From the NCBI GenBank assembly GCA_964035545.1, contig OZ037772.1, forward strand, positions 7,920,889-7,984,888: a DNA stretch of 64,000 bases. Reading direction: 5' to 3'. The translations under genes and the position numbers were made by a program. The notes beneath the pieces were generated by a model. The model searched no databases. It worked only from the letters and a program-made list of their open reading frames with translations, and had not been told where the DNA came from. Shown here piece by piece: positions 1-64,000 of this stretch. The DNA comes from Bugula neritina. Taxonomy: Eukaryota > Animalia > Bryozoa. Numbering within the stretch: the stretch's first letter is position 1; every line of letters begins with the position of its first letter.

Positions 1-1985
1 AAATTAACCAGACTCACATCTGAAAACATCGGCAAGATAAAGTTTTCTTGACAAGTGGCTGTTGAGAATTGATCTTTAATCAAAAATGTAATTTTATGTT
101 TCAAGTTATAAATCATTTACTGAAGGGTTATCATATTTATGCTTATAAGCATTACACTTGGTCAATGTTTTCTAATTATTAAAGTGAACATCAGTTAAAG
201 CTATGAAGGACAAAAAGCAAGTGTCAACCACTATTGCGTCACAAAACAATTATTTTTACAAGAACATGTGCAATTTTGTTTACCTCCCAACGTCAATTTA
301 TAGATGGAAGTTTTTCCAGTAATAAAGAACCCAGAAGGAGACTTTGCCATGTGCATTGGTAACATCACCTTACACTTACTAATAGAATTTTCATAGTCAA
401 TGCCAGTTACTTCTGGAGAAGTACAGACAGAAGATACTTTGTTTTGGTTCAAATCAACCAATCGTATTGCGCTGTTTCCATAATCCGCCACCAAGATTAT
501 ATTATCTGTTATAAAAGTAATGTGCTTTGGGTTATCCACTTTAGAGATGTTGAGGAAGCCATCAGAGTATCCTGCACGATCAATGGAGAGAAGATATTTA
601 AACTTACTCCACTCCCCAAGCCGAAGAATCAAGACGTTGGTCTTGGTAGCCAGATAAAGTATTTTTAATGACAAGTTTATGACAAAACTGTGCACAGTCT
701 TTCTAAAAGAGGAGAGCGTAATGACATACCAAGTATAATCTCTAAAACAAAGACATTTGATTTTGCCAGCATTGTTATCGTATAAGTAGATCTCATTGGG
801 TTGGTTTGAGCGCCTCACCAGCTCTATAGGTTTCCCCAGCTTGGCGACATCAAACTTGCCGCCATTATCACCGTTATTTTTGCACCTCCCAGTTACGTAG
901 CTTGTTTTGTTGTTTTTGCGATCCAAGTCTCGTATGCAATGATTAGAATTGTCAGCAATCCATAAACGCCCATCTTCTCGGGGTGACGGAATAATTCCAG
1001 AAATAACACCGAATCTAGCTACAGAACCAGTTCCTTCCTTGTAACCATTAGATATCGAACTACCAGCTAACAGTTGGAAACTTTTAAATTCTTTGGTCGT
1101 ATATAAAGCAAATCCTGCAGCAAGTAGGTAATGACCTTCAACGTATGGGTCTTGTGTCATGTAGTTAAAATTGATATTGGCTTCAGCTTGTAAATCAGTT
1201 CTTGTGTATACTTGCTCTATACTCTCAAACTTTACACTGAAAATCGATTAGTCAAAACAAAATATTAATTTGAATTTTAAAAAAAAACTCGTCAAGCAAA
1301 TTTAACTACAATGCTTCAGTATAGTGTTCAAATATACCTGCAATATTGATACAGCATCACAGCATAAAACTCTATAAACAACAGAAGTTCTTAATGCATT
1401 AGAAATTAAACAATAAAAACTATTGCTTCAGTCAAATCAGCATTTAACAAACTAATGAGTATATGTACTATTGGATTGAAAAAAAGCTCATCCCTGCAAG
1501 AATTCTCTGATTTATAGCGCTTTTGTTAAATCCTGCTAAGACGTTGTGTTTACTAAGCCTTATGCTCTAACCCCTTATAGGCAATTTTTAGACTTACCAA
1601 CATTAATATTTACTGATATTATAAAATCTTCATGTGCCCCAACTCGTGGTAAGTTTTTATGACAAAAATTGTTCAGTTTTTCATTAATTCTCACAAGTAT
1701 TGATTTTGCCAATTAAATATTTTTTCATTGTGTCACACTTATTCTATTAAAGATGTTAATAATTAATTCATACCTTCCTATAGTGTTTGTGTAGCGGAAT
1801 TTTCCTTTTACTGGTAGTAGATTCTCTACTAACTGCAATCAACAAGAATTATTATATGAGAAAATCATAAAAGTTAGGAATCAATTGCCATTACTAGGAT
1901 AAAATGACACAAATTATTAAAGATAAAAAATTGTTATTATTCCAATGTTACTTACATATAATAAAAACACTAACTTTTTAATCAT
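1..1985 (-). CDS. Gene A: NHL-repeat-type beta-propeller surface protein (3' end runs off the window)
   Basis: Exons 1985-1956 (MIKKLVFLLY), 1832-1774 (59 nt), 1236-284 (propeller: GYKEG..ARFG, LWIADNSNHCIR, DG..VDNP, LVADYGNSAIRLVDL). A probable exon 4 starts at 19 (ttttcag|AT, DVSLVN...). All GT/AG, phases 0/2/1. Confidence 0.85.
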
Positions 1986-3815
1986 CACGCTTAGAATTTG
2001 CACTTGAACGGGCAGCATAAAATAGCAATCTGGTATGGATTCAGATTGAGGTTTTCTAAAACTAAAATTGAGATGAAGAAAATTTTATTATTTTGCACAG
2101 ATGCTAGTAAAAAATACTAAAAAGACATATTTAGAATTTTTTAAAAGTGATGAAATGCCTGCAAATTTATTTAAAACATTTTAAATAAATATTTAGCTCA
2201 ACACCAAAAAAGCAAAATTAGGCAGAAATAAAAATAGAATCAATTAAATTAGATTTTATATTACCATTATATGTATTTTATGAATACCTAAAAAATATCT
2301 TTGCTGATATTCTGCTATAACTAGATGGTGTTTATGATGCGGTGTCACAAAACTCTGGTAGCAGTGTGACGAGTTCAAAAAGTCTGGTAGTCAGAAGTGT
2401 AAAGACAAGTAGCAGACAACTTGCTAGTCTAGTTGAGAGTAAATAGAGTTGTGAATATAAGTAGAATACTTTTTCAGCAAGATATGCACAGATCAACTTA
2501 TGAAAAAGACCTGACTTTTACAAGTAAAGCATCTGCTTTTATACTAAATTCATAAGTCTAAAAAATGCTACCACATTCCACACCGTGCGCATGTCTCGTG
2601 TAGAAAAGGCAATATTCATTAGCCAATAAATAGTGACTAAGAATGTAAACAATTATTGCGCAATAATACTTGCATAGGCTTGTGTGCCACACTAATTATA
2701 AGTGTAAGCTAAATAACAAAAGAGAGTGATATGTACTATAATAATTTATAAAGTAGAATTTGTGGCATGCAGCAGAAGTTGAATTATTTGTCTAAATATT
2801 TTTTTTATGTAAAACATCCTAAATACTCATAGAAAATTTGGCATCTTTAAAAAAACTAATTATCTCAAAAATGTTCATAAAGCCACACCTTCCTGCTATG
2901 TAATTTTATGAGGTAAATCATTTTTTTAGTTTCTGAGATCAATCATGGAAATGAAAAGATTTAAAATCATCTGCATGTTTTTATAATTTCTAGAGACACA
3001 ATTTGAAGCATGGTTTTACGAGACACAACTTGGCTTTATCAAAGAACTACAGTTAATTTAATTAGAATCCAGGTAATTCTTTTTAATTATAATAATATTA
3101 TGATTGGTAAGGAAAAAACCATTTCAGGGCAGGAATTTATTGGTGCAAATATTAACCTGAAAATTAGTAGCTACATCAAATTTAAAAAATACTTTTTGTA
3201 TTTTAGTGTTTTTATAGCAATATGCTACTTTTGATTAACTTGAAACAATAGGGCTCAAAAATAGTTTTAGCATCATGCAACTAGTAATTTATTTTATACA
3301 AAAGCAGCTGTAAAATGTTATGTATAAAAGTATTGAATATCAAAGTGGGAGGTGCTCCGGCAATCTTTTTCACCTTGACCTTCAGATCCGACTTTAGCCT
3401 GCATATGACTGACTTTCTGATATTGACCCTGAAACTAAAAACACATGGCACTTATATTCAATTACAGTAGTATAAAAAGTGAAGTAAATTAGCAATCTCT
3501 TTCTGGTATAAAACTTACACTGCTGAGAAATTAAAAAAAGCAGGATTCCTGGTATTTTGTTTGAAACTGAGATTACCTTATAAAATCCAATAATTTTTAT
3601 GGTTAATAATAAATTTGTTTTCTTTTAAATGTGAGGTTTAGTTTCTTACATTCAGTGTTTGCTTTATAACTTGATGAATCATAGGGTTTTGGTGTCTTTG
3701 ATGTCTTCTTATTACGTTTTATCTTTTGGTCATATCTTCCAAGATTAGCTGCAAGACAAAAAGTTTACTTTTTAAAAATAAATACATAATATATGATATA
3801 ATATATATATTTTTT

Positions 3816-4162
3816 GTGTGCATGTGTGTGTGTGTGCGTGTGCCATGCATGCTTGCGTGTGTGTGTTTCGTGCGCGCGTTTGCGCGTGTGCGCGTGTGCA
3901 GGTGTGTGCAAGTGTGTGCGTGTGCGCGTATGCGCATGTGGGTGTGCGTGTGTGTGTGCGTGTGCCATGCATGCTTGCGTGTGTGTGTGTTTCGTGCGCG
4001 CGTTTGCGCGTGTGCAGGTGTGTGCAAGTGTGTGCGTGTGCGCGTATGCGCATGTGGGTGTGCGTGTGCGTGTGCGAGTGCGTGTGCGTGTGGGTGTGCG
4101 TGTGCGTGTGCGTGTGCGTGTGCGTGTGTGTGTGCGTGTGCGTGTGCGTGTGTGTGTGTGTG
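3816..4162. repeat. Compound (TG)/(CG) microsatellite with internal higher-order repeats
   Basis: GTGTGC/GTGCGT runs. The duplicated position (about 8785-8844) has only a short version. Confidence 0.95.
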
Positions 4163-4179
4163 TTAGTAATCTAGAAGGT

Positions 4180-6973
4180 TTAAACTGAAAACAGACCAGT
4201 TCCAGATCTCCAGAAATTAGACCTTCCATCTATAAATAGACCATTGGATTGAAAACTCTGAAATCTTCGTCTCCGTTTCTTTTTCTTTTTATGTTTTTTA
4301 GAACCTTTCTGTGACGCTGCAACACCAAGGCAGAAAGTATTGTATTCTTGAATAACCAAATTCTACTCCTTGAAATTTAAAGTTAATCAGCAAATTTTCT
4401 CACTCTTTTTAAGTCTCGTCAGTAAGACTGCAACTGGAATCGCCAGTAGAGCTAATAATATTCCTCCGCCAACATATAAGAGTGTTTTAGTGTGCTTGAT
4501 AAACCACTTGGCTACTGAACTGCCTCCAAGTTTTGTCTCACCCTGCTCTTCAACTGTGGAATTGCCATTCACCGTAGGTTGTGAATCTACAAAACCTTTT
4601 GCTTATAGCAATCTGTTTACTGCAGTTCAGCAGCCAGACAAACATTAGCTATGATTATAAAGTTTCTTGTTTACATAATATGTTTTTAGATTGATGCAAT
4701 TCTATTGAGATCAATTTTTTAAGCAGCTATTCATACTTTAAAAAAAAGTCTTGAGTCCTAGAGCACATCTTTTGCTGCGCTAAAGTGACAAATGTCCAAT
4801 CACGTAATTCTCTATTACATTTTATATAAAGAACTATTTTTTTCAAATATAAGTCATGTCTATGCTTTTGCTTTTCTGAACTATGACGTTTAAAATATAT
4901 AGCATCAATCACCTTAATTATATGACATTTTAAGTTATAAATCATTTACTGAAGGGTTATCATATTTATGCTTATAAGCATTTCACTTGGTCAATGTATT
5001 CTAATTAATTTATTGAACATCAGTTAAAGCTATGAAGTACAAAAAAGCAACCAATATTGTGTCACAAGAAAATAATTTTTGCAAGAACATGTGCAATTTT
5101 GTTTACCTCTCAACGTCAATTTATAGATAGAAGTTGTTCCAGTAATAAAGAACCCAGAAGGAGACCTTGCCATGTGCATTGGTAACATCACCTTACACTT
5201 ACTAATGGAATTTTCATAGTCAATGCCAGTTACTTCTGGAGAAGTACAGACAGAAGATACTTTTTTTTGGTTCAAATCAACCAATCGTATTGCGCTGTTC
5301 CCATAATCCGCCACCAAGATTATATTATCTGTTATAAAAGTAATGTGCTTTGGGTTATCTACTTTAGAGATGTTGAAGAAGCCATCAGAGTATCCTGTAC
5401 AATCAATGGAGAGAAGATATTTAAATTTACTCCACTCCCCAAGCCGAAGAATCAAGACGTTGGTATTGGTAGCCAGATAAAGTATTTTTAATGACAAGTT
5501 TATGACAAAACTGTGCACATTCTTTGTAAAAGAGGAGAGCGTAATGACATACCAAGAATGATCTCTAAAACAAAGACATTTGATTTTGCCAGCATTGTTA
5601 TCGTATAAATAGATCTCATTGGGTTGGTTTGAGCGGCTCACCAGCTCAATAGGTTTTCCCAGCTTCGCGACATCAAACTTGCCGCCAATATCATCGCTAT
5701 TTTCGCACTCCCCAGTCACGTAGCTTGTTTTGTTGTTTTTGCGATCCAAGTCTCGTATGCAATGATTAGAGTTATCCGCAATCCATAAATGCCCATACTC
5801 TCGGGGTGACGGAATGATTCCAGAAATAACACCGAATCTAGCTACAGAACCAGTTCCTTCTTTGTAACCATTAGATATTGAACTACCAGCTAACAGTTGG
5901 AAACGTTTAAATTCTTTGGTCGTATATAAAGCAAATCCTGCAGTAAGTAGATAATGACCTTCGACATCTGGATCTTGGGTCATGTAGTTAAAATTGATAT
6001 TGGCTTCGACTTCTTGCTTCGTTCTTGTGTATACTTGCTCTATACTCTCAAACTTTATACTGAAACCCAATTAGTCAAAACAAAATAGTAAGTTAAATTT
6101 TGAAAAAAAAACTCAACAAGCAAATTTAACCACAATGCTTCAGTATAGTGTTCAAATATACCAGCGATATTGATAGAGCATCACAGCATAAAACTCTAAC
6201 AACAGAAGTTCTTAATGCATTAGAAATTAAACCATAAAAGGTATTGTTTCATTCAAATCAGCTTTCAATAAAATAATGAGTAAACATAATATTAGATTTA
6301 AAATAAACTAATGTAAATTTATAGTAACTATTTCTGTGATCATTCCTTGACAGAAAAGGGTTTCTGTTAAATCGAGCGGGGTAATTTTTCAAATGGGGCA
6401 CAGGAGTAATTATGACTGAATGCTGTTTTTAGCATTACCAATTGCTTGCAGAAGGTTTGAGCCCATGACATTTTGTTTGCTAACCCTTACACTCTAACCC
6501 CTTATAGGCCACGGCAGCTCATCTTTAAAATAAAAGGCAGTGCCGAATAGTTGTGGAATAACAATTAACCTATTGTAATTTCACTAAAACTAATATTTTC
6601 TGATATTAAAAAATCTTTATGTGCTCCAACTTGTTGTGAGTTATAGTGACAAATGTGGCTCAGGTTTCTACTGATCCTAACAGGTCATGATCTTGCCAAC
6701 TAAGTGTTTTTTCATTGTGTCATACTTATTCTATTAAAGATGTTAATAATTAATCCATACCTTCCTATGGTGTTTGAATAGTGGAATTTTCCTATTACTG
6801 GTAGTAGAATCTCTACTAACTGCAACCAACAAAAATTATTTTATGAGAAAATTGTAGAAGTTAGGAATCGATTGCCATTACTAAGATAAAATGACACAAA
6901 TTATTAAAGATAAAAAAATTGTTATTATTCCAATGTTACTTACATATAATAAAAACACTAACATTTTAGTCAT
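4180..6973 (-). CDS. Gene B: type I membrane NHL-propeller receptor, ~453 aa (A/C chimera)
   Basis: Exons 6973-6944, 6819-6761, 6059-5107, 4586-4404 (stalk + TM LLYVGGGILLALLAIPVAVLL), 4316-4180 (KKHKKKKKRRRR...GLFSV*). Total 1362 nt, in frame. Confidence 0.88.
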
Positions 6974-8860
6974 CACACTTAGAATTTGCACTTGACTTGG
7001 GCAGCATAAAATAACAATTTGGTATGGATTCAGATAGACGTTTTCTAAAACTCAAATCGAGATGAAAACAATTTTATTATTTTGCATAGATGCTAGTAAA
7101 AAATACTAAAAAGACATATTTAGAATTTTTTAAAAGTGATGAAATGCCAAAGAATTTATTTAAAACATTTTTAATAAATATTGAGCTCAACACCAACAAA
7201 GTAAAATTTGGCAAAAATAAAGATAGAATCAATTAAATATTATATTACCATTATATTTATTTTATGAATACCTAAAAAAAATCTTTACTGATATCCTGCT
7301 CTAATTGAATGGTGATTATGATGCAGTGTCACAAAACTATAGTAGCAGTGTGACGAGTTCGAAAAGTCTGGTAGTCAGAAGTGTATAGACAAGTAGCATA
7401 CAGCTTACTAATCCAGTTGAGAGTAAATAGAGTTGTGAATATATGTAAACTTTATTTCTCTAGCAAGATATGCACCGATCAACTTATAAAAATGAATTGA
7501 CTTTCTAAAGCAAAGCATCGGCTTTCATTCTAAATTGATATGTCTAGAAAATACAACCACATTCCACACTGTGCATGACTCAAGTAGAATAGGCACTATT
7601 CATTAGCCAATAAAGAGTGACTAAAAATGTAAACAATTATTGCCCAATAATACTTGCATAGGGTTGTGTGCCATGCTAATTATAAGCCAAATAACAAAAG
7701 AGAGATATATATACAATAACACTTTATATAGTAGAATTTGTGGCATGCAGCAAAAGTTGATTTATTTGCCTAAATACTTTTTTATGTAAAACATCCTAAA
7801 TACTCATAGGAAACTTGGCTTTCAAAAAACTATATCTAAAAGATTTTCATAAAACCAAATCTTCCTGCTATGTAATTTTATGAGGCATATCACTTTTTAA
7901 CTTTTGAGATCAATCATGGAAATGAAAAGATTTAAATTCATCTGCATATTTTTTTAATTTTTAGAGACACAACTTGGCTTTATTAAAGAACTACAGTTAA
8001 TTTATTTAGAATCCAGGTAATGTTTTTTAATTATAATGATATTATGATTGGTAAGGAAAAAACTATTTCAGAGCAGAAATTTATTGGTGCAAATATTAAC
8101 CTGAAAATTAGTAGCTACATCAAATTTAAAAAATACCTTTTATATTTTGGTGTTTTACATCAATATGCTACTTTTGATTAAACTAAATCAATGGGTCTCA
8201 AAAAAGTTTTAGCATCATGCAGCTAGTGATTTATTTTATACAAAAGCAACTGTAAAATTTTATGTATAAAAATAATGAATATCAAAGTGGGAGGTGCTAC
8301 GGCAATCTTTTTCACCTTGACCTTCATATCCGACCTTAGCCTGCATATGACTGACTTTCTGATATTGACCCTGAAACTAAAAACACATGGCACTTATATT
8401 CAATTACAGTAGTATAAAAATGGAAGTAAATTAGCAAAAGCATAATAGTTTTTAATTTCAGCATTCTCTTTCTGGTATAAAAATTACACTGCAGAGATAT
8501 TAAAAAAAAGCAGAATTCCTGGCATTTTGTTTGAAACTGAGATGGCTTTATAAAATTCAATAATTTTAATTTTTTGGTTAATAATAAATTTATTTTCTTT
8601 TAAATGTGAGGTTAGTTTCTTACATTCAGTGTTTGCTTTATAACTTGATGAATCATAGGGTTTTGATGTCCTTGATGTCTTTTTATTACGTTTTATCTTT
8701 TGGCCAAATCTTCCAAGATTAGCTGCAAGACAAAAAACTTACTTTTTAAAAATAAATACATAATATATGATATAATATATAGATTTGTGTGTATGCATGG
8801 GTGCGTGTGTGTGCGTGCATGAGTGTGTGCGTGTGTGTGTGTGTCGGTAATCTAGAAGGT

Positions 8861-11798
8861 TCAAACTAAAAACAGACCAGTTCCAGATTTCCAGAAATTA
8901 GACCTTCCATCTCCAAATAGACCATTGGATTGAAAACTCTGAAATCTTCGTCGCCGTTTCTTTTTCTTTTTCTGTTTTTTAGAACCTTTCTGTGTTGCTG
9001 CAACAACAAGGCAGAAAATATTATATCCTTGGATTACCAAATTTCAATCCTTAAAATTTAAAGTTAATCAGCAAAATTTCTCACTCTTTTCAAGTCTCGT
9101 AAGTAAGACTGCAACTGGAATCGCCAGTAGAGCTAATAATATTCCTCCGCCAACATATAAGAGTGTTTTAGTGTGCTTGATAAACCACTTGGCTACTGAA
9201 CTGCCTCCAAGTTTTGTCTCACCCTGCTCTTCAACTGTGGAATTGCCATTCACCGTAGTTTTTGGATCTACAAAACTGTTTGCTTATAGCAATCTGTTTA
9301 CTGCAGTTCAGCAGCCAGACAGACATTAGCTCTGATTATAAAGTTTCTTGTTTACATAAGTTTTTAGATTTATTCTAATGAATTGAGATTAAAATTTTTA
9401 CACAACCGCTTATACTTTAACACAAGTCTCAAGTAGTAGAGCGCATTTTTTTTGCTTCAAATTGCATGTGTTCAATTACATAATCCCCTATAATATTTTA
9501 CATGAAAAAAAAATTTTAAATAAAAATTATATCTATTTTCTTGCTTTTCTGAACTATGACATTTAAAATATGTAGTATCATAATTGTTCATTTTATACAG
9601 CTCCACAGTTGCTTTTCATGCCATGCTACGGCGCCAAACAAAATATTAATACCGAACTTGACAACTTGAGAATTTGTTTAATTTTTCAATTTTTAGATAT
9701 TAAGGGAGAAGCAGTGATAATCTAGGAGTTTGAGCATTAACTTAATTAACACATATAGTAAATTGTTCAATCATCATGAAATTTCATTGGTGATTTTAAT
9801 AAAGAGATCTAGTCATGTAAGTTCTCCTTTACCAAAATAGAGAACTACTTTAATGAGGCTTTACCGTCAAAGGTGCTCACATGGATGTCGGCTATAAAAA
9901 AACTATAGTTTGTTTATTAGATATTCAGCAAAATGCTGTTATTAATAGACACTTGCGTTTTACCTACCTCTGTACTTCATGACTGAGATGGCATCTTTAC
10001 CTATTATATAAATACTTGACATGTCATCTGAGAGCAATAGATCCACTGGCTGAAATAGCGCGCAATCCTTTATAGAGTTTCCAGTCTTGCCTAATTTTGC
10101 TACAGATGGAATGCATATAGAATAAACCTTTGAGTTTTTTAAATCAACTAATCTCAAAATTTCATTGTCTCTGTCAGCCACCAAAAACAGATCATTTGAA
10201 AGAAAGCGTATAGCCATCGGTGATGCAAACAACGCGTCGGCTAAGGATCCATCGTTATGCCCGCTGGTGCCTCTATTAGCAACAACTTTCGCTCCGTGTT
10301 TCCAGGGCTTTGCCGAGAACTTAGAAATGCCATTTGCATGTGTAAAGTATAAAAACTCTCCTTCTTGGTCAAAGGCTAAACCATTTACGCTCCCCGTATA
10401 TTTAACGATGCTAACTACTCGCCAAGCACCATCCTCTTTGCAGACACATTTCAGTGTGTTGCAGCCATTGTCAAAAAAGTATATTTCATATTCTGAATTT
10501 GGCCTGTATACTAAATCAAACGGGAAGCAGAGCTCGCTGGTCAGAAGATCTGAGTCCCAGTTACCTCGAGTAGTGCAAGTTCCTACCACACGTGACGTAG
10601 AATTTTGTACCCGGTTTACACTTCTCAAACAAGCATTACTGTGATCTGCCAGCCACACCTCTCTTGTTTGATGGAGTGGAGAAAGGATTCCCGTTATTGC
10701 TCCAAATTTTGCTTTATCCCCATGAGCCTCAGAATAACCCCCGTTTAGAATATTTCCAGCAATAAGATCAAAGCTTGTAAAATCCCTGGTAGTATACAAC
10801 GCAGACCCCAGAACTATTAAATAGTTCCCTTCAACGTAGCCATCTTTAGCAACTTTTCTAAACCACTTTTTTGACTCAATGTAATCTTTTCTACGTTCAT
10901 ATATTTCTGTTACTTCGTTAAAGTTGAAACTGAAAAAAAATTAACGAGTTTCAATCTAAAGCAAATAAACTTAAGTTTATCTGCCATAAAAATATGTCTA
11001 AAGAAAATTTAGATTTAAATATACTAAAAGACTTGAGACATTATTTTTAGATTAAATCACTTTTCAAAGCAAGAGAACAGCCTTTTCTGTGTAAACAAAA
11101 AGTTATAATCACGTTTGCAACCTTTAGCTTTGAATTAGTTACATATATTAGGATATATTTTATCTGCTGCTGTAATTATAGTGAATAGCTTTAATTATCA
11201 GGTATTTTAACTAAAAAAGTTTATTCAAGTCTACAAACAAAAAACTCTATTTTTCTTAGTTGGATTGTGCTCTACTCAACTTTGCATTTCATAGGTATAT
11301 CAACCCATCTACCAGAATGTAATTAGGTATATCTCACTTTATACATACACCTATAAGGTGTACTCACCCTGAAACATTGGTTGCATATATGACTTCGCTT
11401 TTGCCAAGAGAGAATGCTACACAGAGCTAAAACAAATGTATAAATTGAATCTATATTGAGAAAATTCACATTAAACTGCCAAGTGCTATCATGGCCTTTT
11501 CAAGATATCAAATTATATATATATCAAACAACCATTTTTAAAACATACTGTTCCGATTTGGGATTTGCTTTTAAATTTAAGTTTTTTTATGTTGTCACCT
11601 TGTTTTATTTAGCATGGGTAACCTTAGTTTTCTAAATGATCAAAGATGTGGTACTAAAATTAGTATTCATGTTAGGGGTCATTAGGCATAAAAACTGATA
11701 ATTAAGTATAACTACTTTTGTGTTACAAAAAAAACCAAGTGTCTAATTATCTGAAAAGTACATAAACTCACTTGAATCAGTTCAAATATTAATTCCAT
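8861..11798 (-). CDS. Gene C: type I membrane NHL-propeller receptor, ~455 aa
   Basis: Exons 11798-11772 (MELIFELIQ), 11426-11368 (59 nt), 10929-9968 (VWLADHSNACLR, HNDGSLADALFASP, LVADRDNEILRLVDL), 9267-9085 (TM), 8997-8861 (polybasic tail, GLFLV*). Total 1368 nt, in frame. Confidence 0.87.
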
Positions 11799-12581
11799 TA
11801 TTCTGTTTTTCTGTAAGCCAATTAGCAATACTTCTTTTTTATTAAAGTTACTAAACTAGAATGCTATATTGTTTTTAAATATTTGCCAACTGGGGCAGTA
11901 ATTTCAACTATTTTAAAGAAAGTCTTTATTCAATAATTACATTTGACTAAAAATCTATTCACCGATTGTTGCAAAACCTAGAAAATAATTTTAGACCCTT
12001 GAACTATTTGGGCTACTATATTCATTATGTTTTATTTACCGTCCAACTTCAGCAAACCAAGGCTGATTGCTAGATGCAGCAAGTTATATTAGTTACCTTG
12101 TTACATTTCTTTTACTTTGCTGGTTCTAGTCTTAGAGTTCTCTTTGTAGAGCGTGTAGAAGGGTTATTTGATACTTACTAATTATAATTTATTATTTTCT
12201 TTTTTATATATAATTTAGTTCAATATGCAACACGTACTACACTTTATTTTGCTATCTTATTTATAAATACCCACTATAATACTTTCTGAGTCTGCAACGG
12301 GCCAGCTCAACTGTTAAGCATGGACTGTTGACTTTAGAATTGACAACTAGTAGCACCTAATATCTATCTTAACTGGCCCTCTCTTTTCTTATTCATTAAG
12401 GCAAATGTAGCCCAGGCATGCCCGAACTTGTTCATGACAGCTACTGATAATACAAGTGATTTTATCTACTAGTATTAGACTTTCTTTAAATTTACAATGA
12501 AATGTAGAAATATTAAAGATAACGGCACTTTGTCACAATTTGGTGAAGTTAAATTTCCATCTTTAAGGCTTATGTAAGAAA

Positions 12582-17365
<4,784 letters not shown>

Positions 17366-18356
17366 TATTGATTTTATTATAACAAAGTCAAGTAATGGTA
17401 TAATTTCTAAAAAAGAAATAATTAGGAAAAGATAAATATTTCAAAATCAATCTGCACATTGAAAACATATTTTGCATTGCTTCTTACAAGTATATGTGCT
17501 TAAATTTTTTTTCATCTCAAACTCACTATAAATGATTTTATAGAAGTATAGCTGTTTCAAATCATTTTAATTAGAGGCAAAGAAAGGTTTGTTTAATCTT
17601 CAATAAACAAACGTGCTTAACAAGATTTTTTTAAATAATGATTTATTTACTGCTTCTTACCAATATTCATTGATGTTAATTTTTGTGCTTTAACTTTTTG
17701 GTAATCTTTTAAAACCATTATTGCTTCAGCAGACTCAACACCTTCCGACAGCTGTATTTCAAAGTATGCAGTTGAAATTGTGAATAAAATTTGATTTGAT
17801 TAAACTTTGTATTTGGATCTGTAAAAGTTGCAGTTGCCAGTATTTTTATTAAGCTTCACACCAAAACTGTGGCTTAGACATGTTTCTGCTATAAATAGAT
17901 TGATATAAGCTTGTTTAGAATAGACACTTTTTTATCTTTTATTATTTCAATTGAAGATTTAATTTACTTTTATACATTTTTATCTAGTAGGCTATAGTAT
18001 TACTTATATCATTACAGTATGATAAATATCCAATAAATATAGAATTTCTGCTTCTGCCAATTAAGTTACTGAAAAGAATTTACAGAGCAGTTACACAAAT
18101 AGTTTTTTAATTTAAAAGAAAGCAAAAGTTCATGATATTTGTTATATTTAAAGTTTATGCAATTGTCTTTCTCGTGCATTTCCTTAATTAAAAGCTGTCA
18201 AAATAGCTAACAACAAGTGTTTTATACAGCTTTATTGGCTGCACTTTCATCAAACAGCACTTGACAAATCTTGTGAAGCAAAAGGCAAAAAAAATTAAAC
18301 ACAATTACACATCCTGATTACATTTTGCTAGTAGTAGATTTTACAAATCAAGTATT

Positions 18357-20187
18357 TCATACAAAGTTAACTGTTAGGCTCTTTAAACTAAAGTAGAAGA
18401 CAATGATCAGGTATGGCGTAGACAGCATCAACTTTGAACTGCAGCTGACTCGTAAAGTTGTTGTCTCTACTACGACAACTCTCTCTGCTAAAATACAAGA
18501 TTTGTTTCTTGAAAATAAATAAACGAGATAAATTTTTTTAAGAACTTTTTTTTATTGTGGAAAAAAGTAGTCAGTAGAGTAATTTTCTCATTTATTCCTT
18601 TCTAATAGCATTACTAGCTTGTACAAATTTCATGCAGTCACTATTCCTGTGAGACTCTATGATGAAACATGTATTTTAAAGTGAACTAACTACTTGTTTT
18701 CTTTATCATTACTGCCAATGACTATGTGTTTACTAGGCCAGTACTCTCATGGTTGCCAGGGTAATATATTTATGATGTTTGTCATGCATTCAACATAATT
18801 GCAGTTATTAGTAAACATACAAACACAATCACCCCATGCGAGGAGAATTTGGTATATTACCAGATTGACAACTTTGTACTGACATTCTGATTAAATCATA
18901 TGTGATATATGTTTTATACTTTAGTTCACTCGCTTGTCATAAAGAAAGTTATTCAAAACCTGTCCGTGATGAATAAAAAGAAATTTGGATATTTTGGAAA
19001 CATATTTGAATTATAGACTTTGTAAAGTTGGCGAAGCTCTTAGACCACATGCATGTAATAAAATATGATCAGTCAGAGTACAAAGTGAAAAAATAAAATA
19101 TTTAATGATTTTGTTACTGAAGATATATTTTACCTTTTAGAGTCAAGAGGTAATATGAGCTTGAGCCGAAAATAGCGATAGATAATTCATCTTGCTTGAA
19201 GAAAAAAGTTGGTTCAGCAATTTTGCATTCGTCGACATTTCCATCTATATCTTCAGTTATATTGGTTCGTGGAACGCATACAGTTGATATCTTATTATCT
19301 TGCAAATTAATAAGTCTAAGAACATTATTTCCATAGTCGGCAATAAAAAACATATAATTGGACAGAAAGAGCATATGTTGAGGATCTTGTAATGCCGCAT
19401 TGTCTAACTTGCCATCATTGTGACCATCATTTGGAGAAATTATAATATCTATGCCATCTTGCCATGATGATTTCATTCTGAGTAAACCATTGTCAGTTGT
19501 GGTCGCATACAAAAAATGTTCAGCTACATCAAAAGATATATAATTTACGGGCATGTCCAATTGGAGCAAAGTTACAACTTTCCATTCACCTCCAATAAGG
19601 CATAGACATCGTAAGGATGTTTCAAAGTTGTCGAAAAATACCAGCTCAGCTTTGCTAAATTTTCTTGATAACAACTGCTTTGGCTCACCAATTAATGCAT
19701 TTAAAAATGTACCATCCCTGCTTCCGCATTCCGTGCACTTTCCAGCAACCAAAGTGAAGCTGTAGCTCTGTAAATCAAACTCTTGAACACAGCAATTATC
19801 AACACTCAAGAACCAAATACGGTTGGGATCTATAGGTGAGACGATCCAACCGGTTACGTTCCTAAGATCATCATTGTCATAAGTTTGATTGTTTCCAAGC
19901 AGATCAAATGTAAGAAAGTTCATAGTTCTAAATATCCTCTCATTTTTTATCACTAAGTTGGCATTCGGTGTGGTAGGGTCTGCCATGACCTGCTCAATTT
20001 GATCTTCAGATATCTTATTTACGCTGTCAATTTTGATGCTAAAATCAAATGTTCAAAATGCATTATAAAATTGACAAAAACAGATATAAATAAAAATATA
20101 AATATAAATACAAATATAATTATAGAACAATTAAAAAAGTAATGTTCAGCATACTGTAAGCAGCAATTTGAAATAGATTTCATAATG

Positions 20188-20262
<75 letters not shown>

Positions 20263-20876
20263 TATATACACATGTATATATGCAGTGTCTTATATGCACC
20301 CATATATCAATATTATACTCACTTGTCATATAAAACCGATTTGCTGTAAATGACCTCCCCAAATGCAATTGCCAAAAAAGGCAAAGTCTAAAATGCAATT
20401 AATAAAATTACTTCAGTTAACAATGACCAGTGTTTTATTTTAAGCTCAATTATTATAAAAAACAAATTTCACAATTTCATTTGTCAAAATTATCATTATG
20501 ATCAGGAACTTTCTGGAATCACCAAAAACTTGTTTGTATAAAATAGCTTGCAAACAACGAATATGAGTTGTTCAGTAAACTTATTTGAAACAGAACTATT
20601 ATATACAACTCTTACAATTATTATGACCAGCATTCGCACAGTATTTTGGGGTCACATTAGGTCTACAAAATAAATACATATTTTGCATAGTTGAACTAAA
20701 AAAAACAATAAAAAATTACTAAGTAGCTTTTATTGCAAGCAACTACTATAAAGCAAAATTGAAATTGTACTTTGCTTTCACTAAATTCGTTGTTTAAAAA
20801 AAAATTTTTTGGTTTATTGGGAAGAAATAGCTCAATGACTTACCTCAATGTAATTTTGACTATTTTTTATAGTCAT
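18357..20876 (-). CDS. Gene E: NHL-propeller protein with GPI-signal-like C-terminus, ~377 aa
   Basis: Exons 20876-20844 (tentative first exon), 20387-20323 (65 nt, TLPFLAIAFGEVIY..), 20038-19134 (HNDGKLDNAALQDP, IADYGNNVLRLINL), 18487-18357 (..VSCSSKLMLSTPYLIIVFYFSLKSLTVNFV*). Confidence 0.78.
20187..20262. repeat. (GT)n microsatellite
   Basis: Direct reading. Confidence 0.97.
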
Positions 20877-22188
20877 TTTGAAATTCCAATACACAAACTT
20901 TGCTCAGCAAGCAGGCCTTTTGCATTGTTAAATTACACGCATGCTTTGCATATGAGTTCTATTCTAAATAATTTTTCCAGTTAAAATGAATAACCAAATT
21001 TTAAACCCCCCAATGCTAGTTGAAACTGTAGAATAATGTGGTGCTGACTTAGGACTTGCCACTGATATCTTTTTAGAAAGAATTTCATGCCAGTAATAAT
21101 TTCCTCGTTTTGGTAAAAAAAATTTCAATATTCGTATTTTTATTAAATTGCAACTTGAATAAGTAAAGATTATAATGCTCAAATTAATTCTTTTAGTTCA
21201 ATTAAGTTTGAAAGTTTGTTTTATGGAAATTATTTTATCCACTTTACAAATGTTTCCTACAAGATGTATTCACTAACTGGTTTTATTTTTGTATCTTTTA
21301 CTTTCTAAATATAGGTTTTTTTTATCATAGAAACTGTAAAAGTGTTTTTTTACAATTGATAGAAAAAAATTTATGTTTTAATAATGTGCAATAAAACAAG
21401 TTTTTAAAATAACATTGTGCCTGTTTACTTTTTCTGTGTTAAGAAATGTAAATGAAAGCAAAACATGTTATATATTATGGTATATATTACTTGACAAATT
21501 TTTTTAAATAATGTTGCAATCTGCTACTTATAGTTCCAAAATAATTACGCTAACATGTTATATTATTTGTTATAAATATTATTCCAATACTATAACATAA
21601 TTATTAATAATATGTGTGTCAGTTTTAGTTAGGTTTTTATGCCTATGTGAGCCTAGGAAATTTGGGAGTAGAATGAAGTGTGTATTTCCTATCTTTGTGT
21701 TTTTATTGATTAAAATATAAAAAAAACTAAATTATTTTCATATTATATTCATTTTAAAGAAGCTGTGCTTTGGGGGCAATTAAAACACGTTGAATTCACA
21801 ATTTTGTCAATTTTTTAAAATTTATTTTGTGTGTTCATTATTAAAAAATTAACAACAGCTTTTTTAATTTTAATTCCAATCAGCTTTCAAGTTTTAAGGC
21901 AAAGTTATGTTCATTCATTTGAATTTTAGAGCTCTTTCAATAATTTTTTGCCTAAATAAAGTTAAAACATAAATACATTTTTAGTGACTTTGAATAACTA
22001 AAAATAAACGAGTTTAATAAACTTTTAGCTAGAATCTGCTATAGTATATATAGCAGGAAAAAGTCCAACAAAGTCATTTAACAGAAAAACAAATGCCAAA
22101 AAATGAAATCTAATTAAACTTGGTATATTTACATAAGAAGGACATCAAGTTAGTAATTTATTATTACTAAATGGACAGAACATTTATA

Positions 22189-22564
22189 TCATAATATCCT
22201 TTGTTCAAGCAAGAAACTATAAATAACGTTTGCTTTTATCTATAATAATTGCTGGTGACTCATCAATTCAGCTGTGTTTGTTGTGTGAAAACACTAAATA
22301 GATACGAACTGCTTTACACATCATTTGCTTGGTTTCTTGTATTCATGAGAAGGGTGTCTGTAATTTAAAAAATATGTCATAATATCCTTTGTTCAAGCAA
22401 GAAACTATAAATAACGTTTGCTTTTATCTATAATAATTGCTGGTGACTCATCAATTCAGCTGTGTTTGTTGTGTGAAAACACTAAATAGATACGAACTGC
22501 TTTACACATCATTTGCTTGGTTTCTTGTATTCATGAGAAGGGTGTCTGTAATTTAAAAAATATG
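22189..22564. repeat. 188-bp direct tandem duplication
   Basis: AATATCCTTTGTTCAAGCAAG at 22193 and 22381. The two units look identical. Confidence 0.95.
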
Positions 22565-22724
22565 TTATTTATACACATACATACACATACACGCACGCAC
22601 ACATGCCCACACAAACACACACACACAAAGATATTATGTGTATTGCGTGTGTGCGTGTGCGTGTCGTATTATTTTAATGTATATTGTACAAATATACTTC
22701 CAAATAATATTTTGTCTATATTTC

Positions 22725-25700
22725 TTACATGCTTGAAATTGTTCTAGCACTTTTTGCACTAGTCGCTGATATTTTCTTTGAAAGCGCTTGGCTGCGTCTT
22801 AATGCATTTATACTTTTCTTTGCTGCATATATTGATGGACTCAAACTTTTCTTTGACGCATATATGCTCATTTTGGCTGCAGATAAATTTTGGCTAGCTC
22901 TTGCAAGACTCTGTTTTGCCAGCTTCTTCTTCTTGCGCTCCCGAACTCGTGACAAAGTAACTATTACGATGAATATAGCCAGCCAGATGGATACACACAC
23001 AACAAGAATAACCACAAAACCAGGTCCTTTTGAGTTTGCACTCTGATTCAGATCCTCTCCATAAGTGCCTGTGGCCCAAGCAGGGGTGGTACTAGCAAAG
23101 GCAGAGCCTGTGGTCTACAAAAGAATTTTTTTTAGATTTATGCAAGTTGCTATAACCAGACTGTTCGTTTTTAGCACTAACAAGCACTCATTTGCCATTT
23201 GTGTTTGTTTGTTTGTATTTTCATCAAATAGTAGTTTATTTCATAGGTTGAAAATAGAAAAAATCAGTGATGAGGGTCCATATGCACAATAACGAACCTA
23301 ATCGAGGTGCGAGGTGTGTTTCTTCCATTTAACATTTAGTATGCTAACAAATCCTTTTATGAAATTTTTTTAATTAACTGTAAAATATTTATACTTTCAA
23401 ACTTTGTCCAAGAATTTAAATCTAATAACAGTTGGTAAATTCTTCAGCGTTGAAATGTATAACAATGTTTCAAATTTTGCCAATGGTGTTTCATATACTT
23501 TTGTAAATGCTTTCAAAACAAACCTTGCATTACAAGGATTTGAAATTTGTATTCTTAACATGTTGCAATTTAACTAAAATAGTTAAAAGTAGTTTAATTT
23601 TTTTTTTCAGTTAGTAGCAAACCGTACTATAATTTTGCTTTGATGTTAATAGGAATAATTTAGATTTTAAGCTTTTGCTTTTAACTCAAGCATTTTTTAC
23701 AAAATGAAACTAATGTAATTGTTTAAAGGCAATGATTAAAATAATTATCCACACCGAACAGAAACTATTTTTATTACTTTGGTTGGTGAAGGCAAAGGAA
23801 CTTTTGGTCTCGAAACTGTCGAAGATGAGCTAGTGACTGTGACATTATTTTCAATTTTCAAAATGTCAGTTGGGAGAGGAAGGATGGTGATAGGTGAAGA
23901 TGTGGAAGTAGTAAATTTATTATTCTTATTATTAGATGGATCTAAAAGCAAAAAAAATTACATTTTATTTCATCAGAGCACAACATGAAGTCTGGTTAAG
24001 TAGCATATGTGAAATCGAAATTATTATTTTGTTTGTAAAGTCAAAATATTTTATTCTACCGCAGTCATTATAATTTTTCAAGCATAGCAACATCTGTTTG
24101 AGAGAGAGCAGTCAAGAGGTCTAGTGTCAAGGTCAAGGTCACACTATTGACTTTGTGTCTACTAAGCCAGTTCTCTCACTATGACTATAGAACACTGACT
24201 TAGTAAACACAAAGTAATGGGTTCGAACCCCAGTGACGGCCATCGGTGATGTTTGGAAGAGCATCCAGTCACAGTTGCTCCAGTGCTTCACCTGAATAAG
24301 CCCTTAGCCTAATTCAAAAAGCATTTTTATTAGGATTTCACGCTGAAATGTGACCATAAAGTTATCCAAGAATAATATTTCTTTGAAAGTTATAATGGTT
24401 GCTTTTAAATTATCTTAAACATGACTAGACTGATTCTACTGTATGCACAAATATAGTTTTATCAAAAAAGTTTTAAGGTCAGTCGAATTTGTTTGCAAAG
24501 AATTACTTTTTTTAATTTACTTACCAGAATAGAAAACTCTGTAAAGAGAATTTTCAGCTAGAACTGCAAAGGAGTTGTTGTCTCTCCGATACACTTGTAG
24601 GGGTGCTCTCATTTTGCATCTGTCTATCGGACCGGCTGTTACGACTATCTTGGCCCCCATTTGTGGAACACATATTGTGGATACTATAGAGTTGGCAATA
24701 TCCACCAGTCTCAATACGTTGTTTCCATAGTCAGCCAAGATAAATACATTGTCTGAAAGAAAAACTAAGCTGCGAGGTCGATCTATCAGCGCTTGTGCTA
24801 AAGAGCCATCTTTGTGACCTTGCCTTGCGCTGATGACAGCTTGTAATGGAGTCACAAAGTGAGATCTGATTCGCCAGATACTGTTTCCTGCTAACAAGTA
24901 GAGATATCTCCCAGTGTTGTCAAATAAAATAAAATGAACGTATCTGTCCCATTGCCACAATGTGTTTACACTCCACCGACCGCGCGCTGAGATTAAGCAT
25001 CGTATAGCTTTGGATCCATTGTCGTAAAAAAATATGTTTCTTTTGTCATTTCCTTTGATGACTAATCCTAAAGGACGATCCATGAGAGCTTCAGCAAAAT
25101 AATCATCTATTCTCCCACATTGTTGACATTTCCCAGCTACAGTTGCAGTTTGATGTGTTTTTAGATTGATGTTGCGGATGCAGCAGTTTGTGCTGTCAGC
25201 AATCCAAAGATAATTCCAAGATCGGGGAGATTCTATAATGCCAGTTATTTTTCCAAATCTGGTTAAGGCTAAGCGACCATTTCTAAAACCCGATTCGGAA
25301 CTGTAGCCAGCTAAGTTACTAATGGCTCGAAAATGAGTTTGAATCTTAGCTACACTATACCCGATGGCAGCGTAAAAGCCAAGTTTTTGTCGACTGTTTT
25401 TAGACACATGGTGGATTGGTGTGCCAGTTCGTTGATAACTTTGTATGAAGACTGTATTTTCTGGCTCAACTCTATCAAACCGATAGCTAAAAATATTAAA
25501 TTAGTTCTATCAAACAGCAGCATTGAAAGCAAAACGCTTACGAAATAATAATAATAATAATAGATAGAAAAAATGCTTTGGTGCACGTACTGCAATACAA
25601 TGCTCTATTAGATCTATTATCTATTAAATAGTTCAATGTTGTGACAGCAAAAAAGGTTTCAGTACCCATCAATATGCAGTCATACTACATTTGTTCAATC

Positions 25701-26168
25701 TTTTTTTTTTTAATTTTTCTATTAAAACTTGCTTTTTATAAACTTTTACTAACAATTATGTTTAAACAATTAATAGCTGCTAATATGTACTTACTTTCCA
25801 TTGAGTTTATCATGGATTATTTGTCCCTTTACCATGATGATAGCAAACGACATCTGCAAAATTAAATTCCACAAATTAATTGTTAACAATAAATCCATAT
25901 GTCTAGTATTTTTCCATTTTTGATAAAGAGATTTTCACAAAAAGGGCTTAGTTAAAATGTATTTACGAAGAAAATGATATTTTACTAATCATTTAGAAGT
26001 CAGAGGTTGTAACAATTTTAATTCCCCGTGTATATAGACTTTTTCAGTAATATGCCTTTTGATCAGCTGCATTGTAAGATATAATTAAAGTTTTATTGCT
26101 GGAAACAGTTAAAATAATTTTGCCAATGATATACTCACAGAGAAAAGCAAAGCCCATTTCATATCCAT
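22725..26168 (-). CDS. Gene F: type I membrane NHL-propeller receptor with S/T/P stalk, ~534 aa
   Basis: Exons 26168-26139 (MDMKWALLFS), 25853-25795 (59 nt), 25486-24525 (propeller), 23941-23778 (stalk), 23114-22725 (TM VVILVVCVSIWLAIFIVIVTL + K/S/A-rich tail). Total 1605 nt, in frame. Confidence 0.86.
24099..24362 (+). mobile_element. tRNA-Thr-derived SINE copy with an internal inverted rearrangement
   Basis: TAGTAAAC..GGGTTCGAACCCC, then GGTGATGTTTGGAAGAGCATCCAGTCA, matching the other copies. Confidence 0.8.
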
Positions 26169-26830
26169 GCTCGACTGGTTCACTACAATTACATTCCAGT
26201 GGGCTATTCAATTGTCAAATAATAATTTAAATTCAAATCAAATTTTTTTCTGTATTGAAAATTATCCTACTAACGGGAATTTCATAGAAAGTTGTGCACA
26301 ACAATTGCTACTCTTCTCAAATAACAGTTTCAAAATGTGAATCTTTGAACTGAATAGAAAACAAAAAAAGTCGATTTGTCTCAGAATTATTTATGTTACT
26401 TATCTATAGCTTAGTGCAGAAACAAAATTGTTTATTTTCGTATTTATTTATTTGAATATGGTTAATCATTCTTTTTGTTTTTGTATACGCACTAATAAGC
26501 TATAACTGTCAGATACAAAACAAAAATCTTATATAACTATCAACCATTCATGGCTCGGTGCCTTGAATATAGCTACTGTGCTATTGCGCCATAGGCCCTG
26601 TCATTTTGTTTATTTTTTTTCAATTAATTTTTTCCCGACTACGCGATATAAAAACAAACAAACAAACAAACATTCCTTCAAATAATGGTGTTCTCACTTT
26701 AAACAATAAAGGAATGACCGTTTATTATTTCAATGCGATCGAACAAGAAACATATTTTAGGACTGAAATTGCTTTTAATTAAAGATGTTACTATAGATTT
26801 TTTTTGCTGGCTGCCACTTTTCACTGCTTT

Positions 26831-27086
26831 TGTAGTGTTGAGTTTACTCAGCAACCCTTGTGGTGTCATGGTTAACACACTGCAATTGCTTGCAAGCCGG
26901 AGGTCTATGGGGAAAAGAATTTATACCAGCTATTTTGGCTTTTAATGGAGTATAGAAGTACTCTGAGGAATTTGGGAAGCCAAGAGAGCTTGAGGACTGA
27001 AGGAGTAGTAGATAGGCCAGTAGAGTTTTTGAGAACTGGGTAGGATGTAGTGATGAGTTTACCGAGTGGTCCCTGTGGTGCAATTG
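26831..27086 (+). mobile_element. tRNA-Ala-like dispersed repeat
   Basis: Homologous to the reverse complement of 54350-54550 and to 61262-61500. Flanked by TGCTTTT direct repeats. Confidence 0.7.
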
Positions 27087-27316
27087 CTTTTTGTGATTGC
27101 TTTTACAAAACATCTGATTCAAAAAGCAGCATGGTATTTATTTTTAAGCAATAGTTACTTGTAGTCTTGACAAATGCATTGTTTCACACAAAAACTATTT
27201 TCTGTTAAAAATATATCTTGTTTATTTGTTTACTAGTTCTATAAACACAGGCTGTTGACTTTTCACTCAAAAGTACGTCACTTTTGAAAAAAAAGAATAA
27301 ATTACAGAAAATTCAT

Positions 27317-30300
27317 CTACATGTACATTTGAACAGAGTAAATCTTTCTTTTTACGATATGATAATGAACTATCACAAGACTCACAATAAATAGAACTGT
27401 TATGACTAAAAACATTACAATGATCATAAACCCATTGAAGTATTGGTACTCTGTAGCCGCAGTTGTAATTATACGTGTAGTAGTTGTAGTAGTAGCAGTA
27501 GTTTGAATGTTTTTTCTAGTTGATGTCGGTTTTTTAGTGCTTGTTTTTGATACAATCTACAAAATATCAGAAATTTATCAAACTGAGGAAAAAAATTTGT
27601 TCTGATGCTAACATATTGCAAAAGTTGGTAGAAATTAGTTCAAGAGCAAAATATTCAACGAAGTTTTTTCTTTGGGAGTGAATAGAGTTATGCAAATCAA
27701 ATTTATTACCATTAGCCCCTAATTATTAGTATTTATATATCAGCTAACCCTTTTCATTATTTAGTTATTAGTTATCAGTATATTTACAGCAGGTATGAGC
27801 TATCAGTACATGAAAAACGCATACAGGTTTATATAGTTACATCTCTGTGAGAAGCTCCTAGTAAAAAGACTTATTCACATGTAGCACAGGCTAAAGTATG
27901 ACTGAATGCTCAACCTAACTCTATCATAGCTTTTACTGGCTTTTTGAACCGATGACAGAAGGTCTACTTTATAGCCAGGGCTGTAACCCTTATAGACTGT
28001 CGCTTACTCAATAAAGACCCTTTTGTACCAGGGATGATGGCTATATAAACTTGCATGAGGGAGTAAATCATACATAAGCTGAATGATTTAAATCAACCTG
28101 TGTTTTCTAATGCTGTTCTTTAAGATTTTCAACCAATTTTTTTAAAGAATTATTCTAAAATGCATTGCTCAAAACTTAAAAATGGTTTCTTGTTTGCAAC
28201 AAAGATTTAAAATATACTAGAATCCCATATTCAGTTCAAAGCATGAGGCAATGGCTAAAATTAAGATAAACATTAATTACTGATAAGACATCATTCTTAA
28301 ATATAATGAAGCAGCTGTGGTCTAAGGGTTAGAGCGTTTGCTTTGTAAACGCAAAGTCAGGGGTTTGAACCCCGACAAAGGCCATTGGTGATGTTAGGAA
28401 GAGCATCCAGTCATCATTGCTTTGTGCCTCATCTAAACAAGTCCTTAGCCCATTGTAACAAAAACCTTTTCTATCAGTAGTTTCTCACAGCGATAGCAAC
28501 TATAAACTTGCGTGAGCTTTTTTTAAACTTGAGTGAGAGTGAGTTAATAATTACTGATAAGATTTATGTTTTTACCCTGATGGTACCGATTCCATTATCG
28601 TCAGGGTCTGTTAAGTCAGGTGTGGTTGCTGGAAATGTCGGTTGACGTTTCGTTGTGATTCTTACCTAAAGAAGTTTTCAACGCAGAATCATGTAAATTA
28701 ACAGACCTTAATATACACTGAATCTAAAATTGTTATATACAGTTGAGTTTATAGAACTTTGAAACGGTAAAGATAGTGGATGCTGGATCAAAACCAATTA
28801 TTCTTTTTGAAAGAAGAAAAAACAAAATCAATTAATCTGCTATACGTTGTGGTGCTTTGTAAAACTTTCTGCTTAAGAAAATTTTGACGGAGTTTATACA
28901 TGATTGGATGTTTGAAGTGTGTCTACAAAAAAATTGTCATTTCATATACAAAAGGATATCTAAACAACATTGAAGTCGTTTTTCCTAAAAAGAACTGTTT
29001 AATCAAACTAGAGAGATATTTTCATAAAAAAAATATAAAAATGTCAAAATATATAAGTAAGGCAAAGCTTTTTCTACAAATATGTTATATGATCTAAGTC
29101 ACGTTCTTACAGTTATAAAAGTTTTTCGGTTTGTACAATAATCTAGTTTGATTTTTAAAATTATTCATCTTGATAGTTCAAATTGAGTCGAAATATTTAG
29201 TTTCAACCTACGGCAATAATGTATTTTTTGCTTGTAAAACAATTTCCCGGTTATTTCTTGTTTTGCAGCTAATTTTCTCATAAATAAAAAAGAAGACAGT
29301 GTTACTATTATTTTCATTTTGATGTTTTGACTTCACAAACTGTACTACCGTTGTTGGAGTCGTGGTTAGACGTCTGGTAGTTGGTTTTCTGGTGGTTTGA
29401 CGTTTTGTTGTAGTAGTAATAGGCAGTGTTGTTGAACTAGTTGTTGTAGAACTAGGTTCCGGTTTATAGTATCCTTTGTCTACAACATATGTTTTCTTGC
29501 AAAGAAAGTTCTCTTTATAATTTATGTGATATTAAAAAAATACACACAAATTTATAGTCACCATCTCTGTGGAAAATTCCTGATAAAAAGGGTTTTTGTT
29601 AAATCGGACTAAGGACAATTATTTAAATGAGACTCAAGAGCAATTATGAATGGATGCTTTTCCTAACATCACAAATGGCCTTTGTCGGGGATTTTAACCT
29701 ATGACCTCATGCTTATCAGGCAAATGCTTTGACCTCTAAACCATGGCTGCTCCCTATAATAGTTTATTTGACATTGCTTTTATTTAGTCTTTCTGTACCA
29801 ATGATACGCAAATGGCTTTGAAATTTCAAAGTTTACAGCTTTATTCATTTTTTTAAATTAGCACTCTAAACCTATCACGAATTAGTTTTAAATATTAGTT
29901 TTTAAGACTAACCTGAGTAGAATAATTGAAATGCTTCATATTCCCCTAAAATGAAGATGGAGGAGGATCGTCTCTTCTTGTAAAAGTAAAACGGGGAATT
30001 TATCTTACAGCCACTGATGTCTGAAGACACAGATATGTCATTGGCATTTGGGTGAGGAATGCAGATAGAAGAGATCTTTGTTTCAATGAGATCCACTAGC
30101 CTCAGCACATTGTTACCATAATCAGCTAACAAAAATAAGTCATCATTCAGAAATATCATATCTTTTGGGTCATTTACATTAGCTGTTGATAAGCGGCCAT
30201 CATTATGCCCTGCTACTGATTCGATGACGCTTTCATATCCATCTTGCCAGGTAGACTTGATTCGAAAAATGTTGGATTCTTCTGTGAGATAAAGATATTG

Positions 30301-33046
30301 GCCTGAAGAGTCAAAGGATATATATTTTACTTCTTTAGTCCAGGTAAACACAGTATTCACTTTCCATTTATTGTTAGTATAGCAAAGACACTTTACCGAT
30401 TTGTATTTGTTATCATAGAAGAATGTCTTGTCTGGGTTGAGAAGATGAGTGACTAAACCGACCGGTGAACCTATGCGAGCTTGTGGTATTGCTCCATCTC
30501 TCTGTTGACAGGAAGTGCATGACCCTGCTTGTGTAAAAGTATAATTGCTTTTACGGTAGACACCCCTTATGCAACAGTATGTATAGTCAGATATCCAAAG
30601 ACGGGTATTGTCTTTCGGTGAGTCCATCATGGCTGATATTAGTCCGAATCTTGCTCCAGATCCTCTGCTATTGATTGCACCTTTACTGAATCTGTCACCA
30701 GCTAATATATAGTAGACATTGAAATCTCTTGTTGTGTATATTGCGTATCCAATGACCACTAAGTAAACATTAGAGACGTAACTGTCGGGTAGAATTACTC
30801 TAATTGGTACATCACCTTCTCTGAAATTTCTCACTGGCGTGCTTAGCTTGCTCCCAACTGTCTTAAACTCAATTCTGTAATGAAAAGCTATATTGATTAC
30901 ATCATAATTTTAATTATTTAAAGTATCAAGTACACATGGTCCTAACTGAAGAAACTTATGGTTTTAAGAAACTCCGCATATCAATGGCTGCTCAACAGTC
31001 TATAGTGTATCACATCTTAGCGCAATTACCTGTGCTAAGAAAATTTTATAATAATACATTTTATCTTCACAAAAACGTTTTTGTGATTTTTTCAAAACAG
31101 ATTTAATCTTTATCTAGGGCCTATACAATATTTCTTAGTTATTTGTGCATTAACAATAACAGTAATGGTGACATTGTCAAAAAAACACAACTATAGAATT
31201 ATCCCACTGCCATATGTATTGTAGGATGAGCAAATATAGCATTGAATTTTACAAATGGCATCAAATAAAATGCGGTTTAGATTTTTCAAGTGTTTTTTCA
31301 TCGCAGCCTTATACCCACAAATATACTTAAAGTTTAATTTATGTAATTGCTTCTAAATTTTTGCTTACAAATTTCTAATTTGGTAAACATGCATTTTTAA
31401 TGCCTTCATTACCATTCAAGTCAGATAAAATACATAAACGGCCTTTTGCTTCCTCTAGAATTTAAGATGATGACCATTTTAATTTAAAAGATAGTAAAAA
31501 TTATTCCCAATGTAATAAAAAAGGTCATACTTTCAAACTAATCTTTTTCATACAGATAAAAAAATCTAACTTTTTTATAAAATAGTCTGCTTTAAATTAT
31601 ATTATTGCTAAATTTACAAAACTAACATGGTTAATGCATGTGTTTGACTGCCTACAATCAAACCTATGTTCTTTTTGTGAATGTATACATGCAATTACAG
31701 TCACCAAAGTTTTGAAAGTCTATGCATATATAATTTTGATAGAAAAGAATGGAAACAAATATGATTTTTTTACTTTTATAAATTAGTCTTATCAGCAAAT
31801 TGATCAATGTTGGATTTATAAAAAATTTACAGCAATATTTTCGACAAATTCCGTTTTATGTGTATAGTTAAAGCATACTTCCGTATTGTGTCGGTAAAGA
31901 TTGTCTCCCCTTCTGTTTTGAGAAAAGTAACGAGTAGCTGAAATAAAAAAAGATTTATGAAAAAATATATTTCAAGTTTTGCTTCATAGTTTTACCAGCT
32001 ACAATCATGACATAGGCTCTGCATGTTTCAAGTTATATATTTTCATAATAAATATTGTATATTCTGAGCAGTGTAAATTGTATGTTGTATAACAATTTAT
32101 GCTGTATGTTTTCAGTGAATCGTTACATGTTGTATTGAAAAACTTTTGCATAATAAATTATATTTCAATTTTTATAAGTTTGATTGAACGATAACCTTAA
32201 GAGAAAGACCAATAATTTCTGATATGAAAGTAACTTTAAGGTTTGCAATATGTCATCATGCATTTATCGTTTACAAATTTTTAAATTTGTAAATTTGTAA
32301 TTTTTTTACCCGACATTAAAATCGCATCCCTAAATGTTATATTAAAGCTTTCATCTAATGTTTACATGAACTTTATTTAAAAATCACCCAAATATTCAGC
32401 AGTTGAAAAACGCTCTATAATAGCATAGAATATTATTTTTATTTAATTTAAATAAGAAGGCTTATATATTAGAATAGGACTTTAAAATAGTTTTAATCTA
32501 AGTATTTTGTGGTACATGCAACACTCTAAAATTAAAATTTATAGATAATAACTCTACAGACCCTGGGTTATTGAAGTTAGCAATAAAAAAGTAAAAAATG
32601 TTCTCAGCTTTCTACAATAAATATGGATAATAGTTGCAAGAACAACATGCATTTAAAATTTCGAATTTGAACTACAATAATAACACTTTTCTAGCACATC
32701 ATTGTGAATAGATTTTGACACTGTAATTGAATTTTAATTGAACAAACTAAACAACCAAATACTCTTTTGTATTTTAAACAACACATATAACAAAGTAGCA
32801 AAATAATAATTTTAATAGTATTAAATAAAACAACACTATATTATAAATTATTGTTAGAAAAAATTAGATACTAGTAAGAACTAAAGAAATACTATAGCGG
32901 AAGAAGGCATAAGTATTTTCATACTGTCAGATACGAACTCTACATAAGTGTTTTATGTTTGCAGCAACCTGTTAAACAAGCTGAAGAAAAAAGTAGATAT
33001 AATAAACACTCACAAAGTACACAATTCCAAACCAATGTCTAGGCAT
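27317..33046 (-). CDS. Gene G: type I membrane NHL-propeller receptor with long Thr-rich mucin stalk, ~504 aa
   Basis: Exons 33046-33014 (MPRHWFGIVYF), 31937-31879 (59 nt), 30874-29913 (propeller), 29479-29349 and 28665-28576 (Thr/Pro stalk), 27556-27317 (stalk + TM FMIIVMFLVITVLFIVSLVIV). A further tail exon is possible. Confidence 0.82.
28308..28517 (+). mobile_element. tRNA-Thr-derived SINE
   Basis: GCAGCTGTGGTCTAAGGGTTAGAGCG..GGGTTTGAACCCC..GGTGATGTTAGGAAGAGCATCCAGTC..AAACTTGCGTGAG. Confidence 0.85.
29548..29754 (-). mobile_element. tRNA-Thr-derived SINE
   Basis: Reverse-complement match to the 28308 copy. Confidence 0.8.
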
Positions 33047-33399
33047 GTTTTTGGTTGTTCAGAATATAATATTATTGCGTTTTATTTTCAAAGATCTAAA
33101 AAGCATTGTTAAAGCTCATAATAGGAGTTAAGAGCAATAATAACAAATACATGCTTTAAAAATTCTGCTTAGTATAATAAAGGAATTAAGTAGCAAAGCA
33201 TATCATGGCTAATATAAAATGAATTTTTCTGGTGCGAATATTTTGATTTATTTGTAACTTTTTTGTAAACCTTTTTTTAGAAGTCATAATTTTATTACAG
33301 ACGATTTTTGAAATGTAAGCGCATCTAAACTGTTGAAAGTTGTTCAATTAAATCAATTACTTTCCTGCTTTCTTATATATTTACTGTATATCATTATAC

Positions 33400-33403
<4 letters not shown>

Positions 33404-33462
<59 letters not shown>
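33404..33462. repeat. (TA)n microsatellite between the divergent genes G and H
   Basis: Direct reading. Confidence 0.95.
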
Positions 33463-33466
<4 letters not shown>

Positions 33467-33660
33467 ACTTTAAATAACTCAGTAAGTCTAAAAATTCATC
33501 TGTATGCTGCTTTGAATTCTTTGCATTTTATAAAAAATCATCTATATTATATTTTTTCTAAACTTCAAAACATTCCTATGTTATAGTAAGAGCTGGTATA
33601 GTAAGCTAGAGCTGGTATAGTAAGAGCTGGTATAGTAAGAGCTCCAACATCAACTTAACA

Positions 33661-36600
33661 ATGAAATCAAATTGCCTGAGCGTCGCTTTGTTTCTACTTC
33701 TGGTAAGTAAACTGTTAGAAGTAAGTCACTCTAAAAATAGAATGAAAGTTTTAGGGTTACAAGTATTGTGCCTCAACAAGAAATATAGATATTTTCAGCC
33801 TCGGTTCTCTGAGAGTCTCTGCGCTGTGGCGACTTTTGAGCAACAGTAAACATTTTTATGTTATTTTGTATGCAGAAATCATCCCACATTAAATTTGAAA
33901 TGAACTCAAACCAAGTTTTTCAGTCTTAGCTTTTAAAATGCCGTTTAGTTTATTGTTTCTTGATTACTAACTTGTTTTTGAATACATTTTACTTCTGCAG
34001 CTGCACAATATCTTCAGTATTGATTCTTGTCTACGTTGCCAGCTGTACCAACAATGTTGTCAATAAGTTAAAAGTAGTGGATTATGTTCTCCACATAGGG
34101 TATATGTCATCCTTATACGCTAGTTACCCACATCTCTCTATTAGCTATCATCAACGTTTCTAGACTATTTAACTTCTATTGCAAGTTCAATTGCCTTAGT
34201 TGCATAACAAAGCTTACCATACCTACATGTCTATAAAGAATTAGTACTACAAGCAGTACATATATAGTAACTAACTAATCAATTTTTACAACAATCTTTT
34301 TAAAAAAAACCTTTTCTTAGTACGAGTAATTTCTTTGTATTCCATGACTGAAGATTATGTGATTTGATGAAATTCAACAATTTTATTTTTTAAACAACAC
34401 ACAGCAAATTACAGTTGCAAAATATTTTTGACAGGTAAACATGAAAACTTTTGAGCAGGTAACCAAGTTTATAACTCATTAGATAAAGCTAAATTCAATA
34501 ATTTAATAATTATTATCTTTTGAATAATTAATTATCACACCAACTTAGCTGCAATTACTTGGCAAAGCAGACATCTCCTAATGCCATGAATAATGTTTCT
34601 TCCATTTCAGGTGAATTTAAGTGAAGTTCATAGTGGCACAATCTTTAGATCAACTATCAATGGGTGAGTTTTAGCTCTTTCAATACTTCAATGAGTCAAC
34701 AGTAAAAAATAGTAAAATAATTTTTCTTTTCTAAAAATTACCAACTATAAATGTAAACCACCAAAATATTGTTTTAATATTTAATATTATATATAATATA
34801 ACAATATTGATTGTTAATAACAATTTTAATATAATATTTATAAACAGCAATGACTGTTGTACTTTCTATTTTACTTGTTGCCGGGAAGCTATATTATGAC
34901 AACTCCTATAAGAGTACTAATAAGCAAATACATTTTTCATGTATCTCATTTTAATTTCAGTTCAAAGTACTTTTATGCTGTTGCTTTTGTTGCTTTAAAA
35001 AGTAAGTAGGTAAGTATAAGTAAAAAGGTGAAGTACATCTAACATGCTTTTGTTTTTTTTTTGTAGAATAACTTTTAAAAATTTAGTCAAAATTTTGGAG
35101 ACAAATAAAAATGATCAGCTGAAAGTTATACTCCCTCATCCAACAAAGTTAGACAACTACATTGTTCTGGGCAAATGTGCAATTTTTCAGCTAGAAATAT
35201 CAGCTCCTAGTCTGAGTGTTTTAGCTGGAAACTCTAGTGACTGCGGTTATAAAAAAGGGGCTGGTCCGGTAGCTAGGTTTAGAAAGCTAAGCAGTGCTGT
35301 TAATTCACCAGACCAAGCTGGACAACTCTGGATTGCGGATGAAGACAACAATTGCATTCGCAGGTTTAATCTTCAGACCCTGACGTCTGAGCCCTTTGCT
35401 GGAATCTGTACCAATAAAGGAAACCAAGATGGGCTAACTCACAATGCTAGAATGGCCGCTCCAGTAGCCTTGGAAATGGATTATAATCGCAGCCATGTTT
35501 ATTTTTATGATAGGGTGTATAAAGCAATAAAACGATTTTCCATGGACCTTGCTTATGGGCAATGGAGGATAGAAACAATCAGGACTACCAAGGATGAAGT
35601 ACTAGCCATTTCTTTCAACCCTTCTGGTTCTTTTCTTTATTTAACTTACAAAAATACTGTTAGCCGCAGTTTAATTGGCAACTTGAATGAAGATACACCA
35701 ATCAGCAGCCTCGAATCAGGTTATGGCGATGGTCCCATTTTGTCTTCAAAGGTCAACAACCCGAACTCATTGGTTTTCATTGATGACAAAATGTTTTTAG
35801 TTGCAGACTTTGAAAACTCTATTCTACGAGTATTTGACTTAGTATCAGACACAGTAACATCAATATGCAACATGCAGACGTCTGAGCTAGTATATGCTGG
35901 TGGAGAGATCCACAAGTGCAAGTTAGAACATCCTAAGTCAGTTATTGTCTCATCAGACGCTAAACACAAATATCTGTTTATTGTATCCAGTAAAGACATT
36001 TACAAGCTCAGCTTTTCAGGTGAGTCACCCATCTAATCAAATAGGTGAATCAGCTTTTTAACTCAGTCACCTAGCTATCAATTTAAATTGGTGACTCTGC
36101 TTTTGAAAGTAAGCCACTGAGCTATTTAGTTTACATTAAATCTGTTTCATATTATTGCCTTCATTAGTTTTAACAAATTTAAATAAAATTACAGCAAAAA
36201 GAATGAGTTAGTCAATATTTAAGTTAATATTTAAGAAAATTTTGTTTCATCAACTGCTTTATATTTGCAGTAATAGGTCAAAATACTGGCATTGCTGATA
36301 CTTTTAGATGTTTCTAATCAACTATACATATGTTTGTTTTAAGTTGTATCAACTCAAAACATATATTTTAAAGTAAAGCATGCTTCAAATATGTTTACAA
36401 CAAAGTTTAATCAAAACTGCAAGCCATCATTAATATTACAAAAAAAATTGAAGCTATTTAAATTGTAGCGTTTAAATATAAATCTGATATGATTTGCAGG
36501 TTCTTTCGTAGCACCAGATTTCAACAACACTTCAAATAGAACTGATTTTAATGGTTCAAAATTTCCACTTCCGTATGCCGAGCCAATAAAAGTTCCAGAC

Positions 36601-38060
36601 TCTAATTTGACTAACTCTAATAATTCCATTAAGCCTGAAGCAGCAATAGCGTCTAGTTGGATTGACCAGAATAAAGACACAATAGTATATGCTGTCGTAG
36701 GAGCTGGGGGCATCGGGTTTATGGCATCTATGCTCTACGTGTTTCACGTATACCAAAACAGTAGGAACTTAACCAGATATTAATTGTAACCAAAAATACA
36801 TGAATAAATAATTAGTTTTTAAGTAAGCAAAGTATTATTTTTTACTTGTTTTGAAACATAAAGCAGTTGCAAACAAAGTGAAATTTTAAAATTTCATTGG
36901 TTTATTCATTTTATGAGGCAAGCTTCTTTTCACTTGTTTCTTTTTTTAAATCATTCTATTACAATTTCAATCTCAAGTTTGAATTTCAGATGTTTTACAC
37001 ATTGTCTTTACTATCAAATTCATTTATTCAAGCTTGTGTTTGTGGTTCCATGCGTGCTTTAATCACATGTATCTTATCTTTTTTTTAAATTAAGCCATTT
37101 TTCTTATATATTTCACTAGTATTTAGTTGAAACTTTAATTTTAGGAGCAATTACAACATCCATTTATTATCATCCTTTACCTTTGAGTAATACAATATAA
37201 AATGTGATTTTTGGACAACTGCTCTATTTTTTTAGGTGAGAAAACAGACGATAGTCTGAGTGACACAAGATCAAAGCGCAGCGGTGAGAATGTCTTAGTT
37301 GTTGCCTGTTATACTCTACACTACTCTACTCTACTCTACCCTACTCCACTCCACTCTACTCTACTCTACTCTACTCTACCCTACTCCACTCCACTCTACT
37401 CTACTCTACTCTACTCTACTCTACTCTACTCTACTCTACTCTACTCTACTCTACTCTACTCTAATCTACTCTACTCTACTCTACTCTACTCTACTCTACT
37501 CTACTCCACTCCACTCCACTCCACTCCACTCCACTCCACTCCACTCCACTCCACTCCACTCCACTCCACTCCACTCTACTCTACTCTACTCTACTCTACT
37601 CTACTCTACTCTACTCTACACTACTCTACTCTACTCTACTCTACTCTACTCTACTCTACTCTACTCCACTCCACTCCACTCCACTTCACTCCACTCCACT
37701 CCACTCCACTCCACTCTACTCTATACTACTCTACTCTGCACTACTCTACACTATTCTGCACTACTTTACACTACTCTGCACTACTCTACACTACTCTGCA
37801 CTACTCTACACTACTCTACTCTGCACTACTCTACACTACTCTGCACTACTCTACTCTACTCTACTCTACTCTACTCTACTCTACTCTACTCTACTCTACT
37901 CTACTCTACTCTACTCTACTCTACTCTACTCTACTCTACTCTATGCCCAATGTATTTTGTTGTAGATAAAGCCAGCATTGGTTCATCTCACAGTTATGGA
38001 AGCAAGCATAAGAAACACAAAAAATCTAAACATCACAAATCAAAAAATTCCATTCTCTAA
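33661..38060 (+). CDS. Gene H: type I membrane NHL-propeller receptor, ~483 aa
   Basis: Exons 33661-33702 (MKSNCLSVALFLLL), 34611-34663, 35067-36019 (propeller), 36500-36760 (N-sequon-rich stalk + TM), 37236-37283, 37966-38060 (KHKKHKKSKHHKSKNSIL*). Total 1452 nt, in frame. Confidence 0.87.
37313..37942. repeat. (CTACT/CCACT)n pentanucleotide satellite, intronic
   Basis: Fills gene H intron 5. Confidence 0.97.
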
Positions 38061-38915
38061 CTGTGACAATATCTTGTTGTTTCTTCAGCCATTGTTTTAT
38101 TTATTTTAGTTGAATAATTCCAATCAGTATTATCAAAGTTCTATATATGATTTATATAACTAATGTAAATTTTATTGTTCTCTTTAACAAATAAACATTA
38201 ATGAAAAGGTACTAGAACATTTATTTAAATAGATGGTCAATATAAAAGCAGAAATCATTAATCATTAAACATAGTAATTGTTGCATGAAGCAAGAGGTTT
38301 TTATTTATATACTATTATCTCCTGTTGCAGGTAGTATCATATTCTAGAAAACTGCATTGCTATAATATAAATACAGAACTTTAATTACCTTAAAATTTTA
38401 ACATTAAAATCTCATTAATACAATAAATTTCCAATAATTGTAAATTGCATTTTTTACTGTCATGCAATAAATGTTTCTTATATAACTAAAGTGTGAGTGA
38501 ACCTCAAACTTAACATAGTCCTTAGTCTTGTAAAAATCTTATCATAATATTTTTTATCTCCTCAGTTCCACAGCTCTAAGAAGGTCAGCAATTGACCACA
38601 GGCTTCATTTGAAAAACTTTCAGCTGTTTGAAGTATACCCAACGTGTTAGTTATTTCTAGCCAAATAGTACCAAAGCATAACACAGGAGAAAAAAATATA
38701 TTTTAATGTAATGATTTCTTTAAAAGTATATAAATGTGTGTAATTGAGCTTTGTTTACCTTTATGATTACAAATTTGAGTTTTATGAAATATGTTTCATT
38801 GTGTTATTTAAGTTATTTTTAGAATTTTAATACTTTTTGATGATAAAAACATTTTTATGCATTAAAAACTTTTATTTAATTTACTAAGTAAGTAAAGTTG
38901 GCAACAATATAAAGA

Positions 38916-41900
38916 ATGGACACAGATAACATATACTTCACTTTATCTATGACAGTTCTTTTAGTGAGTACATACCAAGTAGATGATGAAGTATGAATGC
39001 AGAGCTAAATTATTCATGTCGCCATTTTTCAACAAATTTCACTTGAACTTATTTTTCAATTTTTTGTTCAGATTACATATCTTCAAAAACTAAAACCAAA
39101 ATAAAACTCAAAAAGCTTTACTATTTTCACTATATTTGTAATAATTTTGTTATTTTTCTCAAATTTCACTTAGACTTTTTTATTTCTGTTTGTTTATTTG
39201 AATATTTTTGTACTAGGTATATGTTGAAAAAAGTTCTGCTATAGATGTGGAAATTTTTGAAGAGGAGATACAAGGGTAGGGAAATAATTCTGTCATTCTT
39301 TGAAATTTTACAATTTAATTTTTCTTTTAAAGCATCCTTTGGTGAATAAAACTAACTATAGCTAAAATCATGACAAACTTTGCATTCAAAAAGTTATATC
39401 TTTTGGAAAAAAACATTTAAATAACTTTACAATATATTTTTATAGGAAAAATTATAAAAGATTGTGATACTTAGTATTTTAATAACTAGTTTAATAACTA
39501 ATTCATAAAGAGCCTTTTATCTTTAGCATTATGATTTCATGGTGTTGCTTTGGCCTTGGTTTGATTAAATAGTTCTTGATGATTTCATAGTAAGCAACCA
39601 CTCATAATGAGTAAATTAATTTGGTTGTACTAATAATATGTACCTAATTATGTGTACTTTGATTGTGTAGAATCAAGTTTGACACCCTTTCGATTCTTCG
39701 ACAAGGCCAGACAACTTCCACTGCAGATATAACGGCGAGCCAGTTCAAATATATAACACCAGACAAGAGAGAGTATGGTAGATTCTTTCTGGTTGATCAG
39801 TGTGCGATATACCTATTCAACTCTGTGTCTAAAGAGACCACCCATGTAGTTGGCAGCAAACAAGTATGCGGTAACAGCGATGGAGTTGGTATAGCCGCGA
39901 GGTTCAGAACTATAGAATGTCTGTTTGTGTCTCCAGTGAACAAGAGCATTATCTGGATATTGGACTCAGGCAATCACTGTATCAAACAAGCAAATGTAGT
40001 AAGCAAGTCAGTCAAAAGCTTTGCAGGTTATTGCGGTCATAAGGGAGATCTGGATGGCCCCGTTTTGAAATCTATATTGGCAAATCCCAAGGTTATGACT
40101 CAGAATCCTCAAAATAACGAAGAAGCTTATTTCTACGACAACGATTACTACTCGATAAAAAAGTTATTTCTGAATATTGAAACGGGCACATGGTACATAC
40201 AGACATTAGCAACTTGGTCTCAACCCATTCTGGGAATATCCTTTGACCTCTCGGGTTCATTTATTTACTTAGCACACACAAGTGGATTATCTCGTATAGA
40301 TGTCAGTACGCTCTATATTGAAGACATCATTTTAGGCAATGGTCTGGGAAACAATGACGGCTCGTTGGAAGAAGCTAGCGTTTACAACGCAGGTCACATG
40401 ATCTTTCTTCATAATGACATCTTTATTATGTTAGACAGTAGTAACGCTAAGATTAGAGTAGTTAATCTTCAGTCTGGGATGATAACTTCCATATGTTTAG
40501 TACAGCTGAGAGAACCCTATGAGTTTGTGCCTGGCACTATAGACACCTGCAAGATGGGAAAACCAACTGGATTGACCCAACTTAAGGCTGAGACTGAAGG
40601 CGGGCAGAATTATTTTATTATTAGTTCTTACACCGCTCTTTACCAGCTATCATACACAGGTAAGTTTATTGTCCTAAATCACATAATCAAAGCAAATGGT
40701 TTTAAGATTTGGAGTAACTAAGTAATATATTATTTTTATTAAACTTTGAAAAAAGTTTGAAAAATTGAAATTTTGGACAGAGCTTTAAACAAAAAGCTTT
40801 CTTGCTATTTAATAGCCATATTGTTTATAATTAAAATTAATACCATTGTTGAAATAGTTTGAAGAAAGATACATATAATTTTGATAAGTTTGTCAGTCTG
40901 AGTTATTTGAATTTGAATATTTAAGGTAACAATAATTGTCAAGCATAAAATTTCTACTTAAAATTTTGAAATTTTGCATTTGAAATGTTTTTCTAGCTTT
41001 TCACATATGAAAATATATTACATCTTATTTTTTGCTAGGATCTTTTCAATCTGAAATATCAACAACCACCACAGACTCATCTTTGTTTGCCTTCATCAGA
41101 GACAAGGACTCTCCTCTGGGTAACTGGTTTTTATCCAATGGCATGACGCTGCTGTACTCTACAATTGGCATTGCTGTTTTTGGAATGATGGCAGCAGCCC
41201 TATACTACTTTAATAGGTCGGCTCCAGGTACGAATCCCGTTCAGTAAATTATACTCCATTTCAAACGTTCATATTTATATGGGCAAATACTCATTATATA
41301 AAAAAATCTCACGCACGATTATATTCACTATTCCTGTGAGAAACCCCTGATGGAAAGGGTTTTTATTAAAGTGCGCTAAGGACTTATTTTAATGGGGCAC
41401 AAGAGCAACTATGAGTGGATGATCTTCCTAACATCACCAATATCCTTTGTTGGGGTTCGAACCCATGACCTTCGTGTTTACTAGGCAAACACTCTAACCC
41501 CTAGACCACTGCTTCTCCTTAAGAGTTCAAACCCTAGGAGGTAGTTAAAAATATAATGTAGCAGTACATACCCGACAGATGAAGGTCAAACAAAGCTGCT
41601 GTGTTTATATAGTCAGTAGGTAAAGCTTGAAGCAATACTCTCTCTACATCTCTGTAGTTCTTCTCCCTGAAACTATAGCAAGAAATCTATTGTACCAAAA
41701 CATATAATTCTTATCTATGAATTAGTTAGGTTTTTAAGTAGTTTAGTTTTAGCATCTATATTAATAAATATTACCTGCGTGAGAATTGAAAACTTAAACT
41801 GAAAAGTTGAGAGGTATGGCTATAAAATGTTAAAGGCTCATTCTAATTCTAATTCTCTTGTTTACTAAGCAAACACTTTAAATACTAGACCACGGCTGCT

Positions 41901-42414
41901 CCTTCAAATACACATTATATAAGAACCTGCTTACTTTTAATTTCATCCTGGTTGTGCCTAAATGCCTACAGTTGAAATTTTGCCCATTTCTTATTTAAAA
42001 GAAAATTTAATAAATTTTGCCTCACTGAAAGATTGTAGGTATCTTTCTCAAATAATTTTTTCACCATTGAAATGAACAAAAATATATAAATAAATGAAAG
42101 CTTTTCTCGTTTTGTTAAAAATAATTAAAAGATGTTTGCTGCGGCTACTACTGCTGCTACTACTAACACTACCACTACCACAACCACTACCACCAACATC
42201 ACCACCACCACCACCACTACCACTACCATTACCACTACCACCACCACTACCACTACCACTACCACTACTACTGCCACTACCACTACCACTACCACTACCA
42301 CTACCACTACCACTACCACTACCACCACCACCACCACCACCACCACCACTACCACTACCACTACCACTACTACTGCCACTACCACTACCACTACCACTAC
42401 CACTACCACTACCA

Positions 42415-42497
<83 letters not shown>

Positions 42498-42501
42498 GCT
42501 G

Positions 42502-42575
<74 letters not shown>

Positions 42576-43305
42576 GCTACTGCCACTACTACTGCCACTC
42601 CTACTACTGCTACTGCTACTACTGCTACTGCCACTACTACTGCCACTACTACTACTGCTACTATACTATTGCAATTACTGTTGTTGTTGTCTGACCTCTG
42701 ATCCATCTTGTAGAAGAAGATACGTCGGGCAAATCAAGAAGGTCTCACAAATCAAGTCATTCAAAAACGTCACATAAATCTTCCAAGAGTCAAAGTTCAC
42801 GAACTTCAGTTAAAAGTTCAAAGAGCGCAAACAAGCATACAAATGGTGAGACAACTTTCTTTTTATCTTATAATTTGAGTAGCCAACTATAACAGCTGCT
42901 TCATAGCTTCTGTTGAAACTTACTCTCCTCACTCTATGAACACTTTTGACAAAGTGCAGGATTTGTTAGACTGCCTTTTATATTTAAATTGTTCAGTTGT
43001 TCTCAGCAATAACTTTTTTCAAATATCTAATATTTCTGCTTTGCAAATTAATTTTATGTTTTTAAACGTAGTTTCATAATTTTTTTTTTATCGGCAAAGA
43101 TTTATAGTTTTAATAATAGTTATAATAATTTTGATTATTTCCAACATTTGCTAGAAAAAATGTATTGTCATTTACTTGCAACTTACATCGGTTTTAAGTG
43201 AGTATCTTCTCTTGCTTGTTTCTCGTAGAGTGGTGGACAGGGAAAAGAAATAAAGATTTATACTCTTCTTCTAGATATAAGTATAACCCTCCAAAAATGT
43301 ATTGA
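38916..43305 (+). CDS. Gene I: type I membrane NHL-propeller receptor, ~497 aa
   Basis: Exons 38916-38963, 39217-39275 (59 nt), 39671-40659 (propeller), 41039-41227 (TM), 42714-42845 (S/K/H-rich), 43229-43305 (EWWTGKRNKDLYSSSRYKYNPPKMY*). Total 1494 nt, in frame. Confidence 0.85.
41308..41518 (-). mobile_element. tRNA-Thr-derived SINE (a 5' fragment also lies at ~41856-41903)
   Basis: Reverse-complement match including GGGGTTCGAACCC and TTCCTAACATCACC. Confidence 0.85.
42137..42663. repeat. (CTA/CCA)n trinucleotide satellite, intronic
   Basis: Lies between the TM exon and the first tail exon of gene I. Confidence 0.95.
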
Positions 43306-43721
43306 AGAGATCCAGCAATCCAAATACAATTTACACTGATTTAACATTTTATATATCTTTTGCAAATAAATATTTTAATATTTTATAATATGCGGCATAT
43401 TTTAATACAATATATAAATAGGTACTCACTTTCAGTATTTAAGGCTAACCTTTTAGTTCAAAAAAATATGTTTCAGATTTGAGTTATGATTGTGTTAATA
43501 AAAAGAATTCATTGCCAGTAAAAGTTTTATTTTTATTGATATGATATAGTAAAAAATTGTAAACACCTAAATTTGTTTGGCATTTGAATGTACGTATCTT
43601 TGTTTATTTTCATAAAAAAAAAATTTTTTTTGTTTTAGAAATTTTAATTTTATTCAAAGAGAAATTCAGAGTGTTACTGTTCAGACATAAAATCACAGCA
43701 GCGTTAGTTAGTGCAAGGCTA

Positions 43722-43940
43722 CACTCACTACTCACATTCATTACTCACATTTACTACTCACTTTCACTACTCACACTCACTACTAACACTCACTACTAAC
43801 ACTCACTACTCACATTCACTACTCACACTCACTACTAACACTCACTACTCACACTCACTACTCACATTCACTACTCACACTCACTACTAACACTCACTAC
43901 TAACACTCACTACTCACATTCACTACTCACACTCACTACT
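43722..43940. repeat. ~13-bp ACTCACTACT(C/A)AC minisatellite
   Basis: Direct reading. It sits ~200 bp upstream of the gene J ATG. Confidence 0.93.
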
Positions 43941-44137
43941 GTTAATATCCTAAAACAAAAACTTAAAAGTTGAACTGCATTTATAAATATTCAAACTTAA
44001 AATCTAATAGTATTACTTGACTTCTGCAATATGTATGGAATTCTAAAAATTAGTGAAAATTCTTTTTTAGATTACAAGTTTAAATTAAAGTCTTATGTAA
44101 AACAATATTGATTTTTACGAATAAAAAACTTGAAACA

Positions 44138-47100
44138 ATGTTAACTCTGCTTGCTTGGACTTTAACTGCAGCTGTAAGTAGAACCTTATGTGAGTGTTTG
44201 CTAATCAATATATACAAGCGGTTACAAATAACTTAACATGTTATAGGTATAAGTATGAGATTATTTATGCAAACATTAAAAATATGTATATTTATATAAA
44301 CAGGAGTAGTATACTAATTGATGTAGCCAAGTCAATAAATAAGTAGGGAAAATACAATTTTGTTAGAACTCTTTGCAGTAAGAGATGATCAGTTAAAAAT
44401 AGGTTCATACAAGTTAAAACATGCTAACACATGTTCAACCATGCTATCAGACTTTCAAACAAGTTCAAACATGCCCAAACATATTTCGAAATATTCAAGC
44501 ATGCTAGTTTATTTTGCAAGTTTAAACATGCTGAAACCTGTTTACTGGTGTCTGAAAAAGCACTCAATTTTATATAAAGATGTTCAAATAATTTGACATT
44601 ATAAGTATAGTTGTATGATTCAGAGAGACATGATTCTTATGTATAAATTGAAATTTACAGGAGTAGCACGCTAAGATGTAATCTATTCAACAAATTTCTA
44701 GAAAAAATAAAATCTTCATAAAGTTTTTTGTAGTTTAATCATGCCTGTATTTGTTGGAGCATGCCCTCATCTGTTCAAACAAGTTCAGACATGTCTAAAC
44801 ATGCCCAAACATGCCCATGTGTTCTATATATGTCTAAACATGCATTGACACTTATTTACCAGTGTCTGCAGATGCACTCAATTCTATGTATGCAAGTTCA
44901 CACATTTTCTCACAGTGCACTTGTTATCAATTGTAATTCAACGTAATAGAATATGTGATCAAACATGCCCTACATGTTGATACTTTGTATGATAACTACA
45001 AGAAAAAACTTTTTGTACCATTTATCAAAGCAGTAAAATATGCTGATATATGCATTTAAACATTTACTCTAAATATTTCTTTTTGTTTATTCATATGTCA
45101 TTTTTAGATATATTTCTTATGCCGAAGCCATGCAGAATCTATATTTAAAGATAATGTCCAAGGGTCTGTACATATTATAAAAAAGAATGTTTTATGACAG
45201 CTTGTATTTTAAAAATTGAAGTGCTTAATTTAAAAACTATTGCAGTGAAAGTTCTTAGACTAAACTAGGTTCATAGGACATTACTTCATATTTTGTAATG
45301 TTTAAAAATTAACCTTAGTCTATTGCACTACAAAAATTAATAAGAAAACATTTTAATTTTAGAGCTTGTTCTGATACAAAAAGCAACTATTGTCAATTGG
45401 TAAAAATTGCAATTAATTTTATTAATTTTTTTCAGGTTTTTGTTTGGCAACAAAACTTTAATTTACAACCTAACTGCACATTATTCATCAACCAATGACT
45501 TTCCAGTGTTTACAAGCATGATAGCAGACCCATTTCACAGCGCCCAGTACTTGTTAGCAAGTCGGTGTAGCATCTACAATCTCAACACACTAGACACAAC
45601 TCTGACACTCATAGCAGGTGACAGTTCTTGTGGTTACAAAGACTCCGTGGCTACATCAGCTCTATTCAATGGCATTACTCATCTGGTTCCTTCACCAGAA
45701 GAGCCAGGCCAAATCTGGATTTTAGACTCAGACAATAATTGCATAAGAACTCTTGATCTTATTATCGTTGAAGTTCAGACATTTGCGGGACTGTGTAAAG
45801 TGATGGCGAACAGTGATGGGGTTGCAGCTGCTGCTAGATTCGGCAAGCCTGTGGCTTTGAGTGTGAATCCCAAAAATTCGTCACAATCAGTGTTATATGA
45901 CAATAAGTATTTGGTGCTGAAACATCTGTACTTTGACTCTGAGACTAATGAATGGATTGTAGAGACTTATCTAAGTTGGGAGGAAAAATGCAGAGGGTTA
46001 ACATATGATCCATCTGCCAACTATATCTACTTGGTTTACTCTACTGGGATAGGTCGGGTGAGGCTTGATAATGGAACGGTTGAGTATAATACAGGTCATA
46101 ATGGCATTGGCCAGATGGATGGTGGCGCAGACACTGCAAGTTTTTATAATGCAAGAAATATTCTGTTTCTCCAAGACAGCTTATATCTAGTAGTTGATTA
46201 TGGAAACTATAGATTAAGAATTGTAGATGCATACAATGAGACAATTTCATCTCTCTGCGTAGTTTCCAAAGTCGTAAGCCAAACTGAGACTATTTGTGTT
46301 GATGAACAGCCAACTTTTATGTCAGCACATCATACTACAGAAGATAAACTAGCTATTCTTACTGTTTCTAATGTCTACGAGTTAGATCTTACAGGTTGGG
46401 ATTGTATTATGCTAGTCACATATCTACATTTTTTGAGCATAAGCCTACATACAACTGCATCCATGGGTACTGGCGGAAACTTCAGCATAAGTAAACTTTT
46501 TAGATGGTTTTGTGCATAGTAAACAGAAACATACTAACTGATCTATTGTGCTTTGTTTCATAGGATTTTTAACTCATAATGCGGATTAGGATGTGCTATT
46601 AAAACTAGATAAATATACTACAAATAGCTTTTGACATTATTTTAAACTGTATTTTCCAGTTCTGTTAGCTTTGGAAACAAATCTTTCTACCTCAGCAGAA
46701 TTTAATGACACACTGGATCTTCTGGCTGCCAGAATACAAGCAACAGTAGACAATTTTGCTGGCAGCAAAAAAGATCATTTATTATATGGAATAACGGCAG
46801 CACTCTCGGCTTTAATAATCAGCTTAGTTGTACTTATTGTCATGTCTGGGCATAGTTGTGAGTTTAATTATTCAACAATTTTGTTTCTAATAAGCAAAGC
46901 AAATCTATTTTCTTATTTATTATTAGTTCACAACAAAAGGTTTGGCTCTTTCATTATTGTGAAAACAGGCATAACAGGAAACTTATCTAAACTATTATAA
47001 CTTCCTTTATTGAAAGCATCTAGAAAACACCCTTGAAATTTTTTTTAAAAATTGATGAATTTTGTGCACTTTCACCAACTCACTTGAAAATATTTTATAT

Positions 47101-48304
47101 GCATAACTATTTTTAATTTATCATTGAAGTTATGTTTACTGCACTAAGCTTACTAAATCTTTGTGATGACTAAGATGTTATTGTTTGATTTTTAGCAGCC
47201 AAAACCAAAAGTAAAGAAACGCTACAAAGATCTTCAAAGGCCAGTAAACATTCTTATTTATCACAGCACAGCTATTTTAAAGGTAACTATAATGTGTTTT
47301 ACATAATTTAATTAACATTTTCAGCTACCTACAATGTATTGTGTTGTAGAAATGGAGCAATCTTTATTTTATTTTGGCAAAAATTAGTTGCTCATTGCCA
47401 GTTGCTAATTGCTAATTGCTAATTGCTATAATTCAGTCCTCAGAGTCTTATTATGACTTTTTTTAACATAATCAGCCTAATATTATAGACTAAAAAATAG
47501 ACTAATAATAGACTAACAAAGTAAAATAAATGTTGGGTGTTTGAGACAAACAGTTTTCCAATGCATTCAACCAGAATTATCAGCTGCTTCTGTACTGTTG
47601 TGATATCCCACGTGCTGTAGTGGTTAGCATTCTATAGCTAGCAGTTTTGAGATCTTTATAGGTTCAACTCTTGATGGGGTAAAGGTTTCCCAACACACTT
47701 CAGTTGAGAATGTTGTGAGATATATTTCTTCTATAATAGAGACTTCAGAGACTAGTGAACTTATATAGGGACTGATTGGGTTGCAGTGGGACAAGCGAGG
47801 TTCTTGAGAACTGGGCGAAATGTTGTGTTATGAAGTACAATAGCTTTCATATTGTAATACTTGCTTGCATATTGAAGGAGTGTGGTTAGCTTCCTGGGTG
47901 GGGATAACAAGCTTTTTTGCTGTGTTATTAAATGTGCTAGAAAACATGACGTCGCTGCTAGTCGCTTATTTATTACAGGTGAGTTTGATGACATGTCTAA
48001 ACAACCTTCGCCAAACACTATTAACCAAGTATCTAAACCAAATAAAGCCAAGCCCAAAAGAAAAAGAAAAAGTAAGGTTAAAAAATTGTCGATCTTATAC
48101 CTCTAACTATTATTCTAAACAAAACATTTTTTAAAAACTATAATTTTAAAATACACTGCTTTAAAAAGTGAAAGTTATAAATTCATTATTTATATTATTT
48201 TTTTAGGAAGGTCAACAAAAAAGAAAGGTATGAAGCGGCAATCTTCAAGAAGCAAAGTTCGAAGGTCACAATATAAGAGACAAACTCCCAACACAGCAAA
48301 ATAA
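44138..48304 (+). CDS. Gene J: type I membrane NHL-propeller receptor with long basic tail, ~508 aa
   Basis: Exons 44138-44173 (MLTLLAWTLTAA), 45108-45163, 45436-46394 (propeller), 46660-46857 (TM), 47196-47282, 47979-48071, 48207-48304. Total 1527 nt, in frame. Confidence 0.84.
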
Positions 48305-48519
48305 CATTTATATCTGGAAAATAAGACAACTCTAAAGTCGCCTACAAAATTCAAGCACAGATTTTTGAATATTTTTTGTACTATTTTTTAGGTTTGTTAA
48401 AAATTAAATTGTGTATTCACAATTAGCATTAATGTTTTTATAATCATAAAAATGATAAAAATGATTATATAAATTGTTAAAAAAACTAAAAATGTTTTTT
48501 TTTTTCAATTAAAAAGATA

Positions 48520-51500
48520 TCATTTCTTGGATCGCCTTTTATTTTTTTTGCGTTTCTTGTGAGAACCTCGGCTAGAAAAGCTTGGACTTCCTAAAACAAA
48601 CATTTATCAATATATTTTTATTATAACTCAATAGTATAAACTGAGCAACATTAAAATAGCATTACAACAGTGCTAATACTACATATCAGTATAAGCAACA
48701 TTGCTGTAATTTTACCAACATTACTGTAGTGGTAAGTTCTAAAATTATAATTCAGTTAAATAAACCATTGCCAAGCTCTACATTTAAAACTTACCATGCC
48801 TATGACCTAGACTTCCACTAGCAATAGACGGTGGTCGTCTTTTATAAATATCTAAAATTTAAAATGTTAAAAATTAGCTGCTTTCAGAAAAAAAAAGAAT
48901 GTTCAAATTTTAGCGGTAGAGATATTAGCTGCAATTTCATTTTAATTGATAGTTGCAATATCATGTAAATTTATGTTTTATCATGTAGTATGCTGGTTTT
49001 TATGTCATGGTAATTTTAATCTCCGTATGATTAAACGCATATTTCAGAAAGTAAACATAAGCATTCGATAAATTCAAATGCACCAATTTCCTTTTATGCC
49101 AAAATTACAAATTAAAATTCTATGTGACAACTTCAACATTGAATGACAAAATAAAAATAAAACATCTTGAGAGAACTAATATATAATATTTTTTTAAAAT
49201 AGCAAAACCATGGTTAGCCTGTGTTTCATGATAATTAATTGTTTTGGAAATATGCAAACGCATAAACTAAATCGTAAATAAGATTGGGAACTGAATGAAT
49301 TCAAAGGCTAGCTTTGACCTACTATAAGCATAATGTAATTTATGACTTTTCATTGCTTGCTGCTATAAAATATACCAGAAATGGGAAGCAGCCGTGGTCT
49401 AGGGGTTAAAGGGTTTGGCTTAGTAATTATGAAGTCATTGGTTTAGGCCCACGAAAAACCACCGGTGGTGTTAGGAAAAGCACCCAGTCACAATTGCTCT
49501 TTTGCTACATCTGAATAAGTCCTTACTTAGCTCAATTTAAAAAGATTTAGCATCAGGGGTTTTTCACAGGGATAGTCACCTTTGGTTACCTTTCACCGCG
49601 GTTATTGTGTGCTGGAGTGACTGTAAACTTGCGAGAGTTTTTTATAATGCACGAGAAATACAAGCTAATTATTTCTGAAATAAAAGATGTCCCTTGGTGG
49701 TTTGGAAAATCTTACTGGGTGGTCATATATACAAACATTACTATGTGGCCATATATATAAGACTCACTAGGTGGTCATATATACAACAACATTACTATGT
49801 GGTCACAATATAATATACAAAACTTACTTGGTGGTCTGCTGGTAAAGTATACAACTACAAAAATAATGAATAAACAGGCCAGGCCAATTCCTCCATATAA
49901 ATAAGAGCTTTGACTAGAGGAGTTATCTGACAACCCAGAAAGATCTGTCGTGTTTGTAGAGTTTCCAATCCAATCTGTTGTACTCAGTAACATGGTTGTC
50001 TCAAACACTCCATTTCTTGTCGTCTTTTTTATGGTTGGATTTGGTGCCTTAGTGGTGCGTTTCGTTGTTGTCGGCTTTTTAGTAGTAGTAGTAGTAGTAG
50101 TTGTTGGTGTAGTAGTTGTGGTTGTTGTTGTAGTAGTTGTAGTTGTTGTTGTAGTAGTTGTGGTTGTTGTTGTAGTAGTTGTGGTTGTAGTAATTTCTAA
50201 ACAAAAGTAGTTACAAATCAAAATAATCCTTATACAACTTTTACTATAAAAAACACCTACTCGAAAGTTTTTTGTTATTGATTTGCAGTTCACAACTCAA
50301 TAAAATAATTAATTATAAAACTTTCACATACTTGAATAGCCAATGTGGTAGATATAGTTTCCTGTTACTACGTATAGTCCGCCATCTTTTCGTGTACTAA
50401 CTGTAATTGAGCGTGGTTTCTTCATGTGGCAATAGTTGATTGGACCAGGTACAAAAAGTTCAGCATGCTCAGTCTGATACCGGCAAATGGAATAAACGTT
50501 TCTGGTAGAGATGTCAAACACCCGGATTATTGAGTTGGTATAATCAGCTATCACAAACAAATCATCTGTTATAAAAGCAAGGTCTAATAATAAAGAAGCT
50601 GAAGCATCGGCAAATGGACCGTCATTGTACCCATAGTCCGGTTCTATGATAAGAAACTCTGTCTTGTTGGTCTTCATGTTAATTCTTTCAATACTTTTTT
50701 CATATGCCATGTACAAATAGTTAGCAGATAAATCAAACGCCATCCCCCTAGTGTCTAGCTTCCAATCTTTTGCTGTAGCAAGGAACCAAAAGTCATACGC
50801 CCCATTGTCAGTAAAATGCCAGATGTGTTTGAGTTTTCTCTGCCCTGTGTCATAGAAATAGAATTTCTGGCAGGTGCGTTCAGTGCAACTGGTCTTGTAA
50901 TGAATCAAATAATCTGGACTCCTTAAAAGGGAATTCTTCATTGTTCCATCTTTCTCGCCAGCTTTTCCACAATTGAACATGAACCTACGGTTGGTTGAAT
51001 TAGTCGTTCTGTCAAACTCTCGGAAACAGTGGTTTCCGGAATCTGTCAACCACAAAAGAGAAGCGTTGTCTGGTGACTGGATGGCACCAGTCAAGACACT
51101 GAATCTTGGATCCTTGCCATCTCTGTGTCGACAGTCACCTTCTTTACCTCCAAGGTGATCCAGGCGATCTATCAGTGGGTTGTATGTATACAATGCACAC
51201 CTAGTCGTAATGAGATAATTGCCGTTTATCTGTGGATCTGGTTTAATTGAATGCATGACAGGCGTATCACTGACTATATTTAAATGTCTTAGAAGTTTCA
51301 AAGAACCAAATTCATATCTAAAAATAAATTTAAAAAAGATTGTTTTTAATAGCATCTATGTTATAGAATTTATATTTATTGATGTACTACTGTGAGTCAA
51401 ATGAAGATTAATTGTTTTTGACATTTTTTGTGTTTTGTATTCTGTATAAAATTTCAAATTGTATAATTTTCCAATTCTTTGCGGTTACTAGAGCTTGAAA

Positions 51501-52265
51501 TATGCATGTTTTTATAATTGCAAAAATATAAATGCAAATAATTTTAGCTACAATTTAAAACATAAAATAAACACAATAAAATATTTAAAACTTAGTTTTG
51601 TAACTACTGTTAATCAAATAGAAACTACTTATAAATAAGATTAGTTTAATAATATAAAGTTATAGGTTTATTACATAAAATAAAAAAGTATCTTGGTATT
51701 TAACTCTGCAATAATTTAAGCTTACCCCTGAATTTTTGTCTTAAAGATTTGCCTGTCTTGTGCAAAGCAAACTGCAGAAAACATCTACAGGTCAAATATT
51801 TTTATATATTAGATAAAAAACACAATAAAATATTTTAGGAAGTATATTTACTAAAACAGAGACATCATATAAGACACATTCTATTCTTTTCAATTTAGTT
51901 TATGTTTATAAATTTAGGCAATATACTATTTTTATGCAGATTTTGCAAAATCCTACTTTAAATATACTCATACTATGCACTTTAAAAGATTTTTTTTTAT
52001 TAATAATACCCATAGTTTTACCATGCAGTTACTTTGGTAGGTAAAGGTTTTACAGAGATGACTATATAAAAGTTCATGATAAAAAGTTATACAATTATAT
52101 ATTCTCAAATTGAGAAATATTTAACAACAAAGTATGTGCTCAAACATAAAAATTTATTATTTTATATATAACATATATTTTTTAAATGATCAAGAAATAC
52201 ATAATCAGAGTTGTGAATCTTACTTGAGTTATGCACAGTGCCAAGGACATCACAGGTGTAATCAT
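48520..52265 (-). CDS. Gene K: type I membrane NHL-propeller receptor with poly-Thr stalk, ~527 aa
   Basis: Exons 52265-52224 (MITPVMSLALCITQ), 51784-51726 (59 nt), 51317-50332 (propeller), 50196-49828 (poly-T stalk + TM), 48851-48795, 48590-48520 (HKKRKKNKRRSKK*). Total 1584 nt, in frame. Confidence 0.87.
49383..49638 (+). mobile_element. tRNA-Thr-derived SINE
   Basis: GGGAAGCAGCCGTGGTCTAGGGGTTA..TAGTAA..GGTGTTAGGAAAAGCACCCAGTCA..AAACTTGCGAGAG. Confidence 0.82.
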
Positions 52266-53637
52266 TTTGTTTTGATGACTTATCAGATTGTAAGAAAGCT
52301 TTTTTAATCAATTTTGCTTAATATATTAGTTTGATTTATTTGTAAAAACAAGAATTATTTTTTGTAGTTATGAAAGGAGATTTTAAATCATTCAAGTAAA
52401 ATATTTTTTTAATATTTTGAATTTTTGTCAAATATTTTCAAATAAAGAGCACCTATGATTTATAAATAAATTAGCTGGAAAAATAAATTAGTAATAATTA
52501 ATTTAATTGGATTATAACAAAAAGTTGAACTATCACTTACATTTTGTATACGTTTTAACATAATGGAAGTCATAAACTATTTATTAAGTTTTTTATTTTT
52601 ATTATTTACTTGAACATTGTTATAAATGCAGGTTCAAATTGAACAATAAAAATGCAAAAACACAATATATTTATGCGATTGGGACTACAATCAAGTCTAA
52701 AATTGGTATTGCAAGATCTTTAGTATGTTGTGTTTTTTGAAGATTCTACAAAATCTATTTTGAGTATATTGCTGCATAATTATGATGGCAGAAAAATAAT
52801 TAATTGTGTTAGTAATTAGAAACCTAGGCAATGAATGTCACACACATCAAGTTTTAGTCTTCAAGTTTTAGTTTTGCCATAAACACAGCTGGTGTACTGT
52901 TAAAATTATGTAATAGAGTTTTGTAGTCATATTGAGTGCACCAAGTACAAGATAGCCAAACAAAGGTTGTTAGTGCAAAGCTATTAGAAAAGCTACCAAT
53001 TATAAAAGCTTTTCTTTCCAATACTCCTTCAAGTTTTGCTCTATAAATAAAAGCTAGTAGTAAGGCCTCCTAGTCAGATCATTCAAAGAAGGAGCTGGAA
53101 TATCGCCAGGTGCTAATATTTTACAGAGTTGAGGTAAGCTCATACCTGAATTTCTAAGCGTGCATATTTTAGTAGTAAAATATTTGAATTAGTTATAATT
53201 TGCAAATATCAATTTTTATAAAAGACTTTGATAATTTTAAACAATTTGGTAGCTAAATGGTACAATACATAAATAATTATTAATTGTATATGTTAAAAAA
53301 TGTGTTAAAAATTACCTAATTAGTGCGTCATTCAGCATTTTAAGATTGACAATTTTACATAATTCAGAATTTAATTGTATAATTTGATAGGCTAATAATT
53401 TTTAATAAGGTTTGCTGTTTTTGATGAGCCAGCTCATGCATTTACAAACAATAAATAAATCATTGCAATATACTTGTCAAGCCACATTTAATGAAGAGAA
53501 GAGCAACTCACAGTAATAAAAATATTCTGTTGCTGTACATCGTTGCAATCTTAGCTCAAGTTATGAGCACATTAAATAATAAAGTAAATATTTCAGAATT
53601 CTTCGATGTGTTGTAGAGGCAGTAAACAATTTGAGTC

Positions 53638-56600
53638 ATGTCCACTCATCCTTCTATTCCTAAAAAGGATTTCCTAATCAGAGCACTGAGACCAGAAGTT
53701 GTGTTCGTTATGTTTGCATACAAGAGGTAAGTTTCTAAACTGGCATCGTTTGTAAGGTTACTTAATAACAGAATGCTATCTGATGACTTATAAAAAGAAA
53801 TAGTTTTTATAGCTTGTTTTTAGTTACTTTATAATTTTTACATTTCGCTAGTAAAATTATTGTTTTCGGTATTATTAAGTAGCAATCAGTCATTTTTTAC
53901 CTGATAGCATAAAGACAATTTACTTTCACTACTTATAGTTAGCTTAGGAGAGCTGTTTTGGTCATATAAATATGCCAATCTAGCCATATAAACTCATGAA
54001 AGTTTATATTAACCATCCTTGTGAGAAAAACCCCTGATGGAAGGGGTTTTTGTTAAATGGGGCTAAGTACTTATTAAGATGAGGCACAGAATTAATTATA
54101 ACTGAATGCTTTTCCTAACATCACCAATGGCCTTTGTCTGAGCTCGAACCCATGACCTTCGTGCTTACTATTACTAGGCAGACGCTCTAACCCCTAGACC
54201 ACGGCTGCTCCCTCCAATATGCCCATATAACTTTATATCCTAAACTGAGATAAGTCTATGGAACACTTACAATAGTGGACGTAGGAGTAGCTCAGAATAT
54301 CATTGACAAATAACACAAACAACTCTAGGCTCATCTGTTCATGTGAAAAATAATTGGCCCCTACTGGGATTCAAACCACAGACCTCCGGCTTGCCAGCAG
54401 GCAAGCTTACCAATTGCACCACAGGGGCTGCTGGGTTAACACACCGCTACATCTCACCCAGTTCTCTGAACTCCACTGGCCTCTCTACTACTCCTTCAGT
54501 TATCAAGCTCTCCTGGCCACTCAACTCCCTCAGATTACTACTACACTTTACAGTTCCTTTCATTGTGTAATCATTTGTCTTAGCTCACATTAATTGTACA
54601 TGTAGCTCTCCTTCCCATTCCAAGGACCTCTGGCTATAATGTATGAAACTGGGTATTCAGTTGCAGCAATCATTCTACTGAAAGCTTCTTTTGCAGTAAA
54701 GCAAACTATACTGATTAGTTGGAGTTGTGTTCTTAACAAGTGGATAGAGAATTAAAAATTGTAGTAGTAAATACCTTGACATTTGAACTTGGTAGAATCC
54801 TACTGTTTTAGTTTATCTGAAGGAGTCGAGGATGAGGTTAAAAAAGATTTTCGAGAAATAACAGGAGTAACGGAAGATCTTTGCAAAGTATCCATCTATA
54901 ACTTTGTGGACTTGGAAAGTTAGTTTTATTTCATTTTATTTATTTTTTGTTTATGCAATACCCCTATTGAAACACGCTCCACCATTAAATTTAAGCTCAA
55001 ATACATTATAATTAAATTCCCAGCCTAAAGGATATAATGTGACACTGTATGTAGGTTCAATCACCATCTTAATATAGTAATGCATGTTTTAGTGCAAAAA
55101 CTTGTTTATTTTTTTTAATTATTGAGCATAGCTGTTTTCTAGTTTGTTATATTTCTTTCTATAATCTGATGATTCATCAACTGCAAAAACAGAATAAAAC
55201 TTGAGTGTTAGTCTCAGGGTTGGGGTAATTGTAATTTGTAATTGTAATTGGCTGTAATTAATTACATTTTTTTAAGTAATTGAATGTAATTTGTAATTGA
55301 GGTTTAAAAATGTAATTGTAATTGTAATTGTAATTAATTACATATCTAATGTAATTGATTTTTACAATTACTTTATAATTACATGTCAATTACTTCAAAC
55401 TTTTAAATCTTAAAAAACTCCTTCTTTTTCTACAATGCCTACTGTTAAATAACAAGTTCAGATAGTTTGGTCAATATAGCATAGGGTCATTCCATGCTAA
55501 CTCACCGAATTGCCCGCGTCTATTTGCGTCTCCGATTTTGTTCATGTTTACACCAAATAGACCTACACATGCCTCAAGTACTCTTCTACAGTATTTCTGA
55601 CCTGACACAAATTTCTTTTGAGAACTGACTATTTTTGTAGACAAAGGTTGAGAAACATTTTGAGGAAAATTTGTGATTTCTACTTTTAGACTAATCTATA
55701 AACGTCTATATCTCAATCATTTTTCTAGACTGAGCTTTAAAATTTGCTGTGTGATTTGACAATACCTATCAATTTGCACTAGTAGCAACACATACTATAT
55801 ACAGAATACTTTGTGTGCATATATGCAAAGTCATTGAATATGAACAAATCTTTGTAAATTTGGAAAAATTTTAAATACTCGCCTAATCAAATTTTAAATT
55901 ACTTATAAATTGGTCTAAAAGTGTAAATCACAAATTTTCCTCCAAATATTTTCCAACCTTTGTTCACCAAAGTAGTAATTTCTCAAAATGTTTTTGTGTC
56001 CGGCCAGAAATATTCACGAATGGTAATCTGAACATGTGTAGGTTCATTTAGTGTAAATATGAGCAAAATCTGAGACACAAAGACGTGGGACCCCTTGAAA
56101 GTTGGTTGATTTGGTATGGAATGACCCTATAGTATCACTGTAGAAAATAAAAGAGGTTCACCACTGTCAACACTGCCCCTGGTAGTTAGACCCTAGAAGT
56201 GACTTCTATTTATTTCTTGTGAGAACAAAAGTAATTGTAATTGTAATTAATTACATTGCCATGTAATTGTAATTGTAATTAATTACATTTATTTTTAACT
56301 GTAATTATAATTGTAATTGTAATTGACAAATCTTCATGTAATTGTAATTGTAATTAATTACATTTACATGTAATTGACCCCAACCCTGGTTAGTCTATAA
56401 TAAAAAAAAAAAATTTTTCTCACGGATTTGGTCTTTCAACGTTCCCAATTGAGTGGTAAAGCTAGTGTTAATATCTATTTAAATGTATCTTTATTAGCTA
56501 GCAATTTAATTATGAATAAGTATATGAGAAACATTGCGGTTTTATTACTTTGCCTAATAAAGTAATAAAACAACAATGCTTCTTATATAGTACTAATAAT

Positions 56601-59600
56601 ATCTATTTGTGTAGTATTGAAAATACTCAGTAATCCTTCTGGAGTAATGGTCAGTGTGCAAGCTTGTAAGCCAAAGGTCTGTGGTTCGAATCCGGGTGAA
56701 GGAAATATTTTACAGTTTGCTTACATATTGACTAGAATTCTATAGCAGCTGTATATCTTGCAGTTGAAAAACACAGAAGTCAACCAATGTACTCCATACT
56801 GGTTGATAATTTTCTGGAAGAGCTTCCATTGTCTCTGCAAACAGCACAGATAGAGTTCAAGCTGCAGGTGTTAATCATTCAGAACTTCTATAATGCCAAG
56901 ACACAGGAATTTTCTGGAGAATCTCTTTGGATGGTATAGAATTTAATTAATTAATTTAAAATTAATTAATTAATTTAATTTAAATTAATTTAATTGAATT
57001 AATTTAATTTAATAGCTAAAATTTTACTCAATTCAGCACTCATTATAATATATATAATAGTTTTAAGCTGTTTTTCACAATTGAGTTGCTAATGTATGCA
57101 AATCCTTGCAGCAAAATGATAAAATAATAACAAATACAAAATGGTTAATATTTCATCATTTTAATGCAAGAAAATGTATACATTATCTGCTAAATTGGAA
57201 AAGTTAGCTAGAAACTAGTACATGTGCACTAAGTTAAGTAAACTGACCCTGCTAAGATTTTCAACATGCTGAGTTAAATTTACAACTATAGACTAACTCT
57301 TATAGCAACTCTACAAATATTTAAAACTGAAATGCTACAAAAAATTGCAATTTCAGGTCTAAATCGTCTTTTAAACCAAAGACAGGCAGATAATTTTAGA
57401 ATGAGAAAGAAATTAGCAAGAGTTTAAATATATGGTTTGTGATGCTTAGCCTTTTCAATACAAACTCTAACTTTTGCTGTTTGAAATGTTTAAAAATTAA
57501 TTCAAGTACTTAGCAAAGTCATCTCATATATCGTATATCTTATCATGTTACCTTACCATTCTCTGCTTCTTTAGGTGCTGGTAGTGGTTGGAGACCTGGT
57601 AAACACGTACTTGTTACATCAGAACGTGACAAAAGCCTACGCACTGCTCACAAGGGCTTGTCAACTTATCCAGAAACTCTGCTCTACTCTCACTCAGCAA
57701 ATTGTTAGCAACTATTTTGTATTTTAGCTGCACTCTGCTTAACACTCTGGTAGAATTAGGCATCTTAATAAATAATACAAGATCTGCAGCAATATACTTG
57801 TGACATATATTGTACATGATAGGACTATATTGTATATCAAACAATGTGTATATTAGATTTACTATTTTTTTTAAATTTAATTTGCCTGCTTTTTTAAATA
57901 CATTATGTATATAATTGTGCATGCTGCGTCTGTTTGCGTGCATGTGTGAGTGTGTGCATGCGCGAAGGCTTGCGTCTGTGTGTGAATGTATACTTGTGTG
58001 TGCTTGTATGTGTGTGTGTGTGTGTGTGAGTGTGGGTGTGTATGTGAGTGTGGGTGTGTGTGTGTATGTGTAGGTGCGCACTCGCTGTTTAACAATTTCT
58101 AATACCAAATTAAGTATGGGACAGTTTTTATTTATTTTTTCAACTTTACTCAAAATATCTCTAGAGTTAAAAGTATGGCTGAATTTTAAATTCTCTCAAA
58201 TCAAAGATAAACATGACATTTCTGAACTCTTTTCAAAATCAACTAAAAATTTTAACTTTCTTTTAGATGCAGAAAGTAAGACTCCATTTGAAAGCTACTG
58301 AGTCTTCTTCTTTAACCACAACCTCACCATCTCCCCAGCAGAGTTCTACAGAGCAATCAAGTTCAACCAATCACATCGCTTCTGTAACATCCGATGGCTT
58401 AGAGTCAAAGATTGCAACAACGGTAAGTTCCTCATTTCTGAATTTAATGGCTTCTCTTTTCTGTAAGGTATTAAATTGTTCGGAATGTTCTAGAGTTCTG
58501 GGCGAGATGAAAAGGCAGTGGTCCCATCTACAGCCCACCAACGAATATCTAGGAGAAGGCGGCAAGAAGCTCTTGCATTCAAATCTCAGTTTCACGTTGT
58601 GGCCTCATCACCTGACACACTCCACTATAAGAATGGAAAGGAAATGATTTACTCTGCAATGATGATGTTCAGTGAGGCTGGGTTGGTGCTTTTACTGCTT
58701 CCAAGATATTGTTATTAGAGTGATAACTCACGCAAGTTTATATTCACTATCCCTGTGAGAAACCCCTGATAGAAGGAGTTGTTGGTAAATTGGGCTATTC
58801 AGATGTTGCACATGAACAATTATGACTGGATGCTCTTCCTAACATCACTAATGGCCTTTTTCAGGGTTTGAACCCATGACTTTATGCTTACTAGGCAAAC
58901 ATTCTAACCCCTAGACCCGGCTGCTCTCTATCATTGCTGTAGTAGTATTAGTAATATCATAATGTGGAATATTTTATAAGTATTTCTGTTGATATCTATA
59001 TTTTTATTGCTGTTGCTAATGAAAGCTACTGCTGTTATAATAATATAAGTAATATGTAATAACTTATATTACTATACGCTAGCTATAATGCTATGTTATA
59101 GTCAGTATATTATAAACTCGCTAGTGCTATGTTATTGTCAATATATTATAAACTAGCTAGTGCTATAGTGCTATGTTATAGTCAATAAAATATTATTAGG
59201 ATTGTTATGCTGTTATTAGGTTATCATTGCCAATATTCATTTTTATGCTCTTATTGTTATATTTTTTGTATTTCTTTGTTGTTTATAAAGTAACTATATT
59301 AATATAAATATTACATTATTCTTTCTATTTTATAACTATTGCTAATATTACTATGATAACGTTGCAATTACTTTAGAATTATAATCTGTATACGAAATCA
59401 TGTGATATGATTGATGGTTTGATTTTTCTGTCTATTGCCAGAGATTTCTTGGAAAGCCAAAGTCTAGAAAATATGGGTTACAGCAGTTTGCAAAGACGCA
59501 TTGGAATCATTCTGCATGAATATGGTATAAGCTCAAAAATGGCGCATAAGGGCACAGATTTAGTTACTACTTTTAAAATATTCCACATTATTATTCATTG

Positions 59601-62600
59601 TTAGATGGCGCTTTTTAAGAAAAGTATCATTTAAAGACCAGTTATTTTTGGTATTTGATGACTAATATGATATAAGATGTTTCAGTTGCAACTTTGACTT
59701 TTGAACTTTGACCTTCGGTGTAATTAAATCCTTGCATTTCATTGTAATTTTAATTCTTAATTTATCTTTAAACGTTTAAACAAGCACAAGATGAAATTTC
59801 GGTTTCACATGTTTTTCTAAAATTTGATGTAAAAATTAGGTAAAAATCAATAAATATCTACAGCATAAAAAAGTGTATGCTCTGTGTATTTCATTATGTT
59901 ATAAATAGTTAGAATTGCTAATTAAAATTTGTATATAAGTCTTTCTGTTAAAGTTGCATATTTTTTGTCAGGAAACTGGATTGAAACCTCAGAACCATAT
60001 CACAAACTAATTAAAGCCTTGAACAGACGAATCATTGTGCATCAAGATGAGGATGTGCTACAGGAAGTCATTGGACAGTTTGTACTTCCTGACAAGAATA
60101 TTATCACCTACGATCAAATCATGACGGTACGTTGCACTAAATCATATAGTTTGTTTAGTTCTTCATTTAATGTTAATACTGTCAAATAGAGCAATGAAAT
60201 GGGTAACTTTTTTTGAAAAATAAAAAAGGTTTATTTTGTGGCAAATTAGGACGCAGCCGAGGTCTAGGAGTTAGAAAGTTTGTCTAGTAAACAAGAAGTC
60301 ATGGGTTTGAGCCCGAAAAAGGCTATTGCTGATGTTAGGAAGAGCATCCAGTCAAAATTGCTCCTGTGCCCTATTTTAACAAATCCGTAGCCGGCTTTAA
60401 CAAAAACCCTTTCTGTCAGAGATTTCTCACAGGGATATTGACTTTAAATTTGCATGAACTTTTCTATTTTGTGGCAAATTGAAACTGATTTTAGTGTTTA
60501 CCCATAATAGACACCAAATTGAACTTCACGACTGTGTGTCTGCCTGTAGCAAAGTCTGACGTATAACAATGTCAACTGCTGCCGGAAGCTCAATTTTTAA
60601 ATTACATTTTCTACATCTATAGAAGCTTAGTGCATTATATTGATATGTTTTATTCTAGGGAGTCATTTAAGAGTTTTTCAAAATGTATTTAAACTCTTCA
60701 CTTCAAAATTGCACTTCATCTGTGATTTTTGCTTTTTTTATCTTAAAACAATATTTTGTAGTTTTATATCCTACTCGCCATTGTAAGCTCTAAGAAGTAC
60801 GTTTCGGTAGTTTTCTGCAAAAATGCAAGCTTGTTGAAACAATAATGAACGGAATACTTTGTTTGAAAATATAGCAAAATAGTCATTGTCTTTAGTGTCA
60901 AGTCCTTAGACTTGTAGTTCTATATATAGTAACTTGTTATTTTTCAAGCAATATGATTGGTTGTAGATGTTGTTACTAGTTCGAGAGATTGAGTTTGTTG
61001 ATGAGACAGAGGAGACACTTTTGGAGATGAGTTATTCTGTCTGGTTTTACATTGAGTCATGCTCTAAGCAGCTGCAAAACATCGTAGCTAGAGGATGGGT
61101 AAGGTGTAAATAGAACACAACTTTTTTATCAGTCATTGGTCTAAAGTGATATCAAATTGCCTTATTTATACACATGCTAGAAAATATATAGCCTGCATTA
61201 ACTATTGGAACTTTATTGTGTAATGATTCATAACAATTTGCAATAGAAAAAATTTAACAATACTGATGTAAAGTAATTTTTCCCTCACTGGGAATCGAAC
61301 CCGAGACCTCTGGCTTGCAAGCAAGTGTGCTCAGCATTGCGCCATTGAGACATTGGGTAAACTTATCACTATAAGCTATACCCAGTTCTCTGGCCAAAAT
61401 AGCTTGTAAAATAATTTTGCTCCCACAGGGAATCGAACCCGTGACCTCTGGCTTGCAGGCAAGTGTGCTAACCATTGCACCACAAGACACTATGTAAACA
61501 CATTACTTCAGCTGACGCTGGGGACTTTATCACCAGCATATTCTCTTTAAGTGGCTCTTGCTCTGAAAAAGTTGGACAACTCTAACCTAAAGTCATAATA
61601 AATCTCTTGAATTGCTTGTGTACATTGCAGGAAGATTTGCCACATCTTGCCGATAAGCTTTATAAAAAAAGAGATAAGAAAACGCTTTCCATACTCGGTG
61701 ACCCAAGCTTTATTAATGGTCGAAAGTTCCCTAGGACTAAGCAAGAAGCTTTTCTGATATTCCAAAACCAGGAGAAGCCTTTTATTCTAGATCCTTCTCT
61801 TACAGGAGAGGATAAAGTATGCTTAGCAAATATAGATGCAAATAAAACCAATGACATTCCACTTGAACAACTGGTGGGCAGAGTCTTTTCAGACCTTGAT
61901 GAGAATAGTTTTACCATGCTGGTTGATGAAAAAAGAGTCAACATTACATCTGAGACATTTGGGCCATGGTCAGTACAATACCTGACACCTGACAGAGAAA
62001 TAGAGTTCAATCCGGAAGCTTCTACTGCCCCACCAGCAATGATGTCTTCACCTCATTCATCAGACACTCTATCTCTATCCAGTCAGTCTCCGCACTCAGA
62101 TTCCACAAACATCTACCTGGATGACACAGTTCCAATAGAAACTACGGAAGTCACAGTCAGAACCCAACCCCAAGACTCATTTGAATCACAGGCTAAAAGT
62201 CACCTAGGTGTAGCTACTCCAGACAAAGCTACTGGAACCAAAGTACGCACCCAACTTCAAGAATTGTTGGAGCCGCAAGCTACAAATAGCCTGAGAAAAA
62301 CAACTCTAGCTGAAACTATGGTAGTCAAGGCATACACCCAATTAAAAGAATTGCTTGAAGCACAGGCTACAAGTCTTAGTGCAAAAGTTTCACCTGATAA
62401 CTGTAAAGTGGAGACGGACACTGCTATGAAGACTATGCGTACTCTATTTTTATCTGCTAATAAAAGAAAATCAACCACGTCACTGTCAGAGTCTTCCCCT
62501 AAATTGAAAAGATCTCTCAGTTCCCAAGTAGGAAACAGGTACCTCCAAACTGTTGGCTCTAAGGTAAATGGCCAGTCAAAGAATGTGTCAGCCAGTGAAT

Positions 62601-62743
62601 CAGAAAATGTGTCACCCAGTGTGTCAGAGATTGTGTCACCCAGTGAGTTGAAAGATGTGTCAGTTGATGAATCAGACAATGTGTCACAAGAAACTCTGCC
62701 CCAAAGTTATGGCAGTGAGGAAATGCCAGAGACAAATTTCTGA
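53638..62743 (+). CDS. Gene L: uncharacterised ~738-aa intracellular protein, 10 coding exons
   Basis: Exons 53638-53726, 54812-54918, 56764-56933, 57575-57598, 58267-58422, 58494-58681, 59442-59524, 59972-60126, 60967-61098, 61631-62743. All GT/AG with compatible phases (2217 nt). No signal peptide. S/T/E-rich repetitive C-terminus. Confidence 0.75.
53993..54212 (-). mobile_element. tRNA-Thr-derived SINE
   Basis: Reverse-complement match to the family. Confidence 0.85.
54350..54550 (-). mobile_element. tRNA-Ala-like dispersed repeat
   Basis: Minus strand TGTGGTGCAATTGG..GCAAGCCGGAGGTCTGTGGTTTGAATCCC, plus upstream homology to 26941-27086. Confidence 0.7.
55215..56388. mobile_element. hAT-like MITE
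   Basis: Terminal inverted repeat CAGGGTTGGGGT...ACCCCAACCCTG. Perfect 8-bp target-site duplication GTTAGTCT. Subterminal GTAATT arrays at both ends. Confidence 0.9.
55484..56127. mobile_element. Nested MITE with long imperfect terminal inverted repeats
   Basis: TA|GGGTCATTCCA ... TGGAATGACCC|TA. Inverted similarity extends roughly 200 bp inward. Confidence 0.82.
56635..56715 (+). mobile_element. tRNA-Ala-like repeat unit (degenerate)
   Basis: TGGAGTAATGG..CTTGTAAGCCAAAGGTCTGTGGTTCGAATCC. Confidence 0.6.
58726..58928 (-). mobile_element. tRNA-Thr-derived SINE
   Basis: Reverse-complement match to the family. Confidence 0.85.
60249..60460 (+). mobile_element. tRNA-Thr-derived SINE
   Basis: TTGTCTAGTAAACAAG anticodon arm (AGT), then GATGTTAGGAAGAGCATCCAGTCA. 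Confidence 0.85.
61262..61500 (-). mobile_element. Two tandem tRNA-Ala-like units (~141-bp period)
   Basis: A box TGGTGCAATGG and B box GGTTCGATTCC in both units. The anticodon loop is one nt short and the acceptor stem is poor. Confidence 0.75.
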
Positions 62744-63425
62744 ACCTATTTCAGAGAGTTTTATAATAAGATTTAGTAATTTCATATTCAAATTTTGTAG
62801 TGAATGTTTTAGTTGTGCTAGTTAGCCTTACATAACTTTGCATGTATAATTTTATTGAAATAAATCTAAAGCGTATATTAAAAGCATAATTCACATTTAT
62901 GTCACAATATAAATCTTTTTTATAAATATCACACAGCGCATTTGGGTAACATTAATAGTAGCATGATTTAAATTGCACATCTTCACATACACAAAACCAT
63001 GTATGATGGCATTACAGCATTCAAAAAACAATTTATGTCTATTGGATAAGAAATAATTGTTCGTTCATCAAGCAAAAACACAGCAAATAATACACCAAAT
63101 ACACCAAATAAAAATTTATAACTTTGAATAGGATTATATGATATATGAATTTATTATCTCTCTGTCACTCCATACGACTATTGACTATGACTGTTTCATG
63201 GATTAGGCTTGGATTTGGTAGCTGGATTATGAAATTATTATAATACAACATAATTATATTGATATCCTCTAATAATACAGCTTAATAATTGCTCATTTTG
63301 AATAGTAATCTTGTACAAACAAGAGATTTCAAATATAGACACTTCAATGATATGAGAGGTGTTGGGTATGGAACAATAATTGTTTGTGCTAATATCTTCA
63401 TAGTTTGTAAGAGCCATCAACTAAT

Positions 63426-63664
63426 TTATTTCAATAATTCCAGCCCATGAATTTCTAGCTCATAGATGTTGAGAGGCTCTTCCACTTCTAGAGCTGTTAC
63501 TCTCACATATCTGCCATGCATTCTAGTCTGACATGTAACCAGAAATATATCTGCTGGTGGTTTTCCAGGAAGATAATCACAGATCTCTTCTTCTGATGGA
63601 TCATCAAAGTTAGTATCCATGTCACCAACTGTTACTCTCACATTAGCCAGTCTGTCTGCAATGT
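63426..63664 (-). CDS. Last exon of an F-type lectin (fucolectin / FTP domain) gene; the rest lies upstream, mostly beyond the window
   Basis: ttgcag acceptor, then IADRLANVRVTVG...C...TC..MHGRYVRV...LNIYELEIHG, the typical C-terminal half of an F-type lectin domain. Confidence 0.8.
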
Positions 63665-64000
63665 CTGCAAATATGCATAAGTTTAGTTGACCTTCAAAAA
63701 TTTATATGTTTCCGTTTTACTGTGTATTAGTACAGTTTTTATTTCATGCCTTTTAAAGGTGGTTAATTTTAAGATTTAAATTTAGCTCCTAAATGAATTT
63801 GAAGAGAAAACAAAATCAAGATTTAGTTTACTATAGTTTACAATTGTTTCTTTGTTGCTTTATCTTTTTCATTACCTATAACCTAATTTCTAAAAACAGG
63901 CATGAGTTTAGTTAACCTTACACACTTTTATATTCTCTACTTTACTGTATAGCGCATTTTTTAATCTTTGTTTTTTAAATGTAGTTGTAAGATTTATTTG

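Follow-up and report, generated by a model that had tools for sequence, protein, structure and literature searches.

The 64,000-nt stretch of the Bugula neritina genome analysed here (the window, to whose numbering all positions refer) carries an array of paralogous genes, A to K, that an initial annotation took for a birth-and-death family of receptors for microbe or self/non-self recognition, raising the question of whether the array is a fast-evolving recognition locus or something more stable. The host is a colonial, spermcasting animal, and we know of no molecular description of a recognition or surface-receptor repertoire from any bryozoan.

Gene structure and predicted topology

The propeller frames of all 11 genes are open in the ORF listing at the positions first reported. 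In every gene the propeller is encoded by one exon of ~950 nt (length 3n+2), entered in phase 2 and left in phase 1, and an upstream mini-exon of ~59 nt carries the end of a predicted signal peptide, in line with the initial reading of 11 tandem genes that each combine a signal peptide with a propeller. A short exon 1 encoding Met and hydrophobic residues could be placed in A, B, C, G, H, I, J and K; that of F may form a single exon with exon 2, and searches for exon 1 of D and E returned none. Signal peptides and transmembrane (TM) helices were called from hydrophobicity and splice logic, on gene models derived from genomic sequence. The exons are listed below, with evidence in brackets; the sibling lineage used for comparison is GCA_010799875.2.

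1956-1985, minus: A exon 1, candidate
1774..1832, minus: A exon 2, signal-peptide mini-exon
284..1236, minus: A exon 3, NHL propeller, 953 nt, phase 2 in, phase 1 out (ORF, splice sites, Pfam 27.5 bits)
1..13, minus: A stalk and TM exon, 5' edge only in the window; the exon extends 241 nt before the window start
6944-6973, minus: B exon 1
6761..6819, minus: B exon 2
5107..6059, minus: B exon 3, NHL propeller, 92% identical to A (ORF, splice sites)
4390..4602, minus: B stalk, TM and short tail exon, open frame, sharing 90% identity with its counterpart in C
11772-11798, minus: C exon 1, candidate
11368..11426, minus: C exon 2
9968..10929, minus: C exon 3, NHL propeller (ORF, splice sites)
9071..9283, minus: C stalk and TM exon, open frame
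16824..16882, minus: D exon 2, candidate
14232..15178, minus: D exon 3, the most degenerate propeller, blade 4/5 motifs lost (ORF, alignment, splice sites)
20323..20387, minus: E exon 2, candidate
19134..20038, minus: E exon 3, NHL propeller (ORF, splice sites)
18360..18484, minus: E last exon, uncertain candidate, weak C-terminal hydrophobic stretch
25795..25898, minus: F signal-peptide exon; exon 2 covers 25795-25853 and may be joined to exon 1 from the ATG at 25898
24525..25486, minus: F exon 3, NHL propeller (ORF, splice sites; ortholog dN/dS 0.20)
22728..23114, minus: F stalk and TM exon, basic, Ser-rich tail of 75 residues (acceptor)
33014-33046, minus: G exon 1, candidate
31879..31937, minus: G exon 2
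29913..30874, minus: G exon 3, NHL propeller (ORF, splice sites; ortholog 87% identical in amino acids, dN/dS 0.16)
27320..27556, minus: G Thr-rich stalk and TM exon
33661..33702, plus: H exon 1, Met and 13 residues, GTAAGT donor kept in the sibling lineage
34611..34663, plus: H exon 2, mini-exon, 90% conserved in the sibling lineage
35067..36019, plus: H exon 3, NHL propeller, the modelled copy (ORF, splice sites, AF2)
36493..36780, plus: H stalk and TM exon, N-glycan-rich (splice also in NCBI model P0001)
38916..38963, plus: I exon 1, candidate (conserved block)
39217-39275, plus: I exon 2 (conserved block)
39671..40659, plus: I exon 3, NHL propeller, the most conserved (95% in amino acids, dN/dS 0.08)
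41011..41244, plus: I stalk and TM exon
44138..44173, plus: J exon 1, candidate (conserved block)
45108-45163, plus: J exon 2 (conserved block)
45436..46394, plus: J exon 3, NHL propeller (ortholog 89% in amino acids, dN/dS 0.14)
46635..46997, plus: J stalk and TM exon
52224-52265, minus: K exon 1, candidate
51726..51784, minus: K exon 2
50332..51317, minus: K exon 3, NHL propeller (ORF, splice sites)
49778..50296, minus: K stalk and TM exon, poly-Thr, mucin-like

The first exons of G and H are divergently arranged, with ~600 nt between them.

Eight genes (B, C, F, G, H, I, J and K) have clear stalk and TM exons inside the window, and a ninth is A, whose TM exon straddles the window start just as the initial annotation had it running off the edge. 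The ten assembled anchors claimed there are thus clear for the eight genes named, but weak for E, where the last-exon candidate is only slightly hydrophobic at its C-terminus (GPI-like or a tail-less TM), and an anchor exon for D was not detected. Each TM/tail exon ends in its own stop, the exons are mutually unrelated except between B and C and, weakly, H and I, and no signalling domain was recognised in the cytoplasmic tails. The donors of H exons 1 and 2 are kept in the sibling lineage, where an independent NCBI gene model (P0001) also contains the H propeller-to-TM splice. Together, the gene models support products that would enter the secretory pathway as single-pass (type I) membrane proteins with an NHL ectodomain.

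Extent of the family and fold of the head

In the Darwin Tree of Life assembly of Bugula neritina, chromosome 8 carries at least 60 members of the family as a tandem array spanning 440 kb (C8:7.583-8.026 Mb), with a further 6 at C8:8.71-8.73 Mb, so the 11 genes are a slice of a larger tandem cluster rather than a self-contained locus. In-frame stops occur in ~10% of family matches, and TRIM-type copies on C2 and C7 match the family profile weakly, over part of its length (E 1e-15 to 1e-37). The 11 propellers are 25-35% identical over their whole length, apart from the A/B pair at 92%, and the median terminal branch of the paralogs is 0.5 substitutions per site. A Trp, four Cys, a Pro, an Asp and a Tyr are invariant, together with the scaffold motifs that the initial annotation had pointed out, and its picture of a shared scaffold with loops that differ widely in all but A and B stands. 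So does its view that the family is undescribed: the searchable literature yielded no account of a Bugula neritina NHL-propeller surface family, and the combination of signal peptide, NHL head and TM segment in a large gene set was found neither among named database proteins nor in the literature searched. The family is so far known from the Bugula neritina species complex only.

An AF2 model of the gene H propeller (pLDDT 93.1, pTM 0.90) has 22 strands in six blades, arguing against a non-propeller fold, the alternative that structure prediction might have revealed. Foldseek placed the model closest to the NHL domains of SOQ1 and NHLRC2 (TM 0.79 to 7djk and 6gc1, E 4e-12), and an Atlas structure search returned NHL and TEN_NHL propeller clusters at TM 0.80-0.85 and rmsd 2.1-2.6 Å. 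The family profile likewise matched NHLRC2 (E 5e-19) and SOQ1 (2e-17). Pfam NHL (PF01436) exceeded its cut-off of 20 bits in A (27.5), B (25.1) and H (24.9), lay below threshold in C, F, J and K and had no match in D, E, G or I; it was the sole Pfam family detected in the 11 genes. The head is therefore a canonical six-bladed NHL propeller, nearest to the NHL domains of NHLRC2, SOQ1 and teneurin type, which two conserved disulfide pairs would brace.

Old paralogs under purifying selection

One contig of the sibling lineage, which lies at a dS of 0.35-0.48, carries F, G, H, I and J in collinear order. For eight window genes dN/dS against that lineage was 0.08-0.42 at dS 0.26-0.48, a pairwise measure in which positive selection at few sites could go undetected; seven genes fall at 0.08-0.21 (among them A, 0.17 to ortholog P0025, and E, 0.18 to P0052) and H at 0.32-0.42. 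Each of 26 public family proteins, which are ORF calls on genomic contigs, has one clear ortholog in this assembly at 72-94% identity. Public alleles of seven members differ by 0-2.5% in amino acids within 90% clusters, a clustering that would hide more divergent alleles. Loop variability is equal on both faces of the propeller, with faces set by strand-order convention rather than coordinates. Paralog divergence thus reflects old age under purifying selection, not fast diversification.

One duplication in the window is recent. A and B are separated by a dS of 0.13, compared with 0.47 to the sibling lineage, which places their duplication after the split from that lineage and makes them the sole post-split duplicate within the window, and the region downstream of B is 87% identical to that downstream of C; B is a chimera of an A head and a C tail. 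Gene birth and exchange of domains do occur at A and B, in keeping with part of the birth-and-death label given to the family at first, but rapid diversification was not seen, and "hyper-divergent" in the sense of rapid change does not agree with a collinear array, low dN/dS and the lack of a variable face. One-to-one conserved orthologs, proposed initially as an outcome that would speak against a recognition locus, do exist, but not as members of a known family.

An allelic split at gene H

A 2-kb block of H differs by ~9-11% between the two haplotypes of the sequenced colony, compared with at most ~1% in the covered upstream stretches. The block spans exon 1 into the first half of the propeller exon (the first ~500 nt of exon 3) and holds 13 amino-acid changes in 122 codons, at an N:S of 13:8, below the neutral expectation. 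No paralog in the assembly matches the divergent haplotype, and the divergence amounts to more than half of what separates this genome from the sibling lineage. The same block could also have arisen by introgression among cryptic B. neritina species. In the sibling lineage H carries a frameshift, suggesting that H is dispensable. Observed at one gene in one colony, the split is the sole observation pointing to a putative immune or allorecognition role; a divergence of ~10% would be more in keeping with a recognition gene that is polymorphic than with an ordinary conserved receptor. With both haplotype assemblies public, it offers a concrete lead that is cheap to test.

Interpretation and alternatives

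Ancient paralogs, together with one-to-one orthologs under purifying selection, argue for a stable set of different surface binding heads, and we consider it probable that the family is an old repertoire in which type I membrane glycoproteins present distinct NHL binding heads. Each protein would begin with a signal peptide whose coding sequence is divided between two very short exons, followed by the single-exon propeller, then a Ser/Thr- or N-glycan-rich, presumably glycosylated stalk, and would close with one TM helix and a mostly short, non-homologous cytoplasmic tail. The propeller would serve as a ligand-binding head on the cell surface, and signalling may proceed via partners rather than the short tails. 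Such an array would have more in common with sets of chemoreceptors or adhesion receptors than with a fast-turnover immune family. Two members sit poorly with a stable repertoire: D, which lacks an anchor and has lost blade motifs, and E, whose anchor is weak.

An innate immune repertoire of pattern-recognition proteins, whose propellers would bind microbial surfaces (for example of epibionts or the Endobugula symbiont) and so set off defence or the management of symbionts, seems to us unlikely. In its favour, the family is a large, tandem, lineage-restricted set of surface proteins with divergent heads, and among the closest relatives of the fold are NHL proteins of bacteria that sit on the cell surface or bind nutrients. 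Yet gene turnover is low, with one-to-one orthologs across dS ~0.4, dN/dS lies well under 1, a hypervariable face is absent and the tails bear no recognisable signalling domain. Rapidly evolving immune expansions show turnover specific to a lineage and a binding surface under positive selection; apart from the A/B duplication, neither was seen in the window genes relative to the sibling lineage.

The H split bears on two related readings. That the supercluster is a self/non-self complex built on the NHL fold, with most members conserved and some, such as H, holding ancient balanced alleles, is quite unlikely in our judgement. A complex for allorecognition or gamete compatibility, in which allele-specific propeller interactions would decide colony fusion or allosperm acceptance, strikes us as distinctly improbable: it would suit a clustered surface-protein family in a colonial, spermcasting host, and the deeply split H block, with its many amino-acid changes and no matching paralog, speaks for it, but the N:S ratio of that block, its observation at one gene in one colony, its possible origin by introgression, the frameshifted sibling copy, the conserved orthologs and the small differences between public alleles of seven members, within 90% clusters, all weigh against it.

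Membrane-tethered six-bladed propeller enzymes (lactonase, arylesterase or PAL-like) in place of receptors are very unlikely. Although the Atlas neighbours bear SGL and arylesterase annotations beside NHL, PF08450, PF01731 and PF03088 (SGL, arylesterase and strictosidine synthase) were unmatched at E<=1 in 11/11 genes, the invariant residues are structural (Trp, Cys, Pro, Tyr and the blade-motif Asp) with no conserved metal-binding set in the sequence columns, and 60-fold diversification at 25-35% identity would be unusual for a single activity. That the array is mostly decaying or unexpressed duplicated DNA, whose open frames lack function, is hardly credible despite the degenerate D and the in-frame stops elsewhere in the family, since dN/dS of 0.08-0.21 in seven genes over dS ~0.4 requires selection on the protein, and all 11 propeller frames are open with splice sites and phases conserved.

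Comparison with known systems

Sea urchin TLRs and snail FREPs are rapidly evolving expansions, whereas the Bugula genes have one-to-one orthologs across dS ~0.4. Hydractinia Alr and the clustered protocadherins are likewise clustered single-pass surface proteins with diversified ectodomains, on an Ig or cadherin fold. Alr genes owe their definition to extreme differences between alleles that go with fusion phenotypes, and determinants of the Alr1/2 or fuhc type have exceptionally polymorphic ectodomains; the alleles observed here are the public ones, 0-2.5% apart within 90% clusters, and those of the H split in one colony. In protocadherin clusters variable exons are spliced to shared constant exons, whereas each Bugula gene has its own, largely unrelated TM/tail exon, and a protocadherin-type locus was rejected on that ground.

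TRIM-NHL proteins (Brat, TRIM71, TRIM2/3) share the fold, but are cytosolic RING/B-box E3 ligases with a C-terminal propeller; the Bugula genes have no RING, B-box or coiled coil, and encode a predicted signal peptide, Cys pairs without variation and a TM segment instead, which sets aside TRIM-NHL identity. The Bacteroides "auxiliary nutrient binding proteins" BT_3476 and BACOVA_00264 (3hrp) use surface NHL propellers as binding modules (Foldseek TM 0.70-0.72) and form the clusters that lie closest in language-model features, but are lipoproteins of bacteria in which an Ig-like domain stands at the N-terminus. No sign of recent transfer from bacteria was found: eukaryotic NHLRC2 scores higher, and the Bugula genes have spliceosomal introns with conserved phases.

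Teneurins also carry an extracellular NHL propeller on a membrane protein (structural neighbour 9ifo and TEN_NHL-annotated clusters), and their NHL domain is implicated in homophilic adhesion specificity. They are type II proteins of ~2,500 residues with EGF repeats, a YD shell and a toxin-like (Tox-GHH) C-terminus, all absent here, and the orientation is opposite. PF25021 (TEN_NHL) had no match at E<=1 in the 11 genes; with NHL the only Pfam family, signal-peptide exons before the propeller and stalk and TM directly after it, teneurin identity was rejected.

Should the ligands prove to be microbial, conspecific or settlement cues, the cluster would offer a genetic handle on symbiont management, colony and gamete recognition or larval settlement, the last of relevance for a major fouling organism. 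The best matches in both sequence and structure are NHLRC2 and the plant protein SOQ1, which have six blades and the blade motif G..DG....A.F..P ... AD..N..IR in common with the Bugula heads. In these single-copy genes the propeller follows a thioredoxin-like domain, whereas in Bugula it forms an N-terminal ectodomain behind a signal peptide, followed by stalk and TM segment, in at least 60 tandem copies, placing the NHL propeller at the head of a large germline-encoded set of predicted type I surface glycoproteins.

Architecture of the NHL-propeller genes

An ORF scan recovered eleven long open frames (279-370 codons) at the positions assigned by the initial annotation, in a window that is AT-rich (32% G+C), and alignment of the encoded proteins A-K bore out its scaffold motifs. 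Aligned end to end, the proteins shared 25-35% identity, with the exception of A and B (92%), and retained invariant W, P, D and Y columns and four invariant cysteines in addition to the scaffold motifs. The NHL repeat was the sole Pfam family detected: A, B and H scored above the curated cut-off, C, F, J and K scored below it, and D, E, G and I gave no Pfam NHL match. An AlphaFold2 model of the gene H domain, calculated from an input alignment of 29 family members, displayed 22 strands arranged as six blades with a mean pLDDT of 93.1 and a pTM of 0.90. The nearest structures in a Foldseek search were the NHL domains of SOQ1 and human NHLRC2 (TM 0.79, E ~1e-11), an Atlas structure search returned NHL/TEN_NHL clusters at TM 0.80-0.85 and 2.1-2.6 Å, and a family profile matched NHLRC2 among PDB sequences (E 5e-19). 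The model together with these matches therefore confirms the NHL propeller assignment made from sequence.

In 11/11 genes the propeller exon (905-989 nt, always of length 3n+2) opens at an AG acceptor with one common frame offset and closes at a GT donor placed after the first base of a codon. Each is preceded, also in 11/11, by a ~59-nt mini-exon that runs from phase 0 to phase 2 and codes for the last part of a hydrophobic stretch followed by a small-residue cleavage-like site. An even shorter first exon, encoding Met plus 9-15 mostly hydrophobic residues and ending in a GTAAGT-like donor, was located in A, B, C, G, H, I, J and K; the two exons may be fused in F, and none was found for D and E. 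A one-exon signal peptide model failed, and the two-exon model suits all genes. Both small exons of H and their donors are kept in the sibling lineage represented by the other Bugula neritina assembly, GCA_010799875.2. G (minus strand) and H (plus strand) have their candidate first exons head to head within 33014-33702, ~600 nt apart, which suggests a shared bidirectional promoter where the array switches orientation.

Downstream of the propeller, B, C, F, G, H, I, J and K carry an exon encoding a Thr/Ser-rich or N-glycan-rich stalk (poly-Thr in K), a predicted transmembrane (TM) helix of 19-23 hydrophobic residues and a predicted tail of mostly 10-25 residues (75 in F). The membrane anchors previously proposed for ten genes are thus clear in B, C and F-K, and the corresponding exon of A spans the window start; E has a weak candidate only, a C-terminal hydrophobic exon, and for D nothing convincing emerged when the DNA was scanned for hydrophobicity and for exons in the right phase, or compared with the TM exons of the other genes. 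For H, the propeller-to-stalk splice recurs in P0001, an independent NCBI gene model for the sibling lineage. Apart from B/C (90%) and, weakly, H/I, no two paralogs have related stalk/TM exons. The TM-exon tails of the window genes showed no canonical ITIM or ITAM, and the few YxN/YxxI strings there are not more frequent than expected in an AT-rich genome.

A profile search of the whole assembly gave at least 122 matches, including 60 full-length matches at 7.583-8.026 Mb of chromosome C8, about one per 7 kb, with six more at 8.71-8.73 Mb of C8 and one on chromosome C3; weaker partial matches on chromosomes C2 and C7 seem to belong to other NHL families. The window itself occupies C8:7,920,889-7,984,888. 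Word-based homolog searches returned almost no match outside Bugula, a result that does not show the taxonomic range to be narrow, and no description of such a family was found in the literature searched. These data support a large, previously undescribed family of type I membrane glycoproteins whose head is an NHL propeller.

Repeats and a neighboring open frame

Several other elements were recorded in the window. The ~210-bp interspersed repeat is MITE/SINE-like, occurs in both orientations and is also found several times in the sibling-lineage contig L031. The two microsatellites translate as poly-Thr/Leu/Val or STLLY repeats and so produce long spurious ORFs; the one at 41490-42450 is absent from the sibling lineage. 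The Ser-rich frame, matched at 76% identity by a counterpart in public Bugula contigs, served as a divergence baseline.

Repeats and additional open frame in the window
6302-6520, 24199-24338, 28305-28516, 29536-29753, 41303-41518, 49381-49575, 53990-54211, 58725-58926, 60253-60463: copies of the ~210-bp repeat
15791-16680: four tandem copies of a 271-bp unit between candidate exon 2 and exon 3 of D (intron minisatellite)
37211-38060: long trinucleotide/pentanucleotide-type microsatellite after the TM exon of H
41490-42450: microsatellite of the same type after the TM exon of I
61607-62743, plus strand: 378-codon Ser-rich open frame outside the NHL array, no Pfam family

Orthologs in a sibling lineage and tempo of evolution

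The nearest public sequences were the older assembly GCA_010799875.2 and Logan/JGI contigs of Bugula samples. Family proteins in the Logan/JGI ORF calls cannot be taken as transcripts, as their frames run from intron into exon, so they are genomic and unspliced. Non-coding DNA differs by 13-25% between the window assembly and GCA_010799875.2 and the SRR40200xx contigs, and dS between the two assemblies, both labelled Bugula neritina, is 0.35-0.48. Background identity measures 81% in DNA immediately flanking the array and 84-87% around a chromosome-3 member not linked to it; the two assemblies therefore represent sibling lineages rather than one population, and must be different members of a cryptic species complex, as which Bugula neritina is known (PMC11480708).

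A 21-kb piece of a sibling contig is collinear with 25-47 kb of the window, where it supplies a one-to-one ortholog for every gene from F to J. Among public family proteins, 26 distinct ones could each be paired with a single clear partner in this genome at 72-94% identity, with a next-best match usually below 47%. Nei-Gojobori dN/dS ratios of window genes against their orthologs, with dS of 0.26-0.48 over the pairs, were low.

dN/dS between window genes and orthologs
I: 0.08
J: 0.14
G: 0.16
A: 0.17
E: 0.18
F: 0.20
B: 0.21
H: 0.32-0.42, highest in the set

In a maximum-likelihood tree of 68 family members, the median terminal branch was 0.52 substitutions per site (0.5-1.0 for the window genes), physical neighbors tended to cluster together, and young pairs were few. 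The A/B duplication (dS 0.13) is later than the lineage split. Across public samples, alleles of seven members were 0-8 residues apart, although 90% clustering would mask deeper alleles. Taken together, these observations support a family that is old, mostly stable and under purifying selection, a pattern that argues against the rapid birth-and-death diversification implied by the initial annotation; one-to-one orthologs and dN/dS of 0.08-0.42 do not bear it out.

A single hypervariable propeller face was likewise rejected. With faces set by strand order, paralog column entropy rose from 1.85 bits in strands to 2.3-2.5 bits whichever loop class was taken, and orthologs differed by 11% in strands and by 15-21% across all classes of loop; the loop classes are thus alike in both measures, leaving no hypervariable face.

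A head and tail of different origin in gene B

In the comparison of 1161-6070 with 6071-10929, the propeller exon of B is 92% identical to that of A, and the TM exon of A differs from that of B. The 3.3 kb downstream of the B propeller, including its stalk/TM exon, is ~87% identical to the region downstream of C. B is a chimera with the head of A and the tail of C, which implies that unequal crossover shuffled heads and tails.

Two divergent alleles of gene H

Over 29,900-35,899, contigs of a sequencing run that carries no RNA label and has the character of deep DNA sequencing of the same colony represented two haplotypes at ~70-80x each. The difference counts below come from filtered records, with coverage partly by one contig only.

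Differences between the H haplotypes
33,616 to ~35,570, from exon 1 of H through the first half of the propeller exon: 105 substitutions over ~1.24 kb of alignment, most pieces at 9-11%
33817-34529: 711-bp indel
~2.9 kb upstream of the H block: 9 listed differences, ~1% in the single piece scored and no more than ~1% over the covered stretches
Last 330 bp of the compared stretch: none among the listed differences

Codons 54-175 of the H exon hold 13 nonsynonymous and 8 synonymous changes among those listed. The contig total of the run, 309 Mb against 216 Mb, suggests, as a rough estimate, genome-wide heterozygosity near 1%. The alternate contigs are neither a paralog nor a conversion tract: a second copy or paralog of the H block is absent from the assembly, the block includes introns, and derived states are evenly split, with the sibling lineage matching the reference allele at 15 of the listed sites and the alternate allele at 15 others. 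From this 15/15 split, the alleles are therefore independent old lineages. The sibling ortholog of H (L031:9454-10435) is open only with a frame shift near L031:10025-10029, reflecting either a pseudogene or an assembly indel.

Possible roles of the array

The array fits a repertoire of distinct binding specificities, whose members may act as receptors or adhesion molecules, and immune and allorecognition roles are possible. A polymorphic recognition role for members such as H is also possible, the H alleles being the sole observation that favors it; introgression among cryptic species would explain these alleles equally simply. After SOQ1 and NHLRC2, the next Foldseek neighbors of the H propeller are a teneurin-like protein, surface NHL proteins of Bacteroides, and TRIM71.

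Follow-up and report, generated by a model that had tools for sequence, protein, structure and literature searches.

Introduction

Hybrid genes of tandem arrays are well described in the haemoglobin (anti-Lepore), opsin and glycophorin loci, where a crossover shifted by one unit leaves the genes in the order first parent, hybrid, second parent, and where the exchange is homologous, taking place between highly similar paralogues. The general pattern in the KIR genes is that the ectodomain exons of one member are joined to the stem, transmembrane (TM) and tail exons of another. In this clustered family of surface receptors, hybrids have been attributed to recombination at Alu repeats within introns (Traherne et al. 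2010, PMC2816608). A new gene may also arise where a tandem duplication covers the 5' part of a gene together with the 3' part of the one next to it, the parents remaining intact (2017, PMC5460883).

Here, we have analysed three genes, A, B and C, located in a window of 64,000 nucleotides from the bryozoan Bugula neritina (assembly GCA_964035545.1, contig OZ037772.1, positions 7,920,889 to 7,984,888). The setting is a large clustered array of predicted cell-surface receptor genes with NHL propellers, a family of at least 64 members genome-wide; our literature search has found no description of an NHL-propeller receptor family of this type. The sequence comparison supports the reading of gene B as a chimera of A and C that arose from a duplication shifted by one array unit.

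Gene models of A, B and C

In the gene models, every splice site is GT-AG, the exons agree in size and stops are absent, and intron 3 is in phase 1 in all three genes. Their features are listed below in window coordinates, negative numbers being located to the left of the window.

Gene A
1956..1985, minus strand: exon 1, with the ATG and the start of the putative signal peptide (gene model)
1774..1832, minus strand: exon 2, 59 nt (gene model)
284..1236, minus strand: exon 3, NHL propeller ectodomain, predicted to be six-bladed, 953 nt (gene model, Pfam)
1..283, minus strand: intron 3 without its last 2-3 bases (gene model; locus L004)
-3..-200, outside the window and starting 4 bases left of it: exon 4 (stalk/TM), acceptor AATTTTAG
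about -1376..-1429, outside the window: exon 5

Gene B
6944..6973, minus strand: exon 1 (gene model)
6761..6819, minus strand: exon 2 (gene model)
5107..6059, minus strand: exon 3, A-type propeller, AF2 pLDDT 90.3 (Pfam, AF2, Foldseek, gene model)
4587..5106, minus strand: intron 3, hybrid, phase 1, donor from A and acceptor from C (three-way alignment, gene model)
4404..4586, minus strand: exon 4, C-type stalk and TM helix, 183 nt (gene model)
4197..4316, minus strand: exon 5, C-type polybasic cytoplasmic tail (gene model)
3397..3749, minus strand: conserved 3' region, either exons 6-7 or 3' UTR

Gene C
11772..11798, minus strand: exon 1, ATG at 11798 (gene model)
11368..11426, minus strand: exon 2 (gene model)
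9968..10929, minus strand: exon 3, divergent propeller, 33% identical to those of A and B (gene model)
9268..9967, minus strand: intron 3 (self-BLAST, three-way alignment)
9085..9267, minus strand: exon 4, stalk/TM (gene model)
8878..8997, minus strand: exon 5 (gene model)

Exons 1-3 of B are of A-type, with 90.2% protein identity to A over 347 aa, and its exons 4-5 are of C-type, with 92.1% identity to C over 101 aa; the propellers of A and C share 33% protein identity. An earlier note on this DNA had described B as an A-C chimera, had called the propeller of C very different from that of A, and had argued that the shared phase-1 intron keeps the fusion in frame; the identities bear out the first two points, and the intron phases, the GT-AG sites and a reading frame that is open over 448 codons bear out the third. 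Should the weak GTCTGT donor after exon 5 of B be skipped, the frame reaches a stop 8 codons further; the coding region may end in exon 5 or run on into 3651-3749 and 3397-3426. The conserved 3' region of B has 94-100% identity to its counterpart in C, located at 8339-8723. Intron 2 of B contains a repeat, within which no tRNA-like gene has been found.

In the sequence to the left of the window, gene A continues into an exon 4 that encodes a different stalk and a different TM helix, the best identity to B's being 29% over 45 aa; the downstream stalk/TM exon of A is therefore not equal to that of B and C. The same note had held A's exon 4 to differ from B's, which stands, and had placed its acceptor at base 19 (reading DVSLVN), which does not, as the reading frame from this acceptor meets a stop codon and the site lacks conservation in the outgroup. 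Since the real exon 4 is also unlike B's, the point on the difference between A and B is strengthened by the correction.

The receptor family

The Pfam NHL profile (PF01436, cut-off 20) scores A at 27.3 bits and B at 25.4 bits, above the cut-off, and C at 14.4 bits, below it; C still aligns with the family. The AF2 model of the B propeller is all-beta, with a pLDDT of 90.3 and a pTM of 0.89, and the top Foldseek matches of the predicted fold are the NHL domains of NHLRC2, SOQ1, TRIM-NHL proteins and teneurin (TM-scores 0.63-0.77). The modelled structure confirms a six-bladed NHL propeller as the predicted fold of the B ectodomain, the blade number being taken from the fold matches.

Judged from their sequences, A, B and C all have the architecture of type I transmembrane receptors: exons 1-2 are hydrophobic, forming the putative signal peptide, exon 4 of each gene shows a single TM helix in the hydropathy scan, and polybasic stretches follow the helix. 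Exons 4-5 contain no tyrosine in either the A or the B/C tails, the TM helix carries no charged residue in either type, and the tyrosines of the putative exon 6 fit neither ITIM nor ITAM. The tails are short, polybasic and free of tyrosine motifs, and the description of these parts as signalling modules is not sustained. Paired activating and inhibitory receptors of the KIR, Ly49 or SIRP type, which we have considered as a model, are rejected on the same grounds, i.e. no ITIM, no ITAM and no charged TM residue.

In a family of at least 64 members, A has the only propeller whose identity to that of B exceeds 36%, and the B/C-type exon 4 occurs in just two copies genome-wide. B is alone in having a tail swap of this sort among 37 family genes (276 kb), a sample that does not support a general recombination of modules in the family. 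A tail match between genes g24 and g27 has been discarded as a candidate swap: the matching sequence is a dispersed repeat that is also present inverted.

The duplicated unit and its junction

Self-BLAST has revealed two adjacent, collinear tandem copies of one 4.8 kb unit, located at 89-4907 and 4915-9580 and matching in three blocks at 87-92%: 89-1491 with 4915-6312 (92.0%), 1596-3866 with 6583-8840 (86.7%), and 4107-4907 with 8786-9580 (86.8%).

89..4907, minus strand: duplication unit 1, with the proximal part of A intron 3, A exons 3-1, the region upstream of A, the B tail exons and the distal, C-type part of B intron 3 (self-BLAST; per-feature identity)
4915..9580, minus strand: duplication unit 2, with the A-type part of B intron 3, B exons 3-1, the region upstream of B, the C tail exons and the distal part of C intron 3 (self-BLAST; per-feature identity)
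4908..4932, minus strand: duplication junction in B intron 3 (three-way alignment, BLAST ends, X1 contig)

The unit has one end inside A intron 3 and the other inside C intron 3, i.e. in two different genes, and the 5' part of one is joined to the 3' part of its neighbour; both parents are intact at the flanks, A with its own exon 4 and C with its own exons 1-3. Intron 3 of C is accordingly divided, 9268-9580 being common to B and 9581-9967 unique. At the junction, C-type sequence is located at the lower coordinates and A-type sequence at the higher: C-type homology ceases at 4907 and A-type homology begins between 4915 and 4933 (BLAST ends, three-way alignment), which brackets the junction within 25 nt after divergence. 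The first reading had set the switch at about 4908-4930, with a match to C intron 3 on its left and to A intron 3 on its right; it was right on the position, and the self-BLAST blocks agree with it on the two matches.

Between the unit copies, identity is 81-94% in non-coding DNA and 94-97% in exons. The non-coding identity is 88.4% in the A/B part and 86.6% in the B/C part, a similarity of divergence that is predicted by one event. The same data bear on a different history, in which the whole of gene A was duplicated and the 3' half of B was then converted to, or replaced by, C sequence. Such a later exchange could be hinted at by the low dS of 0.043 in the tail exons of B and C, the value for exon 3 being 0.13. 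However, the homology forms one uninterrupted unit, which takes in 1.4 kb of intergenic DNA upstream of both A and B as well as the tail introns (81-87% identity), and no remnant of an A-type exon 4 has been found downstream of B; divergence in the introns around the tail exons equals that of the remaining unit, which would limit any conversion to the exons. We consider this history very unlikely, and prefer a single duplication that delivered both halves of B together.

Read support and copy number

The reads come from three sequencing runs of one study, none of them recorded as RNA, which are kept as contigs and as such cannot reveal splice joints; two of them, X2 and X3, have no usable coverage of the region apart from high-copy repeats. 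In X1, contig record 2 spans the junction (4749-4957) with 0 mismatches at a depth of 58.5, although X1 is possibly from the same individual as the assembly and is not independent support in that case. The total X1 depth in the junction bin is 85, within the 72-117 of the other unique bins. Since 37 of the 40 variant letters in X1 are those of the other paralogue, both versions are present in the reads.

This evidence weighs on the possibility that B does not exist and that the assembly has placed two divergent haplotypes of one A..C interval in tandem. The region is a repetitive array, and the depth of the B-specific X1 contigs is roughly half that of the A-specific ones, as an artefact could produce. 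The depth, however, is higher in the A propeller than in the B propeller and lower in the B tail than in the C tail, and thus tracks gene B and does not separate unit 1 from unit 2. The flanks of the two copies are also non-homologous (the A tail against the C propeller), where true alleles would remain collinear beyond the unit ends; the region contains no Ns or gaps, and the assembly contains no third copy of the unit. With a contig crossing the junction, we regard an artefact as extremely unlikely and B as a real locus, which, given the half depth, may be absent from one haplotype.

Homology at the breakpoints

The length of the unit equals the array period (~4.8-5.4 kb), both breakpoints are located in the equivalent intron, and the two breakpoints share a 20-nt AT-rich patch with 16/20 identical positions; these observations favour the proposal of the earlier note, in which array units pair out of register and undergo a classical homologous unequal crossover (NAHR). 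Against it, the local alignment of A intron 3 with C intron 3 scores 15, where shuffled sequences score 13.7 +/- 1.7 and 57 of 200 reach 15; in the breakpoint windows, the observed score is reached by 147 of 500 shuffles, and the parental propellers are just 33% identical in protein. Because the two introns align no better than shuffled sequence, the exchange is, as far as these alignments tell, non-homologous or at most microhomology-mediated; NAHR is distinctly unlikely, and a duplication of one array unit by another route is preferred.

Polarity, age and selection

Contigs L005-L007, which derive from a related species (that of runs SRR4020080-84), keep the order of A over its exon 3, intron 3 and A-type exon 4 and on past them. 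Their match to B stops at 4968, ~35-50 nt short of the junction. As these contigs carry the A-type arrangement, their comparison with the window identifies the A propeller with the A tail as ancestral and B as derived. A protein search with the B propeller has returned one relative cluster only (P0001, 81%) and no transcript-derived protein, and the propeller and exon 4 of C, as queries, have returned no relatives, so that these searches provide no outgroup for C.

The dS between A and B is 0.13, against 0.44-0.47 to the outgroup, and the non-coding divergence between the copies is ~12%; the duplication is thus not very recent, and the idea of a swap caught in the act is not supported. Over this time, the coding sequence has gained 0 indels in 1345 nt, against 30 in 3026 nt of non-coding DNA (P about 1e-6; 1e-3 under drift of a single copy), and the omega between A and B is 0.31.

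B could nevertheless be a real chimeric locus and a functionless by-product, i.e. untranscribed, mis-spliced or drifting towards a pseudogene. Polarised changes number 8 synonymous and 8 non-synonymous in A, and 10 synonymous and 20 non-synonymous in B, whose propeller therefore has more than twice the non-synonymous changes of A; the B branch alone is not significantly off neutrality (one-sided P about 0.09, an estimate from counts), the tail exons of B and C, with no more than 12 changes between them, have an omega of about 0.9, and the half depth could mean that B is a non-fixed variant. On the other side, the 448-codon frame and the GT-AG sites are intact after a dS of 0.13, ~6.7 coding indels would be expected for one drifting copy where none is found, the exons are more similar than the non-coding DNA, and the TM helix is 100% conserved. 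On balance, a functionless B seems rather unlikely, and we favour a B that is maintained.

Proposed origin of gene B

A single tandem duplication of ~4.8 kb, joining an A-type 5' part to a C-type 3' part, is very probably what made B. The ancestor would have had two adjacent, very divergent members, one with an A-type propeller and an A-type tail, the other with a C-type propeller and a C-type tail. The duplicated segment would correspond to one array period, with breakpoints ~190 nt into A intron 3 and ~390 nt into C intron 3; its junction would have put the A-type promoter and exons 1-3 (putative signal peptide, NHL propeller) upstream of the C-type exons 4 onward, which would supply the stalk, the TM helix and the polybasic tail, while A and C would have been left intact at the flanks. 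The hybrid intron would combine the donor of A with the branch/acceptor region of C, and as it is in phase 1 in both parents, B should splice in frame; the predicted product is a type I membrane protein of ~450 aa. With no detectable homology to guide it, the exchange may have been illegitimate, by end joining or template switching. It would postdate the divergence from the nearest sequenced relative, and B has probably been kept open by selection since then, with a propeller that appears to have evolved about twice as fast as that of A. The comparisons demonstrate the structure of the locus, its polarity and relative age, and the conservation of the frame; from them we infer the splicing, expression and function of B, as well as the molecular mechanism of the exchange.

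Comparison with known systems

The mechanism behind B is a known one, i.e. textbook exon shuffling, as in anti-Lepore, the KIR hybrids and Drosophila chimeras, and the general interest of the locus is moderate for this reason. Its value lies in being a well-preserved natural case of exon shuffling via intronic breakpoints, where parents, product and junction are readable and the outgroup gives the polarity. It shows that, even where the receptor genes of an array are very divergent, the ectodomain of one can be combined anew with the anchor and tail of another member without sequence homology, which is made possible by the family-wide phase-1 introns. It also constitutes a natural experiment, in which A and B present almost the same binding domain on different stalks, TM helices and tails, and B and C have the same tail with unrelated binding domains.

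As in the duplication chimeras of PMC5460883, the junction unites parts of neighbours and both parents remain; unlike those, the parents of B belong to one receptor family with a common exon/intron architecture, which makes B a within-family domain swap, and while those are young, segregating variants, B is old (dS 0.13). With the anti-Lepore, opsin and glycophorin hybrids B shares the order of parent, hybrid and parent, but its parents are 33% identical and there is no detectable homology at the breakpoints. Repeats and high identity mediate the formation of the KIR hybrids, which switch between ITIM and charged-TM tails, whereas B has an NHL propeller in place of Ig domains, tails without such motifs and a non-homologous exchange.

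Like the KIR genes, the B locus may vary in copy number, as the read depth hints. By analogy, B might be a non-fixed presence/absence variant and the NHL cluster might have gene-content haplotypes like those of KIR/LRC, with the chimera at intermediate frequency and a diversifying propeller; we advance this tentatively, as a reading that is doubtful at present. If it were true, the cluster would be a polymorphic locus of self/non-self or pathogen recognition on a scaffold that is neither Ig nor LRR.

Among known NHL propellers, the predicted fold of B matches NHLRC2 (6gc1, TM-score 0.76) as well as TRIM71 and TRIM2 (0.63-0.66), while the sequence identity to NHLRC2, TRIM2/3/71, Thin and teneurin NHL domains is only 13-18%; unlike in the known NHL proteins, the propeller is here the single-exon, Cys-containing ectodomain of a predicted type I membrane protein.

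Gene architecture and receptor family

The window is AT-rich eukaryotic DNA (GC ~32%) at contig positions 7920889-7984888 of a 216 Mb assembly, and the models of the three neighbouring receptor genes, in order of transcription C, B and A, are as follows:

1-11798, minus strand: genes C, B and A
Exon 1, minus strand, 27-30 nt: carries the ATG
Exon 2, minus strand, 59 nt
Exon 3, minus strand, 953-962 nt: whole ectodomain in a single exon
Exon 4, minus strand, 183-198 nt: stalk and one transmembrane helix
Exon 5, minus strand, small: polybasic

Every splice site in these models is GT-AG, internal stops are absent, and introns 3, 4 and 5 are in phase 1 throughout. The large exons of A and B score above the Pfam cut-off for NHL, language-model features also place the large exon among the NHL families, and the predicted ectodomain fold is all-beta (pLDDT 90.3, pTM 0.89), its nearest solved structures being the NHL propellers of NHLRC2, SOQ1, TRIM71, TRIM2 and teneurin (structural TM up to 0.77); four cysteines are invariant in an alignment of 12 family members. 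Genome-wide, there are at least 64 propeller exons, nearly all of them open, and most are located in family clusters at 7.58-8.03 Mb and 8.71-8.73 Mb of the same contig; our literature searches turned up no gene cluster of type I receptors whose ectodomain is an NHL propeller. Between two family genes, at 15642-16730, four tandem 271-nt units of 99% identity are flanked by (TA)n runs.

Tandem duplication and chimeric structure of gene B

Self-comparison of positions 1-12500 gives three collinear blocks, which together represent a single tandem duplication whose unit of ~4.8 kb equals the gene spacing of the array:

Collinear blocks of the two units and amino acid identities among the three genes
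Block 1: unit 1 89-1491 = unit 2 4915-6312, 92.0% identity
Block 2: unit 1 1596-3866 = unit 2 6583-8840, 86.7% identity
Block 3: unit 1 4107-4907 = unit 2 8786-9580, 86.8% identity
A/B, exons 1-3 (347 aa): 90.2% amino acid identity
B/C, exons 4-5 (101 aa): 92.1% amino acid identity
A/C, propeller: 33% amino acid identity

Both flanks of the duplication are single-copy, the left one being the end of A intron 3 with the A tail and the right one the remainder of C intron 3 with the C propeller. An earlier note had described exons 1-3 of B as A-like, its stalk, transmembrane and tail exons as C-like and the C propeller as very different, with a switch of homology at ~4908-4930; the identities listed bear out this description, and so does the self-comparison together with a three-way alignment, in which B matches C to 4907 and clearly matches A from ~4933, the 25 nt in between being assignable to neither after divergence. 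The transmembrane helices of B and C are identical; genome-wide, the B/C-type exon 4 occurs in two copies, those of B and C, and the only propeller more than 36% identical to that of B is that of A. Since the unit extends ~1.4 kb beyond exon 1 on its 5' side, B also inherited the upstream region of A, and the hybrid intron 3 has its donor from A (GTAAAC) and its acceptor from C (TTTTGTAG). With predicted splicing, the frame of B is open over 448 codons; that the product is in frame is unsurprising given the intron phases common to the three genes, and the proposal that a shared phase-1 intron keeps the fusion in frame agrees with the gene models. We therefore regard the core of the earlier interpretation, an A/C chimera produced by a duplication shifted by one unit, as very probable.

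The units also differ in their repeats. A segment of ~270 nt in B intron 2 (6312-6583) is present in unit 2 and missing from unit 1; 6296-6502 matches 29548-29679, 41296-41502, 58725-58912 and 60285-60455, with very high depth in the three sequencing runs X1, X2 and X3. This segment is a short, dispersed repeat, which either entered unit 2 after the duplication or has been lost from A, and ARAGORN found no tRNA-like gene in it. The high-copy intergenic repeat at 7250-7711 (counterpart ~2260-2700), whose contig depth in X1-X3 is very high, up to tens of thousands, occurs in both units and is thus older than the duplication. The (TG/CG)n microsatellite of intron 5 measures ~360 nt in B (3800-4165) versus ~60 nt in C (8786-8846), and similar tracts are located at 20186-20264 and 57916-58078.

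The tail of gene A

The earlier note had started exon 4 of A at base 19 (DVSLVN) and considered it different from that of B. The difference holds, but the acceptor does not: the frame from base 19 runs into a stop codon, the site is not conserved in the related species, and a conserved acceptor, AATTTTAG, is located a few bases beyond it, which places the exon as listed.

-3 to -200, minus strand: A exon 4, 198 nt, phase 1 to phase 1, conserved acceptor
From ~-1376, minus strand: A exon 5, polybasic

A exon 4 encodes a glycosylation-rich stalk and a transmembrane helix, at most 29% identical to those of B over 45 aa; had the downstream exons of A equalled those of B and C, there would be no chimera, but the left neighbourhood holds a different tail. 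Further left, on the plus strand at -11036 to -2909, an entire family gene has been doubled in tandem by a second, older event, the copies having propellers (~-10950, ~-6450) of 84% nucleotide identity and transmembrane exons of ~80% amino acid identity; the tail region of the downstream copy, 3' of the propeller, contains a 92% identical inverted repeat pair (-5100 to -4540 and -3959 to -3413), further copies of which occur elsewhere in the cluster.

Read support

The read evidence consists of contigs from the three runs, which belong to one study and none of which is on record as RNA; X1 may be the same sample as the assembly. A 209-nt X1 contig covers the junction (4749-4957) with no mismatches at depth 58.5, the summed X1 depth is 85 in the junction bin versus 72-117 in other unique bins, and 37 of the 40 listed variant letters are the exact bases of the paralogous unit, so A- and B-type propellers and B- and C-type tails exist as distinct molecules in the reads. 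A junction invented by the assembler is ruled out by the mismatch-free contig and these paralogue letters. The artefact that the earlier note had named as fatal, two alleles laid in tandem by the assembly, is opposed by the same coverage of the junction, by the flanks of the units, which are not collinear, and by depth, which tracks gene B rather than unit 1 versus unit 2. In X1, B-specific contigs (junction, propeller and tail versions, 4170-8780) have depths of 58-76, A-type contigs 126-174 (an estimated ~125-140 after allowing for shared words), and the C tail 96-97 versus 64-67 for the B tail; contig depths are too crude to be decisive, and these values would fit a presence of B on only one haplotype of this individual.

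Polarity and age

The related-species protein P0001, 81% identical to the B propeller, is encoded on three Logan contigs (runs SRR4020080, SRR4020083 and SRR4020084). Their collinearity with A extends from 1278 to -1250 and takes in exon 3, intron 3, the A-type exon 4 and intron 4, but their match to B is limited to 6101-4968 and ends ~35-50 nt before the junction; the relative thus has the A-type arrangement. With a dS of 0.13 between A and B versus 0.44-0.47 from either to this outgroup, the duplication is younger than the split from the relative, yet far from fresh, and the chimera can hardly be called "caught in the act". In non-coding sequence, the two copies are 88.4% identical over the A/B part of the unit and 86.6% identical over the B/C part, as a single event predicts; a separate, later replacement of the B tail by C sequence is disfavoured by this similarity.

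Constraint on gene B

Between the unit copies, exons are 94-97% identical versus 81-94% for non-coding sequence, and 30 indels fall in the 3026 non-coding bases compared, while the 1345 coding bases have none (P ~1.6e-6; ~1.3e-3 with only one copy free of constraint). Omega for A versus B in exon 3 is 0.31. Polarised by the outgroup, synonymous and non-synonymous changes in exon 3 number 8 each on the A branch (omega ~0.28) and 10 and 20, respectively, on the B branch (omega ~0.55), so the B propeller is evolving about twice as fast, and the B branch alone is not significantly below neutral (estimated P ~0.09). Between the tail exons of B and C there are 9 non-synonymous and 3 synonymous changes, and three of the eight amino acid differences fall in the first four stalk codons, adjoining the new domain junction. 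On these sequence comparisons, B is probably a gene under selection that is somewhat relaxed or partly diversifying.

Local rates vary: the B/C tail exons (4197-4586 and 8878-9267) have a dS of 0.043, below the 0.13 of exon 3, and their flanking introns differ by 13-19%; in exon 3, a 300-nt stretch (A 389-688, B 5212-5511) is 97.3% identical versus 91-93% on each side, a difference due to stronger constraint there or to a short tract of gene conversion. The tails had been called signalling modules, a label that is not yet warranted: both types lack a Tyr-based motif and a charged transmembrane residue.

Generality and mechanism of the exchange

Our survey of 276 kb of the cluster gave 39 hits and 37 full-length propeller genes. 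Several younger duplicate pairs are among them, and in all of these the region downstream was co-duplicated:

Propeller amino acid identity of the younger pairs
g8/g9: 88%
g20/g21: 83%
L2/L1: 77%
g3/g4: 71%

Near-identical tails on unrelated propellers were found in the B/C pair only. The claim that the family can recombine its modules is thus upheld to the extent that a swap can happen; that swaps are common does not follow from one case among 37 genes.

The topology is what an unequal exchange offset by one unit of the array would give. The unequal crossover in intron 3 that had been proposed is, in its homologous sense, not borne out: A and C introns 3 align with a score of 15 versus 13.7 +/- 1.7 for shuffled sequence (reached by 57 of 200 shuffles), and the short AT-rich similarity at both breakpoints is within chance (score reached by 147 of 500 shuffles). 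The exchange was not guided by detectable homology, and its route may have been illegitimate sister-chromatid exchange, end joining or template switching, each of which fits the present sequence. Haemoglobin anti-Lepore and the KIR hybrid genes (PMC2816608) have the same topology as A-B-C, but, unlike in both of them, homology at the exchange point is lacking here; the chimera is a well-documented further case of an already known type of event.
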